64,000 bases of DNA, taken from NCBI GenBank assembly GCA_001643675.2, contig LSRY02000024.1, positions 186,001-250,000 on the forward strand, written 5' to 3'. Numbering within the stretch: the first letter of the stretch is position 1; the number at the start of each line of letters is the position of its first letter. Of this stretch, positions 1-64,000 are shown piece after piece. The notes beneath the pieces were generated by a model. It was given only the letters and a program-made list of their open reading frames with translations, ran no database searches and was not told the DNA's origin. This DNA is from Monocercomonoides exilis PA203. Lineage: Eukaryota > Protista > Preaxostyla. The position numbers and the translations under genes were made by a program.

Positions 1-899
1 TTCTTTCATCTTTTAAAAGTCATTAAAATAAAAAATTCTTTTTCTTTTGATTCATCAATTGTTTTTTTTTTTTTTTTTTTCTTAGTTATTATCTGACAAA
101 CGAAGAGTGATGAATATTCTTCAATCAAATATTTCTCCTCTTCGTTTTGTTAGAAGAACTGCGGTCTGATTTATAATTTCCTCTTTCTTTTGTGTCTCAT
201 CCTTTTCTATTTCCATTTCTCTTCCTTTGCAACTCATCATTCTAACTGTTCATGTTCCATCATCTTGATTGCAACAATAAAGAAAAATGGAAATTCATTC
301 CTTCCACAAAAAATGAAAATCGTTTGTCATTATCGATCTGAAAACTAACTGGATTTTGTCTTATTTTGTTGAATGAGTCATTTGTTTATTATTGTTGTTC
401 CTCTCTTATTTTCATTTTTGAATTGAAAATTCCAATCTTTCTTAATTTTGTCCATTGTTCAATAATTGTTTGGAAGAACATTTTGATTCAAAAATATGTG
501 TTTCAGAAATAAATGTGTCTCTTTCTGATATTATTTGCAATAATTTTTTTTTTATTTCTATCATTTTCCTTTTATGATTCAAAAAATTTCGTTCTCAAAA
601 GTCAATAGAAAAGCACTTGTATTATTTTCCTTTCGGTGTTGATATTCTTGTTTTCACAGAATGATCAAGACGGAAACAATCCAGATCAAGTATTTCATAA
701 TCGCTTTTATTGACTGATCAATAGATTTTGTTCCTGCAAACTGAAAGCTCAAATGAATCAATTGAATCATGAAACTGAGGCTTGTCAAAGCGATTTTCTT
801 TTGTATGTTGCATTATGTTTTTCTTTGCAAATTTTTTTAGTATTTGTCATTAATCATCCCCGATGATTCCACAAAACAAAAAGCAGGATCTGTCGATGT

Positions 900-2390
900 T
901 CAAAACACCATATCAATGATTCAGAAGAATCCTCTTGTGAAAATAGATTTTGGTTTGTTCATATCGTTTTGACTTCGTGGAAATTCTCTGTGCTTTATTA
1001 TTTTATTGAATTTGATTCAAAGAGATATTTTCGGAGTTGGAACAGTGCAATGGAGATGAACAGAAACTGAAAATACTCAAAATGAAAGGAATAATGGAGA
1101 AAATGAACAAAGAAGAACTGAAATCCATTATGACAACAGAACTGTTCGACAGATTGGACAAACTGATTGAAGAAAAGAAAATGACGCTGGCAAATACAAT
1201 TTTTTTGTTGAAGTGCATGGGATATTGTAATGCATTGAAGTGTTCATTCAACTTGTGTTATGAAAGGTCTTTGTTGCACAAAAGATTTGAAAAGATGATT
1301 ATTGATGAAGCTAAAAAGAAAAAAGGAAAGAAAGAAAAACTCTTAATTGACCTTGATGAATGCTATTCAACGCTTTGCAATGGCTTTTCTTTTGAATTCC
1401 TTTCAATATGTGTTCCTTGTATTCTGAAAGTTGTACTGAATAAAGTTGAAAGAAAAGAGTCTCGGGATGAAGTTGAAATGGCTTTTCTTTCATTGAGCAA
1501 CATTGAATATGAAGTGTGGGCTCTTCTATTTCTTTTTTGATATTATCTCTTTTTTTTTCTTTTCTTTTAGATTAAGAAAATTGGAAAAAATCAGTATTTG
1601 AAGGAGATGATAGAAATCATCAATTGTTATCAACAGAATCACAATTTGACACGACTTGCATATCAATCTGCTTGGAAGTTTTTGATTTTCCGACTTTGGA
1701 GTGAAAGAAGCTTGGAAGATGTTATTGCGGATGATCTGCATTTTGCAAGAGAAGCAACAAGAGAGTTGGAGGAGCTGGCTGAAAGAGTTGATTGGAGCAA
1801 AAGGGAAGAGAGAGAAAGAGAATGGAAAAACATTTTGTGTATCAATAGGTAGCTAATAACTATGCAAATATTCTGTACGGATAGCGATTATTCAGGAACA
1901 GATATTGAAAGAATTGTCGCTGGTATTATTAATTTATGCAGAGTTACGAAGAATGCCGAGAAAGAAATTGCAAGAAAATGCATAAAGTTTATTGAAAGCA
2001 TGATATGTGACAATAAAATTGGAGTAACATATAATATTTTCGATTTTGGTGAGATAGTTTTGGAGGAATTGAGTCAACCAACATTGTATTATTCAACAAC
2101 ATACAGTTGCAAATATTATTTCATATCTCTTTTTGAAATGCTGAACAGGAAAAAGGAGTCAAAAAAATGTTGTTTTGAAATTGTTATCTTCAGCACTGAG
2201 TTGGCTGAAAGGAGGGTCAAAAACGGAAAATGAAGAAGAGGAAGAGGAAAAGAAAAAGATGGTGCTGAAGAAGAAAATGGCGGAAAAGATTGAAGAGGAA
2301 GGCATCGAAGATATTTGTTTCAGCTTTTATGGAATGTTACTCCGAGTGGAAGATTGGATGATTGCAACAAATTGGAACGGTTCGAAGTGA
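900..2390 (+). pseudogene. Expanded helical-protein family, copy 1 (disrupted)
   Basis: ORFs 1037-1540, 1598-1852, 1862-2233 and 2175-2390 carry the family motifs (ELEQCNGDEQKLKI, CVPCILKV, HNLTRLAYQSAW, LHFAREA, EKIEEEGIEDI). Intron 1514-1570. In-frame TAG at 1850-1852 where paralogs have Trp, a frameshift near 2180-2230, and no in-frame ATG found for exon 1 (start approximate). Confidence 0.8.
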
Positions 2391-3498
2391 ATTATGTGTG
2401 ATTTGAAATGATACGGATATCCACTTTTGTTCAATTCATTTTATTTCCCCAAAAATATCACTTCCTTTTTTTTAATTCAAAAAAGAGTTTTTCGTTCATT
2501 TTCTCCTCGTATTGAAGGGATCATATCATTCAAAAGCAAACTTATTTCAATACGATCTTTTTTGTGTCTTTTAACACCCTCTTGGGAAGTGTTCTTTTTA
2601 AATAATGTTCCAGATATAACAATTTGAGAATTATTCTGAAGAAGTTTTATTTCCTTTTTGTTGTTTTGAAAAAATGAAAGGATTGGATGCTCGAATTCAG
2701 TGCCATTTGTATCACATTTCACAGTTAAATAAAAAAATGATTTCATAAACGGAAGCAAGAAGAACTTTGTGATTGTGAACATAGAACCATTATCGAAAAG
2801 ACTAATGAAGGGAGAATGGAAGAACAAATAAAGATGCTGTTTTTTTATTGAATAATCGGAAAAATAGATATACAAAAATTCCTTGGATAAGCACAACCTC
2901 TTGAATTAAGAGATAATTATTTCTTTGACAAATAAACATCAAAGAAGTTTTCAGAAAATATTCAGACTTTTTCAATTTTCTTTGAAATTTTGCGTTCAGT
3001 TTTCATTCTTCAATGCATGATGGAGTTTCCTTGAAATAAAATAGCTCTTAAATGATATATAATAAGAATCACGAAGATTTTAACAAAAATTTTTATTTTT
3101 AGTTGATTTTGAAATTCTTTTTTGAAATGTTTTAGATTTATGATTTTTTGATTTTGAATGAGAGTTTTACAGCTATGATTAATTCTTCGTCTATAGAAAC
3201 CAAATAGATAAGCAAAACAAATATTTCTCTAATATTTCAATCTCACAATTGAACAAATTGAAAATAATAATAATTATTTTCCAATGTGCCTTTGAAAAGG
3301 AAGTTTTTATACGAATGAATTCAAACACATCACTATGGAATAAAGAAATAAATTTCTATATCAATTTGGAAACAAAAATTCAAATACAAATTCATAATTT
3401 TCAATAATATAAAATTGACTTCTTTCAAAATTGTTGATCAACTGGTATTAGAAGAATATTTGTTGTTCAGTATTATTCTTTGGCATCCAAAAGCATAT

Positions 3499-3765
3499 GG
3501 GGGAAAATACTGGCTTTTAAGCTTTTTCTGGACAAATCACGAAAGCTTTGCTTCACTCATTTCTTTATAAATCTTTCTCAGATTTCAAAATCAATTGGAT
3601 TATCATATCTGTCAACAGGAGTAAATAATATCATTTCATGATATTCTGCAACATGATATGGATCACAATAAATGAACCCGGATAAATCATATTAAAAATA
3701 ATAAAAAGTTCAAACGCTGTGCAAAAAATTCAATTGAAAAAGCTTGAAGTCACATATTTTCCCCC
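3499..3765. mobile_element. MITE family 1, copy a (267 bp)
   Basis: TIRs GGGGGAAAATA / TATTTTCCCCC, with ATAT on both sides; related copies at 33053 and 44375. Confidence 0.8.
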
Positions 3766-5872
3766 ATATCATCACAAGAAATTCATCTGTCTCCACTTTA
3801 GTTATATTTTTAATATCCATTCTAAATTATAGTGATATTTTTCAATGAACAAACATTTTTCAAACCTTTTCACTTTTTTTTTGAAGAATAAATTCACTGT
3901 GTTAAATGCATTTGAACATGTTTTTGAAAATTGCATACACAAACTTCAAAAATTGTTTTTTTATTTGCGCCTTGATCAATATCATCTGGTTTTCGATTAT
4001 CTAGAAATGCTTTGAAAATGTCACATTAAAAAATGAAAAATATTTCTTCCTAACAAAATGAGTTTTATCAAAAGAATTATCAAAAATGGAAAAAATAAAG
4101 GCCAAGAACCAGTTATTGCGAAATTAATTTAAATTTGAAATTGTATAAAGTGACCGTGAAAAATTACAAATTTTTTGTTATCACAAAAAGTTGCGTAATA
4201 TATGATGTGATAATTGTTTGTTCGAACCTCAACATGTATTTAAAATTTGTTCGCAAATATCAGTCAGTTGATATTGATGAAACGATTCTCACATAAAAAT
4301 TAGTTCATTTAGGAAACGAAATATAACAATTATTAATCTTTCTTACAAATGAAACGTGAAAAGAAGTCAAGAAAAAAATTTGATGTTCACATTATTGTTT
4401 TAATCATGTTGATAAAAACATTTATCTCATTTATTTGCATGGTTAAAATGAATAATTAATTTATCGATTCTATTTAATACATGAGCATTCATTCCTGGGG
4501 AATATGGATTATTAAAGTCAGAATGTTTTTCACATGTGATTTAACAAAAACAAACATTTTGTTAACATGAGAAAAGCAAATCTTTTGAACTTAAAACTTT
4601 TCATAAACAGTTGTCCAATAATTGACGAAACATAATGCTTCAATAATTGATTCTTATCATATTTCATTTCCTCCAAAAATATATACGAAATGTTAATTCG
4701 AATGAATTCACACACCATATATATCCACGGAAGCTTTGTATTGCAATTTCTTCAATTGAATCATCAAGCGCAAAAATTTCATTATTAGGAAAAAAAGGGA
4801 TGACGAAAAAAGTTGTTCTGAAACACAATGAAGAAGAAAGTTCACATTTTGCTTTTATCAAAAGCACAAAGATAATATTTTTTGGCCTAACTTCCAACCA
4901 TGGCATCTGATTCATCATTCCCTATATTAATTTTTAAAATTACAAAATTTTTGATTTTTTGTGCAAATAATGAAATAAGAATGTTAGATTGAATGAAATT
5001 AAATTGCATGAATTACTGGATATAAAATATCTCAGTGTCTGAAGCACATCCACAATCTTCATAAATATAATTTAAGACTTGTAAATTTAACTTTTGTCCA
5101 ATTTAAAATATGAAAATAAAAATGACATTTCAAAACTTTATTGAAAACACAATGATAGTTGTTCCTCGCGCTTTAATAAAGGCATAAATTTGTGTCTTTA
5201 ATGTAAATTTTCATTGATGAGTTTTAGAAACAATGATGTTTTCTTATTACCTTTGTTAGCTGCATTCTCCACGATTATAAATTTTCATAAGAACATGTGA
5301 TGAATTTGTTCCTTCTTAATCTATTACAGTTTCAACAGAAACAAAGAGATATAAGAAAAATAAAAACTCAAATTGGATTATTTAACAATAAATTCTGGGG
5401 TTGATCAGAAAGATGCCATGATCGAAGGTCATGCCTATATTTTTTAATTTCAAACAAAATTTGAAAGTGACACATAATCAATAAAGTGTTTTTATTAAGA
5501 TAAAGATAATCACATTTGTCAACACTATTGAAAAATGTTAAGAAAAGTCAAAAACATAAATAAAAAACCATTTTCACTTTTTCGACATAAAAATAAAGCC
5601 CATTGTTCGTAAAATATTATAAAATGCGTCTTTTAATTTCATTCTATTTTGTTTCTTTTTTTTTATAATTGCAGAAATATTATGAAGATAGTTTTTTTTT
5701 TAGAAAAGGACCAGATTTGTCACTTTTGATATCATATTTATAATCGAAAAGAACACAATGAAAACAAAATAATGCTTTTTATAATTGATTTTTAAAAACA
5801 ACATGTTTTATTTATTGAAGATAAAAATTTTGTAATAAAACCTTAATGTATAATTCTCAAACATTCAAAAAT

Positions 5873-5873
<1 letters not shown>

Positions 5874-5957
<84 letters not shown>
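5874..5957 (+). repeat. Poly-T tract
   Basis: About 80 T residues with one AC interruption, just upstream of the ATG at 5999. Confidence 0.95.
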
Positions 5958-5998
5958 GTTTGTTTGTTTGTTTGTTTTGTTTTGTTTTGAGATTCTTT

Positions 5999-7912
5999 AT
6001 GTTCACCAGATGTTTATTACTAATTTTTATACGATATTTCCTGTTGTTGTGGACAACTGCTATACTTTGTTGTACCGATTTTAAGACTGAATCGAGCCAT
6101 TTGAATAAAGATACAATTTTACGTGTTGAAGTTGTAAAACAGGACTTTCCGTCATATTTTGCAAGAACAAGAAAATATATATTGCATGTTCCACAGCAAA
6201 TGAGAAGCGTTGCAAACACATGCAGGAGACTTTTCAGAGTTACCGAAAGACAAGTTTTGAACGAAATGAGCTGTTTTCTTTCGAAAATGAGAAATTTAAA
6301 CTCGACAATATTTATTGAAAGGGAATGTGTATTATCCAGCTGCGATGATACAACGGTTTTACAAGATGGCTTTTCGAATGTTTCTATTGTTAGTTGCATT
6401 ATTTTTTCGAGAAAACATCGGTTTGGCAGTCCATTTGCTAAAACAGGAAGCCCTTTACAGCTCAAAAACATCTCACTTTTATCACAGATAGATTCTATGG
6501 AAATGAATTCGTTTGTGTCTCTTGAAAGCTATTTTGCTTCAACAAGTCAACAATTTCCTTTGATTGTTTCATCTTCATCATTTTCGTCTGTTTTAATATT
6601 ATCAACGTTTTTTTGCCTCATCTGTGATTGGATCAACATTGGAGATTCATGATTCTTCTTTTTTCAATATCAGTGCAAAGCCAAATGCGATCATTCAAGT
6701 ACAAGGATCTAACTCTTTCACTTCAACAATTTCAAATTGTGCTTTCAATCATGTGTGCGGTGTATATGATGGAGCGCTAATTCCTTCGATCTCTTTTGGC
6801 GTTCGCTCACTTGCTAATTTTAACTCAACACACGTCTCATGCACGGGGTGGGCAAACAAGCGTTATTCAAATGAAACACTCGAAAGAGTTGTCCTGGTTC
6901 CTTTTGTTGATAAGGAATTTGCGTTTGACTCATGCACTTGGAATGGAATTAAAGGCGATGAATTTGGCCAATGCATCTTTGCAAGAACACAAGATCAGAC
7001 TGTTTTAACTGTTGATGTTATTAATTGTAAATTTCAAAACTGCACAAGCTATGTTGGATCGGGATAATCTATCTTTGTGACCGGAAATGCGGCCGTAACC
7101 ATAGAAAACTCTTCTTTCCAAGATATAAACTGTGAAAATGAAAATAAAAATGCTGAGACAACTGCTGGAGCTATTCATGCGGTCAGCATTCGTTCCCCAG
7201 CGATCAGGCAGAGCTTGTTTTCAGGTTGCAGTTCGAATGCTGATGCATGTATCGTATTCGAGCGCAAATTATCACAGATGCCTGAAAGAAAAGCTGTCTT
7301 AAATGGAAATAGCACAATTCTGCAACAAAGTTATCACTCACAAATTCGTGAAAGAAACAATTTTCCATTTGAAGGCAACTGCTTAAAAATGCGAACAAAG
7401 TTGTATTCCCATCCAGACGAATTCTTGGAAGAAGTCGAGCCAGTGTGTTTGCAATGTACCTTTTTGAGATGCGATTCGCAAAGAAGAGGAGGTGGATTTT
7501 ATCTGAAAGATGTTGAAGATCAGGCTCTTGTTTCTGAGTGTGATTTTTCCGGCTGCAAGGCTGATTATGGATGAGCGATTTACGTTGCTGTTGCAGATTC
7601 GGTATTATTGAAAACAGACGAACGATCAATTTGAAACATTGTCTTGCTTGCGAGTGCTTTGATAGACATCAACCTGCAGACGATATTCTGCCTTATCAAC
7701 GAATCAGTCGATGGAACTAAAATTGGGTGTTTCGACAATGCTAATTATAGAGAAGGCATCAGCATTAAGGAATTCCTTTCTGTTTATATCAGCCCAACAA
7801 TATTTATTTCTTCAACATTTGGCACAGATTTCTCGCGCTGTGTGGCAAAGGAGTTGCCTTGCCGTTCTTTGACCTACGGATGGAGTCATCTTGAGGAGCA
7901 AATATTTATTTA
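5999..7912 (+). pseudogene. Secreted/surface Cys-rich beta-helix-like protein pseudogene
   Basis: Hydrophobic N-terminus MFTRCLLLIFIRYFLLLWTTAILCC; repeated FxNC/FxGC...GGGFY motifs and CVAKELPCRSLTYG. Broken by a frameshift near 6630, TAA at 7065-7067, TGA in DYG*AIY at 7572-7574 and a further frameshift; GTATGT donor at 7913. Confidence 0.65.
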
Positions 7913-9198
7913 TGTATGTATTTGTGTTGTTTTTCGTTTATTTTTTTTTAATATAAATCTAATTTTATTTTTCCATTATCTATCTATTTATAAGTCAAAA
8001 ATTAAGAGTTGTTTTTGATTTCGTGCAATGTTATAAAAAACTAATTAATTATTTTTCATGATTTTTTGACTCGTTTTGAAATTATTTTGATTTGGAATGT
8101 TTCGTTCCATGTAATTGTTCAAGAGATATCATCAAGAATTTTGAATCTGTAATTTGAGAATATTTTGAGAATGTCAAGTTAATTTTGAAATGTTAAAAAA
8201 CGATTATGACTATTTTATTTAGGTTCATGCAAATTTTGTTTTCAATCCCAATGTTTGAGTTCTTTTTTTTTAATTTCAAAGAAGTTTATATTAAACTTTT
8301 AGAGAATCATAATAATTTTGTTCAAAAAAAACAAATTTTTTAACGTTATAAAAGAATAACTCCCACAAACCTTTGACCTTTTTTTCATTCTTGCAAAAAT
8401 AAAAAATGAACTGATTGCTTTTTAAAGACAAGCCAATCCGTTGAATGAAACTTTTTCTCTGATTTTTTTTCTCCAATCATTTTTTTTTTGCTAATTTTTT
8501 CATGAGAATGTTTCACTTATAATGATATAAAAGCGTAACAAGAATTGAATAAACGTGATTTTTCTTTAAATGGCACATATTTTACCACATATTTCCATTT
8601 GTCGAAATTCAAATAAAGGAAAACTCTTTTAATGTGTTTCATAATCCAACGAAAAGAATCATTCCATAAATGACATCAAAGTTTATAACAACAAAATACT
8701 TTCAACAAGTTCATTGATGTGTAATTCAACCAACAAACACTCGCCATCTGATCTCCACAAAAACTTCGATTGGAAAATAAATCCAATCTTCAGAAAAAAC
8801 ATGCAATATGAATATTATCACAAATTACGCGTTTAACTTTTTCAGAATAAAAGTTAATTGAAAATTTATGTGTTGATCAACGAAATAGAAATAAATAAAG
8901 AAAATGATTCAAAAACATTTCAAAAAAAATTAAGAACTCTTTCGTTTGACTGAATTGTTTGCGGAACCTCAAAACAAATCCAGAAACATTATGCAGAAAA
9001 TTAAATAAAACAAACAAACAACAACAACAACAACAACAACATTAATAACAATAATACAAAAAAATAATGCTGATGAATTGTGGAATGATGCAATGAATGA
9101 AAATACACACATTTTGAGTTACAAGAATAAAATAAATAATAACATTAACAATAATAATAAATAAATATAGAAAAAGAAAAAAAATTAAATTCATTTGA

Positions 9199-10628
9199 TT
9201 AAATATATACCAAATAATCAACAACATTTACAGATATTTTTGGACAATAAACCTTGCTAATTTGTCCATTCACTTCATAATTTCCAATAATGATGTCTTC
9301 GAATCCTTCTTCCTCAAGCTTTTCATGCAATTTCATTTTGATTTCTTTCTTTTGTGCCTCGTTTGCGGTTGGTTCTGCTCTCATTTTCAGTTCCTGAATT
9401 GCCAAAAAGAACTTATAACAATCATGCATCTTATGATTTTCAATAAAATCCCTCTGCATTTCCTCCAAAACAGCTTCAAAAACCCCGCCTTTCAGCAAGT
9501 CCTCCACACTTCCTGCAATATACAGCGCCATTAATTCATACGTTTGAGAATTAATTCCAAACATTTCATTTTCTATTCCTCTGGCTGCTTTCCTTAAACA
9601 AACCATGCTTTGCACCAAAGGAACATAATCTTCCTTTGCCCTTGGTCCGCTCTGCCGATAATACAGTACAGTTTCCAGCCATCCATTGACTGTGTATTTA
9701 AACTCTGGGCTGATCACTTTCCCTTCTTTCTGTTTCATTCTCACACTTCTTGAAAGCTCTTCCAGTTCTCTCGCTGCTTCTCTCACAAAATGCAGTTCAT
9801 TCACAATTGCATCTCCCAAAAAGCTATAGTCAAGCAACCGGTTGAGATAAAAATGCCAAGCTGATCGATATCCCATGTGTGAAAGATTGCGATGCTCCTG
9901 ATGATACATTATTATCTCTTTGATTTTGCTCTGAAATAGTTCAATACGCACAAACTGATTAAATAAAATAAAATAAAATAAAATAAAATAAAATAAATAA
10001 GCAAATTGATAAAAAACATTTGCACAAACATGTGCTTCTTCAATGTAATTCAAAGCTAACAATGCATCCTCCACTTCTTTTCTCGTTTCTTCGCTTTCCT
10101 CTTTCTTCAAGGCTGCATTCAGCATGCAAGGCACATAAACGGGAATAATTTCCGGCGAAATGTTCCTGTAAATAAATCCACAACACTCACACATTTCAAT
10201 CAAAAGCTTTTCATTCTTTTCATCATTTTTCTTTCCTTCTTCAAAAATCAAGCTCTCAATTTTTTTCTTCAACGAAAAATCACACAAATATATGGCATAT
10301 ATGCTTTTCATTATGTTGGCATATCCAACACGCTTCATAAGGCTAATTGTATTTTCTAATGAAACTTTCTTTTCTTCAATCATTCTGCAAAATTCTTCAA
10401 AAACTTTCGACGCATGGTTGTCCATTTCATCTTCGCCCATTTGATCCATTAATGAATTCATTTCCCCAACTCTCTGGGTTTGCTCCTCAGCCGAGTAATT
10501 CCTCAATTGAAAAAGCATTTCTTAAAACAAGAAAATCATAACAAATTTCCAAAAAAGAAAAGCAAAAAAATTAATAAATCATGAAGCTAGTGAAAAAGCA
10601 AACCTGTATACTTTTCTGCACGATTCAT
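9199..10628 (-). CDS. Expanded helical-protein family, copy 2 (intact, divergent)
   Basis: Exons 10628-10604, 10520-10030 and 9954-9199 splice in frame at GT-AG introns (83 and 75 nt). Motifs YHQEHRNLSHMGYRSAW, VNELHFVREAARELEEL, EKLEEEGFEDII. Confidence 0.85.
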
Positions 10629-10949
10629 TTTGCACGTTGCCTTCTTTCCGCAACAAAACATTTTTACACATAAAATTTACAATAAATTGTTGGTGTTGCA
10701 AGAAAAACAGAAGTTTGGAATGCTTTCGAATAAAAAAAATCAAAATACCTCCTGAGCTTCCATGTGCATTCGTTCTCCAAAAGCTATTCCACTCAAAAAC
10801 AAATATTTTTTTTTGAATTTTTTGATTAGAGGAAATATTTGATCAATATTATTTTCTTTGAATAATTGGGTATTTTCTTTTTCGAGTAATCGCTCATTTT
10901 TTGATTCTCTTTGCAGATTTCACAATTGAGAAAATCGTCAAAGCTTCAT

Positions 10950-12050
10950 TAAGATTTGTTTTCTTAATTGTTTTGATTGGATATTTTTGTGTTTTAAATG
11001 CTTTTAAAACCGATAGTTTTCTCCATCGAAACCAAGCCATTGAAGCAAATGAAATTATGCAAAAATATATTTTTTAGTGGAATATTGCAACTCATTTACA
11101 AAAAGTTATATCCTCGAATTCATTTGCGCCAAAGCCTTCTTTTCTCTTGCATATCGAAATTGACTGTAGATATAACATCCTTGATGATTGCAAATGAAGG
11201 AATGTTGAAAGAATCGCATTCAATTCACCAAAAGAAAGCATCTTCGTCGTGCAATTCACATTCATCTCACAAACACTCTGTCTATTCACTGGGTCTTGAT
11301 TTTTCTTCATCAGTTCTCTGAAATAACAATAACCTCAGGAAAATCCGTGGAAAAGGCTGAAACAACATAAGACTGCTTGAAGGATCAGAGGAAACACTTT
11401 TGAAATGTTGAGTCAATATATTAATGAGTCGGTTGAAAGGAAAACTTCTTGAAAGAATGAGAGAAAAGAAGCTTTATTTGCAGCAATAACAACAAAGATG
11501 CACCAATTCTAAGAACTTCAGCCTGCATTCCAAATGGCAGCTTTTTTGAGAAGTCCTTTCATTTTTTGTTTTTGAACTCTGATCAACTCGTCTGAGAAGG
11601 TAAAGGGATGATAAAAGCGAATTAAAATTGCATTTTCGGCTGAATCGATAGGAAAACGTTGTGGAAATTCATCTTTCGAAGATTTTACATGCATCAGCAT
11701 CATTCCATCTGATAGCGAGCCAGTCGCAACAGAAATGTTTCAATGGTCAATGACTGTTTCATTCAACACACAAAATGTTTTTACTGATAGCGCTGTTAAT
11801 TTTGGCGATTCTTGTTTTGCTGAATATTCTGCTGGAAATACTGCAGACTTCTTCTCATATGGCACAACTTTACCACAAGCCACTCCAACAGAGAGAGAAA
11901 AAGAGGTGTTTTATTCACAATATCTGTTCATCTTCTTCTTCATATTTTGTTGTTGATAGACATATTTGACTTTCTTCTTTTGCTTCGTCTTCGTCTTCTT
12001 CCTTCTTTGGGATGAGGAATGAGCGAAAATTGAGAGAATCTGAGCAAAAT
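10950..12050 (-). pseudogene. Possible decayed gene remnant, unidentified
   Basis: Locally higher GC and several short broken ORFs (11092-11310, 11518-11703); no recognisable domain. Confidence 0.25.
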
Positions 12051-12699
12051 CCATTCCTTTTGAGCATTGCTCGAAAAGATATTGCTTTTGGAGATTCTTT
12101 TATTGGAAAATGTTAATCACCTTTTACTCAACACAGATGAATGAAACAAAGAGAAGATGGCAAAAGATTGAAAATAGTTACGCAGAGAAGACAAGAAAGT
12201 CAGTCCAACCGAAAAGAGAGACAAGTCACTTTCACAGAAATGGATTTGGCACTTTCTTTTCATTGAGTGTTTTTTTTTGGAGAATTATTATCATGCTCTG
12301 ACAGAACAACTATTTGATTCACAGTTTTATTTGTGGATCATTTGAAGCAGAAGGCAGACATTGAATATCAGATGGCATTTGTTTCTTCATTCTCTTCATC
12401 TTCATCTTCTTCTGCAATTCAATCAACTCACTCACTCACTGATTTATTCTTCAACATTTCATCCATCTGCCAATTCTGCTGCTGATTTCTCGTTCATTGT
12501 TCATCTCTCTTGAAACTCATCTTTATCAATCAAAATCATTATTCATCTTCTTCACACAATTTTCCAAAAACACATTTTGTTTCAAATTCTTCAAGGCAAA
12601 CTGTCAACAAACATGAAACACTCCACAACTGATATTTTTTCACTCTTCTTATTCATCTATTATCATCATCATCAAAAAAAGCATGAGAATTTTAAACAG

Positions 12700-15630
12700 A
12701 ATTTCTTCTTCTGCTGCTGCATTTTGAATGTTTATGAAAACAGAAAAATTGGAGAATGGAAGAGAAAAGGCAAATGAAGACTTTTCCATTGAACATATCA
12801 ACTATTTGCATCAATGTCATGGATTATTATCTTTCGTCTTTTCAATTCGTTATCAACAACAAAAAATGAAAGGTGTTGAAGTTGAAGGAATGCATTGCAT
12901 TTGTATTGGAATTGAGAAAAAAGCGGATTTGGAAGAATAGATTTTTGGATTATTTCATGAATTGAAGAAAAATGGAGATGAAAAGATGAACGAAAGGAAA
13001 TGAACAATTTTGAGTAGAGATTGAGGAAGATCAGCGAGAGAAACAGGATGACGATGAAAAATGATTGATGAATGAAGAAATATTTATTTATGTGGCAACA
13101 AAGCGGCTGAAGAGGAAATTCAATTGGAGCAGAACTTTTGGATGATAATGTGAGAAAAGAATGTGAGTGAGGTGTCTTCTCTTTCTCCATCAATTGGAAA
13201 AAGCAGATGAAAGCAGAATGATTAAAGAAAAAGAAAAAGAAAAAGATTGAATTTGAGTGAAATTATGAAGAATTGCATTTTGAGATGAAATGGATGAAAC
13301 GAGTTATTATTCAAGAAGAAGAGATTAAAGGAATGAAGAGAAAAGTGAAGGAAGACAAAATTGAAAATAAAGAAAAAGAATAAAGAGATATGAAAAACCG
13401 AGCAAAAAATGAGAAGAATATGAAGAGCAATTAATTCGATTGACCTTTTGTGCCATTCCCATTCTGAATTGGAGCATTGGATTGGCTTCTTTTTCAGGCA
13501 GGTTTGCTGTTGCATATGGAGCTAATGAAGTTGGTATCTGTATTCTCCAACAATCATTTCTTTATTGATACTCTTGTTTTCTTCTCAAGAATTTTCATTT
13601 CATTTCTTCTTCTTCTCGAATTCATTGAGAATGCGATGAGAAAGAGAAAAATCAGAGTAATCCGAAAATTTCAAGAGGAAATAATTGAACAATTGAATTT
13701 TCAGGAAAAAATGAATCTATATGAAAAAGATTGAAGACTGATACTCATTCAATGACCATTATTGATGGGGGAAAAAAATAATGGATTTTTTGAATATTTA
13801 TTATTTGAAAAAGGCGATAAAACATTAATAAAAATTCTTCAATCCATTTTTTTGTAATTTTGTGAAATGATGAAAATTGAAAATATTGTTTTTGAGTCAC
13901 AAAACAAAATGAATTGAATTTGGCTAAATTATCATGAAATAATCAGAAATATCCAACGATAATTTACCAGAAAAAAAATATAAATCATTCAGAAAATTTA
14001 GTATTTCATAAAAGCTTATGATGGCATCTTCGTATCCTTCTTCTTCCATCTTTTCAGATATCTTCCTTTTTGTTGCCTTTCTTCTCGCTTCTTCCTTTTC
14101 ATCATCTGTCTTCCTTTTCAATCGCCTTGAAATATTCATGAAAAATCTCAAGCATTCATTTGTTATTCCGTCATTCAGCGTTGGCCTGTGAATCTCCTCC
14201 AAAACAGTATCAATTGCCTTTCCTTTCAACAAGTCTTCAACTTTCACGGCTCTGTTTTTTGCTGCATTTCTCAAAGAACAAATGCACCAATCGCAAATCT
14301 CTCTTTGATTATCTCTTGCTGCTCGAAACACTTTCACAATGATGCCAAATATCCCGCCAAATTCTTTATTCCACAACCGAAAGAATTCAAAGAAATGACT
14401 CAATGTTTGGATCCATCTTCTGATAATAAGCACTTCTTTCGCTTCTTTTTTGCTCATTTCTTTTTTCTTCTTCCAATCCGCGCATATCATCAGCTCTTCC
14501 AATTCGCTTGCTGCTTCTCTCGCAAAATGCAGTTCATTCACAATCACACCTTCCAAGCTACTGTCAGTGTTTAATCTGTCCATCAAAAACTGCCAAGCCG
14601 ACTGATACGCAAGTCGAGTGAGGTTGTGATGTTCTTGATGATATTCGATAATTTCTTTGATTTCCTTTAAGTACAGTTTTTGTTCGATAAACTAATAAAA
14701 AAAAAATAAAATTAAAAAACATATCTAAAAATAAATCTGACCTTCCACATCGCAATATTGTTCAACGCCAGCAATGCCAGTTCCGCTTCTTTTTGTGCTT
14801 CTTCGCTTTCCTCTTTCTTTGAGGCAGCTTTCAAAAGGCAAGGTACACATATAAATATCAACTCCGAATTGAACTGGTTACCAAGCAAAAGATAGCATTC
14901 ACACAGATCAACAAGCAGTTTTTCATTCTTTTCTTCTTTCTTCTCTTCTTCAAAAATCATCTCTTCAAATCTTTTGTACAACAAAGCATATTTTAAATTC
15001 AGATTCCATATGCTTTTCAGCACATCGCAATATCCAACATTTTTTAGCAGCAAAATTGTATTTTCCATTGACATTTTCTTTTCTTCAATCATTTTGAATA
15101 TTTTATCATACAATTCTGTGTTGAAAACTAATTCGAATTCTTCTTCATTCATTTCCTCCACAAGTCCGTTCATTTCTTCGATTTTCACTTTCTGCTCGCT
15201 TTCTGGACAATGTTCCAGTTCACAAAACAATTCTTCAATAAATTTAATTATGATGTAAAGCTCTGAACACTCAAAAAATAGGAAAATGAACAAACTTGAA
15301 AACTTATCTTCAAGAGACGGCTCCTGGATATCATCATTGGATTTGTCTTCATCATACATTTCCATTCTGTTTGTTGTATGAATGATCAATTTGCGCGAAA
15401 CATCATATTTAAAACAAAACAACAAAAACAACAAACATTGTTGATAATTGTGAAATAATAATATAACCTTCAAACTCAATTCCTTTGCCTTGAAATAATC
15501 TTTGTTAAAAAAGAGAAATCACTAATAAATCGAAGATATTGGTCGTATTTAGCCAAATACGATAGAATTTAATTTCTGTCTGATCGAACCAACAATAATT
15601 CATTTCATTGAAATCGATATGGTATGATAT
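12700..15630 (-). repeat. Segment duplicated in inverted orientation at about 30810-39690
   Basis: Non-coding flanks of family copies 3 and 5 align: upstream AATTATTGTTGGTTCGATCAGA, downstream CCCCCATCAATAATGGTCATTGAATGA and AAGAAGCCAATCCAATGCTCCAATTCAGAATGGGAATGGCA. Alignment resumes at 39350 after the insertions. Confidence 0.85.
13924..15365 (-). CDS. Expanded helical-protein family, copy 3 (intact)
   Basis: Exons 15365-15296, 15232-14742 and 14691-13924, introns of 63 and 50 nt. Reads MEMYDEDKSNDDIQEPSLEDKFS-KLFCELEHCPESEQKVKI...DISDYFMII, TAG stop. Confidence 0.9.
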
Positions 15631-15653
15631 TTATCACTTTATGAATTTTGTTC

Positions 15654-18600
15654 TAGACCTGTGCGACAAGTGACAAATTTTGCCACTTAGTGACACAGGT
15701 GACAGACAGGACAATTTTTTATGATCGGAACCTTTATTTATATAAAATTTCATTTTTCTATATTTTTGCGAAAAAAGAAAGAGATTATTTTCCAATCAAG
15801 TGAGAAAATATATATTGACCTAAATTGAAACATTTTTTGAAATAAAATGATTAAAAAATTTTAAATATTGAAGAAAAATTTAGTGAAAAATGGTTTGGTG
15901 ACGAGATCAACTTAACTTTGATCTTTTTTGCCACTGGAAGTCACTGCTGTCACTGACGTCACTTCAAGTCAGAGAAGCAAAACTTCTTGAAAAAGAAGCA
16001 GAAGATTTTATAAACTAGTTTGGTTTTTAAAATGTTGTTAATAACATTTTTCATTGAAAATAATCCATAATTATTCTTTTCATTTTTTAGAAATCTCCTT
16101 TTTTCTTCAAAGAAATGAGTACAATGTCTTCTATCAAACTTTGTTGAGTAATTTATTGTTATATCCACAAATACAAACTTTTCAATGCGAAACAAGAAGC
16201 CAGTTATGCTTTTTCTTGTAATTCATTTTGAATATCTCATTAATTATTCATGATATTTTTTAATTTCAACTTTTTCAGATAAAATTGATGAATTCGACTT
16301 TAATTTTTCTGCTTGCATGTGATGCATCTCTTTTGAAGAAGGCTTGAATCAAGCGTTCAATAAGATGAACAGTAAAGGCTAATTTTGCTTTTGAAGCAAA
16401 AAATATCCAAATTGGCAAGTGATGAATACAACTTGTAAATGCAGCATGTGCTTTGTGAATTTGTTGTTGCAAGGTTTTATTCCATTAATTTATTATTATG
16501 CTATTTAAATATGATATATGAATGTATATTTTTTAATTGTTTCACTTCGATCATTCATCTTTTTTTTTTCATTAACTCTTAGCATATGATTCACAAACGA
16601 TATTTCTTGAGAAGTTGCGATTTTATCTTCAAATAACAACTATTATTCTCGCTTTCGTTCTGGCCTTCCCAAAAAAGAACATGCAAAGATACCAAGAAAG
16701 CAGAGAAAAAGGCAACAGGAAAACAACAAAAAAATCAAAGGAAATGAAACAAAGTTGAATGAGGATTACTATGAGAGAAGAATGAAACCAGCTTGAGAGG
16801 ATGATAGAAAATAGTTTTTTATCATAAAAGATATTTATTAGGAAGACATCAGAATGAAAAGAAAAAACAAATTTGAAAATATTTTAAGTTCACTTTTCAT
16901 TTTCTTTTCTTTATCGAGGAGTTTCACTTTTTTTTTTTGCAATTGTAATAAAAAAAGATATTTCAAAAGCAAAACATGAATGTTTTTTATTATTGAAATA
17001 TAAAAAAAGCACATAAATATGCTTTGAGAGTTAAAATTTTAAAAAATTCAATTTCTGACACAACATTATTAGAAATAGTCAACAGCAATTCATAAAGATT
17101 GGAATATTTTTTGTATAAAAATTCCAAAATTTCACGAAAACCAAATATGATTTCTTCGTGCACTTCTTCGTTCTTCTTTTCGTGCAACTCCATTTTGATT
17201 GTATTTCTTTTCGTTTATTCTTTTTCATCATTCATTTTTCATTTCTATTGCCTTGTTATTGCAATGAAGAATCACATGCTTTCATTCTTCGTTTCATTGT
17301 TCATTGTTGGCAGATGAATCTTTTCCAAAACAACATCAACATTCGCAGCTCTCAACAAGTCTTAAACTGCTCCTTTTCTATTACACACTGTTATTCAAAT
17401 AAAATTTTATTCTTCTTTTGTTCATTTCCTCTTTCCTCCCATTCTTTTCTCTTCCAATCCAAGTTTCTTGCTTGTTCTTCCAATTCTTTTACTGTCATTC
17501 TCAAAAAAAAAATAATAATAATAATAAAATAATTATAATTATAATCATAAAACAGCTCTATAACAAAAGGATATGTCAAACTTTATCTTTACTCCCATCT
17601 GATAATCAAAACTTCAAAGGCAGATTAAAATGGAGGAAGAGCCAAGTTGCATATTCCTGATGATATTCTAATATCTCTTTCATTTTATATACGAATAATT
17701 CTTTCACCATTTCATTTAAAAAAAGAAAAAGAAATTTCAAAGTGTTAAAAAAAATAGAAAAGAAAATTTCATTCATAATATTCAACATTGCACATTGTCA
17801 ACAAAGCCACTTTCACTTTATTTTGCATTTCCTCGTTTTTCTTCTGATTTATGGCAACTTTTAGAAGGCAAGAAATGCAAATCGAAAGTGATTCAGATGA
17901 TAAGGAACATACAAGAAATAGATTGCTTTCGCAAAGATCAATCAATAGCTTTTCATTTTTCTCATGTCCTTTCTTTTCATATTCCTCATTCATTATCTTT
18001 TTTAAATCTTTCACACAGCAAAGAATTATCAAAGAAAATGCTATTCATTTTTTTCAAAAATTTGCAATATCCAATATGTTTCAATTGGAAAATTGCATTT
18101 TCTATTGATATTATTTCTATCTTCATCATTTTATCCACGTCGTAATACAGTTCTTCTGTGAAAACTGATTTTAATTCTTTTCCATTCATTTCATTAATCA
18201 TTTCATTCATTTTCTTGATTTTCTGCATTTGTTCATCCTCATTTCAATCTTCAAGTTCAATTAAAAATACTTCAAAAAATAATAATCAAAAAGAAGAAGA
18301 AAATAACTATTTTCAATTCTAATACAGCATCGTTTAACAAACAATTAAACTTTTCTGTGATGCTCATCTCCAGTATTTTTTCCATATTATATTGGTTTGA
18401 GACAACAACTCTGTTTTTATAATGAATAGAAAGCTGGTCTATTTGTGCAAAATGAATCGGTCTGAATATAGAACTCAAGAAAACCATGATAACATCAGCT
18501 TTCACATTATTCATTCGAGCATTTGCATTACTAAAAAGGGATTTGAAAGAAAAATATGTTAAACTCACTAATTAATGTTATTATGTATCGGATGATCGAA

Positions 18601-18707
18601 ATATTTGAAATAAAATTAAGAAGTGGAAATTCTTAAAAATAAAAATAAACAATTTAAAAAAAAAAGTTTAAAGACCAAATATGCAGAATTTGCCTTTTTT
18701 TTTTTTT

Positions 18708-18744
<37 letters not shown>

Positions 18745-18790
18745 GTGACCGACAGCAACAAAAAATAGCAAGTCGTGTCGCATAGGTCTA
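15654..18790. mobile_element. Non-autonomous hAT-like Pack element A (3137 bp) carrying family copy 4
   Basis: TIR TAGACCTGTGCGACA at 15654 and TGTCGCATAGGTCTA ending at 18790; 8-bp TSD TTTTGTTC at 15646-15653 and 18791-18798; subterminal GTGAC/GTCAC repeats; no transposase seen. Confidence 0.9.
17040..18385 (-). pseudogene. Expanded helical-protein family, copy 4 (decayed, inside Pack element A)
   Basis: Fragments MEKILEMSITEKFN, MQKIKKMNEMINEMN, EKNEKLLIDLCE, KEILEYHQE, KELEEQARNLDWKRKE; many stops and frameshifts; intron 1 (about 18340-18271) retained. Confidence 0.85.
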
Positions 18791-20289
18791 TTTTGTTCCA
18801 TTCAGAGTTTCCGAACAAATTTCTCTCTTTTTTTAATTTTTCTAAACATTTTTGGATGAGAATGTTAGACTTGCAAGTATTCGATGCAGAAATTGCATAG
18901 AACAAATCATCGATTTTTTCATAATTGCTTAAATATTGCCCCAACCCACCAAAATAAATAAAGAATAAAAAACAAACATAGCAAAAACATGAAATAAAAG
19001 TGACGTTAACTGAAAAGCAGAACTTATTTTGGAAAAAATTTATAAAGAAGAACAGTAAAGATGAAAAGAAATTAAAATTGTTGTATTCTATCGAGTGATA
19101 ACAGTTATTTTTTTTTTTTCTTCACCTCAACACATCCAACAAATCTCCATTCCTTTCATCCTTTCAACAACTTCATCAAACGAAAAACAAAATCGCGGAA
19201 CATTGGATAAATCCGATTTTTACAGAAGACTCCTTCTCATCGCTTTGAATAAAATTGATTTCAGTAATCGAACTGATGTTTATGCCTGTGGCAAAACACA
19301 GCAAAGCCCATGTGCCACGGTGGAGTATGCTCTCGGATGCGTTGCTCCCTTCAGTAATGCCTCCCTCTCTCTTCTCCTCTCCATTTTCACTCCAACAAAG
19401 ACACTCACCTTCAGCTCGGCCGATACAAAATTCACTGTTTGCTATATTATTTTTCCAATTCTCATATACCATGGGTGCTTAACCCGTACCCACAAATTAA
19501 AATTAAAGTTCATATTTTGTTATATGAACACTATTCATTTCTAATCGTTGAGCTTTGAAAAAAATAGGAAAAGAACATCACAAATTTGAAAAGCATTATT
19601 GTTTATTGTTTGAGAAAAAAAGGTTTTGAAGTTCATTTTTTTTATATACTTCAACTTCATCAGTTTACGGAATTACAAGAATAAAAATGACCAAATAGGT
19701 TTCTTTCTCGTTCTTCTTTATCAATTATCACGTTCAACAGTCACAAACTTTTCCATGTGAAAAAAAAACAAACAAACTACTATGACAACAAAGTTTAAAA
19801 CTTTTCGCGAAATTCAATTTCTTTTTAACTAAAAGACGGTGAGACTGCTGTTTGAATTGCATTTTCCTTTTCCTGTTTTCTTCTTTCATCAATGAAGCTT
19901 TCTTCACTTATATCATCGTTGATAATTTAATGGATTATCTTTTTCTTTTTCTTTTTCTTTTTCTTTTTCCGTTTTATTTCTCTTTTCTCTTCATCTGTAG
20001 TAGAGCTTGACAAAAGAATGTTGAATTCTTTTCGAGAATGCTTGGTTTTTGTTGTTGAAGAAGTCTAGAAAGCTTTTGATTCTTCAATTTTATTGAATTT
20101 GTATCGAAGAAATGAAAGATGCTTTTCAGAATCTTCAAGTTGTTTTTTCAAATCAAGGTTGTCCAAATCTTCAATAATTGTTGTTGAATGTGATTTGTGA
20201 TCACCAGACGGAGAAAACCAACTCAATATGAAAGATGAAGTTGATTTTTCCGTGTTTGTTTTTTCTACAGAATTATTAACTGATGTATT

Positions 20290-21659
20290 CTATGAAACTG
20301 GGATTCTTTGCATTTTTGTTGGAGAACAGTTTCTGAAAAGTTCTTCACACCAATCTTGAGACGAAGAATGAAGATTTTCTTTCAATGCAGAGGCTTCAAC
20401 AGGTGCTCCAGATGCACGAGAGAGAGCACAGGGGCTGCAGCAACAGGCCAAACTCCTGTCTTTATGAATGCTGCTTTTATTGTTGAAGGTGTTCAAGCAG
20501 CTGCCAAGGCTTCAGGAAGAACTTCTGCGAGTTGTGTTCTATAAGAAGGGAGGGAGAATGGAGATGGATAGAAAAATTTGTTGTTCAATGTCGATTTAAG
20601 TCGAGAAAAGATACAGGAATCGCGCGGTTGAAGAAAGAGTGTCATGTTGGGTGGGCATTTTTTCAGAATGATAAAATTTTTTTTGCCGCTTCAATTACAG
20701 TTTCGTCATTGTGAGTTGAATGATTATCCATTAATAAAAGTGCACGATGAGAACTTGTAGGTTTCACTTTCTCCACGATTAATGGAATCCAGTAATTAAT
20801 CATGATGTTCTTGAAGATATCCTTAGTGATCCACCCGGAGGATGAAAAAATATATCTGATATCAAACGAAGAAAGAGTTCGAAACTCTTTCGGGAGTGTT
20901 TTCTTAGTGTGAAGAAGAAAACGAGGCAAAGAAGATCCGTCAGCGCAGACACAGAGGCAAATCGTGGCATTTGGCACTTTTGGAGGCGATGGAACACCTG
21001 GAGGAGTTTGATCTTTGAAGCAAACAACCAATTTTGATGAAGACTCCCCGCAAGTGTTTGAAGATTCGTCGAAATTGAATCTATCCGCAGCTGTGATATT
21101 GTCTTCCATAACAGTGCTCAATAATTCCGAAAACCATCCTCTGATGTTTTCTGGTGACTGCGCTGATATTTTTGCCACATCCGTATGCCTTGCTAAAGCA
21201 GCCTTCAATAAATCACTTCGTTGAATTAATTTGAACGCATATTTTTTGTAGATTGTTTTGAATTCTTTCTTTTGTTTTGATGATTATTCTATTAGATCCA
21301 CACACTTAGCAACATAGAGATATCACAAAAACAAACTAATAAATATTGCAAACCATGTTTTGCACATCGCGAATTTGAACAATTGTCTGATTTGATAAAA
21401 GGACTAGCACCTGGTTCTCAATTTCTTCCAATTGGTCGTTCGTAATTGCCTGAGGGTTCCCATTCCTTCCAGCCTTTCTGCCTGTTCTTTCTGCTCTTTT
21501 CCCTCTTTTCCATTCATCTTTTGACACAACTTTAGCTTTCATAGCAGTAGAATATTTTTCTTTAAAACAATGTCGAATTGCGAAAAGCTTTTTCGATGGG
21601 GATTTGAATACAAGATATTATCATATTACCATAAACCTGTGCAACTTTGTTGATGACAT
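20290..21659 (-). pseudogene. DDE_1 (pogo/CENP-B-type) transposase, DD35D, frameshifted
   Basis: FNFDES, SSSGWIT, LLLMDNHSTH and, after a 1-nt frameshift in an A run near 20680, CPPNMTLFLQPRD. There are 35 residues between the last two Asp if one A is restored. Ends approximate. Confidence 0.85.
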
Positions 21660-21941
21660 ATCCGGTTTTTCAGTCATCTTTATTGGGAATGATCAAGCAT
21701 ATCTAAATTTCTTTTGTTGACATTTTGAATCAAATATAACATTCACAAATTTCGTTGTCTGATATACAAATTAAATAATATTGAACTGTTTTATTATTTT
21801 CACAAGCTCTGAAAAAGTTGCGATTAATATAGTCTTTGGATTAAAGAAGAAACTGGCTCAATTTTGAAGGAACAAAAATAATCGGAGACTGAGCAAAAGC
21901 TGATCTTGGATTATTGACATCATTATTACATGTTTAAAAAT

Positions 21942-22199
21942 GGGTGAATATTTTTATTATCATGTCTTTTTTCGGGGTGTTTTATTTTCAAAGAATGTTT
22001 GTTTTTTGAAAGAAAATTCTGATGCAAAAAAGAAAAAGCTTGATTATTGTTTTTAAAAACAAATACTTTAACAGAATCAAAGATAAAAATGTATTCAATA
22101 AACCTTTTAACTTTTCAATTTTTTTTTCATTGATTTTCAAGTAATGTTTTTGCACAGAAATTTTTGTCTGAAAAAATATGATTTCAAAAATAATTACCC
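21942..22199. mobile_element. MITE family 2, copy a (258 bp), nested in the pogo element
   Basis: Imperfect TIRs GGGTGAATATTTTT... / ...AAAAATAATTACCC, AAAT on both sides; same-length homolog at 43943-44200. Confidence 0.85.
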
Positions 22200-22841
22200 A
22201 AATAGTTTTCAATATTTAAGCGTCGAATTGTGTTTTGAAAGCTCATTCAAATATGAATAGGGTGCGGGTTTGGCACCAGGGGGCGGGTTAAGCACCCATG
22301 GTTAAGTTCTTTTAATTCTGATAGCTTTTCATTTCACTTTATATTCATGAATATTAATCTTCTTTTCAACAGGAGTACATATCGTCATTTATTTTTCCAG
22401 AAGTCTAACATCGGATCACGTAAAACATATTCCTTCTTCATTTCTTCCAATTTCTCCTTTTCATCAAATGCAAATTCTGCTGTTGCTTTATGGAATCATC
22501 TATTTCTTCTCTTCAAAATGCATTTCTTCAAGAATAACAACAATCTCTTCAAAACATTCAATTTCTTTTGTTTCACTGATTCCAGCTTGCCTGTTGGCCG
22601 TAGAAGCTCTTATCTCATTGAATTGTCCTTCAAATATCGATTTTCCAATAAATCGCTTTCCCTCTTTGTTTCATCTTCGATGACTCATTAAAAGTCTGTC
22701 TCATTGTGAAATCTCTCGAAAACTATCCCTGCAACTGTTTGTTCAAAAAAAAATTTCCCGCCTTGTTCTTTCTGTTTCCTGAAATTCTTTCAATCTCAAA
22801 ATGAAAAAGTCAGAATCGATTTTCTTGTTGATTTCGTGCCT

Positions 22842-25800
22842 TCAAATCAGCTTTTCTTGGTTTGATATAGTTCTCTCATTTTCATATAACTTCAGCTGGT
22901 ATTCTATGTTAGAAGAAATGATTATCTGTGCTTCCGAAAAGAAAATGAAAGATGTGGCCTGACTCCGAATTCGAGGGGAGTTGAATGAAAAAGAAGTAGA
23001 CGAAGAAAGAGCAGGCAGTGAAAGTGGAGAAAGTGAGCCAGGATCAGCAGGATTAGAAGTAGATGAATGAACAGCTTGAGATGAAAGTGAAGGAGAAGAT
23101 TGTTGTTGGATGCTCATAAATAAGGACGAATTGACAAGCGAAGAGGCGTAATGAGAAAGAGGATGAAGAACATTTTTTGTCTTTGAGAAAAATAAGCAGC
23201 TGAAACAAAAGGCGCAACCAAATTGAGTGCAGGGTATTTCTGTATCAGATCCATCTCCATTGAATTCTGCGATGTGAAGAAAGATGCCAACTTTGAGAAC
23301 GAAAGCGAAGAAAACAGCTTCGACAGAGCATCTCTTCTTCCAGGAACACTGCTCTGATTGAATGTTCTTATCCCTTTCTCCTTCTGAAACAGCAGAGGCG
23401 ATACTTTTCCTGCACCTTTCCTTCCCTTTCTGTGTGTCACTTCTGCTTCCTCTTTGAATGGTAGCCAGCCCCTCCACTTCATCCCCCTTCCTCTTCTCAA
23501 CTCCGCCCTGCTCTGCCTCAGTACGCTCTTCAGCGCACTTATCAGATCGAGTCTCACTTTCGTCTGCCTCGTGAATACTGCTGCATACACAGGCACTTTC
23601 CTCATCTTCCACACAAATTGCACGTTTTCCTCACTTTTGATTCGAACATAACGGAAAGACACATCCAGTTCATCGCTCAAATCTTCCAGGTCAGAATAAG
23701 CGAGGTCATTCAGCGTGCAGTCCAATTTCCGCACTCGTGTCAAAATTTGCGTTTGGATTTCTTTCACCTCTTGCTGCGCCTCGTTGGCCATTTTGTTCTC
23801 CTTCTGGTTTGCCGGAGTGCCTGTCTCAAGGTGTGGCTGTAGTATTCCTTGGATGCTGCTAAACAGATTCTTATCTTTTTCCTCTATCTTCTTCGCCATT
23901 TTCTCCATTTTCCTGCGCTCTCGCTCTTCTTTCTTCTCCTTTTTCTTCTTCTGTATTTCTTGCTTTTTCATCAACAGAAGCAGTTTTTCTCTCTGATCAT
24001 CAGACTCCAATGAATTAAATGTGATCTTCGCCTCTACATCGTCAACTTTCCCTTTCTCGTTCTGAAACTCATCTTGCATCGCCCTTGTCACTTCTCTTTA
24101 GAAATTCTTCATCCACATCACACCCAACGCAACCCCTTATCCTCCACATCCAACAGCAGGTGACAGAGATATCGTTAATGCACCTTTCACTCCAATCCCT
24201 ATACACATATCTTTGGTGTTCACAATCAACTCCCTCCTTCCAACACCTCTCCATCCGCCGTCCATTCGCTTCCCTCTCGTGAGGTGTATCGTTTCAAAGG
24301 CGCCTCTTCCTGAAGTATATTGCTTAGGCTGTGGAGAAGGCGATGGCGTTGGAGAGGTATTTGCTGTTGTGTTCTGTTGTTGTGGTTGTTGCTGATGTTT
24401 TTGCTGAGCTTGCGATGAAAGAGGCTCTGGCTTTGGCTCATCAAAATGCATTTCGTCTTTTTTGTTGTTTTGAAAAGATTCTTTTGTTTTTGAATTCTTT
24501 TCTGTTTTTTTATTGTCTTTCTTAGGAAGATCTTCAACACTTTCTTGAGCTTCGTTATTTTCTATTCCTTTCTTTTTCATGGAAATGCTTTGTTTTATTT
24601 CAGTATCATTCTCATCATCGTAGTATGCTCCTTCTTTTTCACTGACATCGCTTTCTAAGCTGTCAGTTGATTCGTCATCTGATAGAACTCCCCCAACATT
24701 CACCACATTCTCATAGCTCATCAGCTTCAGAATACTCTCATCGTCTGCATTGTCCTCTTCATACAGCCATCCATCCCCTGAGCTTATGCCCCACCAATCG
24801 TCGTCGTCAAACTCTTCTTCTCTTCTTCGGAACGCTATCAGAATCTCCCGCAGCCTCTTCTCTCGAATGTCGTCTTCTTCGTCTTCGTCTATTCCCGTCA
24901 AGTTGCAAACTTTGGCTTTCTTCTTATTCTTCATTTTGTTATTATTATTTTTGGATTTTGATAAATGTTTTATTTTCTTTCCTTTTGAAACAACTGATTT
25001 GGGATTGTTCATTGAATCCTCCAAAATCACTTCTTCGTTTTCGTCGTTGTTCGAATCATCATCATCTTCTTCTTCTTCCTCATCTTTCGTGCTATCTTCA
25101 TCGCCTTCAACTTCTTCCTTGTTTCCATTTCCATTTCTAAAGTTCGTTGCTTCTTTCTCTTCTTTCTCATCTTCTTTGCCATCCCCCTCACTTTTAGTAG
25201 CATGCACACTCATTCCAGGTCTTTTAATCGATTCATCAATCGGCGTCGGAGTAAGCAGCAGGTTTGGTCTGACCATTAAAAGCACTTCATTCACAACAGA
25301 ATCACGCTGAAGCTCAAGCGCCTGGTAATACCTTCGCATCAGCCTCTGTTTCTCTCTCTGTTTGTGTCTCTTCTCTCTTCGCTCTTCTTCATCACTGATG
25401 ATGGAGCTGTCGGAAAGGCATTCACTTTCTTCATTTTATATAGTTTTCTGCAAATAATCTCTTCAAACTTGCAAAAAACTGTCGTTTTCTCAATTTTAAT
25501 TTCGTTTTCGTTTTCATCATCATTGTTATTTTCATCATTTGCAGATTTCAATGCCTTCCTCATCTTAATCAGTTTTCTTATTCTTCTCTCCTCTCTTCTC
25601 TCGTTCCTTGCTTCTCTCTCTCTTTCCTTCGCTCTCTCTCTTTCTCTCTTCCTCTTCTCCAGATTCTCCGTATACCGCTCCACCATCCGAAACTCTGCAA
25701 ACAGCGGCAGCGCCTCAAATACATCGGGAGGGAGAACAAAATATTGTCTTTTCCTTCTTCTTCCGAACTGCTGCCTCATCCTCCTCATCTGCTGCTCTTC

Positions 25801-26400
25801 GCTTGTCAGAAATATGTTTCTAGAAGAGCGAAGCAACGAGGAAGAAGAAGAAGAGGAGGAAGAAGAGGAAGAGGAAGAAGAACGTGAAGCGCCTGAAGCA
25901 GCAGCCACTTGCGCACAGCGGTTGAGGTAGCGTCGGCGGAGGAGAGGATGCATAGCTCTTATGCGGCGAGCCATAGCAATTTCAGAACGATGAGGTGGTT
26001 TTGGATGGAGAGAGAGGTCGGTTGCTGTTGGAGAAGGAGTAGGAAGAGGAAGAGGAGGAAGAGGAAGAGGAGGAGGAGGAGGAGGAGAAGAAGATGACTG
26101 AGGAAGAGAAAGAAAAGATTCATTGGGCAATGAAGAAGGAGATGTTCCTCTTCCTGTGCCGATGCCAGCAATTGAATGAGTCAAAAAGGTTTGTGTTGAA
26201 TTTTGATTGCTTTTTCACTGTCTTTCTCTTTGAGGCACATAAGATGAATTCTGAAGGGTTGCTTCTTGTGGCGGAAGGATCACAGGAAGCAGCGACGCGG
26301 CGCATGTTTTCTTTTGAAGTCTTCAATGATTTTATCTATTTCCGCTTTTTCGGCTCTTTCTTGTGTAGAATTCACTTCTGACTGTTCGGAAGAAGAAGAA
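22842..26400 (-). pseudogene. Fragmented large low-complexity protein gene, unidentified
   Basis: Consecutive frameshifted ORFs 26120-26326, 25339-26184, 24137-25339 and 23114-24091 with Ser/Glu/Lys tracts and coding-like composition. Confidence 0.5.
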
Positions 26401-26495
26401 GAAGAAGATGATGATGATGAGGAAGAAGAAGAAGAAGAAGAAGAAACATTTCAAGATTCCATTCCATTTCCATTCACAGAATTCTCTTCTTTCGA

Positions 26496-29400
26496 TTAGC
26501 TGCCTCTAATCATCTTGCTTTTTTCATCAGTATCCTCAGAGACATTTATTGTCCACTCTCCCTCTTGCTCCACATCACACAATTCTCTGATCCTCCCTAT
26601 CTTCCCATCAACAAAGTTCAACGACAAAAGCTGGCTGTACAAGTTCCTCCCTGCCGAAACAGCAGAATGTGACATCTGTAGCGCCATCGGAAGAAAATAC
26701 GTGTTTCGCCCCGCAGCTTTCAAGACAATCGTTGTCAGATAAGTCAACAGCTCAAGCACATCATAACATCAGCTGGTGATGTTTGCAACCAGCGCATGCA
26801 CACTTTTAGAGTTGAATTGTGCATCACACTAACTTCTGCACAGCTCCCTCTGCCTCTCCTCCACCGCCTCCTGCACTCCAAATGCCCTGATCGTCGCCGC
26901 CACTTCCACACACTGCTTGAAGAAACTCCCTGATTCGCTTCGGGCAGAAACCAACGAACGGTCAATGCGGCGCTTGGCGATGGACGTTGGATGGCTGATC
27001 AGCACCATCGCACTCGTTTTCAGCACAACAGGTAACAGAAGCGCCGGCATTGTTGAGTGGATTGCCACCAGCGCAAAGGACAGTTTCGCGAGGGAGGAGG
27101 CGGTGACAGTGAAGGAATGGAGTGCGCTGTAGCTGATAGGGTTCGCACCATTCAGTTTTCTGAACAACATGCTTGCGTGTGTTGCGTCGAAGAAGCTCAT
27201 CTTTGCGTGGAAAAGATTTGTGCACATGTCTGTCTTGATAGCATGGCAGACTGCTGCTGAAAGTGGTTGCTCAGCAGACGCACAGGAATCTTGCTGAATG
27301 AGGAGAAGAGACTCGTTGCGATGTAGAGGAAGAACAAGAAGCCTGACGAAAGATTGAAGCGATTCAGAAAGGAGAACAGAAACATTTGCTTCTTTTGCTT
27401 CTTCTGCTTTTTATGTCTGAAGGCGTTTTTCTGAGGTGGATGTTTTGATGTTCCCACTCTGGAATTACCATTATTTTTGGTACTTATTTCTTGAGATGAT
27501 GATGATGATGATGATTTCATTGAATCATTCAATGAAGATTCATTCAATGTTTTGTTCAAAATTAATTGTTCTTTTCTTCTCATACTCCCCTCTCTTTTCT
27601 CCTCCAAGTCCATTGAGTGTCCTGTTCATCTGCTCCATCTGTGCATCCTTCGCAGTCCACGTGTTGAGCACAGCGCTCTTTCCATTCTGAGCAACGTTGC
27701 TCAGTACAATCGCCAGCAGCGCCAAGAACAGCAGGAAAAACGATGCATGCTTGAAATACCACAAAACAGAAGAAAGAGAGACAGAATCAGCCTCCATGTT
27801 GATGGACTCCTTCAGACGCCACAGTTCAGAGAGAGAAGGAGAAGGAGAGGAGGAAGAGGAAGAGGAAGAGAAGGAGGAAGAGGAAGAAGAGGATGGAGAA
27901 GGAGAAGATGGAGAAGGAGAAAGAAAAATAGGAGTTTGAATGGAAGGAGAAGAAGAAGAAGAAGATAAATGTGAATGTGAAGGTGAAATGGGTGAAATGC
28001 ATGGAGATGGTGAAGTGTTTGAATGAGTTAAGTTGAATGGAGAAGAAGATGATGGAGAAGAAATGTCATTTGCATCTTCAATCTTCTTTTAACAATTGTT
28101 TTCAAAATTATCTCCCAATGTTTCCCTTTCTCTTTCTCCTCAATTCTTCTCCTCTTCTCTTTCTCCTCTTCCTTTTCTTCCTTCCTTATCCTCCTTCACC
28201 ATCACCCCCATCTCCTTAACAATCCCCGCAAACTCCTCTGCCTTGCCTATCTTTCTGATCCTTCCGTCCTCTTCCATCGCAATGGCTGTGTCAAACTAAG
28301 GCAGACATTTCGTGTGGTGTGTTGCCAACAAGACAGTCTTCCCTTTCAGCAGCTGGCTGATGCATTTGATGACCAGTGCTTGTCCTACATGAGCATCGAC
28401 ACTCGCCAAAATGTCATCCAACAGAAACACCTCTGCCGATGAAGAGACAATCTGAGTGAGTTCTGTCCTCATATCCCTCCATCTTCAGACAGGTTGAATC
28501 CTCTTTCGCGCACTTTTTCTTCGTCTTCGCCTGGAAGAATGGCTTAAATCTTGTTCCAAACAGCATGACCGAATGAAAATGGAGAAGTGGAAGAGGATGG
28601 TGGATTCAATGGTGACGTTGAAGATGAAGCGAATCTGAACGGGAAAGAGGGAGGAACAGACATGTGATGCATATTAGAAGGAGAAGAAAAAAATCAAAGA
28701 ACAGAAAATTATTAAAAAATAATAAAAAATAATAGAAAATCATTTATTTTCATTTTTATTCTTTCTAACTTACACACCTGAGGCACATAAGCCATCTTCC
28801 CCTTCAAATATCCTTTCCCTTCCAAACAGATAGTCTCTCCCAGAATAGGCATTAGCAGCGCCGACTTGACGCAACCAACTGGGAAGAAGAGGTTAATGGG
28901 TGAATGCCTTGGGAGAGAATGACTGAGAGAGAGTGAGAGAGAGGAAGATGCTGTGGATGGAAAGAAGAAAAGGAAGATAAAGGGGATGAGGACTGATGAT
29001 CGGGATTTGTCTTCTTTTCCACAAATACCTTCTTTTCCATCTTTTTCTCGTATTCCTTCACTTTCACTCTCGCTGATTGTTGGCTTCTCGAATTCTGAAA
29101 AGTTGCTATTTGCATGTTTTCTCTCCTTTTTGATGGCAATTTCATTGCGACTCTATGCAAACAATGCATTTGACAGGCTAATCACAACATCATCATTTCA
29201 ATCATTTTGTTTTTCTTTTTTGTTTTTCTTTTTCTTCTTTCTTCTTTCAACTTTTTCATCTTCTCCTTCTTTGAATTCTTCACCTTCTTCTCCTTTAGAT
29301 CTCTCAACAGAATCCTCTGGTTGAGCCAACATCTTCATTCTGTTTATATCGCTTCTCTCCATCCAGACGCTATTAAAGCGATTCTCTGAGCGATTCAACG

Positions 29401-30700
29401 ATTATTTGATGGAAAGAAACAAGACAAACACTTTCAAATGAAAATGCTGTCAGAAGCTCTGACCAACAATCACGATGAGTGTGAATGCCTTCACAAGCGA
29501 CTGAAGACTGTTGTGGATGGAACTGATGAGAAGCCGCAAGAAGAAACAGTTTTTGAGTGAAGTTTCATAAAAGTTTGAAAAAAAACCAATAAAAAATAAA
29601 AAGAAAAGAAAGAAAAAGAAAAAGAAATAAAAGATAAAAATATGCATCAAAAAATGATGTAATACTCTTTTTTCAATAAGTTCGTCTTCTCTCCTCTCTG
29701 TTTGAAGAAGTTTGTTTTTCATCATTTCTTCCCAGCTATTTATTTTTATTAAAAGTCAAAAGAATATCTATGAAACACCAAAAGAGAAATAAAAAAGAGA
29801 GAGTATGGAAAAGTGAAAATGTGAAATAATCATTGCAAAAAAGTTTGAGTAATTTTCAATGATTTCAATCTTTCTTTCTTTCTCATTTTAAAGAAAAATG
29901 TATATATTTTTCATTAAATAAAATTGCACACATTATTTGCTCAACATTTTAATTGTTGTCTGATCTGTTTAGACAAATTCATTCCTATATCGCTCGAATT
30001 GTTTCGAGGTTTGCTTCAAAATCCGCCCCGAAATCGGTGAATCAATGATTGCCATCAAAACGATCCAAGGTGATGAATTTTCCAAAAAAACGTAACAATT
30101 GTCTTCATAGAAAAATACTTCCCAAGCAGTCACACCACCGAACGATTTAAATGTTGAAATGAACTCAAAAATTCGGTTGCAATTTGATTCAGCATATTGC
30201 CATAATCTCCCTTTGTCTTCTCAAATATTTTTTTCATCTTCTCTCAGCTTCAAAGCCTTTTGGAATGTTATCTCTTTCATTGCACGATTAATTATGATGT
30301 CCATTATTGTCATGAAATTGTCCCAAATGTATCCAGCTGCTAAACTCCCGAACATCAAAAAATGTGGAGAAATGAATGAATGATCCCTTTCATCAATACT
30401 CCTTCAGCCTGAACACCCACTCAAGGGAGGAATTTATTTTAAAAGTATCTTGATCACTTATGATTTCAATGATCACGAAAAATCGAAACATCCAAGGAAA
30501 CCAGCAAACACTTTAAAATGATAGAAATAATCATTTCGTTGAAGCAAAGATTCTGGATAACTCTTAATGCGAGTGACAAAATTGAAATGTAATTGTTTCA
30601 ATTAAGATTTGAAGAGAAGTTGGAATGCATATTATAAACTGCCATATTGCTGCTTTTTTGTCTCTTCTTTGTTTTGTTCTTCAAAACTATTTGTTGCTGT
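26496..30700 (-). pseudogene. ABCC (MRP-type) ABC transporter pseudogene: TMD1-NBD1-TMD2, NBD2 absent
   Basis: TMD1 remnants FQKALKL and IKINSWEEMMKNKL; degenerate Walker A PVGCVKSALLMPILGE; MAYVPQ; ERGFNLS; VFLLDDILASVDAHVG; LLKGKTVLLATH; TMD2 HAKMSFFDAT, ATIRAFG, RIRELCDVEQE. Many stops. Confidence 0.85.
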
Positions 30701-31055
30701 TTCTTCATGCTGCTCGGAATATTAAAATGGAAATTATTTTTTAAAAAATTAATGCCAAATATGTGGAATATTTTCCAATGTGTTCAAAATTTCAATCGTA
30801 AGTCCATCCATTTCAATTAAATAAATTATTGTTGGTTCGATCAGAAAGAAAAAAATTCTTTCATTTTTGACTTGATAAAGACTTTCTCGTTGACTTCTTT
30901 GTGAATTATTTTTTAGCACTTATTTTTCCTAAGCAAAAGAATTGGGTTTGGCCTTAATCTTTGTTTTGTCAACAATCATCAATATTTGTTGTTTTTGTTA
31001 TTTTATTTTTTATTTGAAGTTTTGTTGAATATTGATCATTTGTAATATATACAGA

Positions 31056-32503
31056 ATGGAAATACGCAATGAAGGCAAATCCAATGATGATGTTCAGAAG
31101 CTATCATGTGTTGAGAAATTTTCAAGTTTGCGTCAATTGCGTATTTTCAAAGATTTCATGTTTTATGATTTTTGATGATCGTGGAAGAATTGTTTGCTCA
31201 GTTGGAGCATTGTAATGAAACTGAACAGAAGCAGAAAATCCTTGAAATGAATGAAATAATTGATGGAGTGAATAATGAAGAATTTGACTCAATTTTCACA
31301 AAAGAACTATTCAACAAAATCGACAAAATGATTGAAGAAAAGAAAATAACAATAAAAAATGCAATTTATCTGATGAAACATGCCGGATATAACAAAGTTC
31401 TTTTGAACTTTGAGTGTTATGGCTTTTATAATTCTTTGTTGAGCAAAAAATTTGAGAAAATGCTTGTTGATAAAGATAAGAAAACAAAAGAAAAGAATGA
31501 AAAACTTCGTACTGATCTATGTGAATGCTGTCTTTTTCTCAACTGCGTATTTTCATATGAACTGGTATCAATTTGCGTGCCTTGCCTTCTGAAAGTGGCT
31601 ACAAACAAAGATGAAAGAAAAGAAACTCAAAAAGATGTGGAAATAGCTTTGCTGGCTTTGAGCCAAATTGGATATTGCGTATGTTCACTTCTATTTCATT
31701 TTTGAAGTTATTTATTTGTTTTTCTTGTTTTTCATTAGGAAATTGAACAAAAACTGTATTTGAAGGAAATCAAAGAAATTATCGAATATCATCAGGAACA
31801 CCGCAACCTCACTCGACTTGCTTATCGATCAGCTTGGGAATTTTCAATGATCCGATTATTCCGAGACAGAAGCCTGGGGCAAGTAATTGTGAATGAGCTG
31901 CATTTTGGAAGAGAAGCAAGAAGAGAAATCGAAGAGCTGACAAGATGTAATGGTTGGAAGAAGAAACCTGAGGAAATGAGCAAAGAAGAAGCGAATGAAG
32001 TGCTAGTGATTCGGAGATGGATCCAAACATTGAATTCTTATTTTTGCAATTATCATTTGTATAATGAAGAATTTGATAAGATTTTTAGCTGCATTTCCTG
32101 TGTATTTCGAGCAGCGAAGGATAATCACAAAGGAATTAGCGATTTGTGCATTTATTCCTTGAGAAATGCAACAGAAAGAGGAGTTGTGAAAGTTGATGTC
32201 TTGTTGAAAAGTGGTGCTGCTGATGCTGTTTTGGATGGGGTACAGCGACCAACGTTGAGCGAAGGTGTGGCATGTGAATGCTTATGGTTCTTTTTGAATA
32301 TTCCAAGAAGACTGAAAGAAGAGGAGGAGGATGAAAGGGAAGAAGCAAAAAGAAAGGCAACAAAAAAAGAGTTTTTGGAAAAGATGGAAGAAGAAGGGTA
32401 CGAAGATATCATCACGAGCTTTTATGAAACATTTGATTTTCTTGGGAAAAAAAATCATGTTTATTTATCGATAAACATTTATGATTATTTTGTGAATGTT
32501 TAA
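31056..32503 (+). CDS. Expanded helical-protein family, copy 5 (intact)
   Basis: Exons 31056-31125, 31188-31678 and 31739-32503, introns of 62 and 60 nt; close paralog of copy 3; TAA stop. Confidence 0.9.
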
Positions 32504-33052
32504 GGAAATGAAATGTTTCGATTTTTTTGTTTAGGATTCAAAAGTTGTTCTTCTTTCTTTTTTCATCATTTCGCAAAATTACAAAAAAAAAGATTGAAGA
32601 ATTTTTATTAATGTTTTTATCGCCATTTTCAAATAATAAATATTCACAAAATCCATTTTTTCCCCCCCATCAATAATGGTCATTGAATGAATATCAGTCT
32701 TCAATCTTCTTCAAATAGATTCATTTTTTCATGAAAATTCAATTGTTCAGTTATTTCCTCTTGAAGCATCTGGTTAACTCTGATTTTTCTCTTTCTCATC
32801 GCATTCTCGAAGAATTCGAGAAGGAAAAGGAAAAGAATGAAATGAAAATTCTTAAGAAGAATGTGAATGTATTAAAGAAGAAATGTTTGCTGAATAATCA
32901 AGCGATCAACTTTATGAGTACAATAATTTGCAGAAAGCATGGATGAAAAAGAAGCCAATCCAATGCTCCAATTCAGAATGGGAATGGCAGAGCAAGCCAT
33001 TCAGAATTAATTGCTCTTCGCGTTCTTCTCATTTTTGTTCAGTTTTTCATTT

Positions 33053-33317
33053 GGGGGAAAATACGGACTTTCAAGCTTTTTTTGCACAATGCAAAGAAAA
33101 ATTACTTCGTTCATAATTGTATTTCACATTCTTAGATTTTGAAAATCTTTGATTTTCATATCAATGAACAGGCATCATTGTAATCGAAACACAAAGTTTT
33201 GTGACATTTCACGAATGTCAAAAAATGAATATATTTTCAACATGTTTTTGGAAAAAAAAATCAATGAAAAGTGCATAGTTTTTCAATGAAAATGCCTGAA
33301 GTGAAATATTTTGCCCC
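33053..33317. mobile_element. MITE family 1, copy b (265 bp)
   Basis: GGGGGAAAATAC...TATTTTGCCCC; flanks ATTT / ATAT; the paralogous segment near 13390 has a single ATAT and no element. Confidence 0.85.
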
Positions 33318-33999
33318 ATATATCTTTTTTTATTTTTCTTATGTTAATAAATACGCAGTGAGACAGGTTTGCTCCGAGATAATGAGTATTAATTTAAAGT
33401 GTGGGCAGTTTGAGTGAAAAACTTTGCCCTCTCCCAAATGAAGTGGAAAAAAGGGCGAGAAAAATACAAAACAATAGCATAAAAAGTTATATATAAAATA
33501 ATGCATTTTCCGCTTCACTTCCCCTCCGACTTCGCCTTTTCGCCTTGGTCACGAAGACCAGAGGGCAGGGAATGTTGCCACTCGGAGCTCTCTCCTGCAG
33601 GCCGTGCAGGGATTTTGAAGGCGAATGTTCAAAACGGAGCAGAAAGAAAAACCACTCTCGCTTTAGCAAGGCGTGGTGAAGAAAACTGCATGTGATATGC
33701 TCTGCCTCCCGCTCTTCTGCTGCATCAGCAGAGCAAATCCACTTATCACACGCTGCACATTAAAATATCAATTCTTCTCTCAACAACATGTTCAACAACA
33801 ATTTAAGGAGTGGGTTTATGCCTTAAACTGTTTCTTCGTTCCACTTCGATCTGTCCAGGTTCTATGTGCACACTCATCTCATCGGGCGGTTGATCTTTCT
33901 CTCTCCTCTGCTATCTCGCCCTTTTTTCTATTCATCTCCCCCCACACTTCTAGCTCCCCCTCGCACCACTCCGCCTATTGTCTCTCCATCCACATTCCT

Positions 34000-34097
34000 A
34001 TTATCTCGGAGCAAACCCTGTCTCACTGCGTTTTTATTAATTCGCAAAGAAGCGAATCTGCGAACGCAGGGAGCAGGTTTTCTCCTCAATAATGAGT
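34000..34097. repeat. DIRS internal complementary region (ICR)
   Basis: TTATCTCGGAGCAAACCCTGTCTCACTGCGTTTTTATTA is the reverse complement of the left terminus; ATTCGCAAAGAAGCGAA...ATAATGAGT matches the reverse complement of the right terminus; junction at 34039/34040. Confidence 0.9.
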
Positions 34098-34599
34098 CTC
34101 GAAATCCCTTTTATCTCCGTATGTGTGATCAAAAACCCCTTTCCTAACACGCTCAAGTGCGGAGGATGAGTTGAGAGCGTGCGGGTGATGGTGCGGCACT
34201 CCTGCTCTTCACCCTCTCTCTCTTGTGATATCTTTGAGGCGACATTGGTCTGGCCTCTGTATCTTCAGTGTCATTCCCCACCTGACCTATGCTTTTCACG
34301 ATACACTTCTTCAGATCTTTGCCTCTCTTCTTCGGTGGAATTGTGTCCCTCACTCTAGTCAGCTCACAGATATTATTGGGAATAATGGAGGGTGTCCTCT
34401 GACTGCCTGGTCGTCGGGATGCTGAGTTTCGTGACTTAGCCGTTTCACCTCTGTTTTCTTCTCCACTCGGCAGTTTCTTTCCACCTCTTGATCGCTTTCT
34501 CGTAAGCTTCTTCCCTATCTCAGATCCCGCTTTTGGTAATTCCTCAGTGCAATCTTTCGAATCAACTTCTGCTATCTCCAGCGTCCCCTCCTTCAATTC

Positions 34600-35580
34600 T
34601 CCACTCTTATCTGGCTTGTTATCTTCTCCCATCTGGTGTGCTTGTCCGCCGATTGTCTGCAGGATCCATTTTGTGCCTCGTTCCTGCGACACGGTTTTGT
34701 ATTCCTGGGCCGCTCTTGAACCCGGCTCCCATCTCGCATAAGCATTGATCGCCTTCCAGTCCGTTCCTTCTTGTCTTGCTCAGTGTGTAATCGCTGCATG
34801 TCTTGTAGAGAACACGGTAAATGTGTCGGGTATTCCGTTCTCTCTCAGAATAGCTGTTAGCTCTTCCAAAATTTTCTGCAAGTTAGCAGATCTCCTCCCT
34901 TCTATGTCCAACCACGCATGATCATTCTGAAAAGTTGTCTTTATGAACTCCATCCAACATTGGAGCGCCCCCACTGCATCGATACGTGGATTGTGGTGTT
35001 CATTAATAATAACCTTAACCGTCTCTCCCCCTGATGTTTTGATTCGTGCTTGTGTCTGTTCAATATTATCTTTTAATATCGTTGTCTCACTTCTCATTCT
35101 CTCCATCTTTGCTGGCCTTAAAGCTCCAAATATTATAGTGAGGATGAGAGCTCTCCTCTGGAGCGTTCGTATATCCTTTGTGTCGTAAGTGGTCTCAGCC
35201 CATATGGTGATTATTGTCAAGTCCCACCTTGTCTTGTACCATTTGACCTTTCTCGGCTTCTCAACCACATAAGTCTTAATAAATATCTCAATGTCTTTCC
35301 CTTCAATCTTAATCTCTCTGAATGGTTTTATAGAATCCAGCACTTTCCCAACTGTCTGATAAATCACTCCAATTGAAAGGTACGTATTCTAGAGAGTTTC
35401 AGTGAACTCTTCCATAATCCATTTAGCGTCTCTGGATGTGAGGGGGTCAGTGTCATCCATTCTTTCTCTATCCAAAAATTGCTTGAATCTTCGCAGCGCT
35501 CTCCACGTATCCCTTTCACTCTTTTGATTTTTAAGAATTGCTGCTGCTATGTCCTTCGCTCCCACATATACTCCCCATGT
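34600..35580 (-). pseudogene. DIRS tyrosine recombinase remnant
   Basis: ORF 34780-35367: KPRKVKWYKTRWDL, GALRPAKM (catalytic R), KTS, FSTRHAAIT (HxxR-like); premature stop. Boundaries approximate. Confidence 0.8.
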
Positions 35581-36740
35581 TAAGAAGAGGTCTTTTCCTG
35601 GAGTATTTTCCTTTCCAGTTTAACGCTTATGACCTCTCCTGGGAATAACTTCCAGCCTTCCCTTATCATCTTCGTTCCTGGTGTCATGCACTCCTGAAAG
35701 GTCCCCAGGGTCTTTGTCAAATGCCCAGGCTGCAGTAGCGGGGTCCAGGTCTGCCCCCGCCAGGCTGGCAGAATCAGAATCGTCAGATTCCTCTGAGCTT
35801 CGTTCATCTTCTCTTTCATCACTCGTCCAATGTTTCTCAGGAACGGGTGGACTAGGACTATGTCGTCTTCTGGTGTTCCTTTCTCTCTCTTCCTTCTCAT
35901 GGAGGATAGTCTCCAAGTACTTCCGCAGGGCACCGGCGCAATCTGTTCTGAAATTGTATCTAGTGTTCTCGGTGCGATTGTCTGTAATATCTCTGCGATT
36001 TTCTCCCCACTCTTAACATAGTCCGGCTTTTTCGCCATCCGACTGAGTGCATCTTCTTCCGTGTTCTGTTCTCCCGGGAGGTGTTCCGTCTGTATAGAAA
36101 TGTCCAGGCTGTTCAATATCTTCTCTAATGCTCTCAGTGTTGGAATGAGCAACGTGGCTCCTTTTTTCTTCTGTATCGTCCATCTCGTGGACATGTTGTC
36201 TGTCTTCAGACGAATATGATCTATCTTCTGTTGTTGCAGCCATGCTCCCTTTCTCTCTTGTTTCCTCAACACTGCTCTGGACTCCTTCTCGTTTATCGCT
36301 AACGCACTCTCCTGGAGGGTCCAACTTCCGTGGACATATATCTTCTCCTCTTTGTTCTCCCTCGGTATTGTCAATACTGCACCCAAACCCAGCTCTGACG
36401 CATCCGTTGTCAGCTCTGCTGGTCTGTTCCTTCTCTTCAGACTCCTTGGTCTGTTTTCTTGTAGTATCTTTCTTCAGTGTGTTAATTCTCCCAGTATCAT
36501 TGGGTTGACTATCACGATTCCCTTCCAGCCTCCACGGGCTATTGCATGCCTCAGCACGTATTGCATGCGCTTCATCCACAAGCTCGCTGGTGGGTGTTGT
36601 AACCTCACAAAATTCAACCTCCCGAGGAGTGCTGCTAAGTCCCTCGTCTTTTGTCTCCTTCTTTCCTTTGCCAGCGCTATCCAAATTCGCACATCCTCCA
36701 GGAGCAGCTCTCTCTTTCTCTCCTGGAGTGTCACTTCCAT
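35580..36740 (-). pseudogene. DIRS RNase H plus C-terminal methyltransferase-like remnant
   Basis: RDLAALLGRLNF, TTDAS, AINEKESRAV, LKTDNMS, EHLPGEQNTEEDALSR, then VLVHP...LILPAWRGQTWTPLL. Confidence 0.8.
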
Positions 36741-36746
36741 CTTCTC

Positions 36747-37767
36747 TTAGTTCCACAGCCATCCCAAAAACTCAACGCTCCTTGCGGGTTCTAGCTTCAG
36801 CTTCTCCTCCGACAGTATCCAGCCCAGATTTCTCAGGAACTGGGCTATCTCCTGTGAGATCGATCTCAAGGCATCCCTGTCTGGATGCATAAGGAGAATA
36901 TCGTCCAGATATATCACCAGCTTTACCTTCCAATGTTCTCTGATATATGACGCTACCCGTCTCATTATCTTCGTGAATACTCTGGGCGCGTCCTTTGCTC
37001 CAAATGGCATCCCCACGTAAGCGTAGCATTGACTTTGAAAGCTGAAGCACATATAGGGACTAAATTGCTCGTCCACCTTGACATGCTGATATGCACTCGA
37101 TATGTCCATAGTTGTCATCCAGTCGTTCTCCTCCAGGAGTTCCACCACTGTCTCCTGGGAATCCATCTTTAAATGCTTTCCCCTGCACTATTTCGTTAAG
37201 AGCTCTGCAATCTAGTATCTTTCTCCACTATTCGTTCTTCTTTCTGACCATGAATGTCGGGTTGAACAACTTCACCTCCGACTCCTGTATGGGCTTCACC
37301 ACTCCGTCCTTCAATTCCAACTCCAAGAGGGATAAATAATTGTTCGTCATCTCCTTCATCCCTCGAAATTCCTGTTTGAGTTTTCTTTCCTCGAGTGAGA
37401 TTGGGGACTGAGGACTTCTCCATCGAGCTCTTATACAATGGCTCACTAATTTGTCTCCCCCAATCTTCTTCCACTCGCTCAGCCTGTTCAATAGTCTTCC
37501 AGGAAGTGGCTCCTTCAGTGGCCCAATCGCTGCAGTCCTCATATCTTTTGGCGTCTTGAAGCCATGCTGAATCTGTGTACTCTCTTCTCCTTCGAGAGTA
37601 TCTGCAATAGTTCTCCTCGAGTTCTCCTCCCGAGCACTCCCAATTGGTGAATTTGTCACAGTCCCAGAAGCTCTCCCAACAACCATCTCGTTCCTCATCT
37701 CGTTCATCTGTCTCGTTACTCGGGGATATGCGGAGTCTTCCTCTGTGTTCTCTCTCCCTGTTCCCAT
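36747..37767 (-). pseudogene. DIRS reverse transcriptase remnant
   Basis: PTFMVRKK, MTTMDISSAYQHV, GMPFGAKDAPRVFTKIM, IYLDDILL, EFLG; stop and frameshift near 37170-37230. Confidence 0.92.
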
Positions 37768-37899
37768 TTCGTGGTCTCTCGAGATTTCTATATCTATCCT
37801 CTTCTCTCAATCGAATGAGCTCAGTGCCTCTTCGTTGTTCTCGCAAACTCTCACGGGTTCCGTTCTTGTAACTATCTGTCGATTGAATAAAACTCCCCG

Positions 37900-39125
37900 T
37901 TGCATTGTCACTCCCTCGGAATTCAATAGCATTCCGTTTCCGATCTTTTGCAACAATGCACGACTCCCCTCCCCGTCAATTTAAATAGGTCCATTGGCTC
38001 GTTCCAATAGCTGTTCCCCCTTGAGTCCTTGGGAGATCCGGTGGCAATGGTCCCGTAATAGGGACTGGCCTTCCAGTGATGGTTGGGACGAACTGTGCCA
38101 GAAACTGGAGCGTTCTCTTCTTTCCTTTGAAGTCTGCGAATCTCCTTCAGCATCCCCTTTTCTTGAGCTGTCTGTATACAAATCCTTGGGTGCTCCTTCC
38201 CGAACTGTATCTTCTCGGGAGTCCCCCTCTGGATGTTGTGGGCCCGAAACCTGTTGTGGAGTCGGGAGATGCACAGTATCCTGCTGCATCTCCCTCTGCT
38301 TGAAAAAAGCTTTTGCTCTCTTCCGACTTTTTTTGATTCTCTGGCACTTCCTTCGCCATTCCTCCTTCAAAAAAGCCTTTCGCGCTCTCCCAACCCGATT
38401 AGTGTTTTCCTTTCAGTAGGTTTATTCTGCTGATACAGTCTGCAATAAGCGCATAGGCGCAAAACAGTCCTCTCAGTCGTTCTTTCTCCTCTTCCATGAT
38501 GTGCGCCTTCCATAATTCCTTCACCGTGAGGGCTTCGATCGCTTTCGCTGCTTCAAAGCCCGAGTCAAGGGCAGGCTGGAGGAGTTCGATTGCTCTACTC
38601 GCTTCAGGTGAATCTCTTCTCCTCTTTGTTGTGATGGATGTTCTGGCAAGCGCATTCCAATTTGTGTCTGTGTGTCCTGTAAAAAAAAAATCATTCTCAC
38701 TCTCTGGGATAAATGTATTCAATATGTCATCATTCATTCTTTTCGAGCCAGCTTTGCAAAACTCAATAAACTTCCTCAACTCGCTCGCTTGTCTCCAGGG
38801 TGTCAACACATTTCTGGGAAAAATTCTGGTTTATTCTTCTGTTTTTTCCTTTTCTTCCTGCACTTCTTGTTCTTCCGAATCCCAGTCGCTATCCTCTTCA
38901 TATTCCCGTCTCCTCGTGCGGCTAACTGAACGACGCAATCTCTCACGCTTTCCTTGTTTCCCTCTTGCGATCAGATCACTAAAATTTGCATCCGACTCCG
39001 ACTCGCTCGATCTCGACTGGGATCTCTTCCTTTGTCATTCTCTCTTTTCCTTTTTCATTGGCAACATTCCCGAAGCTCCGGACTGCATTGGCCATGTCTG
39101 GCTCCTAGCGAATTCTTCCATCATG
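37900..39125 (-). pseudogene. DIRS gag-like ORF remnant
   Basis: Broken ORFs 38399-38809 and 37981-38370 lie upstream of RT; assigned by position only. Confidence 0.5.
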
Positions 39126-40148
39126 TCTTCAACTCTCCTTATTCTCTGCATTAAATTAAAATTTGTTCCCTCGCCGTCTCTGTTTGATAGTCTAACAGGT
39201 TCTTATTCCATTTCACTTGCGGACAATGATGTTCTGGAAAAAGTGAGTATTATCGAAGTTTGATCTAAAACCACCCACACTTTAAATTAACACTCATTAT
39301 CGAGGAGCAAACCTGATCCTTGCGTTTGTTGGTTCGCTTTATTGCGAATCTTCCTGTTCTTTTCTCTTGATTCCTTTCTACTCTTTTTCTTGCATTTGGA
39401 AACTTGATTCATTCATTTCATCTCAAAATGAAACACTTCAAAATCCATTCTTCCAAATCCGCTTTTTTATTAAGCCCAACATAAATGCAATGAATTCAAA
39501 AAAACATAATACCTTTCATTTTGGCTTGCTGAGAATGAATTGAAAAGACAAAGCAAATGAATTCACAGCTTTGATGCAAACAGTTGATGTGTTAAATGGA
39601 AAAGACTTCTTTTGCCTTATCTCCTTCATTTTCAAACTTTTCCGTTTTCACAATCATTCAGAATGCAGAAAAAGAAGAAGAAGAAGAAACAGAAAAAACT
39701 GTGATGTTCATATTATTTGGTGAACAAGCTTCAGTGAAAATAAGAATAAGAAATATTTTATAATCCTTTTGAAAAAAAAGTTGAAAAATCTCTTTTCTTT
39801 CTCTCCTTCTTCTACCTCTCCTTCTCCTTCTTCATCGTTCTTTCCTGTTTGAGAAAATCAAGTTGATGATATAGTTCGATAGAAAGCTTAGCTACGGATT
39901 GATATTCCGTGAATTATAAACAGAGGAACAAGAAAAATTCAATTTTTATTATGAAATGAAGCAGATGTGGAGCTGATGGGCTTTGCATGGGGAAAGGATT
40001 ATAATTTGGAAGGCAAAAAAATTAGTTCTTTAAAGATGATTCGTTTCAAAATATTAAATGTTTGTTTTTTCACAAATTTTTTATTTCTATTTATTGTTGT
40101 TTAATTTTTTTCACGAAATTTGTATTTTTGCAAGTACGATCGTAATAA

Positions 40149-41203
40149 ATCTTTCAAAAACCCTGGAATTTTTCAAAAACCCGGACTATCTCATAAAATT
40201 CATATTTTTCAACAACTTTAAAAAATAAAATTATGATAATTCACATAATTATTTATCGGCATATAACACATCCAATCAGATACAAATTTTTATTTGTTGT
40301 GCTGTATTTATGAAGAAATAAATAATTTTTTTTGAAAATCTGATTTTTAATGAATTTTTTTATTTCAACAAAACGATTCAGTTCATCTTTTACACATATA
40401 ACTTAATTTTTCTTTGTTGAAAACTGTTCTGGTTATTTTTCATTTCCGGCAATTTGCTCCTTCTAACGAAAAAAAGAATTATCATTTTTGAAATATCATT
40501 ATCAATGGGATAACTTAAAAAATATTTTTTGCAAAACACAAAAACATCCAAATGATTTTAACACCTGCATCAATAAAAATGATAGTTATATAAAATTTCT
40601 CGGTTGTTGAAAATTTTTATGATTCAGTGAGTATTTCATAAAATACAATTAGGAAGAAAATTCAACGAAAATGATCAAAAAAAATCATCAATTTTCAAAA
40701 TAATCTCCATTTAAGAAATACCTGCTGGATCATTTCAAATTTCATCAATTAAGAAATTTTATATAACTGTTATATTTGTTAACGAATGTGTAAAATTCAC
40801 ATGGATGTTTTTGTGTTTTGCAAAAAATATTTTTTAAGTTATCCCATTGATAATGATATTTCAAAAATGATAATTCTTTTTTTCGTTAGAAGGAGCAAAT
40901 TGCCGGAAATGAAAAATAACCAGAACAGTTTTCAACAAAGAAAAATTAAGTTATATGTGTAAAAGATGAACTGAATCGTTTTGTTGAAATAGAAAAATTC
41001 ATTAAAAATCAGATTTTCAAAAAAAATTATTTATTTCTTCATAAATACAGCACAACAAATAAAAATTTGTATCTGATTGGATGTGTTATATGCCGATAAA
41101 TAATTATGTGAATTATCATAATTTTATTTTTTAAAGTTGTTGAAAAATATGAATTTTATGAGATAGTCCGGGTTTTTGAAAAATTCCAGGGTTTTGGAAA
41201 GAT
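40149..41203. repeat. Long palindrome / foldback element 1
   Basis: 402-bp nearly identical inverted arms 40149-40550 and 40802-41203, with a degenerately palindromic spacer. Confidence 0.92.
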
Positions 41204-41335
41204 GGCAAATTGAGCTTATTGTTTCTGAGCTACTTTACGTACATCGAGTCAACGAGTTTGGTCCATTTCCCGTTTGACTTTTTTCTCTTTTGAGCAGCTT
41301 CTTTTTGATCAAAGCGAAAACATTCAGTGTTATAT

Positions 41336-42348
41336 GGTTAACTTTTTGATGAGACTATTTCCTTAATTGGCACTTTTTTTGTTTTCGAAAACATAATGCT
41401 GAGAAGTGTGAAATAACTTTCAGCACATTAAAAATCCTTTTTAACGAGATTTATTCTGTTTATTTACTGTTTTCTTTTTTTCTTTTTGTTTTTTTCACAT
41501 CGAGAAATTAAGTTTTTTTGCAAAATTTAATAAGACTTTTACCAGCCAACCAGGCAATTCACAAGAAATTGATGAGTTGTTTTGAATAGCATATACTATA
41601 ATCTAACTAATTTTAAATTCTTTTTTTTCACAAACACTTTTTTCTTGTTTTTCTTCTCATTTCATTTTTTTAACAACATGCAAACATAAAACCGATTATT
41701 TCTTTGTATTTATGATGAAATGATAATAATAAAAATTTGATATGAAAAACAAATAGTCTAATAATAAAGTATTGGAAAAAAGAAACATTTAATATTTCTA
41801 TTTGTCAAGAACTTAACTTTTTTACAAAAACTTGATCATCGATGATTTTAAGAAAGCGCCATATGTCCGTTTCAGATAAATAGAAAAAATTAATGTTATA
41901 TTTTTCAACATCTCATAATTAAAGTATCTGTTTTGCACATCTTATTTTTCATTATTTTTATCATTTCATCATAAATACAAAGAAATAATCGGTTTTATGT
42001 TTGCATGTTGTTAAAAAAATGAAATGAGAAGAAAAACAAGAAAAAAGTGTTTGTGAAAAAAAAGAATTTAAAATTAGTTAGATTATAGTATATGCTATTC
42101 AAAACAACTCATCAATTTCTTGTGAATTGCCTGGTTGGCTGGTAAAAGTCTTATTAAATTTTGCAAAAAAACTTAATTTCTCGATGTGAAAAAAACAAAA
42201 AGAAAAAAAGAAAACAGTAAATAAACAGAATAAATCTCGTTAAAAAGGATTTTTAATGTGCTGAAAGTTATTTCACACTTCTCAGCATTATGTTTTCGAA
42301 AACAAAAAAAGTGCCAATTAAGGAAATAGTCTCATCAAAAAGTTAACC
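41336..42348. repeat. Long palindrome / foldback element 2
   Basis: 391-bp inverted arms 41336-41726 and 41958-42348 with no mismatch noticed; degenerately palindromic spacer. Confidence 0.92.
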
Positions 42349-43942
42349 CTTCATAATAAATTGTATAAACAAATGAAACGAACTTCAACAACGAGAACAC
42401 AGCTGTCGAATGGAAAAAGATCAAGGTCAAATGCTTTTATTTTCAAATTTTCCTGTGCACAGAAATAAAACAATCAAGTTCAGATCCAACAAAAAAAATG
42501 AATATTCATAAGTTTGGTGAAATCGAAACATCAAAAGAAAAATTCAAATTTCATCTAATTTTGTCTTGTATCTTGGGTGTTCGAATACAAATTCTTTCGG
42601 TTGAAATGAAATTTGTGGAAGAATAAGGAAGACAACTTTCCTTCAAAACATACGTAAGAACAACATTTGAAAAGTTGTTTTTCTTCACATGATAAAGAGT
42701 ATGAGATTTAAGTGGAAAGTAGTTTAAAACGAATCAAAAATTCAGTTGCAACAGGATTGAATGGGAGACAACAATTTGTGATGTTGTGCCACGAGGGGAA
42801 TCCTTTTTGCAGGTGAGTATTTAAATTGGTACCAGTTTTATTATTGGCACAAAAATTATTTTCGTCATCTTCATTTCATTGAAGCTCACAAATCTGTTTC
42901 ATTCCATAAGTTCAATATACAGATAAAAATAAGATGAAGAGGAAAAATTTTTAGCGAAACTTCTTCTGCAGCATTCTTGTTTTATCAAATTCTTTTTTTT
43001 TTCTGCTTCATCAAAGCATTTGAACAGTGTTATTGAAGCGATCCACGACTGCAACACTTTGTCGTTTGGAGACGCTGTCAGCATTTGCAATTTCGAAAAG
43101 ATTCCTTCGTTTTGATAATTCTGCACAAAGAGAAAGTTTGCTGATTATCCTCATTCCCTTTCTTCTATTTAACATCGGCTCTCTAAACGAACAGAAAATT
43201 ATAATGCCAGATTGAAAATTCAACCCAATAAATCAAGTTGTCACAACATATAAATTTTAAAGTTTTATTTCTCTCGTATCTCAGATCTCGAATGTGTGTG
43301 ATGCAGAGACTGTGAAGAATGAAGAAGAAGGAGATGTTCATGAACTAATTGTATATTAGGCAAAAAGTTTTGTTTTATTTCTGAAATCGTCCTCAACATT
43401 ATCATCTTGTTTCTCGATTCATTGGCTGCTATGTCTTTGACCTGCTGAGAATTTGATATCCAAAAATCTTTTCTGCGCGTATTTATTGATATTCACTTTA
43501 CTGTGCTTTCATTGGAGGCTGTGTTTTAACATTGAGTCTCATTCACTCAGCGAATGGATATGATGAATCCAGTTTGAATGCTCATCGACAAATTGTTTTC
43601 TGTTTGAATATAAACGATTTGAGGAAAACAACGACTTTGAAAGAGGAATGAAGAAAATGATAATCATAACTCAAAAAAGGAGATAACGTTGGAGAATAAA
43701 AAAGAGGATTTCAAATAAAAAAAGAAAAGGCATATATTAACGATATGGATTGTGAATTATTAATTTGTCTTCCATTTGAAAATTCAATTCAGCTCTTCTT
43801 CGCTATGTTTGTGTTCTTCCATTTTTTCATTTTTTCTTTCAAAATATTTTATTCTGTTCATCTCGTGGACATTACAGCTTTGTTTGAGTGTTGCTTGAAC
43901 GATGAAGTTTTCATCATTCTTAAGCAATTATTTTATTCAAAT

Positions 43943-44200
43943 GGGCGATTATTTTTGAAATCATATCTTTTTTCGGGGTGTTGATTTTTCTAAGATTGTT
44001 TGTTTTTTGAAAAAAAATTTTTATTCAAAAGAGAAAAAGCTTGAAAATTGTATGAAAAAACAAATTGTTTTTCCGTATCAAATATAAAAATGCATTCAAC
44101 TAGCCTTTTCACTTTTCAATGTTCATTTGATAATACTCTAGATCATTTTAAAAAACCGAAAATTTTGTCAGAAAAAATATGATATCAAAAATAATCACCC
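43943..44200. mobile_element. MITE family 2, copy b (258 bp)
   Basis: TIRs GGGCGATTATTTTTGAAATCATAT / ATATGATATCAAAAATAATCACCC; AAAT direct repeat on both sides. Confidence 0.88.
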
Positions 44201-44374
44201 AAATTATCATAAAATAATAACTTATCTTCATTTGCAAGATTGACGATTCCACATGAAATCCACACATTATCGTAACCTTTGAAAATAGATATCAATTATC
44301 TTCATCACACATTTCATGTATCTTTTTCAGTTATCACCATTGATATCCAGTTTTCAAACAAAAATTTGAGACAT

Positions 44375-44642
44375 GTGTCAAAATATTTTATTTCAAGAAT
44401 TTTCATATGAAAAATATTCACTTTTCATCGACTTTTTTAAAATCAAAAAACACAATAAAAATCTGTCCATTAAAAGACATTTGTGAAATGTTACAAAACA
44501 TTTTATTATTATGTCAATGATGTTTGATTACAGTAATGAAAATCAAATTTATTTTGAATTCTGAGAAAGCGAAATAAAGTTATGAGCGAAGTGATTTTTC
44601 AATGCATTGTGCAAAAAAGCTTATTAGTTCGTATTTTTCCCC
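44375..44642. mobile_element. MITE family 1, copy c (inverted, more decayed)
   Basis: Reverse-complement similarity to 33053-33317 (TGCATTGTGCAAAAAAGCTT...CGTATTTTTCCCC); same length; TSD not preserved. Confidence 0.7.
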
Positions 44643-45189
44643 AATTGTATAAAATTTGATAAACATTTCATAAAAGTGAACATAGCCAATCAACGTTTGC
44701 TGAAAGCTGTTACTGAAAAACAAAAAATAAGTGTTTCTCAAAACATAGTTTTAATGAAAAGTTGACTAAGTTGAAATTAAATTATATTTTACATTTTTTC
44801 TTTTCTTTTTCTTTTTTGCAACAGATAAATAATTTTTGAACTTCTCCGTTATATAGGTGAGTGGCCGAACCTTTTTAAAAACATAATCGTTTCATTCGAG
44901 TTTTGATCAAATATTTTTTCAATAAGATTTTGTAAAAAATGAACGAAAACTGTTGATTCATGTTGTTTGTGATGTGGTTGAAAGGATAAATATTTTTTCG
45001 AATATCCTATCGAGATTTAATTTTTAATCAAAACTGGAACGAAAGAATTTTTTTTAAAAAAAACTCAGCCATACAGAAAACACTTCAATCTTTCAGAGAA
45101 AAATTTTCGATTTTTTTGTTGATAAAAAATATTTAAAATGTTCACGATCTTTTTTTGAATTCTTTTGACAATCAATTCATGGTGAGAAG

Positions 45190-45498
45190 AAAAACCTGCA
45201 CATATGACATTTTCTTTAGAATTAATCAACCAATTTCATATATGAAGAAGGTTTTGACATTTGAACTCCGCGGTTAATTTCCTTTTGTCCAATATATGGT
45301 ATTTCAATAAATAAATCAAAAACCAAAATTTTAGACCTTTTTGATCTTTTGATCAAATATTTCTGTATTTGATTTATTTATTGAAATACCATATATTGGA
45401 CAAAAGGAAATTAACCGCGGAGTTTAAAAGTCAAAACCTTCTTCATATATGAAATTGGTTGATTAATTCTAAAGAAAATGTCATATGTGCAGGTTTTT
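45190..45498. repeat. Palindrome 3 (hairpin/MITE-like)
   Basis: 131-bp arms 45190-45320 and 45368-45498, about 2 mismatches, 47-bp spacer. Confidence 0.9.
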
Positions 45499-46433
45499 TC
45501 CCTTGTGTGGGTTTTTTCCCTCATTATCAGCAATAGTGTGATAATCAATTTTTTAATGATATTTTTTGATTTCGAAAAGATTCAAAATTGTTTCGTGAAA
45601 CAAAATTTTGAAGTGAAAAAAATATTTATAATTTAGTGCACAATACTCTCATTAATGAAAAAAAACAAATGCATATGGTGCATATTTTATCTTGAACTCA
45701 AAATTTTATCTCAACCCTGTTATTTTGAAACTTATTTAAGCTTTTTTTGATTTGTGAAAAGGCTAAAAACAAAAACATTATAAACAGACTTTCTGATATT
45801 TTTGTTTTTAAGAATTCTGTTAAAAAATTTTTTGTGGTTTTAATGTTCAAAAAAATATTCAAAATTTTTATTATTTTAGGACCCAGATCAAAGACTTGCT
45901 GGCTGTGAAGCCAATATTTTATACCGATCGTTTTAAGCCACAGCATCATCATTCCACATTCCTATATTATTATTTTTTCTTGTTTTTAACTTTTTCAATT
46001 AAATTCTCGACCTTTTTTCTCATATCATTGTTTTTGCTAAAAACACGATTTTCGGAACAAATATGAATTAGTGCAAATTTTTAGCACATAAAAAATAAAA
46101 ACAAGGTGTTATTTATTGTAAACTTTTGTTTAATTTTGAAATGAAAAAGAATTGAACAAGAATTTGAAGCGAAATGGCAGAACATATAAAAATTTTGATC
46201 TGAAAATTGTTCGTCATATACAAATATTTTGTTGTTTTTTTTTTGAGATATCATTTCATTTCAAATTTCTTTTTAATTCATTTCAGTTAATTTTTAAACA
46301 AATGAATACATATCTCTGAAATTGTGTTTTTTGAAAAAATGTGTGAAATGAGAATAAATGTTAAAAAAACAAGTTGAGAAAGTTTGAAACAACCAAAACT
46401 TTTAATAAAAAAATAATGTTTTATGATTTGAAA

Positions 46434-46478
46434 TAGACCTGTGCGACACGACATGCAATTTTTTATTGCTGTCGGTCA

Positions 46479-46536
<58 letters not shown>

Positions 46537-49500
46537 AAAAAATTATGTCAAATTTTTTGATATAGAAACTGCAAAATCGAATAAATTGATGGTTTTAAGT
46601 TTGTTTTCAAATTTAAAAATATATTTCTATTATAAGATCATTGGATCCATTATAACATAAATTTATTCATAAAATACAGTTTTCTAATAATATGCGTTAC
46701 ATGTCATGTTTATTCATACATGAATAGTGTCAACATTGTTGTTGTCATGAACAATTTAAGTTTCGATTAAACTTCAATTCAATAAATCTAAGCATGTGCG
46801 ATTTCAATTTTTATGATAAAGTAATGTTGTTTCCTGAATGAAAAATATTTCAGAAAAATTGAGGATACATGCCAATTGAAAATTCAATGGTATGCATTCG
46901 TTGTCACATTCAAATTCTTAATTATATCCTTTCTCACTTTGTTTTTTATTCGGAATTGTTTTTTGAGCTTGAAAGCTGCGCTGAAAACGAAAGGAAACAG
47001 AAAATAGATTAAATGAACATAAGATAGAAAGAAGTGAATAAGGATGAATGCAATTCAATTTTCTCAAAAGAACCATTGACTAAATTGACGAAATGATTAA
47101 ATGAAAGAAATCTCCACTGGAAAATGTCATTTTTACAATTACAGCATATTGGATATTTCAATGTGATGGAAAGTTATTGGAATGAAGGCCTTTGCTCATA
47201 TTCATTGTTTGGTAGATATATGAAAATGATTGATGACGCAGAAAAAAGAGGAGAAGAACGAAAATCTTCTTTCTAATATTTGCGTGTGAAATCTTTTGCT
47301 TTGCAACCCGATATTTTCTTAGTTGCTTTCAATTTGAATACCTTGTCTTCTGAATGTTGCTCTGAAGAAGGAGGGAAAAGAGAAAGTTCAAAATGATGCT
47401 TAAACTGCTTTGTTGTTATTGAATTGGTGTGATGAATTTTTTGTATGAACACTTCCATTTCATGTTTGATCCTTTGGAATTTCTTTCTAATTTTCTTTTT
47501 AGGAGCGTGGAGTGAGTTTTTCATGAATCATTTAAAAGAGATTATCCAATAAATCAAAAAAACAACAATCTTATATGACTCACACATCAGACAGAATGGC
47601 AGTTTTTGATGAAAATTTGGAAGATGTCATTGCAAATGAACTGCATTTCGGAAGAGAAGCAATAAGAGAACTGGAAGAGTTGGAAAGGTGTATTGACTGT
47701 GAAAGAAAAAAGATGAAAGAGGAAATGAAATGAAAGAAAAGCTTGTTTTGATGAGATGGCTCTTGGTAATGGAGTTATATTTTTTCTTAGGCAAACTGTG
47801 AAATGAAAACATTCAAAGTTAATCAATTGCTCTTTTTTGTATTTCGAGCTTCGAAGGACAATCACAAAGAAATAGGGGAGAAATGTTTATATTTATTTAG
47901 AAATAGCAGCAGGAAATAGAACTTTGAAAACAGATGGCTTATTAACAGAGGGAGCTATTAATGTTGTTTTGGAAGAGATGCAGCGACAAACAGTGGTAGA
48001 TAGAATGTTATTTGATTGCTTGCAATTCTTCACGAATGTTTTGAAGAAATTGAACGAAAAGGCGGATAATAAAATGGAAGAAGAAAAATACGACAATTTA
48101 ATCATTAGCTAACAAAGGATACTTTATTTTTAAAGCGGAAAATATTACGATAATTCATCATGAGATATTAATGAATATTTTGTGAATATTTCACTTTATT
48201 TTAATCAAAAATATTTGTAACTTCAAAATTATATCCTTTTTATTCAATTCGCAAAATTGATAACAAGCACTTGAGAGTCTAAAAATATTATTTGACTTTT
48301 AATAATTTCACAAAAAAAAAAAAAAAATGAAGTGAAACCTAATTTCATTTGAAAAAAAAAGTGTTTGGAAGATTATTCCGTACTTCTCTTTTCTTCTTCA
48401 GAAAACTTCATGAAGAAATATATTGATTTAATCTTCCGGGAAAATATCACATTTCATTCTTCATCTTTCTTTCATCATCTCCAGCTGCCCTTTATTTTTC
48501 CGATAAAAAAATCTTTCTATTCCGCTGGTTTTTCTCTGATCTTTTCAATTGCAACTCTTTCCAAAAAAAACTCCCTCAATTTTGATTGAATCTTCGTATT
48601 AACACATAGCAATAGGATAAAAAGGATCGAGAAAGAAAAATTGCTTCGATGATGATCCATTAAAAGATGAAAATATCGAAGAGGAGGTGAACCATACAAC
48701 GTGAGTGTAGAATTTTGAACAGTGGAATGAATGTTCTGTAAAAAATAACAATTTGTCAGTGATCGTTAAAAATTAACTCAACATGCACCTGGAGAATAAA
48801 GAATTGTCATAATTTCATTGAATGTCCTGCACTTTAATGGTTGAAATTTTGCAATTGCTGTTCAGAATATATCACAAGCATGTCCAACTTTAAGCATTTG
48901 AGTAAATTGATTCAATACCTTTGTCTTTGTTCCTGCATATACTTTAATTTTCATTGCTTTTTCAAATGTTCCTCGAAAAGGCATTGATATTGCTTTTCAC
49001 TTCCATAAAAAATTATATGAAATTTCATCCTTTATTTTATAATAGATCCGGAATTGTAATTCAAAACCTTTGTAAGGTATGTTTTCAAAATAAAATTATT
49101 TATGTATTCATAAGGGAAAAAATCACATCACGTGAAGGAAATTGAAAAATGATTCAAACAAACAAAGAATAATGAAACAATGAAATTTACAAACATATCA
49201 ATCTTCAAACAATCGTTAATTGAAATTGTCCATCAATGTGCATTCTTCAGATCTTTTTTGGACACATGTTTGGTTCTTTCAACGAAAATAAAGGATTATC
49301 AAATATCAAATGAAAAGTTATGGTTATGAAAGATGGAAAAACGAAATCTCAAACATTTCATAAGCTCAACAACTTATTTTGTATTTCTGTTTCTTTTTCT
49401 AATCTGTTTATTTCATTGACAAAACGTGATTTCAGTGACAGAAGTGACTACCAGTGGCATTTAAAATTCCATATTTCACTGATCTTGTCAGTGAAAAATA

Positions 49501-49893
49501 TATTAAGGAAATTTTGTTTAATTGAATTTTCAAAAAAGAATTGCAAAAAAATTTTAATATCATTTTATAAAATATATTTATTCAAATTTGATAAAAAAAA
49601 AACACTTTGGATTTCTTTTTTCTTTTCTTTTCTCTTTTTCTTTCTTTCTTGTTTTTTTTCAGAAAAAATGCATCCTGCCATGTAACAACATAATTTTAAA
49701 ATTTTGTTGTTTAATGAAACATTCTGTCAATAATATAAAATAATTTTTTGATAATAATTAATATTTCTATTCGAAAATTATTAACAAAATAAAGACGAGA
49801 AAATAATATTTATGGTTGTGATCAGCAAATGATTGTCCTGTCGGTCACCTGTGTCAGTTACTGGCAAAATTTGCCACTTGTCGCACAGGTCTA
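46434..49893. mobile_element. Non-autonomous hAT-like Pack element B (3460 bp) carrying family copy 6, inverted relative to A
   Basis: Perfect 15-bp TIRs TAGACCTGTGCGACA / TGTCGCACAGGTCTA; 8-bp TSD ATTTGAAA at 46426-46433 and 49894-49901; both end types, the poly-A tract and the GTCAC cluster match element A. Confidence 0.92.
46838..48190 (+). pseudogene. Expanded helical-protein family, copy 6 (decayed, inside Pack element B)
   Basis: ELESCAENERKQKID*MN, ISTGKCHF/QHIGYFNV, IANELHFGREAIRELEELER, GAINVVLEEMQRQT, EYFVNI; both introns recognisable; many stops. Confidence 0.85.
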
Positions 49894-50335
49894 ATTTGAA
49901 AGCTCAGAACTTCTGATAATAAGTATTCGCTGGAAAAGCAGCAAGTCAATGATAAAAACATAAAATTATTATAATCCTCGATCTTTTTGTAAAAAATGAA
50001 ATATTGAAAAAAAAATACAGAATAAGGAAATAAAAACTTATAAAACATTTCTGGTTATTTTTTGTTTCAAACAGGCTTGTGCATAGCTGAGAGCAGGGAA
50101 AAAATGAAAAAGGTCTGGATAAAGAAAAAAGATCAAGATAAAATCATTGCCTTATACGAAACTTTTTTTTTTTGCCAACTTGTCAAAAATAAACTTTATC
50201 TCTCTTTTGAAAAGAAAATTCGAAAAAAATTTAACATGAAAAGAATGCAACAAAATTTATTTTTGGAATAATTTCATTGCATTGAAATTATTCATGAAAC
50301 AAGCTTAAATTATTTCTCATTGATCAAATTAGGAG

Positions 50336-51137
50336 ATGGTTTCCTTCACTTGTATGAATCTTTGAATTGATTTCATATGCTTTTCATTTAATAATTTTTC
50401 TTTTCTTGATTATTATTTTGGAAATTAGGCGATAAATGCAATGAAACATTGAAAAAGCAAAAAGTTTCTCAACATATTTCATTTGGGCCTTGCCGCGGTG
50501 CAAGTGTGACTTGCATTGACTGCATGAAAACATTTCAGGGGAGGACATTCGAAGGACACACGAGCTGTTTGTCTGAGGCTCAAAGATATCAAGGAAAACT
50601 TTACAGAGGAGAAAAGCCAACAAAATCTCAACAACAATTTAAATCTCCAGCAGTTCCACAGAAATCCACTTCATCATCTATATCAGCAACAGAGACATCT
50701 CAGTCATCCTTAGCTGTATCTTCCACATCTTCGCCTTCGCTTTCACCTTCGCCAGTACCTTCAACCACTCCTTCTCCATCATCTTCTTCAAACATAAACC
50801 AAAGCTCAATTTCTCTTTCTCATCAAAAATGCGAAAAAGGTAGCTGGAAGCCCCTTTTGTCTTCTATTCCATTTGATTGGAAGATGGAAGCTTCAACAAT
50901 TTTGAGTTCAAAGAGTCCAATGAAATCAAAAGAATTTGAAGAAGAGATCAAAAATTCTTTTTATAAAACAATGAGAGGATACACTGAAGAATTAGTGACA
51001 AAGATTTGCCATAAAAAGGTTTGATTTTTCCCCCTATTTTTTTTTTTTTTTGATTATTCATTCAATCTTTCTTTGTTAAGATTAAAAAGCTTGATTGCAT
51101 AAAAAAAGAAAAAAAGTTAGTTTCATTAAGTTCATGA
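50336..51137 (+). CDS. LYAR: LYAR-type C2HC zinc-finger nucleolar protein
   Basis: Exons 50336-50351, 50429-51018 and 51081-51137 give MVSFTCDKCNETLKKQKVSQH...C...VTCIDCMKTF...HTSCLSEAQRYQGKLY, the LYAR N-terminal signature. Confidence 0.9.
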
Positions 51138-51526
51138 GAAAATCATAAAAAGAAAATAACTTTATTGTTATTTTTTTCTCTCCTGAAAAGAAGAAAATGT
51201 TACCACAAATGAAAAGAACTTTCGTAACCTTTCACTTCACATCTCCTTTTCATTTCAATATATCAACGAAAAAACACGATCCAAAATCGAACAGAAAACA
51301 AAAACTTTAAAATATTGATAAAAATAGGAAAGGAGGGAAAAATCAATGAAACAAACTTGCATTTGAATGAGAAAACATAAAATGCTTTGAACAAACTTCG
51401 CCTCCACGATTTGAAATGAAACACTCATAAGGAAAAATAGATAACTTTATTTATTTTTTTAATTTAATTTAATTTAATTTTTTTTTATTTTTTCGTATTA
51501 AACAGAATTAAATTGGTATGTCAAAA

Positions 51527-54500
51527 TTAGAAATTCATCGCTCTTTTGCAAGCGTTGCTGTGTTTCTGATAAAATTGCTCCGCAAGTTCTTCTTTTGTCT
51601 TTTTCTTGTTATATTTGCCAAATTGATACAGCCAGCTTTTCATCTGTTTTTTCATATTCGGACCAATTTTATCGAACACCCACAAGAATTTCCGATGAGT
51701 AGGTGTCTGCCGGAAAAGGCGGGAATAATAAATTTTCTTCTGCAAACGATGAAATAACATAATTTCTTCTTTCTTGTTTTTGCTGAATTTTTTGCTACTG
51801 TTTTGATCAGAATCGAAAAAAAAAGAGGGAAAAAAGGAAGTTCGGAAGAGGCATATTGGCAGAACAAGCACAGATTGAGAGGAAAGAGAAGGGAGAGAAG
51901 GAAAGAGAGAGGAAGAGGAAGAGGAAGAGGAAGAGGAAGAAGAGGAAGATGATGAAGAAGAAGAAATAAAAGCAGGAATAGGTGAAGAAGGAGAAGGAGG
52001 AGTGTTTCGTTGAGCAAAAGGGAAAAATGACTCATGAAATTCATTTGAATGGAAAGAGGTTATGTTTGAGGAAGAAGAAAGAGAAGAAGAAGAAGAAGAT
52101 GATGATGATGATGATGAATAACAAAAAGGAGAATAAGGAGGAGAAGAAGAATTAAAAAGAGAAGAAGAAGAGGAAGAGGAAGAGGAAGGAGAAGAAGAAG
52201 GAGAAGAAAAACAAGAAGGAAAACTTTTCATTTTTTGAGAAGCAGAAAGAAGAAGAAGAAGAAGACGATGGCGAGGAAAATGATGATTTTGATGAAGATG
52301 ACGAGAAAATTCGGTTTTATTCTTAATTTTTGGAGAATTTGAGGGAAAAAATGAAGAAATTGAAGAAGGAGAAGGAGAAGGAGAAGGAGAAGGAGAAGAA
52401 GGAGAAGAAGGAGGGGAAAGAGGAGGGGAAGAAGAATTTAATGAAGAAGAAGAAGAAGAAGGAAAAGGAGGAGAAAGAGAAGAATTTAAAGAATTTGAAG
52501 AAGAAGAAGAGGAAGAAGAAGAGGAAGAAGAAGAAGGGGAAGAGGAAGGGGAAGAGGAAGAAGAAAGAGAAGAAGAAAGAGAAGAAGAAATAAATCTATT
52601 AAAAGGAGTAAAAGAATTAACTGAAATGCAAAGCGGCTGAGAAGGAGAAGAAAAGGAGGAAGAAGAAGAAAAGGAAGAAGAAGAAAGAAAAGAAGAAGAA
52701 GAGAAAGAAGAAGAAGAAGAATAAAGAGGAGGAGGGGGAGAAGAAGAAGGCAGAAGAAGAGGCATATGAGGAGGAGGAACCGAAGAAGAAGGAGAAGAAG
52801 GAGAAGGAAAGGAAGAAGAAGAAGAAGAATTACATTTCGTTTTGATGTCATCCAAATCTATTTTCTCTATTTCTTTTTCTTTTTCTTTTTCTCTTTCTCT
52901 TTCTTCTTCTTCTTCTTCTTCTTCGTCTTCATTCGCTTTCTCTCTTCTTCTCTCTCTCTTTCTCTTTCTCTCCATCTTCATTTCATTCTCTTCCTTCTCT
53001 TCTTTCTCTTTCATCTTCTTTTTCTTTTTCTTTTTCTTCTTTTTCTTCTTCTTTTTCCTCTTCTTCCCCTTCTCCCAACATTTCCCATAGCTCTTCTTAA
53101 ACTCTTCCTGCATCTTTTTTAGCGCTTTTTCCGCATCTGTCAAATTTGACATGTCATTTTTCATGTCATTTTTAATTCTTTGCCTCAAAATTTCATTTTT
53201 TATTTCATTTTTCGTTGTTTCGTCGAGGCCTAAATTGGAAGAATCTCTTAACGTTGTCTCTAATTCCTCTATTGTCAGATGCCGCATTCCATAATTTCCT
53301 CTTTCGCTTTCTTCTCCCACTTCTTCTTCTTCTTCTTCTTCCTCCTCCTCTTCTTCTTTATCTTCTTCTTTATCTTCTTCTTTATCTTCATCATCACCTT
53401 TTTCTTCTTCATCTTTCTCTCCTTTTTTATTTTTCCTTCTTTCTTTTCTTTCTCGTCTTTTCTCTTTCTCTTTCCCCATCTCTTCTTCCTTTTCTTCCTT
53501 TTCCTCCTCCTCCTCTTCTTCTTCTTTCTTTTCACTTCCTTTTCCTTTCTCCCTTTTCCTTTCTTCTTCTTCTTCTTCTTCTTCTTCTTCCCACATTTCC
53601 CTCTCAAACTCATCTTCCACCCATTCTTTCCTCACCCACACCCCAAAAAGCCTTTTAAACGCTTTTGCTTCAGAAATCTGCCTCAAAATCACTTTTTTCC
53701 GTTTTTGCTTCTCCTTTTCGGAAATATTTACTTTTGTGTGAAAGTTTATCTTTGAATAATTTGAAAATTCTTTTTCATTTATTTCTTTTTTATTTGGTGC
53801 TTTTAACCTAAAAAATTGATCTTTTTGAGATATTTCCTCTTCTTCTCCCTCTCCTTCGATTTCTTTCCCCTTTCCTTCGCCTTCATCTTTCTCATCCTTT
53901 TCTTCTTCATTTCTCCCTCTCTTTTCCTCTTCTTCCTCTTCCTCTTCTCCCTCTCTTCTCCCTCTTTTTCTTTTCCCCTCTTCTCTTTCCCTCTCTTTCT
54001 CTTTCTCTTTCTCCTTCTCCTTCTCCACCATTCTCGACACCCTCCCTCTCTTTTCCATCCAATCTCTATCGCTCTTCATCCACCTCGCAATCATCTCCTT
54101 CTTCCTCTTCTCAGCCAAATCTGTTCTTTTTTCTCCATTCACCTCGTATTCCACATCCACACACATCTCTTTCCTCTCCTGCACAAGACAAGGCCAGCTG
54201 AGGAAATTTTGCTCCAAAAACGGATCGAGATACGAGGAATAGGTTGTGTCGCAGGAAGAAGAAGGAGAAGAAGAAGAAAATGAAGAAGAAAGAGAAGAAG
54301 ATGTTGTTGAAGAGGATGGTGAAGAAGATGGAGAAGAAGAAGAAGATGAAGAAGAAGAACAAGAGGATAATGACGATTGTGCAGATATCGAAGGAAAGAG
54401 AGTGCTTAAAGGTGATTTTGAAGGTGCGCTATCTTTTTGGATTTGTTCAATTTCTTGCTTGTCTTGATGTTCTGATTTTGTTTCTTTCTTTTGCTTTTGC

Positions 54501-55233
54501 GACTTTATAATCTCTTGTCGCAAATCGCTGAACATTTCTTGAGTAGATAAAAAATAATTCATATGAGGGTATTCAGGAAATGCTTCTATTATATGAATTC
54601 TTTCGTTTCTCTTTTTTATTTCCTCTTCATGTTCTTTCTCCATTTTTTGAATTGAATAATCTTTCAATTGAAACCCTTGAGTTGCATGAATCTCTTTCAT
54701 TTCATCAAAATGTTCGTCTCTTTTTGCTTTCTTTGTAGCATTCACTTTTGTCGTGGCATCTGTGGTCAATGAATGAATTTTGTTTTTTGGAGAAATAAGA
54801 ATATCTGATTTGAGCGAAAAATCAAAACTCCTTTGTTTTCAATATTAATATAAAATTTAGAAAAAAGGTTAAAAACCATATCATACTGTCTTAATTGGGT
54901 CTCGTAATCTTTGTTCATCAATGTGACATTTGGAGAAGATATGCTTCCTGAAGGATAAATTGAAATAGGCTTGTAAGTAAATTGAAAAGGCGAATCATAG
55001 CCTATTTCTTGGGAACAATAATTAGATGTGGAAGTTCTACCTAAACTACTTAATCCGTAACTTGTGCTTCCAAAAATCTGCAGAAATATAAGATATTTAA
55101 AAGTTTTGAAGTGAAAAAATAAAATAAGAAGAAATAAAAAAATAACATCGACAAATTTTCGTTCAATATCATACGTAATTAGACATAGTATTTTTTGAAT
55201 GATTGTCTTTTCTTTAAAGGAAATATGCCTCAT
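51527..55233 (-). CDS. Large hypothetical protein with alternating Ser/Pro and Glu/Lys tracts
   Basis: Open frame 51527-54769 (1080 aa) plus a probable upstream exon (about 54890-55080) joined by a GTATGA...AAG intron; true start uncertain. Confidence 0.7.
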
Positions 55234-55421
55234 GAATATTTGTTGTGTTATTAATTATGGATATGTTTGATTGTTTATTATTAAGTATAAGATCAAGAGT
55301 TTTAAACTTCAAATTTGGAGGTGTGCGCATCAATGCATAAAATTAAAGCAAAATTTATTATTATCAAGATATTTGTAAGCATTTTTAATTGCAGTATTTT
55401 GCGTTGATGTCTTCAAAATTA

Positions 55422-58400
55422 ATGAATCGTTCAAAATTAAGTTCTTCTCTCCGTTCGACAAAGTCGACACCGAGAAAAACGAAAAAAGGAAAAGTTTGCA
55501 CAATCACAATAATTTCATTCATTTTCACTTGCTTTATGTTTGTATCTTTTTATATAGGATAAAAAAAGAATCGACTCATTGGAGGAGGCCATTGCAAACA
55601 TGTCAAAAGCGTTTACTCAACAACTTGAAGAATTCAAAGCTCAAGTTTCTTTTTGGCAAAATGTATGCAAATCATTTTTTTCCTTATGAAGATATTGTTC
55701 ACACGATTGCACATTCAAATTTTAGGAAAAGGAGAAGCAAATAACTCAAATATTGGCATCAAATACGCAGATAATTCAGTTAAAATCCCAGCTATTTTTG
55801 TTGGATGAGATTCCTAGATTTGAAACACATCTTTTAGAACGCTCTCGAGATCTGGCTCAAGATGCTGCAAAGCAAGTTAGGCATCAATGCCTTCAGTCAT
55901 CAAAAGCGTTAGCAAGTGACATAGCAAATTTGAATCTGATTCTTCAACAGCAAAAAGTTGAATGCTCTGCTTCGTCATCAGCGCTGGCAAAGCGCATGGA
56001 TGATTTGCACGAACAGAATGCGTTATCAACATCCAAAGAAGAGGAGCGCTTGAGCGAAGTTGAAGCCAACGTGAATGACAGGATCCAATCTGTTCAGCGA
56101 GGTCTTTTTGCTGCAAAAGAAGAATTGGTCTCTTTGCGCTCGATGGTGGAAGAGTACACCTCAGGAACAGTCACCTCTTCCCTGTCTGATGCAGCAAGAA
56201 CTCATCAATTGGAGAACGAAAGAAGCGAAAAGGGAGCAACATCACAAGCAGCTGGAGACAACTCGTCGAATGCTGCTGTTCCAGTGTCAATTCAGAGAAA
56301 GATCAAAGAGTATGTCGGAGCAGCTGTTGAAGACGAGCGAGTGGCGAGAGAGAATCAAGTGAGGAAAGTGGAAAGCGTTTTGCTAGCGAACCAGCTGGAG
56401 AATCTGAAGGATATGAAAATGGAGATCAAGAAAGAGGCATCACGGGAAGCAGAGGCAGCAGTGCTGAACGAAATACGGCGTCTGGAAGATGACATCAGCG
56501 GAGGAAAAAGAGAGAGAAGAAGAGAGAGAAATGGGCAGACACGGAAAGAAAGAGACAGAGAAACAGGAGCAGATTCAGCAGAAGACGAGTTTGAGGCGAA
56601 AATGAGCCGAAGGACGGCGATAGAGGCGCGTCTGTCTGTTGTTGAGAGAGGGCTTGAGCGTGTGGGAATGGATGTGGATCGGCTGGAGGAGAAGGAAAGA
56701 GCGAGAGAAAGAGAAAAAGCAGAGGAGATAGACAATGAGAGAGAAAGAGATAGAGAAAGGGAGAGTAGGATGAGCAAAATGATGAATGAGAAGCTGGTTA
56801 TCGTGGAAGGGAGAATGGAGGAGAAGTTGATCGACTTGGAGAAGAAGATTGAGCGGCAGGGCAGAACAAACAGCACGGCCGCAACTTCACTTTCAACAAA
56901 TTCGTGCCAGAAAACACTTCAGCTGCCATTTTCTTCATCATCATCATCTTCTTCTTCTTCTACCTTCACTTCATTGAATGAGCAGATGAATGAAATTGGA
57001 AGCAAACAGCTGTCGATGCAAAGGCAGCTGGACGACGTGGAGAAGAGGGTTAGCCGTGTGGAAGAGGAAACTGCTCAATTAAAAGCAGAAAAAAGCAGAC
57101 ACAGAACAGAAAGGACGAATGAGAAAGAGAGAGAAAGAGAGAAAGAGAAGGAACGGGGAAAAGAGAGAGAAAGGGGATATGAGCGTGAAGATGAGAAAGA
57201 AGGGAAAAGAAAAATGAGAAAGGAGACGGAAGAAGAAGTTTTGGGGAAGAACGCTTCGAAAGAAACAAGACAGCATAGACACAAACATAAAGCAGCATCT
57301 TCAGAATCAGAAGACGAAGAACGAAACAGAAAACAAAGGCAATCGAAGAGAAGAGAAGGGGAGGAAGCTAAAGGAGAAGAAAAGCCACAAAAGGAAAATG
57401 ATAATCGAGAAATTGCAACTGTTTCAGAAAGAAAGGTTCAACAACCTTCAAGTTCATCATCATCTTCTTCTTCGTTTTCTTCTCGTTCTTCATCTCCAAA
57501 TCCGTTCTCAGCAAAACCTTTGTCTTCTGTTACCGCAACATATCGTCCTTCTTCTTCTTCTTCTCTTCCATCATCATCATCATCTTCTTCTTCAAATCCT
57601 TCTTCATTGAGTAATCCTTTCAGACCAATGAATTCTTCTTCTTCTTCTTCTCTTCACTTTTTCGATCCTCCGATGAGAGCATCAATTGCTCGTTCTCTTT
57701 TTGATTCTTCTTCTTCATCTTCTTCGTCTTCTTCTTCAGCCACTTCGCCTTCTTCTTCATCCTTTACATCGTCTGCTCAGATTTCTTCACAAAATCAACA
57801 GCCTTCGTCTTCTTCTTCATCTTCTAATTCATCTGGAAGCTCATCTTCTTTTGTTCCTTCGCCGCCTCATTTCAACATGTTTCTGCCTCCTTCTCCTTCT
57901 TCTTTTGCTTCTTCTGCACAAAATTCAGCTTCTTCTTCTTCAGCGTCTTCTTCTGATAACACATCAATTTCAAATAAATATCCAACTTCATCATCATCAT
58001 CATCATCATTTCCTTCTTCTTCTTCTTTCTCTTCCAATCAAACTTCATCCCAACAATCTTCAACTGCTTCTGATCAGCGTTCATCTACCAATCAGTCTGC
58101 TGCTTCATCTTTTTCTGCTTTGAGGTCGAAAAAGGGGCAAAGTCCAGGGAGAAGAAGAGGAGGTTCACAGAGCCCGTCTCTTGGTGTGATTGGAATAAAA
58201 AGAAATTGATCGTTCATTTATTTCTATTTTATTTTATTTATTTCAAAACAAATTTGTTGAATTGTCTTTTTTATTCTTTTTATTGTATTTGAAATATATT
58301 TAATTTATCAATTTTTCTTTTTATTTTCGAAAAATTCGAATTTGAAACCAAATTTCAGAACCATTTCCTTCCAATCCAAGCGGTCCCATGCATTATGCCT

Positions 58401-58552
58401 CGAGCTACGGAGCAAAATCGTTGAGTTCACGAGAAAGGACAAGGAAAGAAGAGAATTCGGAAGAAGAGGACGAAGACGATGAAGTTGAATCAAGTGATTA
58501 TGATGATGGAAGTGAGAGTGAAAGTGGAAGTTATGATGATACAGACAATTAA
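55422..58552 (+). CDS. Coiled-coil protein with Ser-rich and acidic tail
   Basis: Exons 55422-55493, 55558-55662, 55726-58183 and 58359-58552 all splice in frame at GT-AG sites; heptad-like N-terminal half. Confidence 0.8.
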
Positions 58553-59010
58553 AAAATGGAATTTTTGGGAAAAAAATAAATAAATAAAAAACAGAATAGA
58601 AATTATATCGTGAGAAAATCAGAATTTTTCGCATTTTTCGATATGTTTTTTTTTTCACCTCAATCGAATAAAAGTTTTTATTTTTTTAATCTTTAAGGAA
58701 GATCTATTTGTTTAAAGCAGAATCAAGCATTGTCAACATTTTAAGATTTAATTTTTTCACTGTTAAGAGAATTATATGACTTTGAGAATACCCTTTTGCT
58801 TGTGAATAATAGATTTTTTGATTTGAAAAAATCAAAACAAACAAAAAACCCTTTTTGTAATTCATCATTTCATTATCACATTTTTTCCTTGAATTTCCTT
58901 GAAAAACTTTTTTTCTCAGAATGTGATATTGGTTTATATAAAATTTTTAAACTAACTTTCAATTTTTTTCAAAGATCACTCTGACCGTATTAATATTTTT
59001 AATTTGACAT

Positions 59011-62000
59011 ATGAAATCTTTCGAGTTTGAGCTTTTTCCAGGGCATGAAATATTGAATATAGATGAAGAGCCGATACTATTTACTATATCACAAAGTTTT
59101 ACAATTGTTGGAACTCGTGAAGGTTTCTATTGTTCCTTCAAAAGAGAAATAATAATAAAACAACTTTTATCTCTTCTTGAAACGGCATTTCATGTTTCCT
59201 TGTAATTTATTGTCGATTTCAATTATATTTTAGGAAATATTCATTTATATTCGCATTCATCTTTGGCAGCTCCAATGTTTTCTTTTCGAGCAATTGGAAA
59301 GATAATTTCATCATTAACATTTATTCCAAAGCTTCAATGGTTTTGAAATATTTATAAATCAATAACTCTTAGTATTTTGTATTGTATATAACTTTTATTT
59401 TCAAGTCTTGCAAGCGTAGAAAGAGCAAGTGAAACATCAAGATGGTTTTTACGTTTATACTATTTTGGAACGAAAGAAGGCTCTGCAGAGAATACTCCAG
59501 AAAATTCTATGAAACTTGAAAATCACTATTATTTCCTTGTATGTTTTTTTCATCATTTATTATTTGAAGAAAATTATTTTGAAATTAATAGACTGTTTTT
59601 GAGTTTCCTCTTGAACGAGAGTATAGTACACTCACATTTTGCCCAATAACAGCCATCTGCTGCATTGCTTCGGGAAAAAAGCTGTCCCTCTTTGATTTTG
59701 TGCCAACAGAAACAACAGTGAATCCATTTACTTCATTTTCACCAAAGTACACTCCAGGAACTATGGCATATTCACCTCCAATTCACCAGCTTCTGTCATT
59801 TCGGCATCTTTGCTTCATCTTTCTTCCTTCAACTCCTTTGCTCTTATCAATTGCATACCCATATGTTGCATACTCTTCAGATACTTCTTCAGAACACACA
59901 GAAATTGATTCTTTTTGTTTTGATGAGAAATTAAATAGTTTCACAAAAACCCCAAAAAATTCATTGAACAAGCGCAAATCAAAAGAGAAAGTGACGATGC
60001 TTCAAATCAGCCTGCGGGAAATAGCAGCAGAAAGAACGAAGAAAGAAATGGAGGAGGAAAACAGGAGAAGAAAACAGAAGATGAAAGAAGAGTTTGAGAA
60101 GATGTTTGTGAAAGATGAATATGACGAGCTAATGTTTGACTTAGACGAGAAAAAAGGAAAAGAAAAAGAAAAAGAAAAAGAAAAAGAAAAGAAAAATAAA
60201 GCTAATTTTGCAAAAAAGAATAGCAATGAAGATGAAGAAGATGAAGACAATGATGATGTTTTTTCTCCTTCAAATTTTTCTTCTTTTGAAGAGGAAGTGA
60301 ATAAATCTTTGAATTTTGTCAATCAAAAACTCAAATCATTTTCTTCTTCTTCTTCTTCTTCTTCTTCTTCTTCTTCTTCTTCTTCTTCTTCTTCTTCTTC
60401 TTCTTCTTCTTCTTCTCTTTCTTCTTCTTCTTCTTCTCTTTCTTCTTCTTCTTCTTCTCTTTCTTCTTCTTCTTCTTCTCTTTCAAATCATTCCATTTCA
60501 CCAGCCACATCAGCACAATTATCCAATTCATTGCAACTACAGCGTCATCATCATAATCATTCATTTCATTCTTCTTCTTCTTCCTCCTCCTCTTCTTCTT
60601 CTTCTTCCTCTTCCTCTCCCTCCTCTTCTCATCCCTGGCCCGACCATTTCCACCCCATCTTCTTATCCAACCCCCTTTTCTCTTTCTCCTCCAATTGTTG
60701 GGAGCCTCTTTCTTCTCCTCTTTCTCCTTCTGCCGTCACATTCACTTCTTCCTCTTCCTCATCTCTTTTCACTCAGCTTGCTCTTTCTCCTTGTAAATCA
60801 CAATTTTCATCATCTTCTTCTTCTCCTTCTCTTTCTCTTTCTTCTTTCTCCCCTTCTCCTTCTCCTTCTTCCTCTTCTCCTCTTTCTCTTTCTCTTTCTC
60901 TCTCTTCCTCCACCAATTTCCCCCTCTATTTCCTTCCTTCTCCTTCTCCTGACATCCAATCTTCGGTTTTCCCTTCTTTCTCTGCCCCCTTTGCCTCTAC
61001 TTTTTCTCATTCTGATTCATCAGTCGTATTTTATGTGAATCAAAGAGAAGAAGAAGAAGAAGAAGAAGAAGAAATAAAAGAGGAGGAAGAAGAAAAGAAA
61101 GAAATGAAGAAATTGTGGGGAGAGGAAGAGAAGAAGAAGAAGAAGAAGAAGAAAAATGATTACATTGTTGATTCAAATAAGATGCATAGAAAACAAAAAG
61201 TTATTTCTTCTTCTTCTTCTTCTTCACTTCCTCCTTCTTTTTCTTCTCTTTCTTTTTCAAAACCTTCAAATTCTTCACATTCTTCACATTTTTCTTCTTC
61301 TTCTTCCTCTTCTTCTTCTTCTTCCTCTTTCTCTTCTTCTTCTTCTCCTCCTCCTCCTTCATTTCACTCCCATTTCGACCCATTTCACAGCATTTCTCCT
61401 TCTCCTTCCATCATCTGCAATCCAGTCAAAGTTATCTTCTCTTTCACTTCTGACAATCCAAACATTCTTCATTCTTTTGAAAATAATGATTTCTTTCATT
61501 GCAATTCGAATTTTTCTTCTTCTTCTTCTCTTTCTTCTTCTTCTTCTTCTCTTTCTCCTTCTCCTTCTTCTTCTTCTTTAAATCAGACAACAAAATTTAT
61601 TTCTTCTTCTTCTTCTTCTTCTCTTTCTTCTTCTTCTTCTTTTTCATCTTTATCATCATCACCTTCTTCTTCTCCTTCATCTTCTCACTCCATTTTTTCT
61701 CGTCTTCCAATTATTCGAACAAAAGCCGATTCTTCTTCATCTTCCTCTTCCTCTTCCTCTTCCTCTTCTTCCTCTTCCTCTTCTTTTTCTTCTTTTTCTT
61801 CTTCTCCTTCTTCTTCTTCCTCTTCCAATTTAGATAAAACATCAACTTCTATAAAATCAAATTTTTCCTTTTCCAAAAATGAAAAAGAGACAATTTCTTC
61901 AAACCAGAAAAAGGAAAAAACGAAAAATTTTCAGAAATTTCAATCAAAATTCACAGAAAATTCGAATAAAAGCCAAAAAAATGAATGGAAATCGAATACT

Positions 62001-64000
62001 TTCGAAGGAAAACGCGAAAAAGAAGAGAAAATTACGATTTTGGATGGTTTTGGAATGGAAAAGTGCAAAAATGGTGGAGAAGAAAGAGAAAGAGAAGGAG
62101 AAAGAGGAGGAAGAGAACGTGAAATTGTATTTGATGAAGAAGATTGCAGAGGAATAGAAATGAAGCTGTTCACTTTTCATTCGTTGCTTGAGATTGGAAA
62201 CACAAGAAAGAGAGAAGAAGAGAAAAGAGGAAGAGAAGAAGAAGGAAGAGAAAGAAGAGAAAGAAGAGAAGAAGAAGAAGAAGAAGAAGAAGAAGAAGAA
62301 GAAGAAAATGAAAGAAATCTTTCCTTTTTTGAGGATTTAATGAAGGCAATAGCAAAAAGCATAAATAACAAAGATATTAACAATAACCAATTAATTTCAT
62401 CGCATTTTTCATTTCCTTCTTTTTCATTGAATTCATCATCATCATCATCATCATCATCTTCTTCTTCTTCTTCACTTTCTTCTTCTTCATTTTCTTTCTT
62501 TCATCGCCCGCTCCTCTTCTTCTCCACCCCTTTCTATGCCCTTGTCATTGACGCTTCTTCTGGTTTTGTTCTTTCTTCACTCAAATTCCCCGAAAAAGCC
62601 ATTTCCGTTTCGTTTTCTCCTCTTTTCCTCCATCTTTTGACAGAAAAACGACAAATTTATTCGTTTTCTCTGCTTTTGCCTTCGTTTTTCGATTCTTCTT
62701 CTTCTTCTTCTTTTTCTTTTTCTTCTTCTTCTTCTTCATCTTCTTCTTCTTTCAAACAAAACCAAACCCTCAAAAATGAAAGCGTTTTCACTCAAAAACA
62801 AAGAAATTTCAATGAAAATTCAAAAAAACTTATCATTTTTGGGGAAAAATTCGTTCATGAAGGAATTACGTCTTCGTTTCGTTCTCTTTCTCCGTCTGAT
62901 TATTCGATTGTTGGCAATAAAAACTTGTTTCTTCTTCTTTTCAAGCAAAACATTACTTCTTCTCTTTCTTCTTCTTCTTCTTCCTCTTCTTCTTCTTCTT
63001 CGAGACAGTTCAATCATTTTCCTCTTTCTCTCCATTCTTCTCATTCTTCTCTTCTTCCCAATCGTTTTTTGCATTCGAGACCAACAAACCCTTTCCCTCT
63101 TCTAACTCTTTCTTCTTCCTCTTCTTCCTCTTCCTCTTCTTCTTCCTTTTCTTCTCCCTCTCCTTCTCCTCTTTCTTCTCCTTCTCTCTTCCCTTCTCTT
63201 TTTCCCTCTCCTTCTCCTTCTCTTTCTCCTTCATTCTTTCCTTCCCCTTCCACTTCCATTTCACCTTCCCCTTCTCTTCCTCTTCTTCCCTCATTCTCCT
63301 CCTCCTCCTCCTCTTCTTCTTCTTCTCTTTCTTCCTCTCCCGTCTTCAATTTCGTTGAACATCAGCCGATTTCTCATTCTTTCAATGATATTCAATTGAA
63401 TCAGACAGAATTCAATGAATTTTCTTCATTTAACTCAAAAAAACAAATAAATGATGGAATTTTGAATAATTCTTCTTCTTCTTTTTCTTCTCCTTCTCCT
63501 CTTCCTCTTCCTCTTTCACATTCTATTTCTTCTTCTCCTTTTTCATCTTCTCCTTCTCCTCTTTCTTCTTCTCCTCCTTCAAACAATTCGCTTTTATCTT
63601 CTTCTTCTCCTTCTTCTTCTTCTGATTCATTAAACACACCAATTTCATATCATTTCATTCCAATTAGCTCAAAACAACATTCATCATCATCATCATCTTC
63701 TTCTTCTTCTTCTTCTCTTCCTCCTCCTTCTTCAAATTCTTCTTGTTTTATTTCTTCTTCCTCTTCTTCCTCTTCTCCTTCTCCTCCTTCTCAATTTTCC
63801 TTCCCCAGCCAACCAAACATAAATGCAATAGAAAACACAGTTATTTCTTTTCATCCATCTTCTCCTTCTTCTTCTTTCTCTTCTTCTTCTTTCTCTTCTT
63901 CTCCTCCTCCTTCTTCTTCTTCTTTCTCTTCTTTCTCTCCTTCTTCTTCTTCTTTCTCTTCTCCTCCTCCTCCTTCTCCTCCTTCTCCGTCCACATTACA
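59011..64000 (+). CDS. HPS3: Probable HPS3 (BLOC-2 subunit) homolog with long low-complexity insertions, 3' end beyond the window
   Basis: Exons 59011-59122, 59234-59339, 59406-59538 and 59592 onward. Motifs FRAIGKIISSLTF...LASVE...FLRLY, VFEFPL...LTFCPIT...KKLSLF, TPLLLSIAYPYVAYSSD and (same frame, 62502+) FFSTPF...LSSLKFPEKAISVSFSPLFLHLLT follow the order of HPS3 N-terminal motifs as I recall them. Confidence 0.72.
60342..60480 (+). repeat. (TTC)n microsatellite encoding poly-Ser
   Basis: More than 20 uninterrupted TTC units followed by interrupted units. Confidence 0.95.

Follow-up and report, generated by a model that had tools for sequence, protein, structure and literature searches.

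A hAT transposon family of the gut protist Monocercomonoides exilis carrying decayed copies of a large host gene family

Introduction

Plants and fungi both provide examples of host genes captured by transposons. One is a hAT element of Pseudocercospora fijiensis and related fungi that has taken up a histone H3 gene (Dhillon et al. 2019, Mob DNA 10:37, PMC6710886): the full element has terminal inverted repeats (TIRs) and an 8-bp duplication of the target site (TSD), the host gene lies beside the transposase and has been amplified with the element, and the amplified copies are inactivated while intact host copies persist. The elements described here share all of these features, but their host is an oxymonad protist, and instead of a housekeeping gene they carry a two-exon gene from a family that already numbers ~10^3. 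They also differ in that the cargo has decayed by ordinary stops and frameshifts rather than by RIP, that copies number in the tens rather than the hundreds, that most of them are 3-kb derivatives without a transposase, and that there are signs of cargo exchange with free paralogues.

Plant Pack-TYPE elements, including Pack-hAT and Pack-MULE, move host coding DNA, a process called transduplication (Gisby & Catoni 2022, PLoS Genet, PMC8903248). They too are non-autonomous TIR elements with a TSD, no transposase and host coding DNA between their ends; however, they typically contain pieces of one gene or of several, which different non-autonomous elements have each captured on their own, whereas the elements here hold one gene in full, including its intron and ~70 bp of 3' flank, that is common by descent across the family and is also present in transposase-bearing copies. 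Hermes and other Ac/Buster-type hAT elements are also close in the architecture of ends and transposase. They likewise have 8-bp TSDs, short TIRs that begin with TAG, and asymmetric subterminal regions in which a short motif recurs; their transposase combines a BED-like zinc finger, an RNase H-like core that bears the CxxH and RW motifs, and a hAT C-terminal domain. Unlike theirs, the transposase here is 900-1,000 aa long with a ~300-aa low-complexity insert before the C-terminal domain, matches no solved structure at the sequence level, and leaves no visible target consensus in 26 TSDs.

The M. exilis genome papers report 4.5% DNA transposons and 35% unclassified repeats (PMC8767320 for the latter), and mention neither hAT elements nor the gene family carried as cargo. 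We followed up a preliminary description of a stretch of 64,000 nucleotides from this genome ("the window"; contig LSRY02000024.1, positions 186,001 to 250,000), which had recognized two Pack-like hAT elements and suggested that such transport might help explain the expansion of the gene family they carry.

Results

The window contains exactly four copies of the TIR TAGACCTRTGCGACA (15654+, 18776-, 46434+ and 49879-), compared to 0.02 expected by chance, and these matches bound two elements. Direct reading places a perfect 8-bp TSD, TTTTGTTC, on both sides of element 1 (15646..15653 and 18791..18798), and another, ATTTGAAA, on both sides of element 2 (46426..46433 and 49894..49901), supporting the earlier proposal that the two are independent insertions. 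Each element has two end types that differ beyond the 15-bp TIR: an A-end (...GCGACAAGTGGCAAA...GTGACCGACAG) and a B-end (...GCGACACGAC...CTGTCGGTCAC, after which comes a long A/T run). In the window, the two elements point in opposite directions.

Element 1 opens with its A-end on the plus strand (15654..15713; E 2.7e-28 with an A-end profile made from 31 elements), which comprises the TIR (15654-15668) and a conserved subterminal region with a GTGAC(C/A)GACAG motif. A non-coding, element-family-specific A-side spacer follows (15714..17058); it has no tblastn match to transposases, and the part of it that finds relatives in a genome search does so solely among other members of the element family. 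The cargo, a broken two-exon armadillo-like (ARM-like) family copy on the minus strand (17059..18243), gives six collinear profile matches, with exon 2 at ~17059-17716, an intron-sized gap at 17717-17774 and exon 1 at ~17775-18243. Upstream of the cargo gene, the B-side spacer (18244..18744) ends in a T run of ~45 nt (~18697-18743) and adjoins the minus-strand B-end (18745..18790; CTGTCGGTCAC motif, B-end profile E 1.2e-21), whose TIR at 18776-18790 reads TAGACCTATGCGACA on the minus strand.

Element 2 begins with the B-end on the plus strand (46434..46535; TIR at 46434-46448, CTGTCGGTCAC motif, B-end profile E 8.5e-22), within which an A run of ~55 nt follows the motif. Its broken two-exon ARM-like family copy lies on the plus strand (46947..48091, in seven pieces), and the element-family-specific A-side spacer (48092..49833) holds no transposase remnant and matches only other element-family copies in the genome, at 69-80%. 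The minus-strand A-end (49834..49893; TIR at 49879-49893, A-end profile E 4.7e-30) completes the element. Direct reading, end profiles and tblastn, which found no transposase remnant in either element, thus confirm the TIRs, paired end types, duplications and lack of transposase given in the preliminary description.

A profile built from 96 annotated family proteins likewise bears out the description of the cargo as decayed, intron-containing, apparently full-length and in one orientation relative to the ends. Both cargo copies are collinear and full-length (profile positions 26-433 in element 1 and 15-386 in element 2), start near the B-end, read inward, are broken into 6-7 pieces and keep an intron-sized gap at the exon 1/exon 2 junction of the family. 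Retention of the intron indicates copying at the DNA level. Of the words sampled from 15400-19000, 33-40% are present in four RNA runs of a single study; these words may come from any part of that stretch.

With at most one mismatch allowed, the end motif was counted 114 times across the genome, compared to 4 times for the control. Among 34 fetched pairs of these motifs, on which our TSD and cargo counts rest, 26 have a perfect 8/8 TSD, 3 more have a perfect one once a one-base offset is allowed, 3 agree at 7 of 8 positions and 2 lack a TSD; no target-site consensus is visible among the 26 perfect duplications. In every pair whose both ends match a stricter end pattern, an A-end is joined to a B-end, never A to A or B to B. 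The ends differ by 2-9% between subfamilies and the interiors by 20-37%, and the A-side non-gene spacer links 26 of 28 elements by homology. All 31 elements longer than 2 kb contain the cargo as detected by the family profile, collinear, at the same place, on the same strand and always broken, and tblastn with eight transposase queries gave no match in any 3-kb element. The TSDs and cargo first noticed at two sites therefore recur across the genome, with no cargo copy intact.

Several copies are nearly identical: over 3,134 bp, element 1 and L010 are separated by 1 substitution and 3 indel positions, the two having different TSDs, and L011 and L026 are 99.74% identical. These near-identical copies sit in unrelated flanks. 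Near-identity combined with different target duplications indicates, at the level of sequence, that the elements moved recently, though their cargo is broken everywhere.

The transposase lineage that belongs to the element is represented by six copies, all with stops and most with frameshifts, and no intact cognate transposase was found. Five of the six also contain decayed cargo. L020 (C48:121625-129833, 8.2 kb) and L037 (C44, 5.3 kb) each have both ends, a full-length broken transposase and decayed cargo adjoining the B-end, and L038, L039 and L040 have transposase and cargo. Transposase-bearing copies with the same TIRs, envisaged in the preliminary description, thus do exist, but all of them are broken. 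The 3-kb elements and the transposase-bearing copies have in common only ~300 bp at the A-end and the exon 1/B-end side, and we rejected the idea that the former are simple deletion derivatives of the transposase-bearing copies now present. An exact TIR near an open 917-aa transposase on C26 was also rejected as that gene's partner; its B-end faces away.

Pieces of the broken L020 transposase gave no Pfam match, and we therefore classified intact relatives in its place. The L020 transposase aligns over the full length of L033 (918 aa) at 38-57% identity. An intact related transposase of 918 aa is encoded at C21:62328-65084. The domain Dimer_Tnp_hAT (PF05699, cut-off 21.4 bits) scores at threshold in three intact relatives (21.6 bits in L033, 21.3 and 19.7 in the others) and at 21.5-32.6 bits in four distant homologues, which an exhaustive search of representative proteins found through the N-terminal half of the transposase alone. 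For a structural model of L033 residues 1-510 (pLDDT 84.9), the top 12 PDB fold matches are all Hermes (E 6.5e-10 to 1.2e-7, TM ~0.55), and the next-best fold is at E 3e-4 and TM 0.2; a sequence profile of three transposases had no match in the PDB. Across 38 homologues, residues D220, D282, C317/H320 (CxxH) and R370/W371 (RW) show no variation, and C73, C82, H96 and C98 of the zinc finger vary little or not at all (>=90% conserved); the third acidic residue falls in the C-terminal part, outside the modelled residues.

Textbook hAT TIRs are short (about 10-25 bp) and of the YARNG type with G at position 5; the 15-bp TIR here starts with TAG (TAGAC) and has C at position 5. The predicted Hermes-like fold and the hAT C-terminal domain of the intact relatives, together with the genome-wide 8-bp TSDs, place the family in the hAT superfamily, as the preliminary description had it. 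The genome has more than 150 hAT transposase loci. The nearest other hAT lineage (L041/L033) has a sharp left edge of homology, with no inverted repeat found in the flanking DNA examined, and lacks the cargo gene within 0.9-1.9 kb downstream of the transposase.

The cargo was originally viewed as a Pack-type capture. Carriage of an intron-containing family member by a non-autonomous element holds, but capture case by case does not: the same gene recurs at the same place and on the same strand in every element longer than 2 kb and in five transposase-bearing copies, and the spacer too is common to nearly all elements. Because place and orientation are fixed across both kinds of copy, the cargo is most likely an inherited part of one transposon lineage, going back to one ancestral acquisition, rather than the product of repeated Pack-type capture. 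The ancestor that acquired it was probably autonomous, and in L020 and L037 the combination of transposase and cargo, both broken, is that of transduplication by an autonomous hAT element of the fungal H3 type.

The family tree, proposed at the outset as a means of distinguishing one capture from several, gave a divided answer. A single clade for the element-borne copies was not rejected (AU test, p 0.51), and the constrained tree was 4.5 lnL units better; yet the unconstrained protein tree scatters these copies among free ones, with 11 changes, 3 of them forced by starred branches, and groups element 1 and L010 with a free protein at 97% SH-aLRT. Divergence between subfamilies is 31-37% in the gene and 21-27% in the spacer, as compared to 4.6% and 5.3%, respectively, within subfamilies. 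For L013 against L009, identity is 87-92% over the first 600 bp and stands at 54-59% in exon 2. At the DNA level, element 1 has an exon 1 that is 85% identical to the intact free gene L044 (C2:1470940-1471430) and at most 72% identical to the exon 1 of any other element; exon 2 and the flanks of element 1 show no such similarity to L044. The scattered tree, the greater divergence of the gene than of the spacers and the exon 1 of element 1 mean that the history of the cargo is not one of simple single descent, and the likeness of that exon to a free gene suggests mosaicism through gene conversion.

These same observations are what would be expected if a single element framework had its gene segment acquired or overwritten several times, a possible reading that we hold to be clearly less probable than inheritance. 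Such replacement could proceed by template switching during excision-gap repair or by ectopic gene conversion with the ~10^3 paralogues, and its guidance by homology would keep cargo position and orientation fixed. However, besides the outcome of the AU test, the family tree has the shape of a star, its inner branches being very short and those of the decayed copies long, and some of the excess divergence could stem from AT-biased decay of former coding DNA that was richer in GC. A single clear tract was found, that of element 1 exon 1, and it is compatible with either direction of exchange, while the L013 exon 1 and the element 2 gene have no close free relative (at most ~72% DNA identity for element 2). 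A further step, which we regard as rather unlikely, would be that the cargo acts as a mobile recombination partner, undergoing repeated exon-sized exchange with ~1,000 free paralogues and being periodically refreshed by them. If this were true, a transposon family would be shuffling sequence within the host's largest gene family, by gene conversion or excision-gap template switching.

The family profile confirmed the six family copies previously counted in the window, four of them free and two element-borne. The free gene at 31184..32500 (plus strand) has both exons open, with P0028 (MONOS_17611) as its tree neighbour, and the gene at 13930..15245 (minus strand), also open in both exons, is a fairly recent duplicate of it including flanks, the downstream flanks being 84% identical over 500 bp. 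At 9202..10521 (minus strand) the intron is read through in frame, and the closest database protein is MONOS_15427 (92% identity). A copy at 1016..2345 (plus strand) has exon 2 in three pieces and is probably a pseudogene. The family consists of lineage-specific ARM-like alpha-solenoid proteins with two exons, annotated as MONOS_* proteins, and among the best 120 database matches it is known only from M. exilis.

Genome-wide there are ~1,700-1,950 candidate loci of this family, mostly open and outside elements; nearly all of the best 150 free matches are open, for exon 1 and exon 2 alike. Element-borne copies amount to a few tens, and each one examined is dead. Free copies are clustered locally, with >20 on the 658-kb contig C48, for example, and recent free duplicates have 500-620 bp of flank in common on each side, without element ends. 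Given the number of open loci outside elements, transposon transport does not explain the expansion of the family, contrary to what the preliminary description had suggested, and the flanks shared by recent duplicates argue further against it.

An origin in the opposite direction, with the gene as an original accessory gene of the hAT lineage, the host family as transposon copies that have lost their ends, and transport as the motor of expansion, is improbable. It would accord with the fixed convergent arrangement of the gene in transposase-bearing and transposase-less copies alike, with the restriction of the family to M. exilis among the database matches, and with the large unclassified fraction of the genome. 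But the element-borne copies are dead while the free exon matches are nearly all open, the nearest other hAT lineage lacks the gene in the stretch downstream of its transposase, no element ends lie near the four free window copies or L044-L046, recent free duplicates share flanks devoid of ends, and local clusters are the pattern expected of tandem or segmental duplication. That the paired repeats are not transposon ends at all, being chance matches or the edges of segmental duplications, is a reading to which we give practically no weight in view of their excess over expectation in the window and over the control in the genome, the different perfect TSDs of different copies, and the near-identical copies in unrelated flanks.

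Discussion

We consider both elements to be non-autonomous members of one M. exilis hAT family whose cargo was captured once, inherited thereafter and mobilised in trans, and put the probability of this reading at roughly 0.8. The ancestral element would have consisted of an A-end, an inward-reading transposase, a cargo gene reading inward from the opposite side, and a B-end. Most likely in a single event, as we infer, a complete two-exon family member would have been taken up as DNA with its intron kept. The 3-kb elements would then have lost the transposase and retained the ~60-bp and 46-bp ends, the cargo and a spacer specific to the family. The 15-bp inverted repeats may be cut by a transposase provided in trans, for which the inverted subterminal GTGACCGACAG motifs are probably the guide and which would reinsert the element with an 8-bp target duplication; the cargo presumably has no role in movement. 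The mover could be a related intact hAT transposase, or a cognate copy that has been lost or is missing from the assembly. Later sequence exchange between element-borne and free copies would account for the mosaic cargo.

These two 3-kb elements are a protist example of a kind of gene capture already known from other eukaryotes. They give a well-documented, gene-carrying hAT family from a metamonad, and hardly any mobile elements have been described in that group; the clean ends, TSDs, subfamilies and two near-identical pairs could serve as a basis for transposon tools or activity assays in oxymonads. The follow-up also corrects an attractive idea, in that the expansion of the gene family was not driven by transposon transport. 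The mosaic pattern hints at exchange between element-borne pseudogenes and their host paralogues.

Two window elements share hAT-type ends and a decayed family gene

We found four matches to the 15-bp terminal inverted repeat (TIR) TAGACCTRTGCGACA in the window, where 0.02 would be expected by chance, forming two inward-facing pairs that bound element 1 (15654/18790) and element 2 (46434/49893). Flanking each element is a perfect 8-bp direct repeat of its own (TTTTGTTC at element 1, ATTTGAAA at element 2), and the ends are unlike each other past the 15-bp repeat: the A-end (about 60 bp) contains GTGACCGACAG, and the B-end (about 46 bp) contains the reverse complement CTGTCGGTCAC and gives way to a long A/T run. 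Element 2 is inverted relative to element 1, and both lack a long open reading frame (ORF) and any transposase remnant that we could find. Using a profile built from 96 annotated family proteins, we detected in each element one full-length, collinear but fragmented copy of a two-exon gene (hereafter the cargo), starting about 400 bp inside the B-end, directed toward the A-end and retaining a gap of intron size where the family has its one short intron (profile position ~180). Four more copies, all free of elements, lie at 1016-2345, 9202-10521, 13930-15245 and 31184-32500. The preliminary description of this DNA was thus accurate on the paired TIRs with separate target site duplications (TSDs), the two end types, the missing transposase, the equally oriented, intron-keeping decayed cargo and the six family copies in the window.

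The A/T homopolymer runs of the window elements (about 45-55 nt; 18697-18743 and 46480-46535) lie directly inside the B-end, where every element has such a run, its length differing from copy to copy. We rejected the run as a retrocopy tail because it is upstream of the cargo on the cargo's sense strand. About one-third of the sampled words from window 15400-19000, counted over that stretch as a whole, were present in four RNA runs from one study. The window also holds, both on the minus strand, a pogo/Tc5-type DDE_1 transposase fragment (20663-21208; Pfam PF03184, E 1.4e-9) and a DIRS-like retroelement (~34150-38800) whose ORFs are of reverse transcriptase/RNase H and tyrosine-recombinase-like type.

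The element family is widespread and recently mobile

We searched the 82,301,135-bp genome assembly (101 contigs, N50 1,379,369 bp); the ONT assembly of Monocercomonoides exilis PA203 is described in PMC8767320. Allowing at most one mismatch, the TIR had 114 matches versus 4 for the reversed control. Among the 34 pairs analyzed (32 fetched from the genome, L001-L032, plus the two window elements), 26 have a perfect 8-bp TSD, three (L016, L017, L026) have one that is perfect when one base is allowed for a 9-bp duplication or T-run slippage, three (L005, L024, L029) match at 7/8 positions, and two (L008, L031) have none. Every pair with both ends typed by a stricter pattern is A+B, never A+A or B+B. 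Twenty-eight of the 34 measure 2.8-4.4 kb. Two are miniature A+B derivatives: L019 (335 bp), whose TSD is perfect, and L008 (356 bp). L018 (8.3 kb) contains a nested DIRS-like retroelement (L018:1280-5390) related to the copy in the window, and L016 (C38:434989-441336) is made up of two elements, has two cargo copies and carries a B-end in its interior. At L017, the B-end of another element lies 12 bp further on (C44:156156), indicating tandem insertions. L031 (C25:2418921-2419416) is a 496-bp unit with variant ends TAGACCTCTGCGACATGACAAG, the same on both sides; its 8-bp flanks are mutually reverse complementary, and therefore represent a palindrome running into the flanks and not a target duplication.

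The elements fall into about nine subfamilies of 2-4 copies each, plus singletons. Over 3,134 bp, element 1 and L010 are separated by a single substitution and three indel positions, and their TSDs are not the same; identity is 99.74% for L011 versus L026 and 95.6% for element 2 versus L007. These near-identical copies indicate recent movement. Between subfamilies, the ends differ by 2-9% and the interiors by 20-37%, a pattern that selection on cis-acting ends would produce.

Transposase relatives and TSDs place the elements in the hAT superfamily

In L020 (C48:121625-129833, 8.2 kb, perfect TSD), a transposase-like reading frame adjoins the A-end and aligns over the full length of an intact 918-aa ORF at another locus, L033 (38-57% identity), but is interrupted by six in-frame stops and one or more frameshifts. 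The autonomous copy sought by the preliminary description is found only in part: L020 and L037 combine the same ends with a transposase, but all six genome copies of this transposase lineage (on C48, C37, C44, C32, C59 and C80; 60-100% identical) are broken. More distant relatives occupy more than 150 loci, many with open frames of 900-1,000 aa (e.g. L033:828-3584, minus; L034:500-3397, minus; L035:1088-4120, plus), and have a Hermes-like fold with a long low-complexity insert ahead of the C-terminal domain.

In the intact relatives, the Pfam domain Dimer_Tnp_hAT scored at threshold (21.6, 21.3 and 19.7 bits; cut-off 21.4). When the N-terminal 510 residues served as query, an exhaustive search recovered 202 homologues, and four of ten tested contained the domain (21.5-32.6 bits). 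An alignment of 38 homologues shows no variation at two D residues, CxxH and RW, and at least 90% conservation at the zinc-finger C/H residues. A sequence-only search of the PDB with the transposase gave no match, and a word-indexed protein database search gave no protein matching the 900-1,000 aa transposase. The AlphaFold model (pLDDT 84.9) had Hermes transposase as all of its top 12 PDB matches (E 6.5e-10 to 1.2e-7, TM ~0.55), with the next-best fold far behind (E 3e-4, TM 0.2). Taken together, the domain, the conserved residues, the Hermes-like model and the 8-bp TSDs place the family in the hAT superfamily, as first proposed from the window alone.

The cargo is an inherited part of one lineage

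Profile search found the family gene inside all 31 elements longer than 2 kb, compared with an estimate from counts of about 10% for random 3.3-kb segments. Together with the TSDs at TIR pairs across the genome, this enrichment decides the refutation test set in the preliminary description in favor of its observation. The strand of the gene relative to the ends never changes; the gene always lies about 1.4-3.0 kb from the A-end and is broken by stops or frameshifts in 31/31, leaving none of the intact enclosed copies that the preliminary description had considered. Decayed cargo occupies the same place, convergent with the transposase, in the transposase-bearing L020, L037, L038, L039 and L040, of which L037, 5.3 kb long and with both ends, joins L020 as a complete two-gene element; no cargo copy was found in the transposase-bearing L036. 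Once the terminal 110 bp and the gene are set aside, 26 of 28 elements still share a homologous A-side spacer, and the genome matches of this spacer are other element copies only, never the flanks of free family genes. Immediately past the cargo stop of L013, some 60 bp have kept a likeness to the 3' flank of one free copy. In the closest other hAT lineage (L033/L041), the 0.9-1.9 kb downstream of the transposase contain no family gene. We conclude that the cargo was passed down within the lineage and not acquired separately by individual elements.

In the simplest reading, an ancestral transposase-bearing element of a single lineage would have acquired the whole gene as DNA, and both the transposase-bearing and the 3-kb transposase-less elements would derive from that cargo-bearing ancestor. 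Alternative transposition with the ends of two neighboring elements is one known route of gene capture, and may have served here. Simple deletion of the long copies present today did not give rise to the 3-kb elements; the sequence shared by the two is limited to some 300 bp at the A-end plus the exon 1/B-end side.

Transposition does not explain the expansion of the host family

Six-frame genome searches gave 1,957 (exon 2) and 1,663 (exon 1) first-look candidates; the best 150 scored per search all had E <1e-35, and nearly all were open. The best 120 database proteins were all uncharacterised M. exilis MONOS_* proteins of about 430 aa (e.g. MONOS_15427, MONOS_17611). Pfam search with a family protein found no domain; its predicted structure (pLDDT 84.9) is an all-helical solenoid with weak likeness to armadillo (ARM) repeats (E 1e-4 to 1e-3, TM 0.35-0.48). 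The largest published M. exilis family comprises 332 tyrosine kinases (PMC6759080), and 35% of the genome is classed as unclassified repeats (PMC8767320), within which this ARM-like family is probably hidden.

The suggestion that transposon transport helped expand the family is not supported, because free copies are clustered locally (contig C48, 658 kb long, has more than 20 of the best 150), recent free duplicates have 350-620 bp of upstream and at least 500 bp of downstream flank in common without element ends, and element-borne copies are a few tens of some 1,700-1,950 family loci, all of those examined being dead (31/31). Profiles of the A-end and B-end likewise had no match near the window's free copies or in three free-gene loci (L044-L046).

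Comparison with known gene-carrying hAT elements

The closest described case is the histone H3-capturing hAT of Pseudocercospora fijiensis and relatives, a complete element with 8-bp TSDs whose amplified gene copies are inactive while the host gene is intact (PMC6710886). Like it, the full M. exilis elements (L020, L037) hold a transposase plus a host gene, and the element-borne gene copies are dead. The label Pack-type, applied in the preliminary description, fits in part: like plant Pack-TYPE elements, including Pack-hAT, the window elements are non-autonomous, with TIRs, TSDs and host coding DNA, but in plants the non-autonomous elements do the capturing and their cargo differs from one to another (PMC8903248), whereas here it is inherited across the lineage. 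Neither the hAT elements nor the ARM-like family is described in the M. exilis genome papers. The present analysis adds decayed two-gene long copies, structural evidence for hAT, a clade test and mosaicism; this hAT family is real and well defined, has moved recently and carries a dead host gene by inheritance.

One capture or several, and exchange with free genes

Family searches were run exon by exon or with open frames, and broken copies entered the maximum-likelihood tree (30 element-borne and 100 free copies) as rows of profile-aligned pieces in which each break became a gap. In this star-like tree, element copies are scattered among free ones (11 changes, 3 forced by well-supported branches). 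A single clade, one of the outcomes considered in the preliminary description, is thus absent from the unconstrained tree, but the AU test does not reject it (p=0.51), the constrained tree being 4.5 log-likelihood units better than the free search. Star-likeness and non-rejection together mean that the protein data do not discriminate between one capture and several. The common framework of the elements favors a single origin.

Exon 1 of element 1 has 85% and 83% DNA identity to two C2 loci, one of which, L044 (C2:1469440-1472930), is an intact two-exon gene without element ends; exon 1 of other elements reaches at most 72% identity to L044, and exon 2 and the flanks of element 1 do not match it. 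L044 and the disrupted L045 (C2:856942-860426), both free, are 87% identical, including at least 540-620 bp of flank, and exon 1 of each is unusually near that of element 1 (85% and 83%, respectively). Exon 2 of element 1 is far more decayed than exon 1. These observations fit an overwriting of exon 1 from a free gene, a direction that is tentative.

The gene segment diverges more than the spacers when subfamilies are compared with each other (31-37% versus 18-30%); within subfamilies this order is reversed (4.6% for gene versus 5.3% for spacer). L013 and L009 are 87-92% identical in the first 600 bp versus 54-59% in exon 2. On these sequence comparisons, mosaicism of the element-borne gene copies is real; AT-biased decay of GC-richer former coding DNA can account for only part of the pattern, and the likeliest cause is recombination, whether among elements or with free paralogues. 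The part worth pursuing is this hint that copies inside elements and free copies exchange sequence.
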